DNA of 64,000 bases, taken from positions 99,437,319-99,501,318 of the forward strand of contig NC_068981.1 in NCBI RefSeq assembly GCF_001194135.2, in the 5' to 3' direction. Numbering within the stretch: position 1 is the stretch's first letter; each line of letters begins with the position of its first letter. Below, one piece after another: positions 1-64,000 of this stretch. The position numbers were made by a program, and so were the translations under genes. Under the pieces are notes generated by a model. That model saw only the letters and a program-made list of their open reading frames with translations. It was not told where the DNA came from and ran no database searches. The DNA comes from Octopus bimaculoides. Lineage: Eukaryota.

Positions 1-400
1 ACATTACGATTATAAAGAAATTTGCGGGGAAAATCTTTTCCAAGGGGAGAGGACTTCGGAAAATTCACAAGATCCGAGCTTTTCCTTCATAACTTTTAGG
101 AAAATGAGGGTTTTTTCAATGAAATTTTATAGAAATACCCTTGAAACGGCATACATTACGATTATAAAAATATTTGCGGGGAAAATCTTTTCCAAGGGGG
201 TGGGGAGAGGACTTCGGAAAATTCACAAAATCCGAGTTTTTCCCTCATAACTTTTAGGAAAATGGGTTTTTCTTCAATGAAATTTTATATAAGTACCTTT
301 GAAACAGCATACGACTATGAAGTAATTTGTGGGGAAAATCTTGAGGTGGAAAGAGGACTTTGGGAAAATTCCCAAGATCCGAATTTTTCCTCATTATATT
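1..400. repeat. ~150-160 bp tandem repeat, about 2.6 copies, running off the left edge
   Basis: The unit acattacgattataa...ggggaaaatc...gaggacttcggaaaattcacaa...ttgaaac(g)gcat starts at 1, 153 and, more diverged, at ~311. Confidence 0.9.
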
Positions 401-534
401 CCGAAATCACATTCAACTGTCTACAGATACCCTAGCGTAGTACTACTACTACACTACGTAGTGTTTATTTCTACCCACTTTCAATAATTTTTATGCTTTT
501 TTTAACCCTTCGTCATTATTCACTTGTTATTACT

Positions 535-617
535 TTCTCTCTCTCTCTGTCTATCTATCTATCTGTCTATATATATATCTATATATATATACACAAACAT
601 ACATACATACATTATAT

Positions 618-656
<39 letters not shown>

Positions 657-728
657 TATACACACACACATATATACACATATATATACACACACATATA
701 CACACACACACACATATATATATATACA
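535..728. repeat. Compound (CT)/(TA)/(CA) microsatellite
   Basis: Dinucleotide runs read directly; these explain the spurious ORFs 493..735 and 524..880. Confidence 0.95.
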
Positions 729-879
729 GTTATGAGGAAAAATTTGGATTTTGTGAATTTTCCGAAGTCCTCTCGCCACCCTTTGGAAAAGATTGGTTAA
801 TGTTTACATCTCAAAGATTTCTAAACAATTTGCAAATTATAGCATTGAATTTTTCATCTTTAAATCTATTTTTATTATA

Positions 880-1049
880 GGCAGTGAACTGGAAGAATCG
901 TTACCACACTGGGCTAAATGCTTAGCGGCATTTTGTCCATCTTTACATTCTGAGTTCAAATTCTGCCCAGGCTGACTTTGCCTTTCATCCTTTCGGGGCT
1001 GATTAAACAAGTACCCGAAATTGCTGGCCTTGTGCCAAAATTTGAAATC
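880..1049 (+). mobile_element. SINE, family A (ggcggtgagctggcagaa...tttgcctttcatcctttcggggtcgat...)
   Basis: The core ttctgagttcaaatt...tttgcctttcatcctttcgggg recurs at more than 10 positions in the window on both strands. Confidence 0.8.
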
Positions 1050-1329
1050 ATTATTAATGAAATGCGATGTGTTTATTGTGTGATCGAAAAGCTTAATGAT
1101 GAATTTACTGTTGATGTATTGGTTTGCAATGAACTTACCTTGTCATTAAATTACCAATTATTCGCGAGGAATTTACCCCAAACTCACAAAATATTCAGCG
1201 CGACCTAAAAAAACAACACAAACATCAGTTAGCAAACTATCTCTTTGGTCAAACTATGTAGTACTAAATGCACACAGTTCAATAATTTTCAATTTCCTGA
1301 ATGGAGGATCAATTCTCTCATACATTCTT

Positions 1330-1720
1330 CATAACATTTCCTACCTACACTTCCATTAAATATGCACAACTTCAGTCTCCTGATGCAGCTGAGTGAAACA
1401 CCAGCCTGCCCCCAAAACAACATCCTTAAGTTGCAGCTACAAAAATCCAACCAGTACCCATCTTACCAGGAACATGGAAAGAGCAGCAATTAAAATCATT
1501 GATCACCCTCGACGTGAACATGCTGCATGCATAGATGGCCAAAATATTAGAATTCATATGGCATCTTGGGTGAGTGTCCTCTCCTATACACCCAAGCTGA
1601 CCAAAGCCTTGTGCATGGTGTATGTCTTTGTCTTCACATCACATGATTGTTGTAAACAAGTGTCACTGCTATACAAGCGATGGAGAAAAGGTAAATGTGA
1701 GAGATATATACCAAGATGTC
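1330..1720 (+). mobile_element. Highly decayed CR1/L2-type LINE 3' remnant with an embedded SINE piece
   Basis: ERAAIKIID and HDCCKQVSLLYKRW faintly resemble the CR1/L2 ORF2 C-terminus. 1560-1615 matches the SINE family seen at 61125. Confidence 0.35.
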
Positions 1721-4010
1721 CTATAGTTACTCTATATTTTAATTAAAAAATATATACAACAGTCTCTCAAAAGCTTTCAGATCAAAAATTATTGTCAAAT
1801 TCTAAAAGTTTACAGTGGGCCATTGCATTTTATGATAAACTCTACAAACAAGATTGTATAGTCTGCCAGACCAGTCCTAAATGCTTGGAAAGCAACAAAT
1901 CAGTTTTCTATGTACTTTACAAAAAATCTGTTGGACAGATCTGGGTATCAGCCAACTCTACTCTGTGGATTGTTATGCCACTTTCCCTCCTACTGGTAGC
2001 CCCAATAAAACAGTGTGGTAGACACAATTGAAAGAAATGGAGACAGATCTTTTCTCTGATCGAGTCCTCATTAACTTGTATATCTTGTTGAACAAAAGGT
2101 AAGTGTGGTTGAGTGAGCCTACTCTAAATATACAATTGTAGACACAAAGTAACTGCTAGGAGAGGACATTTACCCATGGTCGTCAAGATGACTAAGAATT
2201 TGTGGAGTTCCTAGATTGGCTAGGCAGGGCATTTGGTCATTAAAAATCTGCCTGTACAAGTCCTGACTCATGCAAGCATGGAAAATGAGTGTTAAAAACA
2301 ATGATGATATCATCATTTTACATTCACTTTCCATACTGATATGAATGTAATGACTGAGATGGGTCAGAAGACTATGTTTCACTCAGATGATTTTTACTTT
2401 AGCATTAGTTTTTTTGGCAGGACACTCTTCCTAACACTGACCACTTTACTGGGTGCATTTTGTTCTAGCAGAAACAATAGAGAAGTTGCCATACCCTTGC
2501 GAGACAGGACAAAACAACCTCATGTTATCTTTGATCCTTTGCTTATCACTTTACAAAGTGTAACAGGTACATTTTATTGTCGCACCAGCACTAATGAGGT
2601 TGCCTTGTACCCTACAAGACAAAAGGCTCCTTACTTTATGTATGATGTTTCTGTTCCAGGCAATGTGACAAATAGATTGGGCTGAGCAGAGTGTGATTGC
2701 AGAAAATGAACCGGAGTGGGAGGGGAAGAAATGAAAGAAAGCAAGAATATGGTGGAGAGATTTTAGAAGAACAGAGAAATGGGAGAAACTGCTGGGAGTG
2801 ATGAAGAGAAATAGTAACAACAGAGAGTTGATAATTGTGAAGGATAGTGACAGACAAAGCAAGTTATAGTTGTTAATAATGAGTGACCTGAGAAAAACAG
2901 AGTGAGGGTTATCAGTATATGAGGGTGAAGTCAAGAGAATGAAGGATATCAATAGTGGTCAGCAGTACAAAGAGAACAATACCATTGGCAGTTACATGTG
3001 TTGGTAGGAGAGAGAGGTGGTTATGTAAGAAACTGGCAATCTTTCTTTGTCTTTCTCTCTGGAATAATGGAAAAGATAATTGAGACAAATGTGGAGAGAG
3101 AGAAGAACAATAGTGATAATGATGGCAGTACAAATTTTGTTATGTCAGACTGTTTCTTCCTCCCTAAGTCCCCTAATTAATAGATAGATACAGAGAGAGG
3201 TTATTCTCCCCAGAAAGATTAGTGTAACTTTTGAGAAATAACAGCCAAATTTGCAAGTCACAACCTAATGTTTATAAGGAGATGGTGGAAAACAGAAAGC
3301 TCAAATGGAGTAGTAATAGTAGCAATCCTTCTTCTCTCTTTCTCTCTCTGGAATTGTGGAACAGAGAATGAGACAAACATGAAGGGAGAGACAAATACAG
3401 CTGGAGAAGAGCAATGAGGATAATGGTGCAGTATGATTGTGTGGTATCAGACTCTGTCTTTAATTCTTCTCTGTTTCTCATTGTAAATGTGGAATAGAGA
3501 GAGATAGAGAAAGAAAGATACATCTGACGAGAGTAGTAGTGATGATTTTTTTCTCTATAACTTAAACTGGAATGTGTTAGAAAAGGTTATATTTACAGCA
3601 TTCATTAACATACCAACATTCATAATGACAATATTGGCAGGGCAGCACGCAGACAGATACATTAGTGTTGGATGAAATGCCAGGCTGTTTTCCTTCTGAC
3701 TCTGTTTTGAGTTAAATCCCATCAGGGTCATCTTTACTTTTCATCCCTCTGGGATTGGTAAAATGAAGTACCAGTCAAATACTAGGGTCAATGGGTTTGA
3801 TTAACTCCATCTAAAAACTGCTGGCCCTGTGCCTAAATCACAAAGTTTCATTACAATACTGGTCTTTAAATTTCAATATGTATTTAGAGGATTTCTAGAG
3901 CCAGTTATCTATCAGTCTACATATATCTATTGATATATGTGGAGGTATAGGTATCTCATTCACATAAGCAGTACATAACCATTCTTAAGTGAATAGCTAT
4001 GTACTTTTTT

Positions 4011-4370
4011 TTGTTGTTGGCACTCCGTCGCTTACGACGTGGAAGGTTCCAGTTGATCTGATCAACGGAACAGCCTGCTCGTGAAATTAACGTGCAAGTG
4101 GCTGAGCACTCCACAGACACGTGTACCCTTAACGTAGTTCTCGGGGATATTCAGCGTGACAGGGCTGACCCTTTGAATTACAGGCACAACAGAAACAGGA
4201 AGTAAGAGTGAGAGAAAGTTGTGGTGAAAGAGTACAGCAGGGTTCGCCACCATCCCCTGCCGGAGCCTCGTGGAGCTTTAAGTGTTTTCACTCAATAAAC
4301 ACTCACAATGCCCGGTCTGGGAATTGAAACCGCAAGTCCACTGCCCTAACCACTGGTCCATTGCGCCTCC
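4011..4370 (-). mobile_element. Full-length tRNA-derived SINE, family B, with (CAA)n tail and 10-bp TSD
   Basis: Reverse complement of the element at 22037-22417. TSD tatgtacttt at 3998-4007 and 4371-4380. Confidence 0.92.
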
Positions 4371-6069
4371 TATGTACTTTATATTGAGTTCTATTTCAAA
4401 ATGAATGCAGCAGGATTTCTCTTCAAAGGATCTAGTGTTTTTCATTACCCAGTAACAAGTACTTATAGTGATTACAGTAGATCCAAATTTAAAAAGACAG
4501 CAGTGATATCTGGTGGGAGGTGGTTATTACAACACTTTCTGTCTTGACATGAAGGCAATGTCAAACTCCCATATTGAGACCTCTTAGGAAACCACTCTAA
4601 GTAGCCAGCTCATTTGCGTGTGCAGACAAAATTCTATTTCAACTATTTATATTAGTCCATCATGCTTATCTATGACATGTTACTAGAATACAGATACTGG
4701 TCTTTTTTCAATACACTGATACTAATAATCTTTGATCCTTTCACTTAAGCTATAATTTGTTTTCCCTGTTTGTGTTATAGTAGTGTCCAAATGCTCCTCA
4801 TAGCACCTTATACCACATTCCTTGTTTTACAATTCATACGCTTGTTAGATTTAAAATCCTGAAGTTACTATCAGTTTAGAGTGTTTTCTTAAGGGTATGA
4901 CCTACTAATTCAGTATTCAATAGTTCTGCTTGTTTTCTCAACTACATGAATTCTGTGTTATGTTTTACTATTTGTGTTAGTTTGCTCCTAGATCTAGCAT
5001 CAGCAAATATTACATCCTGGAACTTGTTGTCATACTGTGAGTCTCTCTTTGAGCATAGTGAGAGTTTTTTCTCTCCACTTTTCCTTTATAATCTATCTCA
5101 GAATTTACTATGTAAATGGGACATACTTCATTCACATTGTCGCTGATAATAGTTTCAAACCTTTTCTTGGCTCTTTTTCACATCTTGCATGTGAAAACCC
5201 ACACTTGCTTTTAGGGATAATGAGAAATGCAATATGTATTTTTCAACCCCACTACTAGGTCTGCTATTAGTATATTTACATTTATGTTCTCCAAATTAGT
5301 GACCACAGATTTCAAATAATGTAAATAGAGGAGCTGTTTTTTGTTGTCTGTAGACTCTAGACATATATCAGTATCTAACAGAGCAGTCAATGGTTAATCT
5401 GATGGATGAAATATGCAACATGTTGCATGTTATTCATTGCACTCTCATCTAATTCCTGAATATTACCTTGTGGGCTGTTTTAATCATAAGCTTTATGTTA
5501 TTTCCAAAGTAAAAGTGCATTACCAAAGTTATGAACCTGACTGTCCAGTACTGTCAGTCATCTATCCCACCATAGTATAAAGAGTTCGACTGTCTCCAGT
5601 GATACTGACATCAATGGCTGTAGCTTTCTTCTTCATAGCGTTTTATTGAAACACAAGATGTTGCTCTTCAGTATCATTTTACTAACACCAACAAGATGTG
5701 CAGTCATACTCCTAATTTGATTATGGTTCACAGGATTTGGGATTAAACAATCCCATCTAATGCTCAATGAGGTACATTCAAGACAATGGTAAGATGTTGA
5801 ATTTGGATCTGGTTAGGCAAATATGTTTGAAAATCATATTTAAGTACATAACCAATCACAGAAGAAATCCCTGGAAAGGCCACAGATGAATTTGATAATT
5901 AATTAATATTAGTTTCAAATTTTGGCACAAAGGCCAGTAATTGTAGGGGCAACAGCTTAGTCAATTACATTGGATTCAGTACTTCATCTTATTTCTCCCA
6001 AAAGGATGGAAGGCAAAATTGGCTGGGGTTGAATTTGAACTCACGACATAAAGAGTCAGAAGAAATGCC

Positions 6070-6299
6070 TTAACTCTTTCAATACCAACCAGGCTGAAAC
6101 CGCCTCTGGCTCTGTAGTACAAATGTCTTGTTTTCATAAGTTTTGAATTAAAATCTTCCACCAAATCTTAGTCACAGTTTATGTTCCTAACACTAACTTA
6201 ATGATAGTGAAGTTATTTTACTAAATTCTTTGTTATATTTAAAATTAATTGAAAAAAACACAGAGCATCTCAAAATAAATATGGTAATGAAAGGGTTAA
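6070..6299. mobile_element. piggyBac-like non-autonomous MITE inserted into a family A SINE
   Basis: TTAA at 6070-6073 and 6296-6299. Termini ctctttca.../...tgaaaggg. The left flank ends in the SINE motif gaaatgcc. Confidence 0.7.
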
Positions 6300-7465
6300 A
6301 GCATTCTTCCCATTACACTTACAATCCTGTTAGCTCATTGCCTTCATTAATTAATTAACAGTAAAAAGTAGTCACTAGAGAGTCATTGATAAGGCTACAT
6401 TTGTGGGTGAAAGACTGTTAGAACAAGTATTCTTGGGGAAAATATTAAACCTGACACAAGTATATTTCCTGTGAGAGAAAATAAATTTATAAATAGCCAT
6501 GTGTTTATGTTTAAAATATTCATATCTTGTACTTAAACCTTTTTCTCTTTATTTTTGTTAGTAACTTCTTTCTTCTCTGTTTGCATTTTCTTTCACTCCT
6601 TGTATCTTTAATTTTTCCTTTCACTTTCCCATTTTTTTTAGTTTCTTTTTATTTTCTTCTCATTTTATTCCTCTTTCAGTTATTTCAGTCTTTCCCTTCA
6701 TCTCATCATTATTTCCTTTTCTTCTATTTTCCATCTTTGCTTTCATCTTTCATCCTATTCCTCTTTTTATTGTTTGTTTTCTTTCATTGTTTCTTCCCAT
6801 TTGTTTTTTTATTCCCTCATCGTCACCAAGTCATTTAAATGACTAAAATGTTCCTGTAATAGCAACCATACCTAATTTTATTTATTTATTTATTTTACAA
6901 AAAGAGCTTTGCTTGAAACATCTGGACACATCTCTTCTTACAGCACACAAACTTTTTTCTTATTGTGAGACTAGTTTGATGTTTATACTTTCATTGAATA
7001 CTTAAATGATAAAGTGATATCAAATGGTTATACCCAAGTCTCAAAAACTTCATTGCTACACTTCAAGAAACCAAGGCATTTTTTACATTACCACTCTGAG
7101 AAAAACATCAGAGAGGTTAGGATTACAGCTTGACTGAATACTGAAGTTAATTTTGCAATCATGAAGTTTTTCTGGGTCTGATCCCATTGCACAGCATCTT
7201 GGCCAAGTGTCATATACCAAGCCTCAGGTTGATCCAAATTTTGTAGATGAACTTGGCTAAATGGACACTGTGTGGAAACTCATTAGATATGCTATTTTTA
7301 ATTCAAAGGCTCAGCTGTATCTTAACTAATTGTGGGTGAGATTTATATTTGGGATACAAGTAGTGTCTTTTTTTTTAATGCATGTTGACTTTCGTTGTTA
7401 GAGTTGTTTAATGTTAACAACCTCACATGAAAATCTAACATGCTTGCATTGTAGAAGAAACTCAG

Positions 7466-7837
7466 GAAAGACTTCCTCCCGTCCCCCCACCTCCACCATT
7501 TTCTTGCAAATTATTGTTTTTTTTTTAAATTTTTTTTTTTTTTCCAAAAACCCACATTTTCGGATTCCGGAATACTGCCAAAAATCGGAATTTTGAAATT
7601 TTTTGACCCACCCTCCCATCTTCATTTTTCCCTTTTTTACATAAGCCTAACCCTAAAATCCCAACCCTAACTCTAACCCTAAAACCCTGACCCTAACCCT
7701 AATTTAAAAATGCCAATTTTTGCCAATTTTTTTGCAGATTCGTATTCTCCGTAGGCAAAAACGGGGGTCTGTGTAGAAAAAAAAAATTAAATAAAAAAAA
7801 AGGGGTGTCTTTGTAGGGGGACAAAAGGAAGTCTTGC
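7466..7837. mobile_element. Non-autonomous TIR element with internal degenerate (CCCTAA)n
   Basis: Left gaaagacttcc (7466-7476) versus right ggaagtcttgc (7827-7837), 10/11 inverted match. CCCTAA-like units at 7646-7702. Homologous to 20629-21166. Confidence 0.75.
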
Positions 7838-7859
7838 TGAAACTCACTGTTCATTAATA

Positions 7860-9430
7860 TTGCTATAGATATTTCCATCAATGTCTCAATGTACACAACG
7901 GTGCCAGCACACTCGGCGGTCAACCTATTGACTGACTGCATAACAGCGTCCGACATCCAATGTTTTGGACTTAGTGCAGCTGATATACATCAACTTTTGT
8001 CCATCATCGTGGACAATACCTACTTCTCTTTCCAGGACCACATATACAAACAGACAACAGGTCTCCCTATGGGATCCAGTCTCTCAGGCCTACTAGCCAT
8101 CACTTATATGAACCATCTGGAACGTCGAGCACTCAACATCTACCGATCATATGGCTTCTTCACCAGGTACGTAGATGACATCCTCATACTCACATCCTCC
8201 CGTGAAGAGGCTGACAGAATATTCATGATGTTCAATAACATGGACATGAACATAAAGTTCACTATAGAACGTCCCAACATCACTGGATCACTATCACTAC
8301 TTGACTTCAAACTTAATATAACGGAAGAAGGGGAGATCTACACCGAGTTCTACAGGAAAGCAGCCAGTAGAGATATGTTTGTCCAATATAATTCAGCACT
8401 TCCACTCGGTGCCCAAATAGGATATGCCAGAAATGAACTTGCACGCATCCAGGGCAAGTGCAGCAGAATGGAGTACAAGGTGACCCACACTACATGCTTC
8501 CTAGATATATTGAAAACCAATGGGTACCCTTGATCCATTGTAAATCAGCTTAAGTACCCAAGACGACTAACACGCTGATCACATAGAAAACCCAGCAACA
8601 CATGCTTCCTTAAAATACCCCATTTTAGTGAGAGGATAACTACAGCCATCTGAAGAGCCATAAGAAGAGAAGGGCTAGACATACAACTAGCCCACTCCAG
8701 CCCCTCTCTGAGAGGACAACTCGCAAAGAAATGAACAAGGGACAACAGTAAATGCACACTAACAAACTGTCCCATCCATGGCACAGATTTATGCCATCAG
8801 GTAAATGTTGTGTATAGAATACAATGTAACAAATGCAACAAGTTCTATGTGGGTAGCACAACAAGACCATTACACATCCACATCAAAGAATATCTGAACA
8901 GGAGAGCCTCCTCTTTCAGAAAACATCTAGACAGATGCCAGAACAACGACAAAAGCATAACAGTCACAATTGAGGCCAATGAAAGAAATTTGGGTAATTT
9001 AAGAATTAAGGAAGCTATACTCATACACAGACTAGGGCCCCAAATTAACAACAGGCTGGAGGTTAGCAATCAATATATTATTTAGCTACATCTGGATATG
9101 TGTAGGTTCATTTTTGATAATATGCTCATCTATTGTTTATAACAAAAAATGAGAAGAGAAAAAGAAAGGAAGCTGCATGTATAATATATAACTTAGAAGC
9201 AGCACTATGGATGTACCAGCATACACGAGATTGAGACATGGCTGACCTCACGCACTTCTCATGAGGAATTCCTGAAGAAGCTTCGTGAGACCACTGCTGT
9301 GATGCTTCTGAAAAAAAAAAATAGCCATTTGAAAACCGATTATAGCAGCGATTCTATCTAAGAATATCTGAAGAAGGAATTTTATTCCGAAATATTATCA
9401 GACTATGGATGACTAAATTACAACAGGTAT
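7860..9430 (+). mobile_element. Penelope-like retroelement, 5'-truncated and degenerate (RT + GIY-YIG endonuclease + 3' region)
   Basis: ORF 7889-8533 has SMYTTVP, YKQTTGLPMGSSLS and RYVDDIL, typical of PLE RT. ORF 8810-9085 has YRIQCNKCNKFYVGSTTR, a GIY-YIG motif with a CxxC insert. Stops lie between the two ORFs. Confidence 0.92.
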
Positions 9431-12179
9431 ATAACCCATTGTTTGTATTATAGTACATTGTTGTACCATTCAAAACTTTTTATTCTTTACAAATGCTAAT
9501 AGTATTATCAAATGTTCTATATGAACATTTGACCTACTTAAAAAAGCAGTTAAATCTCTCCCATATTGCACACTACCATCTATAAAACAAATACATGTTA
9601 AATAATGTAGAGCAAGATATAATGCTATATCTGAATGAAAGACAGGATGGTCATGTCTAGAATGCCTTTGACCATTGATTGACTTGAAGAGGGCTGACTT
9701 GGGACTAAACATTATTCATGACTGATTGGTTTCTGATTAAATACATTTAGTTAATTACACTAAATTAAAGTATATTCTTAATATAGCGATGACTGCATTT
9801 TTTTTCTTATCTTCTCAAGTCTTGCCAACTCACAAGGGATGGTTTCCCAGTTTCATGGTGTATATATTCTGCATTTGGATGGGACATCAATCCATTGCAA
9901 GATTACTCATTTTTGCCAGCTGAGTGGACTGGAGCTATGGGATATGAAGTGTTTTGCTCAAGAACACAACACGTTACCTGGTCCAGGAATTGAAACCACA
10001 ATCTTACAATCATGAATCCAATACCCTAACCACTAAGCCACATCCCAATGACTGACCCTTCTCTGCAGGGCCAGTTGATACTTCAGCTTGCAGCAATTAT
10101 TGGTATTTTGCAAAACACAGGTGAGGTTCACAATGAAATATTCCTCCCACAAACACATGTAAGTTTGTTTTCATGGGAAGAATTCAGTTTTCCTTGCACA
10201 TACTGTTAAAAATTTCTAAACCGCAATACACTATAGATTAACTGATCACAATTATCTCCCAAGGCATTGAATTCCTCTTTTATAGTCATTGAATTAACCT
10301 AATAGTGCTCTATTTTAAAACTAGAAATCTAGTGAGGCTAATTATCACACTTAACTCTTTTACTGTGGAAATGAAATCTAATCATTCTAAATTTCATTAC
10401 TCTTAACTGTGGAAGGCAGTTTTATATACCAATCTATCTTATGATGAGTAACATCACATTTGAAACTATTTTTTGTCGGGATATGTCAAGTTTATTTAGG
10501 TAATGACTTGCAGAGAATACAAATTCTTTTTTTTTTTTTTTTGGTAGATATCTAACATCATTACGGGAATAACCATGAAATTTATTGCGAACATGTACTT
10601 GCATAGCAAGTGACCTGATCTGAGATCGTGTGCTGGAATTAAAACAATTGCAGCGTGGAAGGTGTTTATAAGCCATTTAAAATAACACACAAAAACTGTT
10701 AGATTCACTTCAACATTTAAATTTAATTTGTCAAAATATTTTCGTCGCTTTGAGACCGCGACCTGTTCACTGACAAAATTCTATGCTAATTTCACAGTTA
10801 GAGGGTTAACTACTAATAAATGAAAGCTCACAAATTTAGTCATAACATCTTTCATGTTACTTTATGAGAAAATTAAGTTCTTAAATGGGTGAAAAAGTAC
10901 CATATCATTAGAAGATATCCATGACAAAGAGAGAGAGAGAAAACCAAAAAGACATGGTAAAAAACAGTCCAATCAGATCTCAGGAGACTGGGTCAACACA
11001 AATTTACACAGAGTCAAAATAAGTGATGTTTATGCTTAACAGAAAGCCCATGCAATCCAATTCAACATGAATCACTCCACTCCTTACCAGCAGATAATAA
11101 AACATTGATGAGACTTATAATGATGATAATCTGTCCCACTTATGAAAGTAAGGAAGTTGACTGTTAATAATTAATGAGTGTGCAATTGTTTTTACATGTC
11201 TTGCATACAATACAATTGACTGTGCAGTAATTTAACAGAATATTTCGATTGCTTTGTAGCCTGTAAATTATTCAGGTTATCTTAAAATATTTTTACTCTT
11301 GCTTAAATCATGATTTCCAATTTTACATTTATCATTTCTCCTTTTATTGTCTTCATTATTATTAATATCAACATCGAGAAAAGAAAGTTTCTATGTGGAC
11401 AGAAGACTTGCTAAAAATAGCAGTCACATTTCACTCAATCCTATTCTATTTGTCTTTTAAAAAAAGAGGATGCATTAGACAGTATACTCCTAGACTGACT
11501 ATGCCTGAGAAAAAAGAAATATGAGATGGTCAGGGCTGGAATGCTTTTTATCATAGGTTTGCTGAGTTAAGTCTGACTGGAGACAAAAAACAACTTCACT
11601 ATCACCACCACCATCATCCGCAGCAGCAACACTAACTGAAAGAAGTGATTTGAAATTCTATCCCAATTTGTAAGATATAAGAGGCTGTCCTAAACAAGGC
11701 ATAGATTTGTTAAAAGATTATAGTGATAAATCATTCCAATCTGGTGTTAGCAATAACACAGTTCTGTTCTCTACAGCAATAGTTTATTTCAATGACCACT
11801 TGAAACACATACATATATCTAAGTATGTATGTGTATATTGATGTTGAGTGTGAATATTTACATATGTATAAACACATAGATAGTAAGAATATATTTATAT
11901 ATTCACACATGTACACATACTCTTTCTTAATTTCTAAGCTAGCTGTTTATGACATGAAATATGTTTGTGTTTTCTGTGTCTATTCTTTGCCTTTTCTGCT
12001 CATTTTGTCTTTCTTATCCATACAAAATAAACAAATGAGTAATTAAGTAGATAAAAAAAACAGTCTGTATATTGATGTTTGTTAAAGTATTGGATGCCTT
12101 GCAGTATACATTCTGACTGTTTTTGCTCTGATATCAACTTTGCTTTCATTTTTTTTTGTTGAGATTGATTGATAAAGTA

Positions 12180-12233
12180 TCATTCCAATGTTGGAATTGA
12201 TTCTTCTTCTGTCTCTTTCTCTCTGGCTTGTGC
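12180..12233 (-). CDS. Candidate terminal coding exon of an unidentified gene (AQAREKETEEESIPTLE*)
   Basis: Acceptor ttttgaattacag (AG at 12235-12234), phase 0, TGA at 12182-12180. AATAAA on - near 11783-11789. No homology recognised. Confidence 0.35.
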   Translation of the reverse strand, partial: AQAREKETEEESIPTLE

Positions 12234-13144
12234 CTGTAATTCAAAAGTTAACCAAAATCAAATTGTAACACATTAATTTCATGAGTAAGAATTCAGTTGA
12301 ATGACCTGCTGTATATGTTCAATATAGGCACCAATGGAAAATTCACCCAGTCGTGATTTTGTGTATATGCATTAGGAAGGGCATCCAACAATAAAAACCA
12401 TGCCAAAGCAGACATTGGAATTCAATGCAGTCTTCTGATTGTCGAACTGTCCATTCCATGCCAGCATGGAAGACGGACAGTAAAAGATGATGTATATTTT
12501 TAGTGTGAGTTATCATTGCTGGTGATCATAAACTTAGACAGGGCAACATCAAGACAAGTATGGAGACTATTTTAATGGTACAAAGGAAAGGGGATAAACA
12601 CTCTTGAAATTTTGAGATGCAAATAATTTAAACTATTTACAATGTAAATATCACTAATCACACCTAACACTCAGCTGAGTATGAGAATCATATTGATTTA
12701 GTACTTCAGTAAATAAATAAGACAGTTGATGGGCTGCATGGTGACCTTAACAGTGTAGGTGGCATGAAAAATGCACCCATTCCACGTTGTAAAGTGGTTG
12801 GCATTAGGAGGGGTATTTGGCCATAAAAACCATGCCAAAGCAGACATTGAAGCTCGATGCAGTCCTTGAACACACTGGTTCCTGTCACACTGTCCAGCTG
12901 ATGCCAACAAGGATGTTAAATGATGATGATGATGGTTGTGATCACTAAATTCCTCTAGTAATGTATACCTTAGCATTAATTAGTTATTAATGACGAAGTT
13001 AAAAGACAAGACGGATTTTGGCAAAAGATAAGTAAATGGATGGTTGGGAAATTAAAAGATCTCTATATTAAGGGAAATTTTCAAATAGTAATAACTTGCT
13101 TTGCTTCATGTTCTTGCTTGATGAGGTTGGGGGTCATCCTAGGT

Positions 13145-13400
13145 TAGTGGTCCCAGAGACAGCATGATGCATAAAGCTGATCAGGTCTACCAGTGCTCCC
13201 TATCACTGGTGATTTGGTGCCAGTTCTTCTGCATCCTCCAAGGTGATGTTGAACCTCTGGAGATCTTCTCCAATGTGGTGTGGAGCCTGCCATAAGGCCT
13301 TTTATAGCCCACAACTGCTGTATTAAATAAGAGTAAAGCCCTGGTAGGATGATCAAGTGGGAGATGGAGGACATGTCTGTACCAGCACATGCAACAAATA
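13145..13400. repeat. Interspersed repeat copy, CpG-decayed; paralog of 41700-41950
   Basis: ttagtggtcccagag...tccaaggtgatgttgaacc...gagatcttct aligns by eye with 41703-41830. Confidence 0.8.
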
Positions 13401-14414
13401 GCATGCACACGTACAGTTATTTGCTGGAAAGTACCAAGTGCATCCATTATGCAAAGAAAAAGATAGAGAAATGATATCACAGAAAGTTTACCATGAGCCA
13501 CTGACAAGATCTGTGGAAAGAATGATATTAGGGAGCTAAATAAGATACATAATGACAGATATATCTTGTTGGGAACAAAACTGATAGCAGAACATTTACT
13601 AATGCTATATACCAGGAACATAGAAAGTGTGAAGAATTCATGCCTTTTATAATGCATTGTATCTGTATGAATCAAGCTAGCATTGAGAAGTGTACCTAAA
13701 TCAACACTGGTACACTTGGACCCCAAGGTTAAGAACAAGTCATGAAAAAGCTACAGAGAGAAGTTGGTGAATGAGGAATATAAGTGAGATAGTGTGAGCC
13801 TATCCCAAGTCTTTTGAAGATTCACTTTGATATTTAATTTTCAAAGTTTGAGGAAATAAATACCAGTAACATACAATTAATAGTTTACACAAAATTGATT
13901 TAAAACAACCTTTTGTGTTTGGTAAGTTTTAATGGATTGGTACAAGGCATTTAATGTTTCTTTTAAATCTCAGATGTTTCTTTTCTTATGTTGTTTGCAT
14001 AGTATTTTTATTCTTGAATTCAAAAAATGCATTGAAACTTAAGATAAATTATCAGAATACAATACTGAACTGACACTGTCTGGGTCATGAGTTCAACACT
14101 CTGTAGGTGATTCATTGTCTGAGTAGGTCATTTAATTTTACTAAGCTTCTTGCAGTTGAAAGTACAAGGCTTTTCTGAAAAGATTTTTCAAGTACAGGGT
14201 TTTTAATGAGGAAATCATTTGGAGATAAAGTCTCAAAGTAATCTTCAGTCTCACAAGACTTTGTTTCATGTGTCTGAAGGACAGGTTTTCATGTATTTTA
14301 ATGCTACAGAATCACCATAACAATCTTGTATTCTCAGGCAATAAATTACTTCAAGGGAGATAAGCTTTCCTAACACAACACTGAACATCGATATAGTTAT
14401 TTTCTCATACTTAC

Positions 14415-14450
14415 AATCTGTTGAATGAGATTAGGAAATTCTGTTATTCG
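14415..14450 (-). CDS. Candidate 36-nt internal exon (RITEFPNLIQQI)
   Basis: Acceptor tttatacag and donor gtaagt. Only the phase 0-0 frame is open, and it joins the 12233 exon in frame. Confidence 0.35.
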
Positions 14451-16052
14451 CTGTATAAATGTTTACATTTAAAAAAATAAAACAAGGAAAAAACCCCCAA
14501 TAAAACCACTCATTTGAAACAAAAAATTTTAAAACAAAATGTTTTATGACTTTTTTTTTATTATTATTAAAATGGCTATTAGATCAAATAATTTAACAGC
14601 GTAGATGTATATCATTATGCCCTCTTTAAATACTAAATGTAGAAATCATAAAATAATATCACATTTAAACATTTAATTATGAACATGTAATTGGTTAACA
14701 TTTAACACCACAAACTGTTTCAGGTGAGTAACACTGATCAGAGGTAAGTTCCAGAGGAGTTAATATTTATTGTAGCCATTTAATAACATTTCTGTCACTA
14801 ATATATCACTGAACATGAAAAGCAGCATTTCTCATTTCTTCTCTCATGAATGTTTGCTCATTTTATCCTTATGAGTTTGATCAAAGTAAATAGCATGAAG
14901 GGGAATGGGGTTGACTAACTTGCTTATAAAACACTCATTGTTGTTGTGTATCATATGCTTTTTGCAGTGTGTTGACACTACAATGAAAGTCTTCCTGATT
15001 AAGCATGAGTTCTACCATCGGATGAAGCCATAACATTATTTTATTCTGACTTTCTTATAGCGTTTTCTTGGTAGAAATATTGGGGTGGCTTGCCATTACT
15101 CTCTGCAACTAGATGACCATCAGCCAACAAAGAGCACCTCTATTCTTCAACAGGTGTTGTCTTTAGCTCGGCTGGGTGTCTAGACACCCTCCTCACAAGA
15201 GTAGCAAGATACTTAAGTGGGGGAGCTGGTTTAGTCACTGACTACTTAATCATGGAACAAGTAGTTCTGGTTTACATGGTACCAGTAGCAGCTTTTATCA
15301 GCCTGTGATGAGATCTCTGACCTGATTTTATTATAAAATATTACAGTAGCACAACATTATACTTTGGAAACTCAAGATGTTTTTGTCATCAATAATATCA
15401 AACAAGCCAAGAAAGCACCCAAATGATCACCAAATTACTATAATTAGAAGCTAAATCTCTCTCAAATCACAAGCCTAAACACACTGCCCAAAAATATTTT
15501 TTTTTAAATGGCTTTGACTTGAATATACATTTGATTAGAGGTTTGCTAGCCTGGAACTAAGCAATAATATCAACATGAACACTTTGACATAGTTTTCAGA
15601 AATGCAAGCTAAAACTCAGGTACATAAAGGACAACTTTGTTGTCATCAGAAAGATGTCAAGTTTTCAATGGAACAAATGAGCTCCATGCATGAATCATCT
15701 ATACAGCTTACTATGGAGAGGAAAATAATAACCAACTAACATTCTTTGATACACAGGTATAATACACAGGAGTAAATGTTAAAGCAACTATGCATTAAAA
15801 GCCAGCATCCACTAAATTTTACAATGAATTTCACCATAGCTACCATATTAAAAACGGTATTATTATTACATGTCTACATCATATAAACATTTCTCTAATC
15901 TAAAAGAGATGTTTATAAACAAGAAGTACATCATCTGAAAAGGAGATTCTTGAAAAATAGAGACCAACCATATTTTCTTACACTTATGCCCACTCATAAG
16001 TAATTCTAAAGCTATAATTTATTGTAAGCTTATATTATTGAAAAAATCTAAC

Positions 16053-16203
16053 CAAAAAGTGACAAAATAATCCTATGGTCAACACAATACCAGGATAGTG
16101 TTCAATAGTAGCACTATACCATTTAATTAAGTCACTGGGAGATGGAAGTATTGGAACATCCCATACACATTTAGTAGATTTACAAAAGGAAATAGGATGA
16201 CCC
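16053..16203 (-). CDS. Candidate 151-nt exon (GHPISFCKSTKC...GIVLTIGLFCHFL)
   Basis: Acceptor ctcattgtatttttag, open frame (ORF track 16035..16226), phase-0 donor gttaga. The donor was chosen to fit phase. Confidence 0.25.
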
Positions 16204-16870
16204 CTAAAAATACAATGAGAGAACACTGAAAATTTCTAATTAATGTCAAAACAATATGGTCAAGAATGGTAGAATATGTATGTTTTGAAAAATGTAAATT
16301 ATATGCTATAGTAGATAATTTTTTTGTTTTATAACCAAAGAACCATAATACAATTACCCATCATTAATTTCACCCTGTAGTGGTGATTCGGAACCTAACC
16401 ACTAGGTTACTGGTCAGACATGACTGAACCACAATAGTTTCACATGATCAATTAAGCAGCCAGTCAATCAGCATGATTTAATCTTTTAGAATATTCTTCT
16501 TGTACCCTATGAAAAGCTGTTGTCGTGTTAAGCTTGTTGCAGTATGTTGAGGCAGCTGAGCAATATGTGTCTCAATTCTTGCCACACAAAACAACCCCAC
16601 CAGACAGCCCAGTTAGTCGACCCAAGACAGATGGCCTAGATACATGAACATGAACATCCGTCACCACAAAGAGGGCACAAATGTTTTCAGATATGTTGGG
16701 CAAACTGCATGTTGCCTTACCAATAACTTGTAAATTCAGAGAGCAGTATTTCTCTCACAGTCTATACTCATTGATGTTGTTAACTGTAAAAGGCCAATGT
16801 AGTTTGTCTTTATGTATGACAATAAATTGTTCTGTGAAATGTTTGCAGGTGTTGTTCATTTCTTATGTAG

Positions 16871-17084
16871 GGGCTAAACTTAGAGGGGACAAACAAGAAC
16901 AGACAAAGGGATTAAGTCGATTACATCGACCCCAGTGCGTGACTGGTACTTATTTAATCGACCCCGAAAGGATGAAAGGCTAAGTCGACCTCGGCGGAAT
17001 TTGAACTCAGAACTTAAAGACAGACGAAATACCGCTAAGCATTTCGCCTGGCGTGCTAACGTTTCTGCCAACTTGAGACCTCCC
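16871..17084 (-). mobile_element. SINE family A, CpG-intact copy
   Basis: aagtcgacctcggcggaatttgaactcagaac...tttcgcctggcgtgctaacgtttctgcca, near-identical to 54043-54258. Confidence 0.88.
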
Positions 17085-19633
17085 TTTAGTGAAAAACAAA
17101 TTAAAATAAACGAACATGAAATAAATTGTACATGTGTAAGTGACCTAGATGATAAAAATGCGATTAAACTTAGTGCAGAAATAAGGTTCCAGTCAAACGG
17201 CAGAGTACAAATTGATTGAAATGTAGTTTTGGTGCAAATATTGAAACATTTTTCATCCCTAAACATAAAGTTAATAGTCTGAAAAAGTATTAACTTATTG
17301 AACATTCAACAGTCTGAAAAAATAAACCCAGTTACTACCAGTATCAAGTTGAAAAAATACTACATTATTCAAGATCATTTTCTAGATTAAGAATATTACA
17401 GATTCAAGATCTGAAACAAAATTTTCATCATGTAAATTATGTTGGTTTATGCCTCTGTGCATTCTAAAATAGGCTTCATTTAAAAAGTTACAAGGAAAGA
17501 AAGCCTCAGAGTTAGGGTTCAGTGTTAAGTTGGTGAAATTTAATTCTGGTGAATGTTTTAAATCAATACTTTGCCATTTTTAAAACGGTTTGTAAACATA
17601 GCAAACCGTGCTCTTATCTTTTGTCTTTTTTTAAAGTTTAATTACAATTTAGTGATCTCTTATTCCCACTGGTACTTTTTTCATTGTAATTCTTTAAATA
17701 AAACTTATTTTCGCATGCATATCGGAATTAGCTAACCTATTTCCTGTTTCAGAGCTTAAACTCTGGAATATCAATTAAGAAGATGAAGCTCAAACAGTAA
17801 AGTTAATAGCGATTGTATGAATTGAAAGCAACGATGTTACACGGATCTAAAACTAAAGGTACGTAACTTTTGTCTTTGGTTATCGCCCTTGTTTGAAATT
17901 TCTTGCCAGTCTCTTAGAACATTGACTTTGAGAATTAACTACACAGTTTTTTCAAAATTTTTTTTTTATTGATCTTTTATTTTTGTACCATTTAATATGC
18001 TGAGATAAGAACTCTAAAAATGTAAACTTCAGTTTTCATTTGATCCTCCTTGGCATCTTCAAGTTCATAGTGTCCAAATTATTTATTAATTCTGCACGAC
18101 TATTGAAAGTTTACAAGGTTTAATTTAGTAAATCTCACAAAAGAATACCATAGCTTGCTTTTGTTTGAAACTACCTCACTACTTGTTGACATCTCTCAAG
18201 CTATGCATGAAATATTGTACATAGTCTCTTATTCCACAGAATAGATGACTATGTACAATGTGTGCTTTGACAGAAGCTTTTCAAACTTTGTATTGTAACA
18301 GTTTGAAACTACTCAAATTTTAGTTATGTCCTACTTTCTTCTGTTTCAAAGGCCCCAATGGACAATGAGAAATACACTTTTTGTGTGTCATGGTTTTAAC
18401 AAATTTACAATTAAATTAAAATTAAAACTTAAATTCCATGGAATTGTTGTTTCTAGGTTTTAAGCATCATGTAATCATGACTTTATATATCATAGAATTC
18501 TGTGTCAATAAATTACCTACATTTTAAAATAGTTTACTCCTATTATTGATACCAAAAATTCATAGGAATATTTGAAACTGAAGAAATAATTGAGATCAAC
18601 CAAACTGATTCTATCATGCAAACATTGCCATCATCATTTAATGTCCATTTTCCATGCTTGCATGGGTTAGACAGGAGCTGACCAGCTGGAAAGCTGCCTG
18701 GGTTCCATGTCTGTTTTGGCATGGTTTTTAATGGCTGGATGCCCTTCTTAATGTTAACCACTTTATAGTGTGTACTGGATGCTTTTTACATGGTACCGAC
18801 ACCCATGAGCCCATAAGATTAAGAACACTCAGCTGAAGAAGGATGCAGGAGACATTTATATTATTGATTTTACATTGCCATGGGGTCACAAATTTATTGA
18901 AAAGGGATATAATTACCTGAGTATGATGTTCATGGAACAATGTATGGGATTGATTAGCTTCTACAAACAGTCTTAAAATCAGTTGCCTGAAATGACTGAT
19001 AAGTTAGTCATGGGTCATGAGTTCATATCCTACTGTTAGTGCTTTACAATGTGTCTGAATAAGACATTTAATTCCTTTTTATCTCCTACTTATCAAGCTG
19101 AGGTCAAAGACTTTTCCATTCTTCCCAAGCATCAAATCTGGAGAAAACTGTCTGCAATAATTGACATCATAGTTAATGTTGTATAAATCAGAATTAAGAG
19201 CCAGTATTTGTGAGAGGGTTAACTATATCAAACCAACTGACCATCTTCAAGTATGGAGACATAAATTTTCTACATACTTTATAAATAAATTACTAGTTGA
19301 GTTATGTTTACTAAATACATTTGCTGATGAAGATAATGAACAAAAAATTAAATGAAGCAATAATCCATGTGGCACCTTAATTCTTACTTAATTTACAGAA
19401 CAAATACATCCTCAACATAAACTTTTTATCTCTACACAGACAAGAGAAAAACAGACTAAGCTGAAGAAGCTAACCTTATTTTCAGCTCAAATTTAGTAAC
19501 AATAACTTTAGAAAAAAGATCTGAATAAGAAATTTTTTAAAAAGTTTGTGTAAATTTTAAGTAGAAGTATGCTTATATTTTGTCATACTCTGGGTGGCAG
19601 AGGTGTTTGTGAACTTAATACTCAGTTTAAGTA

Positions 19634-19842
19634 AGGTGGCAAACTGGCAGAATATTTAGCACACCGGACAAAATGCTTAGCAGCATTTTGCTCATCTTTA
19701 TGTTCTGAGCTCAAATTTTGCCAATGTCAATTTTGCCTTTCATCCTTTTGTGATCGATAAAATAAGTACCATTGAGCACTGGGCTAGATGCAACTGACTT
19801 ACTAACCAGAAACTGCTGGCCTTGTACTAAAATTTGAAATCA
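19634..19842 (+). mobile_element. SINE family A, CpG-decayed copy
   Basis: ggtggcaaactggcagaat...ttctgagctcaaatt...tttgcctttcatccttttg. Confidence 0.8.
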
Positions 19843-19989
19843 ATATTCAGTTTAAATCATTGAAATTCATTAAGAAAATTAAAATTTAGGTAGAAAGTGG
19901 GTTCCAGTGAAGAAGAAAGATTAAAATTATAGCTAATATCTTGTGGAGGAAACTAAGATAGGAGGATAGGTACATGCCGAGAACTTTGG

Positions 19990-20633
19990 ATAACTTTTGA
20001 GGGTCTCTGGCCTGGCAATGTTACTGAGGAGCCTCACCTGTTCAGGATAAGCTCACCAGACACGGCCAGCCCGGTCCTTCGGCCTGTCCAAGATGTGAGC
20101 AGGATAGGGAAACCGTCCTGCACGCTATGATTCAGTGTCCGGAAGTGTTGGAAGTGTGGACTTATGCAGAACACCTGTCGTTGGATTCAAGAAGAGTACA
20201 GCTGTCATCTGAGTCAATTTTAGAAATTGAACCGCCAGGTCTCCTCATGAAAGAAGGTAAGAATTGCTTTCTCATAGTAGTAGCAATTATGAAAGAGGTG
20301 ATATGGAAGCCGAGAATGAAAGGATTGGCAACAGGCAACTTCATCTCTGGTCTCGGGTTGGTGAGGTTCTTCACCATTCACCTGAAAAGGTAAGTGGGGC
20401 TGGAGAGAAGATGCCTGTCGGAGAGTATGTTCAAAGACAGATGGATGCATGTAGTACGGATGTTGTGCGTGAAAGACTCCTCATGAACATGTCATAAGTC
20501 TTAATGAAAGGTGCCGGTAGTAGAACAGCGCTTGTGGGGTCGGAGCTTAACCTGTTTTTACTACCTCATTGTGTGTTTGTAATTTTGTCTTTTATGTCGT
20601 ATTTCATTGTAACTGCATTTAGATTTTTGGAAA
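19990..20633 (+). mobile_element. 3' fragment of a Tx1/L1-clade LINE (zinc-knuckle C-terminus and 3' UTR)
   Basis: CPRCEQDRETVLHAMIQCPEVLEVW matches CxxC...ETxxHxxxxC, followed by KEVIWKPRMKG. Confidence 0.75.
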
Positions 20634-21166
20634 GACTTCGCCTGTCTCCCCCATTTTCTCCCAAATTTGTCTATTTTTGTAATTTCTTTTGCCAAAAATC
20701 CCCATTTTTGGATACAGAGGTTCCAGAAAATTGCCAAAAATTGGCATTGTGAAATCCCCCCCCACCAACTTCTTCAATTTTGACTTTTTTCCCCAACACT
20801 AACCCTAAAACCCTAACACCCTAATCCTAAAACCCTAAGNNNNNNNNNNTCGGAGCTTAACCTGTTTTTACTACCTCATTGTGTGTTTGTAATTTTGTCT
20901 TTTATGTCGTATTTCATTGTAACTGCATTTAGATTTTTGGAAATTTTTTTCAGAATCATAATCTCCGTATTTTTCCGCATATTTTGAAAAAAAAATTCTG
21001 ATAAAAGTCAAAAATGAAGGAAATGGGGGTGTGGGGGTGGTAATTTAAAGATGTCGATTTTTGCCAATTTTTTTTGCAGATTCGTATTCCCCGTAGCCGA
21101 AAAGTGGGGTCTGTGTCGAAAAAAAAAATTTTGGGGGTGGGAGGGGGGACGTGCGGAAGTCTTGCC
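20629..21166. mobile_element. Second copy of the TIR/(CCCTAA)-like element, interrupted by a 10-N gap
   Basis: Left ggaaagacttc and right ggaagtcttgcc. ctaaccctaaaaccctaacaccctaatcctaaaaccctaa at 20799-20838. Shares ttttgccaatttttttgcagattcgtattc with 7720-7750. Confidence 0.7.
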
Positions 21167-22036
21167 AAATTTTTAATTATACTCATCTGTGTGTCTGACA
21201 CCGATCAGACTGTGCTGTCCCCTCTATGTTAGCAATAAAGAAACAAACCAAGTAGCTTCTTTGTTGTTGTACATATGAGGTGGGAATACTAATATACGAG
21301 TTCCATCAATTTGTTTTCACTGTTCATTAAATAGTCATTATGGAATTTTTAATGATTCATTTCACACAATTTAACCTATATTTCCAAGATAATGACTTCT
21401 AATTAATATTATATGCCTTATTTGTTAACATAATCTAATAGTATCAAATAGTGTATATTTTTATTTTATTTTTCAATTTAACACACACACACACCATTGC
21501 TATAAGGCGGGAACAAGCAACCGATGTTTGAAGAAAGTAAGCAATGCAAAATAGTATTCGTTAATGAAAGTAAATCGATGGGAACCAAGTTCTTCAGTAC
21601 TAACTTTTTGTCAAAGAGCTTGGAATTGCTAAATTCTTCCATTCACCACAATATACCTTCCATGAAGCTATCTCGTTTCTCTTAGGTGGACTGATGGGAA
21701 CTGTGAATTCAAAGAATCTCTTCTGAGTGCTTTCATTCACATGAAAAATATCTCTCGAAACCATTTAGATCGAGGAAAATTAAGTATATTATTTTCAGCG
21801 GGAACTGTTAATTACTTCAAAATACTACACCAACTTTATACTAATTTCTGCAAGTCCTTCAGTAGTTATTGACGATGTTTATTTCTCGTCGCGATTCTTT
21901 GTTCCTTATGTTTTCACAGGTTGTTAGAGCAAGCAATAAATTTTGATTTCTGCTATGGTCATTGAGCAAAATGCACATTTAAAAAAATCCAATTTCCCTC
22001 CTCAATGGGGTTTATGAAACCTGTATAAATCTAACG

Positions 22037-22417
22037 GTGGCGGCGCAATGGCCCAGTGGTTAGGGCAGCGGACTCATAGGATTGCGGTTTCGATTCCCAG
22101 ACCGGGCGTTGTGAGTGTTTATTGAGCGAAAACACCTAAAGCTCCACGAAGCTCCGGCAGGGGATGGTGGCGAACCCTGCTGTACTCTTTCACCACAACT
22201 TTCTCTCTCTTTTCTTCCTGTTTCTGTTGTACCTGTATTTCAAAGGGCCAGCCTTGTCACACTGTTACGCTGAATATCCCCGAGAACTACGTTAAGGGTA
22301 CACGTATCTGTGGTGTGCTCATCCACTTGCATGTTAATTTCACGAGCAGGCTGTTCCGTTGGTCGGATCAACTGGAACACTCGACGTCGTAAGCGACGGA
22401 GTGCCAACAACAACAAC
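22037..22417 (+). mobile_element. Full-length tRNA-derived SINE, family B, ~550 bp upstream of the WRAP73 ATG
   Basis: Head ggcgcaatggcccagtggttagg...ggtttcgattccc resembles pol III A/B boxes. (CAA)n tail. TSD aaatctaacg at 22027-22036 and 22418-22427. Confidence 0.92.
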
Positions 22418-22964
22418 AAATCTAACGATATTTATCTCTAAACTCGCGCCCGGTGACATAAGACTCAAGTAGGATAACTCCCAACTGCATTACTTTGACA
22501 AGCCAGCGCGACTGGAGAGGCTCATGTTTAGACTTGAATTCTTCTGTTAGTGAATTCGACATTAATTCGATCTACATTATTTTAAAATACTCATGCCACC
22601 GTGAAAATGTATGTACACATTTCTAATTCTATCCCAAGACAGTTACGAAATATACCAATGCTTTACTGAAATACTCTATGAAGTGGATATCGCCTGAAGC
22701 ACAGACATTTTGGGTTTTTATTTGAAATCCTTTATATTTGAATATCAGCTTTCGGTAGAGATATATTTTGCAGATATCTGAGGAATTTCTTAGTATTTCT
22801 ACTTTGATATTTGTTGTTTTTCATTCTCAGAACAGAAATTTTCGTTGAAAACAAATACTTTAAGTTTTCTTTTTGTATTTGTTTACAAATCTCTAACTGT
22901 GATACTTTCGGATTTTATAAATGTATAATATTTGTTTCTAATCGACTAGTCCATATCTTCTAGC

Positions 22965-24311
22965 ATGAATTTCTCTGAACTCTATCGCCAGTCTAATCAA
23001 CTGTGCGAATTTTCACCGAACGGTGAATTCTTGGCTATTGGTAGCCATTACAAATTAATTATTCGCAATGTTATCACCTCACAAATTGAACATCTTTTCA
23101 CTTGCATGGATTTTATTCAATACATAGAATGGTCCCGTGATTCAAGTTTGATTCTCTGTGGCATGTTTAAACGAGGTCTTGTGCAGGTATGGTCCCTGAA
23201 ATATCTTGACTGGTCGTGCAAAATAGACGAAGGATCTGCTGGACTTCGAAATGTTCATTGGGGTCCAGATGGACTTCACATCTTAACCACTGCTGACTTC
23301 AACCTTCGTATAACTGTTTGGTCGCTCACCAACAAGAGTATATCATATATACGGTACCCCAAACAGTGCGAAAAGGGGTACGACTACAGTCAAGATGGCC
23401 TGTTCATGGCGCTGGCAGAACGCCGCGATTGTAGTGACTTTATAAGTATTTTTGCTTGCAAATCTTGGGAATTAATTAAACACTTTTCTTGTGCTACCGA
23501 TGACCTCAATGGTTTGAAATGGTCACCTAGTGCCAGAATTTTAGCTGTTTGGGACTCTTTACTCGTGTACAAAATTTTAATGTATTCTGCTGATGGTTAT
23601 CTTCTTCGAAAATATTCCCCCTATGAACATGCTTTGGGTATAAAATGTGTATCTTGGTCGCCAACGGGACAGTTTCTTGCTATCGGAAGCTTTGACGAAA
23701 AAGTTCGCTTGTTGAATAATATTTCGTGGAAGACATCGATGGAGAAGGGTCACCCACTGGTGGTAAAACCAGATAAAGTAACGATATATAAAGAAGAAGT
23801 TAGTATGGGCCCTTTACCGACATCTTTTGAGGAAATATCAAGTGCTATGGTGGCACTATGTTCTAAAGAAAGTAAGTATCATATTGTGAAAGAAGCCTTA
23901 GAAATTCCCAACATCAAGCCTTCTTTAAACAAGGCTAACCCTGAACTTGGAGTTAGCCAGGTTGAATTCAGCTGCAATTCTCGTTATTTCTACACCAAGA
24001 ATGACAATATGCCTTGTGTTTTATGGATATGGGATGTCAAAAACCTCTGTTTGTCTCACATTCTCGTTCATTTATCGCCTATTAAACATGTTCGTTGGGA
24101 TCCAACCTCCGTACGATTGGCTCTTTCTACAGGGAACAAGCAGTTATATATGTGGACTCCATCGGGTTGTTTGAGTGCAGAGATCCCCATAGATGCCATG
24201 TTTCAAGTGAACACCCTAAAATGGCATCCTGACGGTAGTGCATTAGTTTTGATTGGTAAAGAAAAGACGTGCATTTCTTATTTAACAGGAGAACAAACGG
24301 ATGATCAATGA
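22965..24311 (+). CDS. WRAP73: WD repeat-containing protein WRAP73 (WDR8), single coding exon, 448 aa
   Basis: The N-terminus MNFSELYRQSNQLCEFSPNG..., RGLVQVWSL, WSCKIDEGSAGL and HILTTADFNLRITVWSL match remembered WRAP73 sequence. The ORF is uninterrupted from ATG to TGA. Confidence 0.95.
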   Translation: MNFSELYRQSNQLCEFSPNGEFLAIGSHYKLIIRNVITSQIEHLFTCMDFIQYIEWSRDSSLILCGMFKRGLVQVWSLKYLDWSCKIDEGSAGLRNVHWGPDGLHILTTADFNLRITVWSLTNKSISYIRYPKQCEKGYDYSQDGLFMALAERRDCSDFISIFACKSWELIKHFSCATDDLNGLKWSPSARILAVWDSLLVYKILMYSADGYLLRKYSPYEHALGIKCVSWSPTGQFLAIGSFDEKVRLLNNISWKTSMEKGHPLVVKPDKVTIYKEEVSMGPLPTSFEEISSAMVALCSKESKYHIVKEALEIPNIKPSLNKANPELGVSQVEFSCNSRYFYTKNDNMPCVLWIWDVKNLCLSHILVHLSPIKHVRWDPTSVRLALSTGNKQLYMWTPSGCLSAEIPIDAMFQVNTLKWHPDGSALVLIGKEKTCISYLTGEQTDDQ

Positions 24312-25654
24312 CAACCAGTAAAGCATATCAGCTATCTTTTGTAAATTGTTTTCCTATCTATTTTTTATTTTTCACCCCCTCCCCCCTCATATGCAATATA
24401 ACCAAAACAAGCGAAAATTATCATGAATGAAAATGTGAAACAGTTTTTCTCTTTTTCATTTTAAAATTGATATTTGCAGAACTGAGAAAACTCCAGGAAA
24501 ATGAACATGTAATTGCCTTATTTTTAATAAGTAATATCTTTTGTAGCATGTTCTTGCTCTGAAATTAGAAACTTTCAGCTGCATTGATTTTGCTCATTTT
24601 TAATTTGAGCTTTTATATTTTTAAAAATTCAATTGTATCATAAACCCTTTCTTTTTTTTGTAACATTTTTATGACTGATTAAATTATTTTTTGGTAATAA
24701 TGTTTTATTTTGTCTATACATCAGAAAACTAATGCATAAATCATATGTATTAAATCTTTGTAACGCCCATTTTATCTTGTGTTGATTTATAATTCAGAGA
24801 ATGAGTCAACAAATAAGCTTCTACATGCTGCCAAATCTCTCTTATCTCACCATACCATCTTACAACTTTGATGACAGTTACTTGGTCAGGACTGACCTGG
24901 GGCTAAACAAAAAATTATTTTATTACTTTATTCATTAAACTGAGGTTATGACAAAGCATTTTCAAAGATTTCTTGATGACAACAATCTTAGTATGTATTT
25001 CAGCTTTTGAATTTCCAAGTTACATTTTTGTAAATCAGTGTTTTGAAATGCATATTCAACACACAAGCAAACATGCACATATACACACACTTGACATTTT
25101 TCTGTACAGTTTCTGTCTGTAAAAATTCCACTCATAAGGCATTGTTCAACTGAAAGCTTATAGTGAAATACTTGCCTGAGATGCTTCTCGGTAGACTCAA
25201 ACCCAGAACTACATGGTTGTGAACTACTTCACTACTAAAATCTTTAAATATTTCATATCTCAAAGTAGTATAATTTAACTGGGAGATAGATCACCACCAG
25301 AAATGTTGATGCAGCGTCTAGAAATATAGCTAAATATTGTTTTAATAATATATATGAGAGGTGTATGAAAAGTTTTGAGCCTTCAAGGCCTTTGAAGTCT
25401 TGTACTTTCATCAGAAGTTGTGTGCCATTTTTAAAAAATTTTTTTTTTTTTTTTAGGCTCAAGACTTTTACACCCCTTGCATATTGACATCTAATCATAT
25501 TCTCTCATGTTTGCCTGACTGCACAGAAAAAAAAAAAAACGCTCCACTCTTCAGAGTTGTCAAATAATTAGCATTTGGAAAGTCATTTAGCTCTACAAAT
25601 GATCATTTTAACAAACAATTCCTTTCATAAAGGCATTGAAAAATGAATGTGCAA

Positions 25655-25952
25655 AAAACTGTGACTTCTTTCTTTGGGGGTATGTGAAGAGTACAGTTTA
25701 TGTACCACCACTACCTGCAACTATGGAGGAGCTGAAAATTTCGATCACTGAAGCAGTTTTTATGGTAACTCCAGATATGCTACTGAGCATCTGCACCAAA
25801 CTGGACAATCACATCGATGTTTTCCAAGCAACCAGACGGGTCCACATTGAGTGCCTTTAATGCTACCCTCTACCACAGGAAACTGAATGAAATCCTGCAT
25901 CTGAAGCTGCTAACTGTGAAAGATTATTTGTCTTTTTGTGGACATCCTGTAC
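25655..25952 (+). mobile_element. Tc1/mariner-superfamily transposase C-terminal fragment with 3' TIR remnant
   Basis: CDFFLWGYVKSTVYVPPLPATMEELK...VTPDML...HIECL; ends ...tttttgtggacatcctgta. Confidence 0.8.
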
Positions 25953-26129
25953 ATCAAAACTGACAAATAAATCTGAAACTAATGTCTTCTACAATAGTCT
26001 TGGGAAATGAAAATTAGAGACATGTCACAAGATTATAAATATTTTGTACATATATGATCATCCTTGCAGACATTACTTGTCCATTTTGTCTTGTGAAGAC
26101 ATCTTCATTATCAATATTTGTTATACTCA

Positions 26130-26322
26130 GGGCGGTGACCTGGCAGAAATGTTAGCATGCTGGACGAAATGCTTATTGGTATTTCGTCTGTCTTTGTTCT
26201 GAGTTCAACTTTGCCTTTCATCCTTTCAGGGTCGATAAATTAAGTACCAGTTGCATACTGAGATCGATCTAATTAACTGGCCCCTCCACAAAAATTTCGG
26301 GCCTTGTGCCTAGAGTAGAAAA
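26130..26322 (+). mobile_element. SINE family A
   Basis: ggcggtgacctggcagaaatgttagc...tttgcctttcatcctttcagggtcgataaattaagtaccag. Confidence 0.85.
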
Positions 26323-29006
26323 GTTTATTTGTTATACTCACCTGCAAGGAATGTCACTCATATTATACCCCATACCCTCACAAACGGTCTCTGCACCCCT
26401 CTGAACTGCTTAGATTCCTCATTCCTGTTCTCACTATTTCAATCAATCACCTTTCTGTGCCTTTACCCACTGCCTGTTATCATTTCCCAACACCCACCTA
26501 CTATAGCCCCTTATGTATCTCCACCTTGATCTACTGCTTTGTTCTGTTCTCCTTTCTGAGCCACTCATTTATCTTATACTTTGCCCCTCTGCATACTGGC
26601 ATTTCCTACCATTTGCACCCCCACCCTTGTTTATCACTCACTATACAAACCTCTGCCTCTATCTGGTACTCTTTTATGAAAGCATCTTCTCTTTCATTCC
26701 TTCCCATGATCTATGGTCCTTGTCCTCTTTTATACTCACCTTCTTGCTCCTTGAGTTTACTTTAGCACCCCATAACTACCTTCCTCTTACCTCCTTCAGC
26801 CATATATCTCTATAGCAAAACATCTGTGCTTGTCCCTCTATCATACTTGCTATCAAATTCAACAACTGGCATACATCCACTCACTTCCACTCCCAAATAT
26901 TTCCTTTCAGTAGTTGAAGCTTTTTCCTTCCTTTTCTTCTCTGGTGGCATGAAAAAAAGCACCCTGTACGCTCTGTTAATTGGTTAGCATTAGGAAGGGC
27001 ATCAAGCTGTAGAAACCATGCTAAAGATGACATTGGAGTTTGATGCAGCCCTGCAGATCATTTATTCCTTGTCAAACTGTCTTACCCATGTCAACAAATA
27101 AAGATGTTAAACAATGATGATTATAAATAAAGAAGGCTTAAACACAAAAAGGTATTCACCATAAGTAAGCAATGTCAGAAGAGATCTCTACAGATCTTGT
27201 GAACTTCAAACTCTTTGTTGATTGCATCAACAAATCAGAAAACAAAGTCAACTTTCATTTCAGTTTCTTTTGATTTGAACTTTGAAAAACATAACTGAAT
27301 ATTTAGAATAAAGAAGTAATTTATTTCATTAAAATTCAGAAATAAAAATAATCTTTTCAAAAATGATATTTTAAAATAGCTTTCTCTACAAGTGAGATAT
27401 AATATAGGTGAGAAATAAAAAGAAAAAAAAATATCAATTTCAATGAAGGCAGTGTTGTCTGAGCAAACTTTTGTGGATAACTATTTTTAAACATGTCAAT
27501 ATCAGTAAAACAATGAAAAAATAAATAAATAAATAATTATAAAACCATGGATACATTTCTTACTTTGAACATACTGATTTCTTTTGGTGGGACACATGGC
27601 CACAAATTTTTAGGACATAGCTTAATCTCATATAATTTTAACAACTCTGGAAAAATAGAAAGCAAAGATGAACCTGGCACAATTTGATACCAAGAACACA
27701 AGGGAGGAAACTAAATATTATAAAATATTTAGTACAGCACCCTACAAAATTTGCTGACATACTGCCCATTTCACTCAGATTAATGATAATTCATAAAAGA
27801 CAATATTAAAATAGAAGATTGGAACAATATACCAACAATCATACTGTGAATAAATAAATAATTTGCCCAGGGAAGACAGCAAAGATTTCAATATAATAAA
27901 AAAGATTTAAAAATAATAACTGAGATATAAAGAAGATATAGTAAATTTATGAGTTAAGATAAGTGAGATCTCCAAATTAAATATTGCAAGTGGTGTCTCA
28001 AACACATGAACAACAAAATGGTGCTTGGAATGAAATCTAATTCATTTTAATCAGCATATAAGTGGGGAATATCTGGTGAGTATTTGTGACTGAACTTAAT
28101 TTAAACAGTAAACTTCACTACACAAAATATTGTGCACATCACCCTATTACTGAGAAGTATTATACTATGTTGTAAGAAAAGGGTAAGGAGAGTTTTGTCA
28201 CAGATTATTAAGAAGTTGCAAAACAACTGTTTTCCACATTAGATGAAACATTAAGAAGCAGTCAGTTGAAAGTTATGAAATTATCACTGCAAACTAATAA
28301 AACTTACCAGAGACCAGACTTGACTCTGCTGTATTCCCCCTTCACCCTGGTATCTGTTAACAGCAAAGTGAACAAGGTATAAGGAGAATCAAGGGTTTGG
28401 TTAAGGATACAGCACATTGGCAGTGACTGAATAAGAAATATTAACCTTTCTGCTGACATTCTAATTTTTCAGCTATGGCAGTTTTTATTAAAATAGTGTT
28501 TTGGTTTAATAATTTTTTTTTCCAAGTTAGGAGAGGCTAATTATGAAGACTGAAGTGTTTATGGCATAAAATAGTCTCAATTTTCATTAGAGTACAAAAG
28601 ACCAACATGAGTCCACTGCTAGGAGGCCTTAGTTTATGGATTATTTTACTAAATCAATATATGATAAATTTGAGCTGGAAGTTCACTGACCATTATTAGT
28701 TTAAATATGAAATATTTAGAAGATCTGAAACATAATGCCTTGGCTGTGGAGATTGAAATGTGAAAGCATCCTATTGTTCTCTTAAGTAAACAGAAAAACA
28801 ATTAGGAATCTCTTGCACATCTATTTCAGGATAATTGTTCCTCATCAGAAATATATTACTTTGAATCTAAATCATTTTATATACATATTTGATGTGTCAC
28901 TGCATGAAACTCTTGGATCTTGAGTCACTCTGTTGCTTCTGCTAAATATTAATAAAAAAATATAAACTTATATTTTGAGTTCCATTTTTCCTGTTTGCTT
29001 CACCAA

Positions 29007-29037
<31 letters not shown>

Positions 29038-30189
29038 CACAGTAGTTTACATCAGGATATAACATTAATAGCTGTTCAAATGTATATATAATATTTGCAT
29101 ATATGTTAGCCAGGTAATAAACTAGTTATCTAAATGATATACGCTTCAGGTATTCTGAATTATACCATGTTCTATATAAACATATATCATCTAAATTATC
29201 TAATTTCGTCTTTGGTCAGTGTTACGTGTTATCAGATTTGGGAATGTTAAACAGACTAGTATCTTATGCAAAAGTAGATTTATATCTCATCTGCTTAATG
29301 CTATTTATTAGATCAACAGCAATATGCCAGCTTTATGTATGCACCCATGGCTCAAGGCTACAATGATAATTTTTCCATTTCTAAATAAACATACATGTAT
29401 GAGTTTTCTTCAAACTGACAGTTTTAACAGTCTAAACTTTTATGAAAATATAATCTCAAGATGAACTGAAAATCTATATGTTAACATTTTCTAGAATTTG
29501 GATCACAAAATCTCAACTTTGATACAAGGGTATAACAGGCAAAAACACACACACACTGTTAAATGATGTATTGTTTTTCATTAAATGGTGAAAATAAATT
29601 TTTATTCATTTTTAGATACTATATATTATTCTTGGTCGTTCATCATTAAAAGTACTCCAAAAAATATATACAATCAACTTATTACATTAATCTACAACAT
29701 GTGAAACCAAGTGGAAAATGTGCAGAAAACTGAGAAATGATGGAAGAAAGTAGGAGAAATATGTTATTCAGTCAGCTTCAATGTTAGAGGTTTTCAGGAA
29801 TATTAGAAATAGTCAGTGAAGACTTCTTAGTGAGAGTGCAAGATTTTAATTTATTGGCAGCTTGTTATGAATTAAAAATTAATAAATATTGAATGAACTA
29901 TAGTTGAAAGTATCACACATGATTATGACAGGTACCAGATATAAAGGCAACTGATAAAATAATGAAAGAAATGGGTCAAGGCAGAAGATATATTAAAGAA
30001 GTTTGCAAAGAGAAGTAATACATGGACAGTGATTTTTCAATTACATTGTCACTGGCAGCACTTAAGAAGATAGCACAAGATTGCTACTTTACAAAATAAC
30101 AATAATACCTAAAAGTTAAAGGATTTCACAGATTAAGATGACTTATGGTACCATCAAATAATGCAAATTTTTTTTTATTAGTTTTATCT

Positions 30190-30400
30190 GGAGGAAGGGG
30201 CTATACCAAGAATAAATAAATAAATAAGACATATGGTACCATAAACATTCTGCTTAAACTGTTGCAGACTGACATCTACAGAAAAGTCATGAGCAAAGAA
30301 AGAGTTCCAGAGGATTGATATTCTGGGAAGAAAAGACCAGGTATAGTGTCTGAAGTAGTTAGTGTGGGGCTGGGGAGGGTTAGATACAATATGGGCAATG
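30190..30400 (-). mobile_element. CR1/L2-type LINE 3' tail remnant
   Basis: RHYTWSFLPRISILWNSF resembles the conserved SFFPRTxxLWNxLP tail. Confidence 0.6.
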
Positions 30401-31345
30401 ACTAGAGAAGAATGAGTTGAGGGATGTACATATGCACATGCGCGCACACACGCTCTCTCTCATATACACACACACACAAGGGAGCAGAGAGAAAAAAAAG
30501 TACAAAAAAAATCCCCCTAATTTTTGCAGGTTCAGGGAAAAGGAAAAATCATTTGAAGATTCACTGGAAAGAGGAATAGACAGAACTGAAGAAATGGTTG
30601 GCTTTCAATACCAGGGACATCTAGATACTGAATTTTCAACAATTTGACAGATATTAAACCAGGTCATGTTTCTATTTATGAATGTATATATGCACATGCA
30701 TGTTTTATTTTATATGTTAATGTATTAAAAAAAAAACTAATGAAAAGATACTTGCTACAAAACCAACAAAATTCCACCCTGGGGGATGTTTATTTTTATA
30801 CCAGTTAGTGAATACTGAAACCAAAAATTTACTTCTATCTGCCAGTCTATCTTCTATCAGACTACAGAATGTGCTGACCATGTACAAAACGGACAAAGCT
30901 ACACCAATCAAGAATAAGAAATGCAGAAATATCAGACCCTACAACCCAACTCTGCTTAGCATCAGAAGAGTACAATGAACACAATGTGGATAAGGAAACC
31001 TTAGAGCAGGACACTGTTAGAGTTAAGTAATGAGGAAGACAATATTCAATCTTGAACACACAATGTTTAGTTCTTAAGTTGTTAAGAACAGCTTGAAAAA
31101 ACAAACTCCAATTTCAAGCTAAAATTATTAGTAAATGAGAGAAGAATACAAATTTTTTCATCAGGAAGGTAACTTCACTGATTGTTTCATAAGAGAACTT
31201 GATAAAACACATTTCATAATACAACATAAATAGAATATAAATGATATTTCTATCAGCTTTCTTCCTTTGAATCATGATCCCAGTAAAATGATATATTTTC
31301 TAAATTGTTTTAAGAGAAGGACTTTAATAATATGATGAATTAGTT

Positions 31346-31561
31346 TCAGGTTTCATTGGATTTTGTCTTCGCAACATCTGTACAGCTTTTGCTTTCTTCA
31401 GATGTTTTTTTTCCTTCATTCAGGTTATATACCCAGACAGCAACATCACTGTGGGATCCATGAGCTAAGTAATGTTGATAACATTTAAGAAGCTCCTGAC
31501 AGCGTTGTTCATCTTTTTTGTTATCATAGTCAGGGTACTTCTCTTTCAAACGTTTCCGAGC
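31346..31561 (-). CDS. DUSP22: DUSP22/DUSP15-like phosphatase, coding exon 5 (ARKRLKEKYPDY...KSNET*)
   Basis: Acceptor (t)n-caag at 31563-31562, phase 0, TGA at 31348-31346. Continues exon 4 in frame and resembles the DUSP22 YRQWLKEEY helix. Confidence 0.82.
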   Translation of the reverse strand, partial: ARKRLKEKYPDYDNKKDEQRCQELLKCYQHYLAHGSHSDVAVWVYNLNEGKKTSEESKSCTDVAKTKSNET

Positions 31562-33258
31562 CTTGAAAAAAAAAAAAAAAAAAAATTTTTTTAACCAATC
31601 AAGTTTGAGAATGGCTGATATATTGAAGAACTGAAATAAAAGTCTTTCACTTGATTATATTTGTCTTTAATACTAATCAATTAAAATACAGGAAAATATA
31701 ATATTTTACAAAATATTTAATCTCTTTTCAAACAATCATTTTAACACCCATTCTGATATGGTGATCCAGCATTCATGTCACAACTCCATACCAGTACACT
31801 AGTCTCTCCTGTGTGCACTGGCCAGTAATGCCTTTCAAACTTTTTCATTTCGCTTGTAATCTATCCTTCATACAAGCTATCATAACTCATCCTGATTACC
31901 TCAGTTCCCTCCAGCCCAGCAGTGCTTTTACCATTCAGTTTATAAGACTGATCTTTACAGAGAAAGAAACCCTTTATCAGCAGAGATAACAGTTCTATGA
32001 ATTTCTTCAACTTTCGTGCACTTCATGCACTTTAATTACATCACCTGTAATAGAGACTATCAATTATGTTTACTGCACAGTTCATAAACTTCAATACAAA
32101 AGAGCTCACACTATTAACTACTCCTGTACATAAAGCATGTCTAAAGTCCTGTATTTTTCTATTGATCTAACAGAAATTCTACTGCATCTTTTTGAACCTA
32201 TTGCTTATATTGAGTATGCAATAGTCAGCTGCTACTCTGTTCCTATATCTCAAGGAAGCTTGGTGGGATTTTTGAGTTTTTGATATTAATTTACATATTG
32301 GACCTTTGCCAAATTGTTTTTGGCCCATATATCCAGGTTTAGAACTTCTTTTGCAGTTTTTTTATATTCCATATAAAAGTCTGCATGTATATGGACATTT
32401 TTATAATTTTTGCCCTGAAAGCTGTCTACAATGATGATAATATAATCAAATTTTAGATATTCTTTTTTTTATTTGTAACTTTTAAAAAATAAAATATAAA
32501 GTAGGATTGAATTGTAAACATGTCTACAATTTTTAATGCGGTAGTACTGCTTCGGGAAGCCAATGTAAAAGCAAATAAAAAGTGATGCCTAAAAAATTCA
32601 CTTTCATGTTTGATTTAGGCATCTACATATCACTAATGACTATCTCTCCCTAAATTAAATTACTTTTTTCTGATGACAATGGTTATTGCTATCTTACATG
32701 TACTGACCACCACTTAATGCCAGCTTATGGCTCAGGAGAGTTGCTAGAGTCTTCTTTGCATACTACAACTGCTAATGGAAAACAGGGTCCTGTCACTAAG
32801 AATGTTCAATCTACCACATTCAACAAAAACATCAAATATACGTTTAGTTTCACATAGACACAATATTTTGGGAAATCACTGGAAGAAGCAGACTTCATAC
32901 AGAAAAAAAAAAAGGTGATGGTGTATGAGAGAAAAAGCTGTTGGAGTATGGTGGTGACAATGATTATTGTTGTTTAGCCTCAAGTCAGCCTTAATTGAGC
33001 TGACCTATGGTCAAAGGTATTCTCCCAATTACCATCTAGTCTATATTTTTTTCAGGCATAGTGTATCTAAGACATCATTATTTAATGTATCTGTCTTTTT
33101 TTTAAGATGGTAGGATGTGATTTTAGAGAGATTTGACTATTTCAAGCAGACCAAATGACCATGTAGTGGCTTCTTTGATGGCTTCTGATCATGACGATGA
33201 TGGTGAGATGATAAATCAGAGAGATACATCCCTTTCACCATAAAATAAATTTACTTAC

Positions 33259-33430
33259 AGCTTCCAACCCATTCTCTTCATATTCTCTCAGTTGCTTTTG
33301 GAAACCATAGTTTGGGTTAGCACAGTTCCGTGCCCCTCTTATAGCATTCATAGATTCCCTCCAGCTCAGGCTTGTTATCGTCATTATATAGGCTACTGTG
33401 AGTGTTACACTTCGTGATACTCCTGACAAA
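33259..33430 (-). CDS. DUSP22: DUSP22/DUSP15-like, coding exon 4 (C-LSGVSRSVTL...NPNYGFQKQLREYEENGLEA)
   Basis: 172 nt, acceptor ttccag, donor gtaagt. The first base completes TGT, the catalytic Cys88. Contains AYIM and NPNxGFxxQL motifs. Confidence 0.95.
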
Positions 33431-33908
33431 CTGGAATTGAGATTAACCAATCAAGTAGACATATCTGGCTAAACTACATCAAAATGAAACTTGAAAACAA
33501 AATTTAAAAAAACAAAAAATAAAACAAAAATGAAAATAAGAAAAGGATAAAATTCCAGAAGATACAACTCTGATCATAAATTATTTGGCAAAGTGTTTAG
33601 AACAAGGACTGATGAAGTAAGATATTATAAAGGTGACAAAAAAATGAGAAATGAGTGTGTTGGATGGGCTAAAGAAGTGGTATACAATTTGCTTGTTCAA
33701 AGGAACAGAGGTAGTTGGTCAGTAGTTGTCTCAGCTTCAAGGGACATAAATCTTATTACAGTAAAAAAGCAAATATATAGAATTGTAGCAGCAACTACAA
33801 AATAGTTGTAAATGTCATACATTTTGTAACAAGGTCTTTTACAAGTGAGAAAGCAAATTTTTTTCATTGTGTGCAAAATGTCAATTGATAATTAAAATAA
33901 ACTCTCAC

Positions 33909-34033
33909 CAATGAATAAGTACACCACCTCCTTCTTGTCTAGCTTTGTGAATGAAGTCTATACTCTCTTCAAAATATTGGCTCAAACACTGTTGGGGATT
34001 GTCACTGGCAAAGATACATAGGTAAACTTTATC
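33909..34033 (-). CDS. DUSP22: DUSP22/DUSP15-like, coding exon 3 (DKVYLCIFASDNP...GGVLIH)
   Basis: 125 nt, acceptor ttattcag, phase-2 donor gtgaga. Contains the general-acid Asp at residue 57. Confidence 0.95.
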
Positions 34034-35440
34034 CTGAATAAAAAAATAAATAAAGCAAGGCTTCAAACTGGGGGAAAAATATATATATGTTTTAGAAGAA
34101 AGAAAAGATCTTAAGACCTTAAATGTAAAATATCTTATGTAAAAAAATATCATTTTTATTTAACAACTAAGAATTAGTTGTTAAATTTTAAGAGTAATGA
34201 AACTAATTAAAGCCTTGCAAATAGTTGATGTTTCACTTTTCTTCACACTTCAAAGTGCATTAGTAGCAAAAAAAAAAAAAAAAATTATAACTTGGAAATC
34301 TGAGATGCCACAGAAGACTTAGTAATTTTAAGAAGCGTGCACTAGACTAGCTTCTTCAGGTTCAGTATTGCAAGACAAGATACTTATAGATTATACAGTA
34401 TACCACTAATTATGGAAAAACAAAAGTGCTCCCACTATTAACTACTCCTGTACATAAAGCACATATAAAATCCTGTATTTTTCTATTGATACCCCATCTT
34501 CCTTTTATAACTTTGAGGATGAATTAAAACTGTCACTAAATAGCCTGTCACTCAATTTACTGTATCTGCTATGACTTGATTGTTAACAGAAGTGTTAATT
34601 TGTTATTAATTTACACATTTGACTTTGGCATATATGTCAGGTTTGGAACCTCTTTCGCAGTTTTTTTTTTATATAAAGGTCTGTATATCTACAGAAGTGT
34701 TATAATTTTTGCCCTGAAAACTGTCTACAATGATGATAATATAATCATACTAACTACTTTAACTAAGTCAATGATGAGTTATAGGATCATAATCTGATGT
34801 TAGTATTTATCACAAGGCAGTGGTTCATAAACAGTTTGCTGAGGCACATTGGATGTTGCAAGGTATATCTAGGTGCACCACAAATTTTTGCAAGTAAAAT
34901 GTAAGGTCACAGAAAATCCATGCTAATGTTTGAGTGTCATGAAAAGGAGTTATTTTCAATTTCATAAAACATAAAATAAGGAAAGCAATAGTTTTCTTCC
35001 ATTTGTTTTGTTTTTTTTACTTAATTTTTAATTCTAAAACAGCCTTTATAAACCTACCTTGTAAAGTGCACCAGGATTTTTTTTTCGTTCAATCAACACT
35101 GTCACAAAATCAAAAAAGACTGAGAATTATTGCCATAAGGTTTATATGTAGGGTTTCTGTTAGTCAGTATTGACCATGTATCTGTGCATGTATGTGCAGG
35201 CCTGGGCAAGCAATTGTCTATATGCGTAAACCTCTCCCACTCCATACCACTGATATTTATCCAAAGGAAAGGCCACTGACTTGAGGCAATACAGCTTGGC
35301 ATCAGTATCATCACTGGTGTTGTTAGAACACAAAGAACCAGAACAGTTACCACAAGACAACTCACCTAACTTTCTACCAACACTAATTTGCTGCCTTATA
35401 AGGTTTATAAGTGCTTTCAGAAGATAAAAGAGAAGCAACA

Positions 35441-35667
35441 TTAACCCTTTAGCATTCAGATAGCTCTTGACATATAAATGTTGATTTATTCACATTGTTT
35501 TGAATTAATCATGCATAATCTCATAGTTATGAGATTTTAATGATATGGTTGTTTATTTTTAGAATAACATCATAGAATAGGTGTAAGAAGTCAGATCTGG
35601 TCAGTTTAAACATAAAACTGGTAGAATATTTAGGCTGCATATAGCCGGTTTAAATGCTGAAGTTATA
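35441..35667. mobile_element. piggyBac-like MITE (TTAACCCTTTAGCATTC start, degenerate right end)
   Basis: ttaaccctttagcattc at ~35441 and a decayed inverted end aaatgctgaagttataa. Confidence 0.55.
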
Positions 35668-36024
35668 ATTATTGTAGAAGACGTCATTGATTTTTGTATA
35701 TAAAAACAGAAATGTATATTATTATTTTTTTTTTGTTTTTAGTTTTTTTTACATCTATATTTAAGCTAGACTATCAAAATATTCATTAATCACAAGAACA
35801 ACATGAAGTTATTATTCAGGCATTGAAAGAGAAAATGTAAGTGGAAAATGCAACTTTATTTCTTTAGATTCTTAGACTGTTTCCAGCCAATGTTGTAAAT
35901 ACATCATTATTCTTAAATCCTGTCAAGATATGGACTTCACAGGATATGGCAGGACCACAAGTTTGTAGTGGAGAGGCATCAAGAGTGGAAGAGTTAATGA
36001 AGATGATTATATTGATTTCAAATT

Positions 36025-36226
36025 TTGGCATAAGTCCAGCAAGTTTGGGGAAGGGGCTAAGTTGATTATATTAACTCCAGTGCTCAACTAGTACTTATTT
36101 TATTGACCCCAAAAGGATGAAAGGCAAAGATGACTTCAGTAGAACTTGAACTCAGAACGAGAAGACAGATGAAATGCCTTTAAACATTTTGCCCAGCATA
36201 CTAACAATTCTGCCAGCTCACCACCT
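36025..36226 (-). mobile_element. SINE family A, CpG-decayed, in DUSP intron 2
   Basis: aaggatgaaaggcaaagatgacttcagtagaacttgaactcagaac. Confidence 0.8.
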
Positions 36227-36553
36227 TAATGAAGATGATCATATTAACTCAGAGTTAAACTAAAACACTGCACTATAAGTTGAAGGTGTCGTTATATATT
36301 ATTTAGGCGAATTCAGCAAGTATGGGAGACAACTCCAGTCATATTTCAAACTTATAACTCCTCAGCAAAGCATGAATTTTTAACACAATAGCTGAAGAAG
36401 TTTTAAGAGAATCAGATGTACCATATTCCACATAAAAAGATGTACACTATTCCACATGAGCACACATAAAACTGTTACTTCGTTTAGATACCATAATTAC
36501 TTCAGGATTGTGTAGTTAATGTTAAAGAAAACTACATAAAATGACCAACTCAC

Positions 36554-36670
36554 AGCAAGCAATGGTTTGGCATTGTCATGAACAGCTAAAATATGAGTAA
36601 CTTGATTTTCTTTTTGTGCCTTTTCTTCTTTAGAATCATAGAAGTTTCCAATGTAAACTCCATCAAGAAT
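36554..36670 (-). CDS. DUSP22: DUSP22/DUSP15-like, coding exon 2 (ILDGVYIGNFYDSKEEKAQKENQVTHILAVHDNAKPLLA)
   Basis: 117 nt, acceptor tttcttttcag, donor gtgagt, phase 0-0. Matches DUSP22 ILPGLYIGNF...VTHILSVHD. Not in the ORF track. Confidence 0.95.
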
Positions 36671-39089
36671 CTGAAAAGAAACATTTCAAAAGAACAATAA
36701 AATTAATAGAAACAAATAATACACAGATATACCCCTTCACTCCTATAATACATTTAATGAAATGATACTTGAAATTTACCTCAATTGAACAATTTCTTTG
36801 TCCATGCTGTTATCAATAACATTTTTATATTCATATTTCGAATAAAATACTCTGCGTTGTGCATTTCAATTAATATTGAAAATAAGAAATAATTGATGAA
36901 TTTAATAAACTAATTAAATATCATTATTAAGCTGGTTTTAGATAATAACTTAACAAAAGCATTTTAAGGTTGGTGATGCTGGGTAAGTTGGTATCAAAAG
37001 TGTTAAGAAGTTACAAGCTTTTACCAGGTTACGTGTTGCATAAGTGATTCTTATCATTTAATTAACATTTTGCACAGAGATAGTTTGCACAGCCAGACCA
37101 GCTGATAATTCCTGTTCATGTCTATCACTCTCTTTTATGATATGCACTTGAAGTTTATTTCTCAGAAAAAATAATAAAGGCTAACTGTAGGATGACAGAC
37201 TTTCTCATTTACATCCTATAGTATTTTACATTTGAAAAGATTAATTCCGACTGAATATGTTTTGAAAAGACCAAATATACCACTGGCTGCTGTTTCCAAC
37301 CACAAAAATAGATTTGCAGAGCCTTATCATGTTGGAAGAGCTTAGTAAAAGATACAGTTCTTAAGGTGATGAGTAACCAGTCAGATGCAATGTTAATTTT
37401 AGTGAAGCTGGTGACCTTACCAGAGACAATGAAGAAAACTGACAGACCAATCAGTTTTCAGTGTTGTCCATCTCCTACACTGTAGACTGCCTCTTATGAA
37501 AATAGAAGAGGATGCTGAAGAATTGGGTAATGACAGTGTGATAGAAATAACAGCTATCTTTGGAAATTTATGACTAAGTAAATTAACCAACAAGATGGTA
37601 ATGTAACTGTGTTAGTTAAGTCCTGCCTGAATCTCATAATATTTTCTATTTCTTCTTGAGGAGAAAAGTGGCAAGAGCCCTAGAGCCTGTGCACAACTAA
37701 AGCCCCATAAGAAAATTAATATATTGGGTAACTTTAAATTAGTCTCAATCTCTGCCACCTACATTTGAGGTATCTCAAATAATATTAGTCCCCACATTTA
37801 CTACAGAAATATATGTTCTCCACCCCTATCCAAAATGGATCTTTACATCTGTCTCGAAAAATAAGTTTTTTCACAATATATAATTTCATGTAACATATAT
37901 ATCTCATGTTTTAAAAAAGGTATATCATGTCCTTACATGTCATACGTTGCAACCAAAAGGATCAGTATCAATCAAGAGGGTACCCTACTGCAAAATACTG
38001 CCTCAAAATGTCCCTTCCAGTACATGCCAGTATTCAAAATGGACACAAAAGTGATGGTATTTGTGTTTGCATGATTAGGTAGTGGTATATTGCAACTATT
38101 CCTAAGACAAGAACAGTTGACACCATCTGATATAGGGCTGCATGTACTAGGGCCCAGTCAAGGCATAGTTATGTGTTACTAATTGTTCACTGTGCTAAAT
38201 GTAATAGTTTAACCAGACAAAACTTTCCAGTGCCTGTTCTCCAAATCATAAATCAAATGGTGCAAAGGAGAGCAAACAATGGTTTGTATTTTGTCTTGGA
38301 AATTGCTTGCCTTGTAAGATTTTCTCTTTTACAGTAGATTCACAACTGCAAAGGCCACAGTCAGTTATGGCATCTAAACAAGGATGAGATAGAGAACACT
38401 AAACGGAGTAAGACGTTTGACAGATTGTCTGAACATGAAAACAGTACAGTACACAGAATCTATTGTCTAGCATTAGTGAGAGTTGGGGAAGAGGTTAGAG
38501 AATGATACAGGGATTAGTTTGAGGTCTCACAAAGGAATCATACGAGAGACTGAAAAATTACAAAATGTACTTACGGAGAATAATTAATGTGGACATTTTG
38601 GTTAACCTTCAGTTAACTACAACTATTTTTTTTTTCATTTCTTTGCCAGGGTCAGAAACTGGAGGTTAACCGAAATTTTTTTTAGGCAAAGAGGACATGC
38701 TTTCCATGAATTGGCAATTATGGAATTACATCCATAATGCAAACTTCTTGGGAGTCATAGAACTCATTATGAAATGCTAGGCTCATTATGATCTGTCCAA
38801 GTCAAACATACAGCAAAGGTTAGAGATTTACAAGAAAAGACGGGATCTGCTATAAATTTAGTATTACTCAGCATCATCTCAAATTAAATTCACCAGTAAT
38901 TGTGTGGATTATTAAGTTCAGAACTATCTAAACTACTCCGTGGTGGAGTAGGCAACATTCGCATTGCTAAGGATGATTTTAAACTTTTTTAGTCATTGTA
39001 AAATGAAGATTAAATGATCAATGTAATGAATGGATGGTTGGAGGGACGGATAGGCGGACAGTCAGTCAGACAGAAACAAACATGAAAAT

Positions 39090-39104
39090 GTTACTATAGG
39101 CAAC
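39090..39104. promoter_or_regulatory. RFX X-box-like motif (GTTACT ATA GGCAAC) in DUSP intron 1
   Basis: Fits GTNRCY-N(0-3)-RGYAAC. Motif match only. Confidence 0.35.
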
Positions 39105-40281
39105 ATTAGCTCATAAGCAGTGTTTAACACAAGGTTTCTTTTGAAGCGTTAAACAATTTCGAATATTACTGGATTTGTCAAATGTTACGAATTTTATGTT
39201 TACATTCTTCAGGTTCATAATTTCTATAAAACTGGTTCGCAATCTTCAATTTGCAAAGAACCAGTGAAAATATATAAAGAGACCATACATTTGTAATGTG
39301 TATCGGTTATCAGTAAACAGAATGAGTAACTGTAGCAGTCGATCGATAACTGGCGGGTAGCACGGTTAGTATAGGAGCAGTAATAGGTTTTATTGATACA
39401 TGTTTACAGCAATATTCCAGTGGTGGGTACTGAAACACTGAGAGTCATACGAATGTCACAAGACATCAGATCCACTGTAATTCATTTATTGTTATTGTCA
39501 AAAGTCATTATTATTATATATTAGAAATCAATACTAGGGTTAATGTAATCGCTCAACGGCTCCCTCAAAATTGTTTGCAGCGTGGCTAAATTAGAAACAT
39601 TATTAATAGTTACACATTTGTATTTTGTATATACATAATTTTCCCTACCCTTTTTCATTCATATAATTCAGTGTAAGCCCCTCCTACACTTTTTTGTGAC
39701 ATTACCTTGTAATGTCACTTCATCGTCGCCCTTATGGCAATAATAAAAGACAACATTATTATAATTATTATCGTCATCATCTGCTAGCCATGATGTAGTC
39801 GTAGTTGTCATCACATTGACTCAATTACCCTCGAAAATACTTATATCAGGGTAGGAACGATTCATATTGACAATCAAAGTTACGAAAAGATAGTTATTTT
39901 AACTATTTTGAAGAGAAACCAAATTCTACAGAGAAATATTTTAAGGGCGAGAGAAAAGATGCTTAAAGAGATAATCAAGAAGTAATTAAAATCAGTTGTC
40001 TGGAAGTTATAATAGTGAAAATCAAATAAAAAGAAAGAACGATTCATTTGACGAAGGGAGAAATATTCACACCTATTGTTTATTATTTCATGACGTTATT
40101 TCTAGATAATATTTGTATATTTTCTAAAGTAAATTATTCTCTAAGTTTCATTTTCTAAAATCAAATGCTTTTGAAATCATATTTAAAAAAACATTACAGT
40201 TGTAAAGGAATAAATGTTATTATAAACTGTAAGAAGGCTGTGCTTTATAACCATCAAATAAACAGTAGAGTTATTGCTTAC

Positions 40282-40302
40282 CTTGCTCATTCCAGACCCC
40301 AT
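40282..40302 (-). CDS. DUSP22: DUSP22/DUSP15-like, coding exon 1 (MGSGMSK)
   Basis: ATG GGG TCT GGA ATG AGC AAG followed by gtaagc. Matches the MGNGMNK/MGNGMTK start of DUSP22/DUSP15. The total spliced protein is 216 aa. Confidence 0.92.
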
Positions 40303-40934
40303 GAATCTTCTGCTTTTGACTCCCGCTAAAGACAAGACACGTTCAAAACACGCCATGTTCGAACGAGCTCTTTCTCTCGCTTTTATACTCAGACTATTCT
40401 CTCCTACTCATCTCTCCCCCTTCGCTTTAATTTGTTATATTTGCCTCATACTCTCCTCTTCCAACTTTTCCTTTTCCCTCTCACTATCCATCTCTACTAT
40501 CCCTACTCCGACAGCTCCTACCCTCACTCTTTAACTTTCAGTATTCTCGCTTTAAACTTTTCTTTGGCAAATAGATTATGTAACGGACTCCTTTCTTCCA
40601 TCTCTTCTCCCATTTCCTTCGTTTTCACTTCCTTTATCTTTCTTTCCTCTATTTCAGTCTTCTTCCTTTTCCCTATACTCTCTCCTTTTTATTTCTTTTT
40701 ATATTGTTTTTCTTTTCTTTTCATCTCAGGCAATGAATCCTCGCTTTGTTTCTATAGTGTACTTCCTTTCTTCCTTCTCTTCCCCTATTTTTCTTTTCTC
40801 TTTTCACAATGCTGTCTCCGTTTTCCTCTCTCGCTTATCTTGGTAATAAACTATTAATTTGTCATCAATTTTTCTCTCACTCTTTATTTCCTCCCCTTCT
40901 TTAAGTGTCTGTTAATATAAACGTAATGTGATCA

Positions 40935-40948
40935 GTAACCATGGAAAC
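40935..40948. promoter_or_regulatory. RFX X-box motif (GTAACC AT GGAAAC) between the divergent DUSP and TTLL9 genes
   Basis: Exact fit to GTHNYY-AT-RRNAAC, 633 bp upstream of the DUSP ATG in CpG-retaining sequence. Confidence 0.55.
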
Positions 40949-41699
40949 GACAGCAACAAAGTATATAGTGTTTACAATCTACACATTGACCATGGTTTAT
41001 TAGCTGTATGATATTTATTGACTAGTTAAGAAGAGTTTATCACGGCCTAGATCTCTTAAGTGTAATACTGCGGCCCTCGTCGAGCGGACTTAACATCAAG
41101 AGCATTTCAGCCACGCCCCTCTCGTCTTTGTTTACACTGAGGCCTGCAAAGCAATGCAAATTTTAATTTTAAACCTAGGTAATCCTGAGATTGGCATCAC
41201 TCATAACCTTTGTAAGGCATCCCAGGCTGGTTTGAATATCTGTGTCAACGGCTGCAGGAAAAATAGAATAAAATAAAATGTAAAAAAACGTGGATGAGGA
41301 AACAATTCTAGATGGCTGTGGCAGGTATGGAAATGGTTACACGACAGATTTCATTACTCTGTGGGAAGAAGTGGAATCGATCTTTAAACATTTATGAAAA
41401 ATAGTGGCTTTATATTTGCTATTTACTGCAAAAACAGAACTCAGTAAAACCGGTCAGTGAAATTTGCACAGCAGTTCAAGCGCAGACAAGTAGAATAATT
41501 AATAAATTCATAGTAAATTCACGGTGTTTTTGGTTAATTTGAAACGTAAGTTATACCCGTTAACTTGATAAATCCTGTCAGCGCATGTACTGTTATGCAA
41601 ATTTGACTAACCGGTTGAGATGAGTTCTAATTTGTATACAGTGTAAAATAGATGCTTGTTTGCTTCACGCTCTTGTTTGATGGGGCTGGAGTCCTCCCA

Positions 41700-41950
41700 G
41701 GTTAGTGGTCCCAGAGGCGTCATCATGCATAGGGCCGACCTGGTCCACCAGTGCTCTCCCATCGCTGGCGGTTTCGTGGCAGCCCCTCTGCATCTTCCAA
41801 GGTGACGTCGAGCCTCAGGAGATCTTCTACAATGACGTCCAGCCCTCTGGTGAGGAGCCTACCACGAAGCTTCTTCCAGCCTACAGCTGCTGCGTCGAAT
41901 GAAAATAAAGCGGGAGACAGAGGTCATGTCTGTATCAGCGCATGCGATGG
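41700..41950. repeat. Interspersed repeat copy, CpG-intact; paralog of 13145-13400
   Basis: ttagtggtcccagaggcg...ccaaggtgacgtcgagcc...gagatcttct. Confidence 0.8.
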
Positions 41951-43365
41951 GAAGCTATGAGGTATGAAGTAGATATAAACTACTAATTTCTCTGTAGACA
42001 AAAGATGGGCATTCTTTCTCCGATGAAAGACTAAGAAGACTAGAAACTGTCAGATCTATCTAACTTTTTCTGCCATCAGGTCAAAAACCAACCAGTGGTG
42101 GTTTACTTCTCGCGACGAGACTAAAACCGGGATCTTTTCGTTTTGACACATAGGAGGCCTGATTGTATAGATGTTTTATATGCCAATTGAGAATATCACA
42201 ATTTTATTTATTTATATATTTATTTATTGGCAATTAATAACAAAAAAAGTTACGAGCCTTAAATTCATTAAGTCAGCTATAGTTATAAGGGAAATATAGA
42301 CTTACAAATTTTTAATTCCGACTCCCAAATACTACAAAAACAAGCAAAATCTAAATGTAATTGTAGAGATACGACTAGGTGTTCTTTGAAGGGAAATTGT
42401 CAAAAATATAGTATACAGAACAGGTATAAAATCAGCTAACTGTACAGTAAAAACGTACATCGGAAGTTACAGGATGTTGCACAAGCACATGGCTCTGAGA
42501 GCACTGCTTTTTAAAAGAGAAACAGCCGAAAGCTAATGGAGCCGGTTATGTCATTCACTAATGGATATTACGATCTGTACTCTCTTAATGCTTTACTTTA
42601 AAGCATGAGTATAACAACTGATTATTAGTATCACTATGCCTAAGCGAAATAATGTTTTGTGTGTGTGTGTGCGTGCGTGCGCGCGCATGTATATTTCTCT
42701 TATACACACGCACACACACAGACAGACAGATTCGCGCACACATTCACACACACACACACATATAAAGAGACAAAGAGACAGACCGCGCGCGCACACAGAC
42801 AAATTATATAAACCTTCCTGTTGATAATATGCACAGTAAAAAAAGTACACGTACTCGTAAAAAAGAAAGGTTGGATCTAAATGTATTTATTGAAACTAAC
42901 GCTAAAATAAATGGTGGAATTGCACGGTTATTATAAAAACTATAACGTTGTTGGAAGTTTGTAGTGAAACATGAACTATAATACCGCTTTTGAAATAGTT
43001 TTTCTGACGCGTTTGATTCTTGAGAAGGTATAGATACACTTATGTAATACTGGATGTGGAGTTTTAGGAGATAACATCTTTGAAATCTATATTTTTTGTT
43101 AGACGTTCGTTACTTCTATGTTGAGAGTTGTAATTTAATACCTTTATCTTTCCGACAAGAAGTGAATGCTCCGAAGATAACACTGTCTATATTGTCCAAA
43201 AACTTGAGTTACTACATCTGCATGGGTACACATATGTGTATATGTGTGAGTGTGTGTGTGTATTCACATACATATACACATATGTGTATGCGCCTAGATG
43301 TAGTGATCAGTTTTGGGGCAATATTGACAATGCTTTTCTAGAGCGCGTTCATTTCTTGACATGTG

Positions 43366-43397
<32 letters not shown>

Positions 43398-44262
43398 TAT
43401 TCTATTTTTTAATTATTATAAATCTTCCACTGAGGAGGGAGCCGGTTTCCAACAAAGATACAAGGCTCCGTCTTTGAGATGTAGTTTACACAGACAAATT
43501 CACGTTTGGAACTTGAGAAAAGTCTTGCATATTTTTACTGTTCCACTCACAGATTGCACTTGTAATGTACGAATTAGCTAGTCGATTTCTCTTTCTGAAA
43601 ATCCCAGTTTATCCAGATTCTCCTCCAAGCATTTACCAACAAAACCAAGTGCTCCAATTATTATTGGTATGAATATGAATTTATAGTCTGGATATAGAAG
43701 CTGGAAGTTTATAAACTTTATACAATATCATAACCTCTACTATTGAAATAATAATATATAGGAGTTGAACGATATGTTATGGAACTGAGCCTTACAATTA
43801 TTTGGATATATTTTTTCTGGTGCATAAATACTTATCATCTCTCTCTTTCTCTCCTCTGTGTGTGTGTGTGCGTGCGCGTGCGCATGTGTAATCCAAATAA
43901 TAAGACAAAGAAATACTTCAACACATCTTTAATGATCAGTTCCAATTGATTCTGTACCAAATCTGCTTGCAACGCCAGTTTAAGCAACAATTCGAAGCGA
44001 AAATTTACGTAATGTTTGCAGTTTTAGACATTAAAGTGGCATTTCATCAGACTTGCATCAAAGGTGGGCTCTTACATTGTGCCAATGTAAGAGCGCACCT
44101 TTTGATGCAAGCCTTCACTAAATCCACACGATGGTTTCACCGTCATGAAACAAGGATTTTCTACACTTAAAGAATTTCGGTGTTAGTCTGAGTTTTGATT
44201 GCTCAGAACTCGGGTTGAGTGTTTCATTGGAAATACCCTATCTTTAAATCCTGCTAGGACCT

Positions 44263-44302
<40 letters not shown>

Positions 44303-45054
44303 AAACGTGTCTCCTCTCCCCTTAAAAACGAACTGCATGAAACTAGAGCTTTCTGTCTTTGTGTAAATACTTTGTCTCACCATCACATAATATCTCTTCA
44401 ACATAGCTAAATCTTCACCACAAGTCTAGTTCTCCACTTCAAAGCCAAAAACTACGACCAACCCTTTACAAATCCTAAATGAAACCCATAATGGAATACT
44501 ATTTCCGCAGCTGGGATGGTGCTGTTATTACACATGCATACATCCTACACTGCATTTAAATAAAAATCCCTCGAATGATCGACATGAAGTTGCTCACCAA
44601 CACACTCCAACTCTGTTCCACTTTTCCTATTCTATTAACTCCACTTACAATAAAATTCTTCTCAACAGTGATGGCTGCTCTCGTGTCACCTTTAAACTCT
44701 GTCACCTTTAAACTCATTTTTTCTTCCCTTCTCGTGACTTATAATACCCACATTCTAGGTCCTACACTGACTACTTCACCCAGGCTTTCTTCCCAGAATG
44801 TCAGTCCTCTAGAATTCTTCTATCCTGTCTGTTTTTCCTTACATTGTCATCTTGCATCTTTTTTTTGAAGAGAAACATTAACTGGAGCCAAGAATTAACT
44901 GTTGTGGCAATTGTATCAAGGTAAGAGAATATTTCTATTACAAAAGTAGTGGCTCTCACCACAATGAGATTCAATCGATTTTAAAGAAACCAACCCTTTG
45001 AGATTAAATAGTCATAATATGCCGTTTTTCCCTCTCACATATTATCTACGTCTG

Positions 45055-46896
45055 TAAGAAGACCGGAGGTTGAGGAGGGGTAGTAGTTTTGCTCCGAAAA
45101 AGCTTGGCTCTGCTGACAAATACAATCTTTGTAGACCCAGAAGGTGGGCTGGTCGTTCTAGACTTGAAGTACAGAGATTAGGCTTTCAGATTAGTTGGCA
45201 TTTATGCGCCGAGTCTTAAAAGCAAACAGACTGATTTCTATCGACGCCTGTAGAACTTTCTCGTGACGTCGAAGACATTAGTGGCGTTAGATTTTAACAC
45301 TATACTGGATGCACGCCAGGATTGTGCTGGCTCAATTAATAGGAAGGAAAACATGCACCTCATCGATCTGCTTGAGCGGTTTCAGCTGGCAGATCGTTAC
45401 AGACTTGATCACCCTAGCGTCCCAGTGTGAACCTGGAGTAATGGCGACGAGTCGTTCAGGTCTCATATAGATAGAATAACAGTTCGTACTAGAGATAAGT
45501 CTAGTTTTAGTTGTCCTCAGTTTGTTCTGGTCTCCTACACGGATCACAAGCTAGTGATGTGTAGGGTGAACATAAATAGAATACATAGATAGGGATCTGG
45601 CTAGTGGAAGCTAAACAAGACTATTTTGTCTTATGTGGCATACCGCAGTCAGATTAAGGAGGCACATGTTAAATGACAGGTGGTGATTTGCCCTCAAACG
45701 AGCCATTCGACTTGAGTCAATTAGATTTAGCCAACAGCTAAGTTTAGAGTAGAAGGGAATCTAGTCAAGGATTTAGAAGAGGCGTTAAGGTTGGGCTCTG
45801 CATCCCAAGTTTTGACAGCGAGATCGGCCTTGGACAGACACCTCAAAATCAAACACGAGGGATGCAGAGTTCGGGTTAAAGTACGTGCATTGGACCGCGA
45901 AGGAATTAACGTTGCCGGGTGAGCCCGTACAGTAGAGACCCAGCGTGGCAATGATGCCGCAATTGGATTTTTGGTCGATGAACAGGAACGTTTGATTGAA
46001 GGACAAGATGAGATGTGTGAGGTCTCTTACATTGCCGAGTTGTTCGGGAGGAGTGAGGCGCTGGACCATGGTGAGCCCCTTCGGGACTTCCTGATTGGTG
46101 GTCCGCGTCTCTGGGCACGAGAGGCTGAGTGCTGTGAGGGACCGATCACGGCTAAAGAGGTTATAGAGGTACTGTCCGAGTGCCCCCCGGGACAAGTCGC
46201 GGGTATTTGATGGACAACCCTACGAGTTTCTCAAAAGTATGCCAGACTTGTTCGGGCACCTACTGGCCAGCGTCTATGCCAAATGGCAGCAGAATGGGAG
46301 AATTCTGAAGGCTGCGAGCCGGTGGGTGGTGACGTTGATCAGAAAGGATCTGAGCAAGGGGAACATTATTGATAACTTTAGGCCCATAACTCTGTGAAAC
46401 ACACAGTTAAAGATATTGGCACGGGTCGTGGGCAGCCTTGTTGGGGAAGCGCAAACATGCGCCATCCCAGGCAGGACGATACACGACAATCTCCACCTCA
46501 TACACTACACCTTAGAGCGGGTGGGTAAAATATCTGGCAAAGGTGGGGACCTGGTACATTTAGACTAGTCTAAAGCGTTCGATAGGGTTGACCATCGGTA
46601 CCTGGCGGCGGTTCTCGGAGTGGCCGGTCTAGACCCAACTTTCTGAGGCTGGATCGCTGCTTTGTACAGCAACATCGAGTCTGCCGTCCGGGTGAACGGT
46701 TTCTTTTCGAAACCGTTCGACATTAAGCGTTCTGTTCGCCAGGGATGGCCCCTGTCTCCGCTTTTGTATGTGTTGGCTCTTGAGCCATTGCTGCGAAGGA
46801 TGGAGGCATCTTGCGTGATCTGAGTTGTGCAAGAACTGCGACCGCGTATGCGGATGACATCACCATCATCGTGTCAGATGAAAGGCAGCTACCTTG
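45055..46896 (+). mobile_element. Tx1/L1-clade LINE ORF2 fragment (APE endonuclease + RT up to YADD), with many stops
   Basis: FRLVGIYAP, DFNTILD, DHKLV, WKLN-like, FRPITL, IPGRTIHDNL, SKAFDRVDH, RQGWPLSPLLYVLALEPL and AYADDITI in collinear order. Confidence 0.9.
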
Positions 46897-47395
46897 TGTA
46901 GAAAAGTTACGAATGAACGGAAATGACTAAGTGCAGCCATCTAACGACAAAAGGGGATACGTCAGATAATGGCGGTGGGTCAATTAACCCGGTGATGTAT
47001 AAAATATGGAATTTTTAATTATTATCTCGATTTCTGTAAAAGTTTTAAAATTTTCATTCGATTTCATTACATTTGTCATTTCATTATAATCACACTGTGT
47101 ATGTTCGCTTGTCTGTCTTTGTGGTGTCTCCACTGTGTTGGGCCCTGTGTGGCCAATAAAAGAAACTGAGATGAGAAATCGCAGGAAGTCGAAAGGTGTC
47201 GTTCGTAGAGTCACAGGAAATAGTTGAAAAGTTGTTATAGTTCGTTGAGTTGTTTTGGATTGGTTACAGTTGTTGGCAGAGTATTTGGGAATACATCAAA
47301 TGGAGACAGCTGGTGTCTACCCCATACCGTGGTATTATATATGACACTGTATTAGTGAACGACAATAAGGTAACATATATAGAAACCACGTTATA
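46897..47395 (+). mobile_element. Putative 5' LTR of the Gypsy element
   Basis: Non-coding block starting TG right after the LINE RT breaks off and ending just before the PBS. No second LTR is present, so the boundaries are approximate. Confidence 0.6.
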
Positions 47396-47399
47396 AAAG

Positions 47400-49560
47400 T
47401 GGCGACGAGTGATTCGAAGGTTACGTTGGTCATTAACAATTTTTTATGATACAAAAAATTCGTTAGTTATGGGAGACCTACTAGCTGACGTATTACAGTT
47501 GCAGGAGTTGCACCAACAACTACAACACAATCAGTTCTGGAACTGATGTTGAGGTGGTCGGGAAACACTTCAAGTTCGTTTTCTCCAGATGGCTTAGCGA
47601 ATGTTATAACTGAATTTAGTTATAACCCAGAAGAAGGTATAACCTTTTCGGTGTACTTCAGTAGATACGAAGAAATATTCAAGGAAGAATGCAAGTGTTG
47701 GACAGACGATGAAAAAGTGAGACTACTGTTACGGAAACTAGGTCCTTCAGAACATGAAAAATACTGCAATTTTGTCTTACCTAAAAAAAAAAAAAAAAAA
47801 AAAAAACATGTTTCGAGGAAACAATTGAATTGCTATCCAAAATGTTCAGCGATAAGAGTTCCCTGATTAACACTAGCTGGGAGTGTTGGAACCTAGTAAA
47901 AGAAGAGGACGAAGATTTTGTCATTTATGCCGGAATCGTAAATAAAATGTGCGAAAAATTTAAACTGAAGGAATTATCTCCGGATACGTTTAAATGCCTC
48001 GTCTTTGTGCAAGGTTTGATAGCAAACAAAGATGCAGAAATACGTGAACGGATTCTTACAAAACTAGAACATGAGGACCAGAATTTAATCCTCAGGCAGT
48101 AGCAGAGGGATGTCGAAGAATTATCAATTTGCGACAGGATGTAAAGAAGATTGAAGAAAAAATTTCTAAAGTACAGACATGTCAACCGGGAATAAATAAA
48201 GAAAAAGGAATGTCATGGCGAAGTTCATGCTATGGGTGTGGAGGTCTGTATTTTAAGAAAGACTGCCCATTTCAAACATGGAAATGTTTTAGCAGTCAAG
48301 AATAGGACATAAAAACTCGCACTGCACAGCGAAGCAAGAAAGGTTGGAAAAAAAATTCTTCCAAAAAGGTTTTTTCAATGGAAAGTCATGACGATACCCC
48401 AAAAAGAAAGTACGTGTATGCAAAAATAAACGACGCGAACGTGAAACTATAACTAGACATGGGTAGCGACATTACAATTTATTGATACCGACATGGGGAA
48501 GAAAATTGGTAAACCTACATTAAAGAAAACATCGAAAAGTGCACGAGGCGTTACAGGTGAAAGATTACACTTAGGCGAAATGGTAAGAGACATTACATTT
48601 CGTTATAAAACCAGTAAAACAAAAGTGTTTGTGTTAAAAAATGCAACAAACTTGTTCGGCACCGACTGGATGGAATTGTTTCATTGAATGTCTGAAAACG
48701 TGTCACTATCCGCTACCTACTCCGGAAGATATTTTTGTGAAGTTAAACGGGGACAAGTTATTTTCGAAACTGGATCTCTTCGATGCGTACCTGCAAATTA
48801 GAGGAGACGAGGAATGCTCAAAATGCCTAACAGTGAATACGCTTAAAGGACTATATAGATTTAACAGATTACCATTTGGTCTAAAGGTCACACCTGCAGT
48901 TTTACAACAGGTTATGGGTGCAATGTTTGCGGACTATGAATTCGCAGTTCCATACTTGGATGATATATTAATCAAAAGTGAATCTCGTGATCAGCATGTC
49001 GAGCATGTAAAAATGAAAAAATAAGAGATTACGGTTTCACACTGAGTGACGGAAAATGTGAATTTTCTTACCTAAAATTAAGTATTTAGGACAAATTATC
49101 GACAGGAACGGACGACGATCGAACCCGTCGAGGGCAGACGCAGTTAAAAAATATACCTTCTCCGGCAAGCTTTTCTAGGTCTAGCGAATTATTATCAAAA
49201 TTATATACCATATATGCATAAATTGAGGGCTCCACTTAATAATTTGCTAAAAAAGGATGTAAAGTGAAATTGGTCAAATAATTGTCAAAAGGCGTTTGAC
49301 GATATTAAAAAAATATTAGTATCGGATTTGTCGCTGGCTCATTTCGATCCTGCAGAGGAGTTTATAGCTTCTGACTCTTTTGAAGAAGGCGATGATTCAT
49401 GCCTCACGTTCTCTGAAAAACTACAGTCAAATAGAGAAAGAAGCTCTAGCAATCATTTTTGCTGTGAAGAAATTTCACAGATTTTTGCACGGTAGAAGTT
49501 TTTGGCACCAAACTGATCACCGACCATTAGTATCAATTTTGGGGTCGAAGAAAGGAATTA
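47400..49560 (+). mobile_element. Degenerate Ty3/Gypsy (Mag-like) internal region: PBS, gag, protease, RT, RNase H; integrase and 3' LTR missing
   Basis: PBS-like tggcgacgag at 47400-47409. gag YNPEEGITF...KVRLLLRKLG, CCHC remnants, protease LLLDMGSDIT, RT GLYRFNRLPFG and YLDDILI, RNase H NYSQIEKEALAIIFAVKKFH...TDHRPL. Confidence 0.93.
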
Positions 49561-49574
49561 TAATTATTTAAAGC

Positions 49575-49830
49575 TATATATTGCTAAGTCCACACTTACA
49601 GTTTGCATCTCCAGTCGGGAACCTCCATCTTGTATGTTGATCTACTGGAATCTGTTCAGAGAAATCTAGCCAAATACCTTCCATCAGTCTCTTAGCATAT
49701 CTACAACGTCTTGCTTCTCTGGGCATCGATACAATAAGGTTTCGATGTCTAGCAGTTGATTTTGTAGAAACCCTTGGTCACCTTTTTGAATTCAATATCT
49801 CTACCATCCATAGATATGCTTATAAAAATA
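49575..49830 (+). mobile_element. CR1-type LINE ORF2 C-terminal remnant
   Basis: Contains DLLESVQR, resembling the CR1 LESVQRRATK motif. Confidence 0.55.
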
Positions 49831-50665
49831 AATAGAAATAAAAATAAACAGCGCAAATTGTCGAGGCATGAAATAAATTACCCGCATCCTTCAAAAACCA
49901 TCCTTCTTGAGATTTGCTAATGCTACTCCTGACGTCTCATGCACCACTTCTTCTTTGTAGTTCAATCCCTCTTTTCTGTCTTTCTGTATTTTATACTGTG
50001 TACTATGCATACACTTTTGGCCATCATTGTTGCTTTTTGTCCCGCTTTTACTTTTGTCACAAGCGACCATATGATGTTTCATCTATACTGATATGATAGC
50101 TGCTTGAGTTAAAGAATGAAGATATGTTTCTATGCTGTATGAAGAAATAACTGAACAATACCTGCGAACATTTAATAGAAGAATTTATTGTCGCACATAA
50201 CAAACTGCGTTGCCATTTTCAGTTGACAACAGCAATAATTACAGACTGGGAGAGAGATACTGCTCTGAGATTATAGCAAGCTATTGGTATGGCAACATAC
50301 GGATTGTCCAACATATGTGAAAACAATTGTGCTCTCTTCGTGGCGACAGTTCTTGGTCATCTATCTTATCCTTCTGTTCTGGCCGTCTACCTAGGCCGTC
50401 TGGTTGCAAAAGTTCGCACCGAACGGTTTATATAGGGGACCAGAAGCCAAATCCTAGAATGTCCGAGAAAACCTTGTCCACGCCATTGCTTCATGCTGAT
50501 TGAGTCGATTAATAGACCAATCACGTGAAACTATGGTGGTTTGTTCGTGATGTATGACCTCATGTCCAGGGATTCGGTTTCGAATCGCCGCTACACTCTT
50601 TTCCGACGAGTTGTAGTGCACCTGAGCACTATATACAATCAGCTTATTACTATAGAAGAGATAGG

Positions 50666-50696
<31 letters not shown>

Positions 50697-53600
50697 AATA
50701 AGAGAAGAGTATTAATATCAGAAATATCTGAATAAAACGAGGTGCATTCATTAAAAAGTAATTATTTGCTGCCAACTCTGCGGTGGTTTGCAAATGATGT
50801 CTCTCAAACTGTCTTTGTTGTCATGCTCAGAAACTGAGAAGATGGTGAACTAGTGAGATTATCGATTGCGTGCGTGTTTTTACAGTTGCTCAGGTTGATA
50901 TATAGTCAAGCGTTGAGTAAGTGTAGATGTGAAAATTGAGTATAGCTAGACAGACGCGCATAACACTTTTGCAGATTGGATTAGCATCTGACGATAATTT
51001 AACAGAGATACCAGGGGATGAGGAGTGATAAAGTGAGTGAGTTTTGAGTAAAACAAGTACGGATTTTTTCATGTCAAAGTTCATAGACAGTTTCCAGAAA
51101 ATCTTCCAAGTTGAAAAAAACCTTCAATGCACTGTTACAATGATCTATTTCAGTATATTAGAGTATTGATCGGTTTAGTGATTCAGGACAAAACTGAACA
51201 GTTATCTGCAATTATTGGAACACAAAGGTTCTCGAATATAAATTCAATAAAACCTTGTTTAGATTGATATATAATAGTTACACTTTAATCAGAGTGGCAA
51301 TAATGTACAGAAAATAGCCCATTCCTTCCTTTGCTTGTTAACAAAGTGCATTGAAGGTGAAATAAAGTGAAATATTGTTTTCTTTAATATTGTACAAAAG
51401 TTACGATTTCTTGTCGTGAGCTTTCAAACTGACTATGCAAACGCCCACCTATTATTAGAAGTTATTGTATCGTTGAAGCAAAATAGTTGTCGTTACTATT
51501 CCCAATAACATTAATGATTCTGACCCCCTTTTGATAGATGGTGCCTTTTAATATTAAAAACGGACATTAGTAACTGCATACGATACTAATTAGACGGTTC
51601 TTATCCTGTCACCGACACTGCTGTGTTTATTGTAAAGATACCGTTTAAATAACTCATACCAACAAGTAATAAATATTAATTCCTTTTACTAATGGCACAA
51701 GGCCAAAAATTTTAAAGAAGCGGGATAGTCAACTGCATGTACTCTAGTGCTCAACTGGTACTTCTTTTATCGACCCGAAATGATGGAAGACACAATCGAC
51801 CTCGGCGGAATTTGAACTCAGAACGTAAAGCCGGAAGAAATGCTGCGGAACATTTTGTCCGGCGTGCTTACGATTCTGTAAGCTCGCCTCATGCAGTAAA
51901 TATTAATGGTAGATATTGAACTACAGACGAATGTTTTTATCTGACAGTTACTATTTAAAATTCTCTTATGAGCCTGGTGAAGCCAACGAGAACCCACTCC
52001 AGAGTATCTTTTCCAGAAGATGAAGTAAAATATTCAAACAAATGATTAATTGAAAAAAACAAAACAAAAAACAACAACAACAAAAACCCGTTATTACAAG
52101 ACAGGCGTTCAATCTCCGTTAAGAGAAAGACAAAAACAAACTTATTGCTATCGAGGGGAAATGGGCAAATAACATACTAAATTTATGAAATTTAAAGATC
52201 AAAAATATTGTTTTCTCACGAAAGTAAAAGGTTAACTGTCGCAGAAATAGTTGATTGAATAAATCTATGATCAGGACTTGTTTTATCGACAACGAGAAAT
52301 GAAAAAGCAGTCGGTCCAAGTTAATTTGAACTCAGAACATAACTAATAGACTTGACAACGCTGGTCATGCACTCCTAAGATGTACACGTGTTTATAATAG
52401 TAGAGGCGTCCAAGTGATTTGCTGACACCAATATTATAGAATTTAAAATGCAAGTGATATTTTTTTTTTGTTGAAAGGCATTACTTATAAAAAGAATATC
52501 CAACAACATCATGGTGAAAATATGCTTCACGCTTTGTTAAAGACCGCTTTACGGCAAAAAGTTTATTTGTTGATATAGCAACCAATGATGTCAAGGTAGG
52601 TAATTCCCAAACTTTACTGTGTTTATCTTTCGATACGCGAATAGGTAATATTATTTACGGAAACTAATGTACCACACAATCCAGTGGTGTAAGAGTAATG
52701 AGATACACTCCTCTGGTGAGTTGTGATGGTGGTTTCGTTTCGATTCTCAGATGTTGTCGTTACACATCACTTTTATTATTCTCCAAAGAAAGTGTGAAGG
52801 TGACATCTTATTTCCCTTACCTCCGTCACCAGTCAGATGGTGTTTGGTTGAGACTTGGGCCTAAATTAAAATCCCTCACGCAAAATCAGCTTCGTCTGTC
52901 ATCTCCCAGAGTTAGCAAAACAAGTACCTGCAAGAGGCGGGATCGAACAATTTCCTTATACACACACGCACAAACATAACACACGCACGCAATGGAAACA
53001 ATATTTCCTTTTAGGTTAGAAATAAGCGTAACTTCTGATTAACGTTGTTCATTAATGATGAAAATGCACAATCGACCTCGGCGAAATTTGAACTCAGAAC
53101 GTAAAGCCGGAAGAAATGCTGCGGAGCATTTTGTCCGGCGTGCTTACGATTCTGTAAGCTCGCCTCAAGCAGTAAATATTAATGGTAGATATTGAACTAG
53201 AGACGAATATTTTATATGATAGTTACTATTTAAAATTCTATTATGAGCCTAGAGAAGCCAACGAGAACTCACTCCAGAGTATCTTTTCCAGAAGGTGAAG
53301 TAAAGTTAGAGAGAAAAAGTTCGTTCGATTTTGGATAACGTTTCTTCTTTGAGGCTATCCGGCTTAACATGAACACTTGACACCTTAGGTGCCTTTAGTG
53401 GACGTCACTATGTTGTATCATTCAGCCCAGTTCTTCGGTTTGAGGATAACTTCCTGCCCTCACCCCATTAGTTTTGTAGGCTATATAATTATGAGTTCGG
53501 CTTTCTCACCTGAATGGATGGCAGGGGCATAACTATAGTTTGTTGCCCATCTCTATTTTATTTTTTCAACCTTTTTTAAAATGTATATTTTTAAACAAAA

Positions 53601-54042
53601 ATTTAGTTTTCAGTAATGTCGGTAAAATTAGGTGGTGGTGGTGGAAAGTTTTTATCGGTGGTATTTCGACTCACCTCCCTCTCTTTTTGGATGAATTTTT
53701 GTGGAGATGCGTTCCTGGAGGTAATTCACAACTCCGACGAAAAAAAAAAAAAGAAAAAAGTTTTATTAATATAATCGTGAAAAATGTACGTCTGTATTCT
53801 ATTTAAAAATACACATTTTAAAGAAAGTTATGAAGAAATAATGTCGGCGATGTACCGAACTGTAGTTGTGCCGGTATATTAAACAAAATTTCTTTTATAT
53901 GTTTTGGTCATTAGAATACGGGCCACAACCTCGATGGGCTTATTTCAATCTGGTACTTATTCTATTAGTTTTTTTTTTTTTTTACTGAACCACTAGGTTA
54001 CAAGATAAAAACAAACCAATAAAGTTTTTATTTCTTTATTGC

Positions 54043-54258
54043 CCATAAACACAGAGGGGCTAAAGATAGAGGGGACAGACAAAGGGATTAAGTCGATCAC
54101 ATCGGCTCCAGTGCGTAACTGGTACTTATTTAATCGACCCCGAAAGGATGAAAGGCAAAGTCGACCTCGGCGGAATTTGAACTCAGAACGTAACGACAGA
54201 CGAAATACCGCTAAACATTTCGCTCGGCGCGCTAACGATTCTGTTAGCTCACCGCCCT
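54043..54258 (-). mobile_element. SINE family A, CpG-intact copy
   Basis: ccccgaaaggatgaaaggcaaagtcgacctcggcggaatttgaactcagaacg. Confidence 0.9.
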
Positions 54259-54806
54259 ACAAACCAATACAAGTTGTCAAGCAGTTAGAGAACACACATA
54301 CACAATATATGCAAATATATTACATAGGCACAAACAGATGTATACGGCTGTCCAAGGAAATTTCATAAGTCACATTTGTATAGTAAGTAGTTGAATGGAT
54401 ATAAACCCTTCCCCACTCTATCTCGCCCTTACAACCTTACCTTTTCACATTTCCACACAAACCGACAGGAGACGGTTCTTGCCAAAGCAATGACTAAAAA
54501 AAAAAAAAGGATCAGTCTAAGGGGCATAACTCATATAGGGTTAAAAGCTAACCTTACTTTTTGAATGTTTTTCATTCCCTTTTGTTTTTTGTTCCGGATG
54601 TGGTGTTTGAGACTGCCTGTGCAAAAGAACCGAAGTGATACTTGTCCGATCAGCGAAGTCTGACAAATATTAAATTATTCTTCCATTCTAGGAAGAATTT
54701 TGTTTTGTATGAAACCGCCCGGAGGAAAAACAAAATTGCGATTATGAATGCTGTATAACATACATACATACATACATACATATGTGTGTGTGTGTATGTA
54801 TGTATG

Positions 54807-55475
54807 NNNNNNNNNNNNNNNNNNNNNNNNNNNNNNNNNNNNNNNNNNNNNNNNNNNNNNNNNNNNNNNNNNNNNNNNNNNNNNNNNNNNNNNNNNNNNN
54901 NNNNNNNNNNNNNNNNNNNNNNNNNNNNNNNNNNNNNNNNNNNNNNNNNNNNNNNNNNNNNNNNNNNNNNNNNNNNNNNNNNNNNNNNNNNNNNNNNNNN
55001 NNNNNNNNNNNNNNNNNNNNNNNNNNNNNNNNNNNNNNNNNNNNNNNNNNNNNNNNNNNNNNNNNNNNNNNNNNNNNNNNNNNNNNNNNNNNNNNNNNNN
55101 NNNNNNNNNNNNNNNNNNNNNNNNNNNNNNNNNNNNNNNNNNNNNNNNNNNNNNNNNNNNNNNNNNNNNNNNNNNNNNNNNNNNNNNNNNNNNNNNNNNN
55201 NNNNNNNNNNNNNNNNNNNNNNNNNNNNNNNNNNNNNNNNNNNNNNNNNNNNNNNNNNNNNNNNNNNNNNNNNNNNNNNNNNNNNNNNNNNNNNNNNNNN
55301 NNNNNNNNNNNNNNNNNNNNNNNNNNNNNNNNNNNNNNNNNNNNNNNNNNNNNNNNNNNNNNNNNNNNNNNNNNNNNNNNNNNNNNNNNNNNNNNNNNNN
55401 NNNNNNNNNNNNNNNNNNNNNNNNNNNNNNNNNNNNNNNNNNNNNNNNNNNNNNNNNNNNNNNNNNNNNNNNNNN
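54807..55475. other. Assembly gap (N run) flanked by a (TATG)/(TG) microsatellite and a SINE
   Basis: N characters. Smaller 10-N gaps occur at 20840-20849 and 57268-57277. Confidence 0.99.
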
Positions 55476-55805
55476 TTCGATTCCCAGACCGGACATTGTG
55501 AGTGTTTATTGAGCGAAAACACCTAAAGCTCCACGAGGATCCGGCAGGGGATGGTGGCGAACCCTGCTGTACTCTTTCACCACAGCTTTCTCTCACTCTT
55601 ACTTCCTGTTTCTGTTGTGCCTGTAATTCAAAGGGTCAGCCTTGTCACACTGTGTCACGCTGAATATCCCTGAGAATTACGTTAAGGGTACACGTGTCTG
55701 TGGAGGGCTCAGCCACTTGCACGTTAATTTCATGAGCAGGCTGTTCCGTTGATCGGATCAACTGGAACCCTCGACGTCGTAAGCGACGGAGTGCCAACAA
55801 CAACA
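55476..55805 (+). mobile_element. tRNA-derived SINE family B, 5' end lost in the gap
   Basis: Near-identical to ~22088-22417, with a (CAA)n tail. Confidence 0.92.
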
Positions 55806-56644
55806 GTGATCATCATCCAGTTGGGCAGCTTGCTCAGACTAATGCAACTTTTCCATGCCAGATGTCCTGATCAAGCAATGCAGCATGGGTGTTTGACTTG
55901 GGTTTTAGTCACATTGGTCTTTTGCTAGCTGAAATGTCTCATCTGTGCATGCCATGACCACAGACGATAGAATAGGTTACTAACTGAACTGGTTGATCAT
56001 GGGCATTGACTGGTTGTATGTTCATCTGTTGAGCATCTGAGGATATTTGCCATTGATTCAATAAGTTCACAGGCTGAAATAGTTTGCATCCACAACGTTG
56101 CATCCTGTGATCTCAACATAATCTGAAAAATTGTAAAAGATCAGTAGTTGAAGTATATTCTGACTGTAAAGAAGAAGGCCAGTTTTTGTGATAGCGTCTA
56201 TACTATGCACATTTTCATTCTTAACATTATATTATCCCTATCTGAGTTAAAATAGATGTTGCAGTAATTTTCCTTACATCATATTCATAAATAGCACAAA
56301 GAAGTGAGGTCATCTGGAAAGAGCCACAGTAATAATGATACTAAGAGTGAGGAGTATAAATATGGTTGTGATGGAAATAATAATGGAGTTGATGATGATA
56401 TGCTAACTATTTCTCTCTACCTGAAGTTAAAATCTTAATACAATATTATTATTTGATTTCACATAGAGCAGATGGTTAACTGATAAAGATGGTAGTTATA
56501 AAAAAAAAAGAAAAGGATGCTATCTTTCATTTCTCAAAAATTTCCAAAGCCATCTTATCTTTGAAGTAAAATATTTCAAACTTATGCTTGAGTTTCTTTT
56601 CTCTAATCAATTTCTATCATTTTGTTTTTCATTCTAGATCCGGT

Positions 56645-56685
56645 ATGGGTGAACTAAAGAAATGTTTGAAAAATTCAAAATTGCT
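56645..56685 (+). CDS. TTLL9: TTLL9-like, probable first coding exon (MGELKKCLKNSKL; exon starts at 56638)
   Basis: Acceptor tttgtttttcattctag, ATG at 56645, phase-2 donor gtaagt that matches the phase of the next exon. The peptide itself is not recognisably conserved. Confidence 0.6.
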
Positions 56686-57378
56686 GTAAGTTTTACACAT
56701 CTATCATTTTACTAATGTCAACCACTTAACAGTGTGTGCTGGGTGAAGGGTGTAGCTGATCATATGGACTTTATTTTATCGACTCTTGAAGAATGAAAGA
56801 CAAAGTTGACCTGTATTAAAACATTTTTTATTGTATATAGGTGTATGAAAAACGTTTCAGTTCAGAAAAACCATAATTCAATATGATTTGTTGTGGGTTA
56901 ACCAGTGTCTCAGCTAGAATTTGTGCATGATCCTTGCTTTTAGAATTTGTGCATGTTTGGATGGTCCTTGCTTTTGTGGCTTTCCTCCCTAAAACATATA
57001 TAGGAAAGTTGGTTATACATCATTAGATGTATACCTGACTTTCCTATATAAAATTAGCGCTTTTACACTCCAGACCATCAACTTAAACATTTATTCAGGT
57101 GGTCAATATATGCATCTTTGGTTCTTGTTGTTACAGCTTCTGTGTGTGTGAGCATAGTTGTTGGGACGTTGTTATGTAGATGTAAGCGAGCTGTCGAGTG
57201 TAAGTCCGAAAGATGGAGAGTGACAGCTAAACACGTAAAGAGACTGTCTCCAGAGTTGGAATGTTGGNNNNNNNNNNCTCCAGAGTTGGAATGTTGGAGA
57301 CACTGCTTGACACGTCCATGCTCATGGCTGGCCGACCAAGAAAGAGATAGAATTAAGCGGGAAAGCTTGCTTGTTTAA

Positions 57379-57469
57379 TTCCACGCATGCGTGAGACTAC
57401 GCATGCGCACGGCGTTACTACAGGGTTCCACGCATGCGTGAGACTACGCATACGCACGGCGTTACTACA
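57379..57469. repeat. 47-bp tandem repeat x2, CpG-rich, with palindromic cores
   Basis: ttccacgcatgcgtgagactacgcatgcgcacggcgttactaca at 57379 and 57426. Confidence 0.9.
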
Positions 57470-58456
57470 CATATATAAAAATGTACCAACCCTTCCTCCA
57501 AAATGGTACCTCATAGAGTCTGTCCTTCTCTCCTTTTAGCTATACTAGTGCGTTTAATGTTTTGGAAAAATCATGAGTAGCATGGAGTTTCTAGAGGGAT
57601 GTGTTTCTAAAAGCAAGTGGTTAGATAAAGTCTTCAGTATGAGTTCTAGGAGAAGTAAGTAATTTGATTGATAAATAATCAACAAATGTATAGCTGTTGT
57701 TTAACTCCAGATCAACCCTGATGAAGCATACCTATGAATCAAAGGCATTTAAGCTGTGACCACCCAACTTGTTTAAGGATATGTCTAAGACTACATTTAT
57801 CCAGTGTACCCTTTCTTTATTTAAGACACTACAACAATGATTTCCAATGCTTCTGTCACCTCATCACCCTAGCTCTCTATGCTTAAGGTGCACAACACAC
57901 AAAGTACACATTCTAAATAATCCTTTCTACTATAGGCAGAAGGCCTGAAATTTGGGGAAGAGGTATAATCAATTATATTGTCACCAGTACTCTACTGGTA
58001 CATATTTTATCGATCCTGAAAGGATGAAAGGCAGTCGACTTCTGTAGAATTTGTACTCAGAATGTGAAGATGGACAAAATACCACCAAGCATTTCATCCG
58101 ATGTACTAACAATTCTGCTAGCTTTTGAATTTAAAACCTTGTGATACTCTTAATTATCACCTAGAAGATCCTGGTTAGAGGCCACTATGGCAGAGTATGA
58201 TTTAAAGAATGTTTGGCTGCCATTTGCTGGGGATGAAACCACATAGAAGTTACTTCATTGGTTCATTTATTGCAAAGCTAAAGGAGAAACAGAGATATTC
58301 ACACACTGGGCTAGTAGGTTATAGTGTTGATGAGTAAATGTCTGTCAATTAGGGTCAAAAATCTGTTGTTACCATCCATATTTGCAGAATGTTATATTTA
58401 CTGAAAGATCTACAAAACCCTTATTATTTCATTATTCTTTGTTGCTCTCATTATAG

Positions 58457-58543
58457 GGAACGTCAGATACGTTTTAGGTGTGGTATTCAAAACACTGTCT
58501 TTGATGTATTACAAGCACGAGCAGGCTGGCAGGAAGTGGTAAG
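58457..58543 (+). CDS. TTLL9: TTLL9-like coding exon (ERQIRFRCGIQNTVFDVLQARAGWQEVV)
   Basis: 87 nt, acceptor cattatag, donor gtatgt, phase 2-2. Aligns to human TTLL9 [25 protein letters not shown] as recalled. Confidence 0.88.
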
Positions 58544-59577
58544 GTATGTTGATAGTTTTTACAATTTAATTTGTGTGTGGTGATATTAACACTTTTATTG
58601 TGTATAGAATTACTCTTGTTATGTAGTATATTCCTTTGGTAGTTGCCTAGTTTAACCCCACCGCCTGGCATTGTGAATGCCTTAAGTGGAGTTCACTCTG
58701 TTGCAAGCATTTGGATCAGGCTCCCTCTCATCAGTCTGTGAGGTCTTGTAGTGAGTCATGAATTCTGGCTTCCCTCCTGACTAAAAGAAAATAGAAAAAT
58801 GCCAGCATGGAAGGCAGACATTAAACAATGATGATGATAATGTTATTCTGTTCCTTACCTTTATGGTTAGTCACATTATCAGCAACATCAGCATTAAGAA
58901 CAACTACAACAACAACAACAATTGCAAAAAAACAATTCAATTTACTTAGTTTCTTCTACAGATTCATCAACAAGGGACCGCTACAAGGTTGCTCAACTTG
59001 GTAAAAATAACAGCCAAATCTCCCATTAATCATTCTCTGCCGTTGTAATGGAAAGAAGGGTTGGATAATACATGCAGTCCTAGATGCAGTATATTTGAAT
59101 AATAAGTTGAATGTCCAAGGCTGCAATTTTCTTTATTGTAGATCTACCCTGCTTTCTCTGTTAACCTTCCTGTAATTCTACTGCATCTCTTATGTGTTGT
59201 GTCCCCAGCTTGCACTGGGTACACTGTATGGAATCTCTATTTACACCCTTTCTACATTTCAAACTTGAAGGAATTAGTGTCTGCTTGCTTTCTTACTTAC
59301 TAGAACTTTGGTCTTTGATAACTTAACTTTAAAGACCCTTTCATTCTTGGTTTTGCTTCCCCACCTGGAATTTCTTTTCTAATTCTACTACATATTCAAC
59401 TATAAGAACAATGTTATCAGCATAGAGGAGTTCCTATGGGTTCTTAGTTTTAAACTCCTCTGGAGGACAATGATACACACACACACACGTGCGCATATAT
59501 ATGTATGTATATCTATGTTGTGGGTGTGTGTATATTGTAATATTGTAATATTGTAAATCGTGTTTTAACTTTTACAG

Positions 59578-59689
59578 TGAAGAAGACTGGGATTTCTTTT
59601 GGTGTGACCGAGAATTCTCAAAAGACAACTACACAGGATTGTACCTGCATGAACACCAGCGGATGCTTCATTTCAGAAACCATCATGAG
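59578..59689 (+). CDS. TTLL9: TTLL9-like coding exon (EEDWDFFWCDREF...YLHEHQRMLHFRNHHE); gene continues beyond the window
   Basis: 112 nt, acceptor ttttacag, donor gtaaga. Matches TTLL9 EWDFYWCD...YMDEHVRISHFRNHYE. Confidence 0.92.
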
Positions 59690-59772
59690 GTAAGAAATCT
59701 CCATGTTATAAGAAATCTCCATGTTATAAGAAATCTCCATGTTGTAAGAAATCTCCATGTTGTAAGAAACCT
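59690..59772 (+). repeat. 18-bp minisatellite (RTAAGAAATCTCCATGTT x4 plus a partial copy) starting at the TTLL9 donor
   Basis: Units start at 59690, 59708, 59726, 59744 and 59762. Confidence 0.95.
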
Positions 59773-61124
59773 GGGTACTTTTCAAGTGATACTGGTACCT
59801 GAAAGGACAAACCTGTATGTGTGGAAGACAGTAATTTTACTTAGCTTCACATCTCTTATCAAGTACATCAAATCGCCACATCTCCCAGTCCCTTGTTAGT
59901 TCCTCAATGAGGCCCAGTGTCCGAAAATCCTTTATCACCACTTCCCACCTTTCTCTCCACAATATACAAAATGATATAGCTTGGTCATGGCTGGAACATC
60001 TTTGGTCATAGGGCTGCTCAAGGAGGATTGGCCTGGTGCTAAACAGTTAAAGCAATAAAAAAAAAGACTTGTGGTAAGTAATATGATGGAGGTATGAAAT
60101 CATCTTTATGCTGTGAAAGAATGCCAATGATTAGAAAAAAAAACTCCAGCATGTGTATTAACAACTGGAAATTGGCTTAGAATCTTCATAACTTTGATAT
60201 TGTTGAACAGACAACAAGATACTACTCCATGGCATCACAACATCACAAACACTAAATGAAAACTTTAGAAACATTTATCACTATTTTATACTGAAATTTC
60301 CTTACAAAACCTCTTGCCAAGCAAATTAGACAGAAGTCAATGAGTGAGTCTCTACATGGTCTGGGCTTAGGCATAATAATATAATGTTCATCCATTGGTG
60401 TTGATGATGACCAAGGACATCACATGGGCGAAAAAGACAGGTAACAGTGCATCTGGCTGTGATCGATCAGGCCAATGTGAGCTTGGAAGGTTCTTTTGCA
60501 GGTCAGGTACTTAGTGGTCTGCTGGGAATGAAGGCCAGGATTTGCCTCTGGACTTGCGCAGCACATGTTTTCTTTGCACTCCTGCATGGTTTGGGCTTAG
60601 GCACAACTGTGTGGTTAACATGTTTACTTCAAAACCATGAACTCTTGAGTTCAATCTCACTGCATGTCATCTTGAACTTGTATTTTTACCATAACCTCAG
60701 GTCTTGTGAGTGAATTTGGAAAGATGGAAACTATGTAGAAGCCAAGTCAGATGGATTGTTCCTGTAATCCAATGGTCTAGCTTTGTCACACAGTCTTACA
60801 CAGATTCTGCTACGAACTACATTAAAGATACATATGTATGTGGAATACTCAGCCACTTTGAATTCTAATTTAATGAATAACAGCTCATTTAATTGAACAA
60901 ATGGATGCTCATGCATCAAAAGCAATAGGGAAGTCCATCGTGTGGTTACTTGATCTGCAAGAATTAGCAGTCTAATATCCTTGAAATTAGAATTCACTTT
61001 TTTGAAAAAAGGAAAATACATATTATATAATGTAGTTATAGATATATTCCATTATCCAAAAGACAGGAAGGTCATAAATGGGATGCTTTTGATCATAGCT
61101 CAGCTTGATCAAGGATGGGCTTTG

Positions 61125-61487
61125 TGGTAAGTAGCTTGCTTACCAACCACATGGTTCCGGGTTCAGTCCCACTGCGTGGCACCTTGGGCAAGTGTCTTCT
61201 ACTATAGCCTCGGGCCGACCAAAGCCTTGTGAGTGGATTTGGTAGACAGAAACTGAAAGAAGCCTGTCGTATATATGTATATATATATATGTGTGTGTGT
61301 TGTCCCCCCACCATCGCTTGACAACCGATGCTGGTGTGTTTATGTCTCTGTAACTTAGCAATTCGGCAAAAAGAGACCGATAGAATAAGTACTAGGCTTA
61401 CAAAGAATAAGTCCTGGGGTCGATTTGCTCAACTAAAGGCAGTGCTCCAGCATGGCCGCAGTCAAATGACTGAAACAAGTAAAAGAG
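61125..61487 (+). mobile_element. SINE family C (…caccttgggcaagtgtcttctactatagcc…) with internal microsatellite
   Basis: Related decayed pieces occur at ~1560, ~25130-25230, ~60620-60740 and ~62400-62540. Confidence 0.82.
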
Positions 61488-61522
<35 letters not shown>

Positions 61523-63392
61523 GTAAATTTCCAAAATTGGTTAGTAGGGATATAAAATCCTAGTGGGCACCGTGTTCACTTTTACTAGTTAACAATGCTG
61601 ACTAACCTCAGTGAATGTAAATGAACTCCAGTTAGTTTACTATACTTCATAAATCCTCAGTTTGGTAAATCCATGTCTCTATAGAGACTGCAAAGTATCA
61701 GTAGAGAAGAAATAATTAATAAAAATTAGGAGAACAGATTTACATATCCAGGTTTTATTATATAGTTAATCACATCTTTTAATGTCAGTACCCTACATAT
61801 GTTTCTGCTGCAAGCCAGTTCACACTGCAAATTAAGCATTTTGGTATGCATTTTTGTTGTTAATTACTGATACTGCTTCAGATACCATCTGAGCAGAGTT
61901 ACTAGTCCAGCCAAAATTGTTTATACACATGGTGTTAGTTTACTAAAGATAGCCTAAATTTTGAATTTTCAACCTGGTTGGTGAAAAGACAAGTCATTTG
62001 CTCTCTGAAATTAGGTCAATTACTTGCTAATGTATTTAAGTTCATATACCTATTCTTGTCATTCCATCAGTGTAAATATATGTATAAAGAGTGAATGTAT
62101 GATACTAATTATGAATATTCTAGGACAAAACAAAAACATCATGTCATGCCTTGAAGACTTTGTTGGTTTTTGGAATTCACATCTATAGTAGATACACAAC
62201 TACACACACAAAGCTTTAAGACATTTCTGTTAATGCTCATTTATCAAATCATTGCATGTAAGAAATTCAATGTAAATATTGTCAGTTGTGGTTTCAATCA
62301 TCATCGTAGGTGTCCTTTGATTGTGAAAGACTTTGGAGTTGTACCATTGGGTTTATTTTAGGATAGAGACAAGGAGCAAGATAATATGCAGGCATGGCTG
62401 AATGGTTAAGATACTTGTTTCAAAATCATGAGATTCCAGGCTCAATCACACCACATAGCATCTTGGACAAGTGTCTTCTGCCATAGCTTCAGGTCAGTCT
62501 AAGCTTTGTGAGTGAAACTGGGTAAACAGAAATAAATGGAAGCACATCAGATGACTATATCAATAATTCATACAAACAGTGTTATGCTAATTCTGCTTGA
62601 AGGTTACATTAAAGAAATGATTGTCTGTGGAATGTTTGTCCATTTACACTATAATACAATAAATAACTAATTCCCATGATGAAACAATTGCAATATTCAT
62701 CAACGGAACCAGCAGAAGTTCCATTTATATTTACTTCATTACCAACATATGCCCACAAACAGCTTGCTAAGAAATAAAAGAACAATATTTCATAAGGGTT
62801 ACATTATGAGAGAACCTCTATGTTGAAACTGTATACCTTTTTTCTGTTTCCATTCAGTCTCTCAAGCTTCTGCCAAAGTTATCAGTAGAGAGATAGACAG
62901 AAGAACTGTAGAAATATAGAAGTGGGAGAATAAATATACTTACAGCATAGCATTTATTTTTTATTTTTTCATAGTAGAAAGAATTAATATGGCATAAGTG
63001 TACTGAAGCATTCTTTGTGTTTTTTCTTTTGCAACACACATGCATACAGATGCATTCACACATACACGCACACACATCTGCTTATATAATTAACGATGTG
63101 TCTCCTCTCCCCCTGTTTGTTTGTCTCTGTAACAAGTGCAACAAATCAGTTAGGTACAATGATACTTTCACTATATCTGTTTTCTATCAAAGTACTGGCA
63201 ATTTGTAAAGTTAGCTGTGTCCATGTATAAATTGCATGTGTATGTGTGTGTGTATGTTTAATATCATTTTTAAAATAATAAATATATATGTATATATAGA
63301 TGTGTGCGTATATACATATCTGTAGTATATATATATATATAGACAGTCTAAATTCAAACTGGTGTTCTAACAGCCTAGTCATATTCAGTGAC

Positions 63393-63424
<32 letters not shown>

Positions 63425-63427
<3 letters not shown>

Positions 63428-64000
63428 CATGAGGGGAAGTATTATCCACACTTTCACCAACCATAACATATCTTTATTATTGTCACACTGCCTTCTGCAC
63501 ATGCATGCTTATAGTTAGTACTATTGTGTCATGTGATCGAAGTTTGAGCCTGATCACACCATTTTTATTTCTGGCTTTGCTGTGTAAGCATGGCTGATCC
63601 ACTAGCAATGTGCACCAAAGAAGAAAAGAGCAGTGATTTGATTTCTCTGGCCAGAAGGTGTGTCAGGTGCTGAAATTCATTGGAGGCTTTTAGTACAATA
63701 CAGGTATGCCTGTCAGCTTCCACCACTGACAAGAAAATTCAGTAAGCTCAAAAGATGGAATGGTGAACTGGCGAGTTATCATCAATGAGGTAGCTTGTTC
63801 TCTACAGATCAGTCATGGTTCTGCCTATCAAATCATCCATGATGAGCTTGGCTTCCATAAAGTTTGTGCAAGATGGGTGCCAAGAGAGCTTCCTGCAGAG
63901 CACAAGTGCAACCATCTTGAGGTCTGCCAATATTTACTCAACCATTACAACAATGAGGGCAAGGATCTTTTGAACAGAATAGTCACAGGAGATGAAACAT
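63425..64000 (+). mobile_element. Mariner transposase pseudogene fragment, running off the right edge
   Basis: RAVI*FLWPEGVSGAEIH (HTH), KVCARWVPREL and RIVTGDET (WVPREL linker and first catalytic Asp). Confidence 0.9.

Follow-up and report, generated by a model that had tools for sequence, protein, structure and literature searches.

In the genome of Octopus bimaculoides, a gene for a DUSP15/22-type phosphatase on the minus strand and the gene for TTLL9 on the plus strand lie head-to-head, with ~2.6 kb between their annotated start codons and no gene called between them. The linkage of the two genes is well supported as ancestral to bilaterians, and we somewhat favour the reading that the 5'-5' arrangement was inherited from the bilaterian ancestor and kept, most likely, via a putatively shared compact promoter region. 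All positions refer to the window, the whole stretch of 64,000 nucleotides that was analysed. A window position w corresponds to w+99437318 of chromosome CM046601.1 (GCA_001194135.2), and window positions 21346-50356 are 100% identical to that sequence.

A complete DUSP15/22-type phosphatase gene

The minus-strand gene is complete and consists of five DUSP15/22-like coding exons, every splice site of which is canonical (AG/GT):

40282..40302, minus strand, coding exon 1, with ATG at 40302; encodes MGSGMSK, an N-myristoylation-type start
36554..36670, minus strand, coding exon 2
33909..34033, minus strand, coding exon 3, whose 3' end TG forms bases 1-2 of the catalytic Cys codon
33259..33430, minus strand, coding exon 4, which completes the HCLSGVSRS catalytic (P) loop
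31346..31561, minus strand, fifth and last coding exon, including the stop codon at 31346

From end to end, the 216-residue translation has 100% identity with the O. bimaculoides protein annotated as "dual specificity protein phosphatase 22-B". It contains a DSPc domain (PF00782, E=1.2e-31) at residues 12-140, in which the catalytic loop is intact and follows the HCxxGxxRS pattern, with the Cys codon split by the intron between exons 3 and 4. The public gene model starts at an in-frame ATG at 40356, 18 codons upstream of 40302 and common to Argonauta. The MGSGMSK start at 40302 agrees with all relatives, which share the Gly2 myristoylation motif MGxGMxK, and either ATG may be the start in use.

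Comparison against PDB chains gave the highest score for DUSP22 (189 bits), followed by DUSP15 (149 bits) and DUSP10 (80 bits). Judged by its sequence, the octopus gene belongs with the DUSP15/DUSP22 subfamily of atypical dual-specificity phosphatases. A neighbour-joining tree of the catalytic domain (24 sequences, including a single DUSP15) gave the position of DUSP15 a bootstrap value of 44%. The similarity scores and the neighbouring genes agree with the idea that the single invertebrate gene is co-orthologous to DUSP15 and DUSP22, and the tree leaves DUSP15 unplaced.

The plus-strand gene and its first exons

The window holds only the 5' end of TTLL9, with two conserved N-terminal exons in addition to an annotated first coding exon:

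42971..43027, plus strand, first coding exon of TTLL9, taken from the annotation; MNYNTAFEIVFLTRLILEK, donor AAG/GTATAG
43028..58456, plus strand, TTLL9 intron 1 by annotation, ~15 kb, containing retroelement debris and both assembly gaps
58457/58467..58543, plus strand, conserved TTLL9 exon; …IRFRCGIQNTVFDVLQARAGWQEVV, acceptor 58456/58457 or 58466/58467, donor AAG/GTATGT
59578..59689, plus strand, conserved TTLL9 exon; SEEDWDFFWCDREFSKDNYTGLYLHEHQRMLHFRNHHE, donor GTAAGA, the first unit of an 18-bp tandem repeat

The annotated product has 475 residues and a TTL domain (PF03133); its coding sequence starts at 42971 and its catalytic exons lie beyond position 64000, with no further TTLL exon found from 59689 up to that position. 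The annotated exon at 42971..43027 would encode a hydrophobic peptide without conservation, and its phase fits the acceptor at 58466/58467.

Matches to the 67-residue TTLL fragment were collected by an exhaustive HMMER search; a word-indexed search with it gave only one genomic open reading frame, from another octopus. Every named match of the fragment is a TTLL9, from frog, fish, platypus, cat, coral, flatworms and protists. Moreover, the fragment scores 73 bits with 49% identity against human TTLL9, compared to 38 bits with 33% identity against human TTLL1. TTLL1, the identity that would contradict the TTLL9 call of the original prediction, was ruled out on both counts, and by similarity the plus-strand gene is TTLL9. 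A profile search for full-length TTLL9 proteins yielded short fragments only, so that locus comparisons starting from the TTLL9 side are few.

The intervening region and the continuity of the assembly

The annotated start codons of the two genes are separated by ~2.6-2.7 kb (region 40303..42970), where the observed/expected CpG ratio is 0.7-1.1, compared to 0.46 on average over the window. This region is a candidate bidirectional promoter. The features that surround it are as follows:

38500..54806, no strand, CpG-retaining domain, observed/expected ~0.65-1.2, spanning both 5' ends
54807-55475, no strand, assembly gap (669 N) between an ACAT/TG microsatellite and a dispersed repeat
57268-57277, no strand, assembly gap (10 N) with the identical 20-mer CTCCAGAGTTGGAATGTTGG on both flanks

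The CpG-retaining domain is flanked by CpG-depleted gene bodies, namely that of DUSP (31-38.5 kb, 0.05-0.25) and that of TTLL9 (from 55.5 kb, ~0.2). As a locator of the TTLL9 transcription start, the CpG profile did not distinguish the vicinity of 42971 from a position nearer the conserved exons. If the annotated exon at 42971 were wrong, the spacer could reach up to 18 kb. The original prediction had the DUSP gene (ATG 40302, minus strand) and TTLL9 (plus strand) diverging from one intergenic region. The gene models agree with the divergence, and the extent of that region has to be revised: most of it is intron 1 of TTLL9 by annotation, and the start codons are ~2.6 kb apart rather than ~18 kb.

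The only Pfam matches between the genes are degenerate retroelement fragments (RVT_1, RT_RNaseH, DUF7083). Debris of a LINE-type reverse transcriptase at ~45263-46830 and gag/RT/RNase H debris of an LTR retroelement at ~47546-49571 both lie in TTLL9 intron 1. Scans for Rfam families and tRNAs found none in the region. A hidden host gene was ruled out, since the Pfam-recognisable open reading frames are retroelement debris only; the earlier statement that no other recognisable host gene lies between the two genes holds.

The path from the DUSP gene to the conserved TTLL9 exons crosses both gaps. The octopus adjacency might thus be an artefact of assembly or annotation, in which two scaffold gaps provide the only connection between the conserved exons and the DUSP gene, and the exon predicted at 42971 is spurious. 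The non-conserved peptide of that exon would fit such an artefact, as would the CpG ratio, which stands at ~1.0 before the 669-N gap and falls to 0.2-0.45 precisely there. Against this, the shared 20-mer identifies the 10-N gap as an unmerged 20-bp overlap, so that the sequence there is effectively continuous, and both gaps are spanned by the chromosome-level assembly and its gene model. In addition, the pair occurs in the same orientation on gap-free sequence in two other lophotrochozoans, the limpet Patella and the annelid Owenia, and a misjoin that reproduces this arrangement would be an unlikely coincidence. We therefore consider an artefact very improbable. With the annotated exon at 42971, both gaps and the retroelement debris fall in intron 1, outside the coding sequence; neither gap touches a coding exon, and hence the reading frame is unaffected.

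The pair in other lineages

The pair is also head-to-head in Patella, with 1.7 kb between the start codons, and in Owenia, with 3.7 kb, in both cases with no intervening gene called. In the crinoid Anneissia, DUSP and then TTLL9 stand in tandem on one strand, 3.45 kb apart and with no assembly gap between them; this is the one invertebrate deuterostome in which linkage was seen. For human, DUSP15 and TTLL9 had been described as divergent neighbours, which is borne out by the literature: a single differentially methylated region of 644 bp carries the annotation of both genes, and a variant at hg19 chr20:30,461,617 lies in intron 1 of TTLL9 and also in the DUSP15 promoter, so that their 5' ends abut or overlap. 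Adjacency is thus found in Mollusca (Octopus, Patella), Annelida (Owenia), Echinodermata (Anneissia) and Chordata (human). The crinoid aside, the linked lineages (four of five) have the 5'-5' orientation, and in these the spacer measures 1.7-3.7 kb or the 5' ends overlap.

In the remaining four of nine informative lineages, namely scallop, sea spider, tunicate and coral, no TTLL9 was found within 10 kb of the DUSP gene. The lizard TTLL9 locus showed no DUSP exon in the 5.6 kb upstream of its first conserved exon, the only stretch covered, and does not count among the informative lineages. The divergent adjacency expected across genomes is seen in Patella, Owenia and human, but not in the tandem crinoid nor, within 10 kb, in scallop and tunicate.

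Could these adjacencies have arisen independently in each lineage, or involve non-orthologous TTLL genes? The sole hint in this direction is the differing orientation in the crinoid. By contrast, in Owenia, Patella and the crinoid alike, the neighbouring TTLL gene matches TTLL9 better than TTLL1, exon by exon (e.g., 81-83% versus 43-56% identity for the same exon), and the annotated products of 436-442 residues fit the length of TTLL9. Moreover, under random gene order a given gene would be the immediate neighbour at a chance of ~1e-4 per genome, which argues that the repeated adjacency reflects descent. Independent origin is accordingly hardly credible. Altogether, the divergent pair in gastropod and annelid, the adjacency in the crinoid and the human pair give good support to the claim that the linkage predates the protostome-deuterostome split, and its presence in octopus confirms that it survived in a coleoid. 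Its loss in some lineages and its reorientation in the crinoid indicate that any constraint is moderate rather than absolute.

A possible shared promoter, or inertia

We propose that the two octopus genes, orthologous to those of the DUSP15/22 phosphatase and the axonemal tubulin polyglutamylase TTLL9, inherited their 5'-to-5' layout from the bilaterian ancestor, and that a single compact promoter region may serve both 5' ends. If a breakpoint separated the two genes, the expression of at least one of them would then suffer, by which the arrangement would be kept, and the pair would count among the conserved ancient microsyntenic pairs of the "coregulation" class. Among conserved ancient pairs, 5'-5' orientation and short spacers are over-represented, and both features are put down to bidirectional promoters (PMC3514665). 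DUSP15 was originally described as testis-restricted (PMC3394735) and TTLL9 is a flagellar enzyme (PMC3873882), making joint expression in sperm plausible.

The linkage could also be an unbroken leftover of bilaterian gene order, retained by inertia alone with no regulatory constraint, which we regard as quite possible if not the preferred account. The genomes of Owenia and Patella rearrange slowly and keep much ancestral order, and neutral retention is common in such genomes. The absence of linkage within 10 kb in four of nine informative lineages points the same way, as does the changed orientation in the crinoid, whose tandem order does not allow a strict bidirectional promoter there. When octopus was compared to cuttlefish, whose contig ends 2.9 kb upstream of DUSP and is too short to inform on linkage, no conserved non-coding sequence was detected, and DUSP exon 1 alone aligns. 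Inertia accounts less readily for human and octopus, both heavily rearranged lineages, which keep the 5'-5' pair with a short or overlapping spacer; such short-spacer 5'-5' retention is the signature that Irimia et al. tie to coregulation (PMC3514665).

If the promoter is indeed shared, the pair would be one more deeply conserved bidirectional pair, surviving in a heavily rearranged coleoid genome, and a small anchor for reconstructing the ancestral bilaterian gene order. It would also offer a synteny argument for the single invertebrate gene as pro-orthologue of DUSP15 and DUSP22. A poorly understood phosphatase may, as the pair hints, be co-regulated with a flagellar enzyme that modifies tubulin; both genes are sperm-linked in mammals.

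Comparison with known systems

The human DUSP15-TTLL9 pair at 20q11.21 brings together the same two families in a 5'-to-5' arrangement whose spacer is very short or overlapping, and human DUSP15 shares with the octopus protein the catalytic loop and, if translation starts at 40302, the MGxGMxK motif. They differ in that the octopus protein is nearer to DUSP22 than to DUSP15 by the scores above, and in that the first intron of octopus TTLL9 spans ~15 kb and is full of retroelement remains. At least two paralogues exist in vertebrates, and DUSP15 is the only one that adjoins TTLL9.

The other paralogue has a conserved neighbourhood of its own, the vertebrate DUSP22-IRF4 linkage (human 6p25.3; stickleback Foxq1-Foxf2a-Foxc1b-Irf4b-DUSP22-Exoc2). 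This linkage is on the 3' side of DUSP, and that with TTLL9 on the 5' side. In coral, too, an IRF gene comes after a DUSP15/22-like gene, in the same orientation; neither the octopus window nor the 10 kb around DUSP in the other invertebrate loci yielded an IRF. A speculative and rather unlikely reading is that a eumetazoan or bilaterian ancestor had a block in which TTLL9 diverged from DUSP15/22 and an IRF gene followed the latter. The vertebrate genome duplications would have partitioned this block into DUSP15 with TTLL9 and DUSP22 with IRF4, the former half being held by co-regulation with the cilia/flagella programme, in which the phosphatase perhaps acts. If true, this would tie the DUSP15/22 phosphatase functionally to axonemal tubulin glutamylation, a connection not described so far.

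In the literature searched, no mention was found of TTLL9 together with microsynteny or a bidirectional promoter. The closest general parallel is the coregulation class of CAMPs, such as HSPE1-HSPD1 (Irimia et al. 2012, PMC3514665), which are likewise unrelated neighbours conserved across phyla, mostly 5'-5' and with short spacers. Compared to these CAMPs, the DUSP-TTLL9 pair does not keep its orientation in the crinoid and is missing in several lineages, and its co-regulation is putative. Known conserved pairs already number several hundred, which makes the finding incremental and unsurprising: the DUSP-TTLL9 pair is a real but ordinary case of an ancient conserved gene neighbourhood.

Structure of the DUSP gene

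The DUSP gene was reconstructed by tblastn and direct reading, which placed five coding exons with canonical splice sites throughout. The reconstruction agrees with the original prediction on the start codon (40302) and the end of the gene (31346).

Coding exons of the DUSP gene
40302-40282, minus strand, DUSP coding exon
36670-36554, minus strand, DUSP coding exon
34033-33909, minus strand, DUSP coding exon
33430-33259, minus strand, DUSP coding exon
31561-31346, minus strand, DUSP coding exon

The third intron interrupts the codon of the catalytic cysteine (TG/T), and splicing restores the sequence HCLSGVSRS. The 216-aa product contains a DSPc domain and is 100% identical over its full length to the O. 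bimaculoides "dual specificity protein phosphatase 22-B". Comparison with solved structures gave 189 bits for human DUSP22 and 149 bits for human DUSP15, against 80 bits for the next DUSP. The N-terminus MGSGMSK is of the myristoylation type and common to all relatives. The public model opens at an in-frame ATG at 40356, 18 codons upstream of MGSGMSK (40303-40356, minus strand), and this N-terminal extension is conserved in Argonauta (MACFERVLSLAGVKSRRF versus MARLEQVLALAGVKTKGI). If the ATG at 40356 were used, the Gly2 myristoylation site would disappear.

Identity of the TTLL9 gene

The window contains only the 5′ end of TTLL9, with two conserved exons.

Conserved exons of TTLL9
58457 or 58467 to 58543, plus strand, encodes …IRFRCGIQNTVFDVLQARAGWQEVV
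59578-59689, plus strand, encodes SEEDWDFFWCD…HFRNHHE

Their junction combines the donor AAG/GTATGT with the acceptor TTTTACAG, and the spacing equals that of human TTLL9. An exhaustive HMMER search with the 67-aa fragment returned 278 matches; among the ten top-ranking matches examined, all named entries are TTLL9 (frog, carp, platypus, cat and haptophytes). A profile search likewise retrieved only proteins named TTLL9, apart from one Elysia entry that is TTLL5 in NCBI but TTLL9 in UniRef. The fragment scored 73 bits (49% identity) against human TTLL9 and 38 bits (33%) against human TTLL1; the human TTLL9 sequence used for this comparison agrees with the cat sequence P0134. The named matches and the two bit scores thus place the gene with TTLL9, as had been proposed, rather than with TTLL1 or another clade.

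The donor of the exon ending at 59689 is also the exact start of a tandem repeat with an 18-bp unit (GTAAGAAATCTCCATGTT, 4.4 copies, 59690-59769, plus strand), and GTAAGA donor-like motifs recur along the array.

The TTLL9 start and the spacer

The assembly annotation describes a 475-aa TTL-domain product whose CDS starts at 42971, where an ATG, the 19 codons after it and a GT donor would form an exon that is phase-compatible with the acceptor at 58466/58467. In this model the two start codons lie 2.6-2.7 kb apart, and 43028-58456 is TTLL9 intron 1. The intron contains debris of LINE-type and LTR-type retroelements (RVT_1, RT_RNaseH, DUF7083), and no other recognisable gene was found within 43028-58456. 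The peptide of the 42971 exon is hydrophobic, whereas Patella, Owenia and the crinoid have short first exons rich in Lys. The first exon at 42971 is a prediction of the annotation; if it were wrong, the spacer could reach 18 kb.

CpG is strongly depleted (observed/expected 0.05-0.25) in the DUSP body at 31-38.5 kb and in the TTLL9 body from 55.5 kb on, and is kept at 38.5-54 kb (0.65-1.2). This pattern fits methylated gene bodies around an unmethylated 5′ domain common to both genes. The ratio drops to 0.2-0.45 right after the 669-N gap, which coincides with the edge of the seemingly unmethylated domain; the profile does not decide the position of the TTLL9 transcription start.

Runs of N in the window
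20840-20849, run of N
54807-55475, run of N (669 N)
57268-57277, run of N (10 N)

The two latter gaps fall inside the annotated TTLL9 intron 1 and leave coding sequence untouched. A 20-mer is repeated unchanged on either flank of the 10-N gap, which is therefore read as an unmerged contig overlap. The 669-N gap has an ACAT/TG microsatellite on its left edge and a dispersed repeat on its right; continuity across it is putative. A 29-kb locus of O. bimaculoides chromosome CM046601.1 (GCA_001194135.2), retrieved with the exact DUSP protein, is 100% identical to 21346-50356 on the reverse strand.

Other features in the window

The window is AT-rich (35.6% G+C). The dispersed repeat at the right border of the 669-N gap is about 330 bp long, with copies at 55476-55805, 22089-22415 and 4005-4367 (89-93% identity among copies). 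TTLL9 intron 1 also has a 47-bp unit in 1.9 copies (57379-57469, 97% identity), a short way past the 10-N gap. An intronless 448-aa WD40 β-propeller ORF (22965-24311, plus strand), which matches only WD40 and propeller families in Pfam and which we take to resemble WRAP73/WDR8, is a possible retrogene; the 21-24 kb region around it forms a separate island in which CpG is kept. At 7889-9085 (plus strand), two ORFs, 214 and 91 aa long, read like a reverse transcriptase and, after it, a GIY-YIG-type motif, and may represent a Penelope-like retroelement.

Linkage of DUSP and TTLL9 across lineages

For the synteny survey, loci were fetched by exact protein match together with 10 kb on either side, and their DNA was searched by tblastn. 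Two loci were uninformative: in the cuttlefish the contig stops 2.9 kb before the DUSP gene, on its upstream side, and the TTLL9 locus of a lizard has too little upstream sequence.

Arrangement of DUSP and TTLL9 (distances from start codon to start codon, crinoid excepted)
Octopus bimaculoides (cephalopod): head-to-head, 2.6 kb
Patella caerulea (gastropod): head-to-head, 1.7 kb; TTLL9 product 442 aa
Owenia fusiformis (annelid): head-to-head, 3.7 kb; TTLL9 product 438 aa
Human (DUSP15/TTLL9): 5′ ends abut or overlap; no distance
Anneissia japonica (crinoid, locus L004): same strand, DUSP 10001-17024, TTLL9 (436 aa) 20477-27024, 3.45 kb
Pecten maximus (scallop): no TTLL9 within 10 kb of DUSP
Nymphon (sea spider): no TTLL9 within 10 kb of DUSP
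Styela (tunicate): no TTLL9 within 10 kb of DUSP
Desmophyllum (coral): no TTLL9 within 10 kb of DUSP

The TTLL exons of Patella, Owenia and the crinoid fit TTLL9 far better than TTLL1, and no gene was called between DUSP and TTLL9 in Patella or Owenia. The crinoid TTLL9 begins past the DUSP stop codon with no N in between, so the two genes are still adjacent there but no longer divergent. In human, a 644-bp differentially methylated region (hg19 chr20:30,458,515-30,459,158) is annotated to both DUSP15 and TTLL9, and the variant at 30,461,617 (hg19 chr20) falls in the DUSP15 promoter and TTLL9 intron 1.

The Owenia locus (L003) also carries two adjacent versions of the TTLL9 WDFxWCD…HFxNH exon (4777-4670 and about 4400-4256, minus strand), which could reflect either a duplicated exon or alternative exons that exclude each other.

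DUSP paralogues and the IRF neighbour

Invertebrate DUSP proteins are slightly nearer DUSP22 than DUSP15, the sea spider alone being about equidistant. A neighbor-joining tree of the catalytic domain has no bearing on co-orthology, because it includes a single DUSP15 sequence, placed with 44% support. The invertebrate gene has TTLL9, the neighbour of DUSP15. In the coral Desmophyllum pertusum (locus L005), an IRF gene (18971-26302; tblastn against the IRF DNA-binding domain, E=1.9e-34) lies 2.7 kb past the end of DUSP (10001-16302) and on the same strand, the only such neighbour among the loci examined. In human, DUSP22 adjoins IRF4. Irf4b and DUSP22 are neighbours in stickleback. Since the invertebrate gene adjoins TTLL9 and the coral gene adjoins IRF, these arrangements suggest an ancestral TTLL9/DUSP/IRF block, later split between two vertebrate paralogues.

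Age and maintenance of the linkage

The same orthologues are adjacent in Mollusca, Annelida, Echinodermata and Chordata, which cannot be chance; the linkage is therefore older than the protostome-deuterostome split, as originally predicted, and an artefact or convergence behind the adjacency is very improbable. Outside the octopus, divergent adjacency occurs in Patella, Owenia and human; the crinoid pair is in tandem, and in the scallop, sea spider, tunicate and coral the 10 kb on either side of DUSP holds no TTLL9.

Among the five lineages with linkage, four have a 5′-5′ arrangement with a short spacer, a configuration tied to bidirectional promoters and coregulation by Irimia et al. (PMC3514665). 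DUSP15 was first reported as testis-restricted (PMC3394735) and TTLL9 is a flagellar polyglutamylase (PMC3873882), which makes putative joint expression of the two genes plausible. The crinoid tandem order and the four lineages lacking close linkage stand against strict constraint, and neutral retention of the ancestral linkage is a possible, if less persuasive, account. We lean towards an ancestral linkage that would be held by moderate cis-regulatory constraint.

In the searchable literature, TTLL9 was not found in connection with microsynteny or a bidirectional promoter, and papers naming both TTLL9 and DUSP22 mention them as separate genes in lists, nothing more; the supplementary list of Irimia et al. 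may include the pair. DUSP-TTLL9 joins a class of several hundred known pairs: real, tidy and unsurprising.
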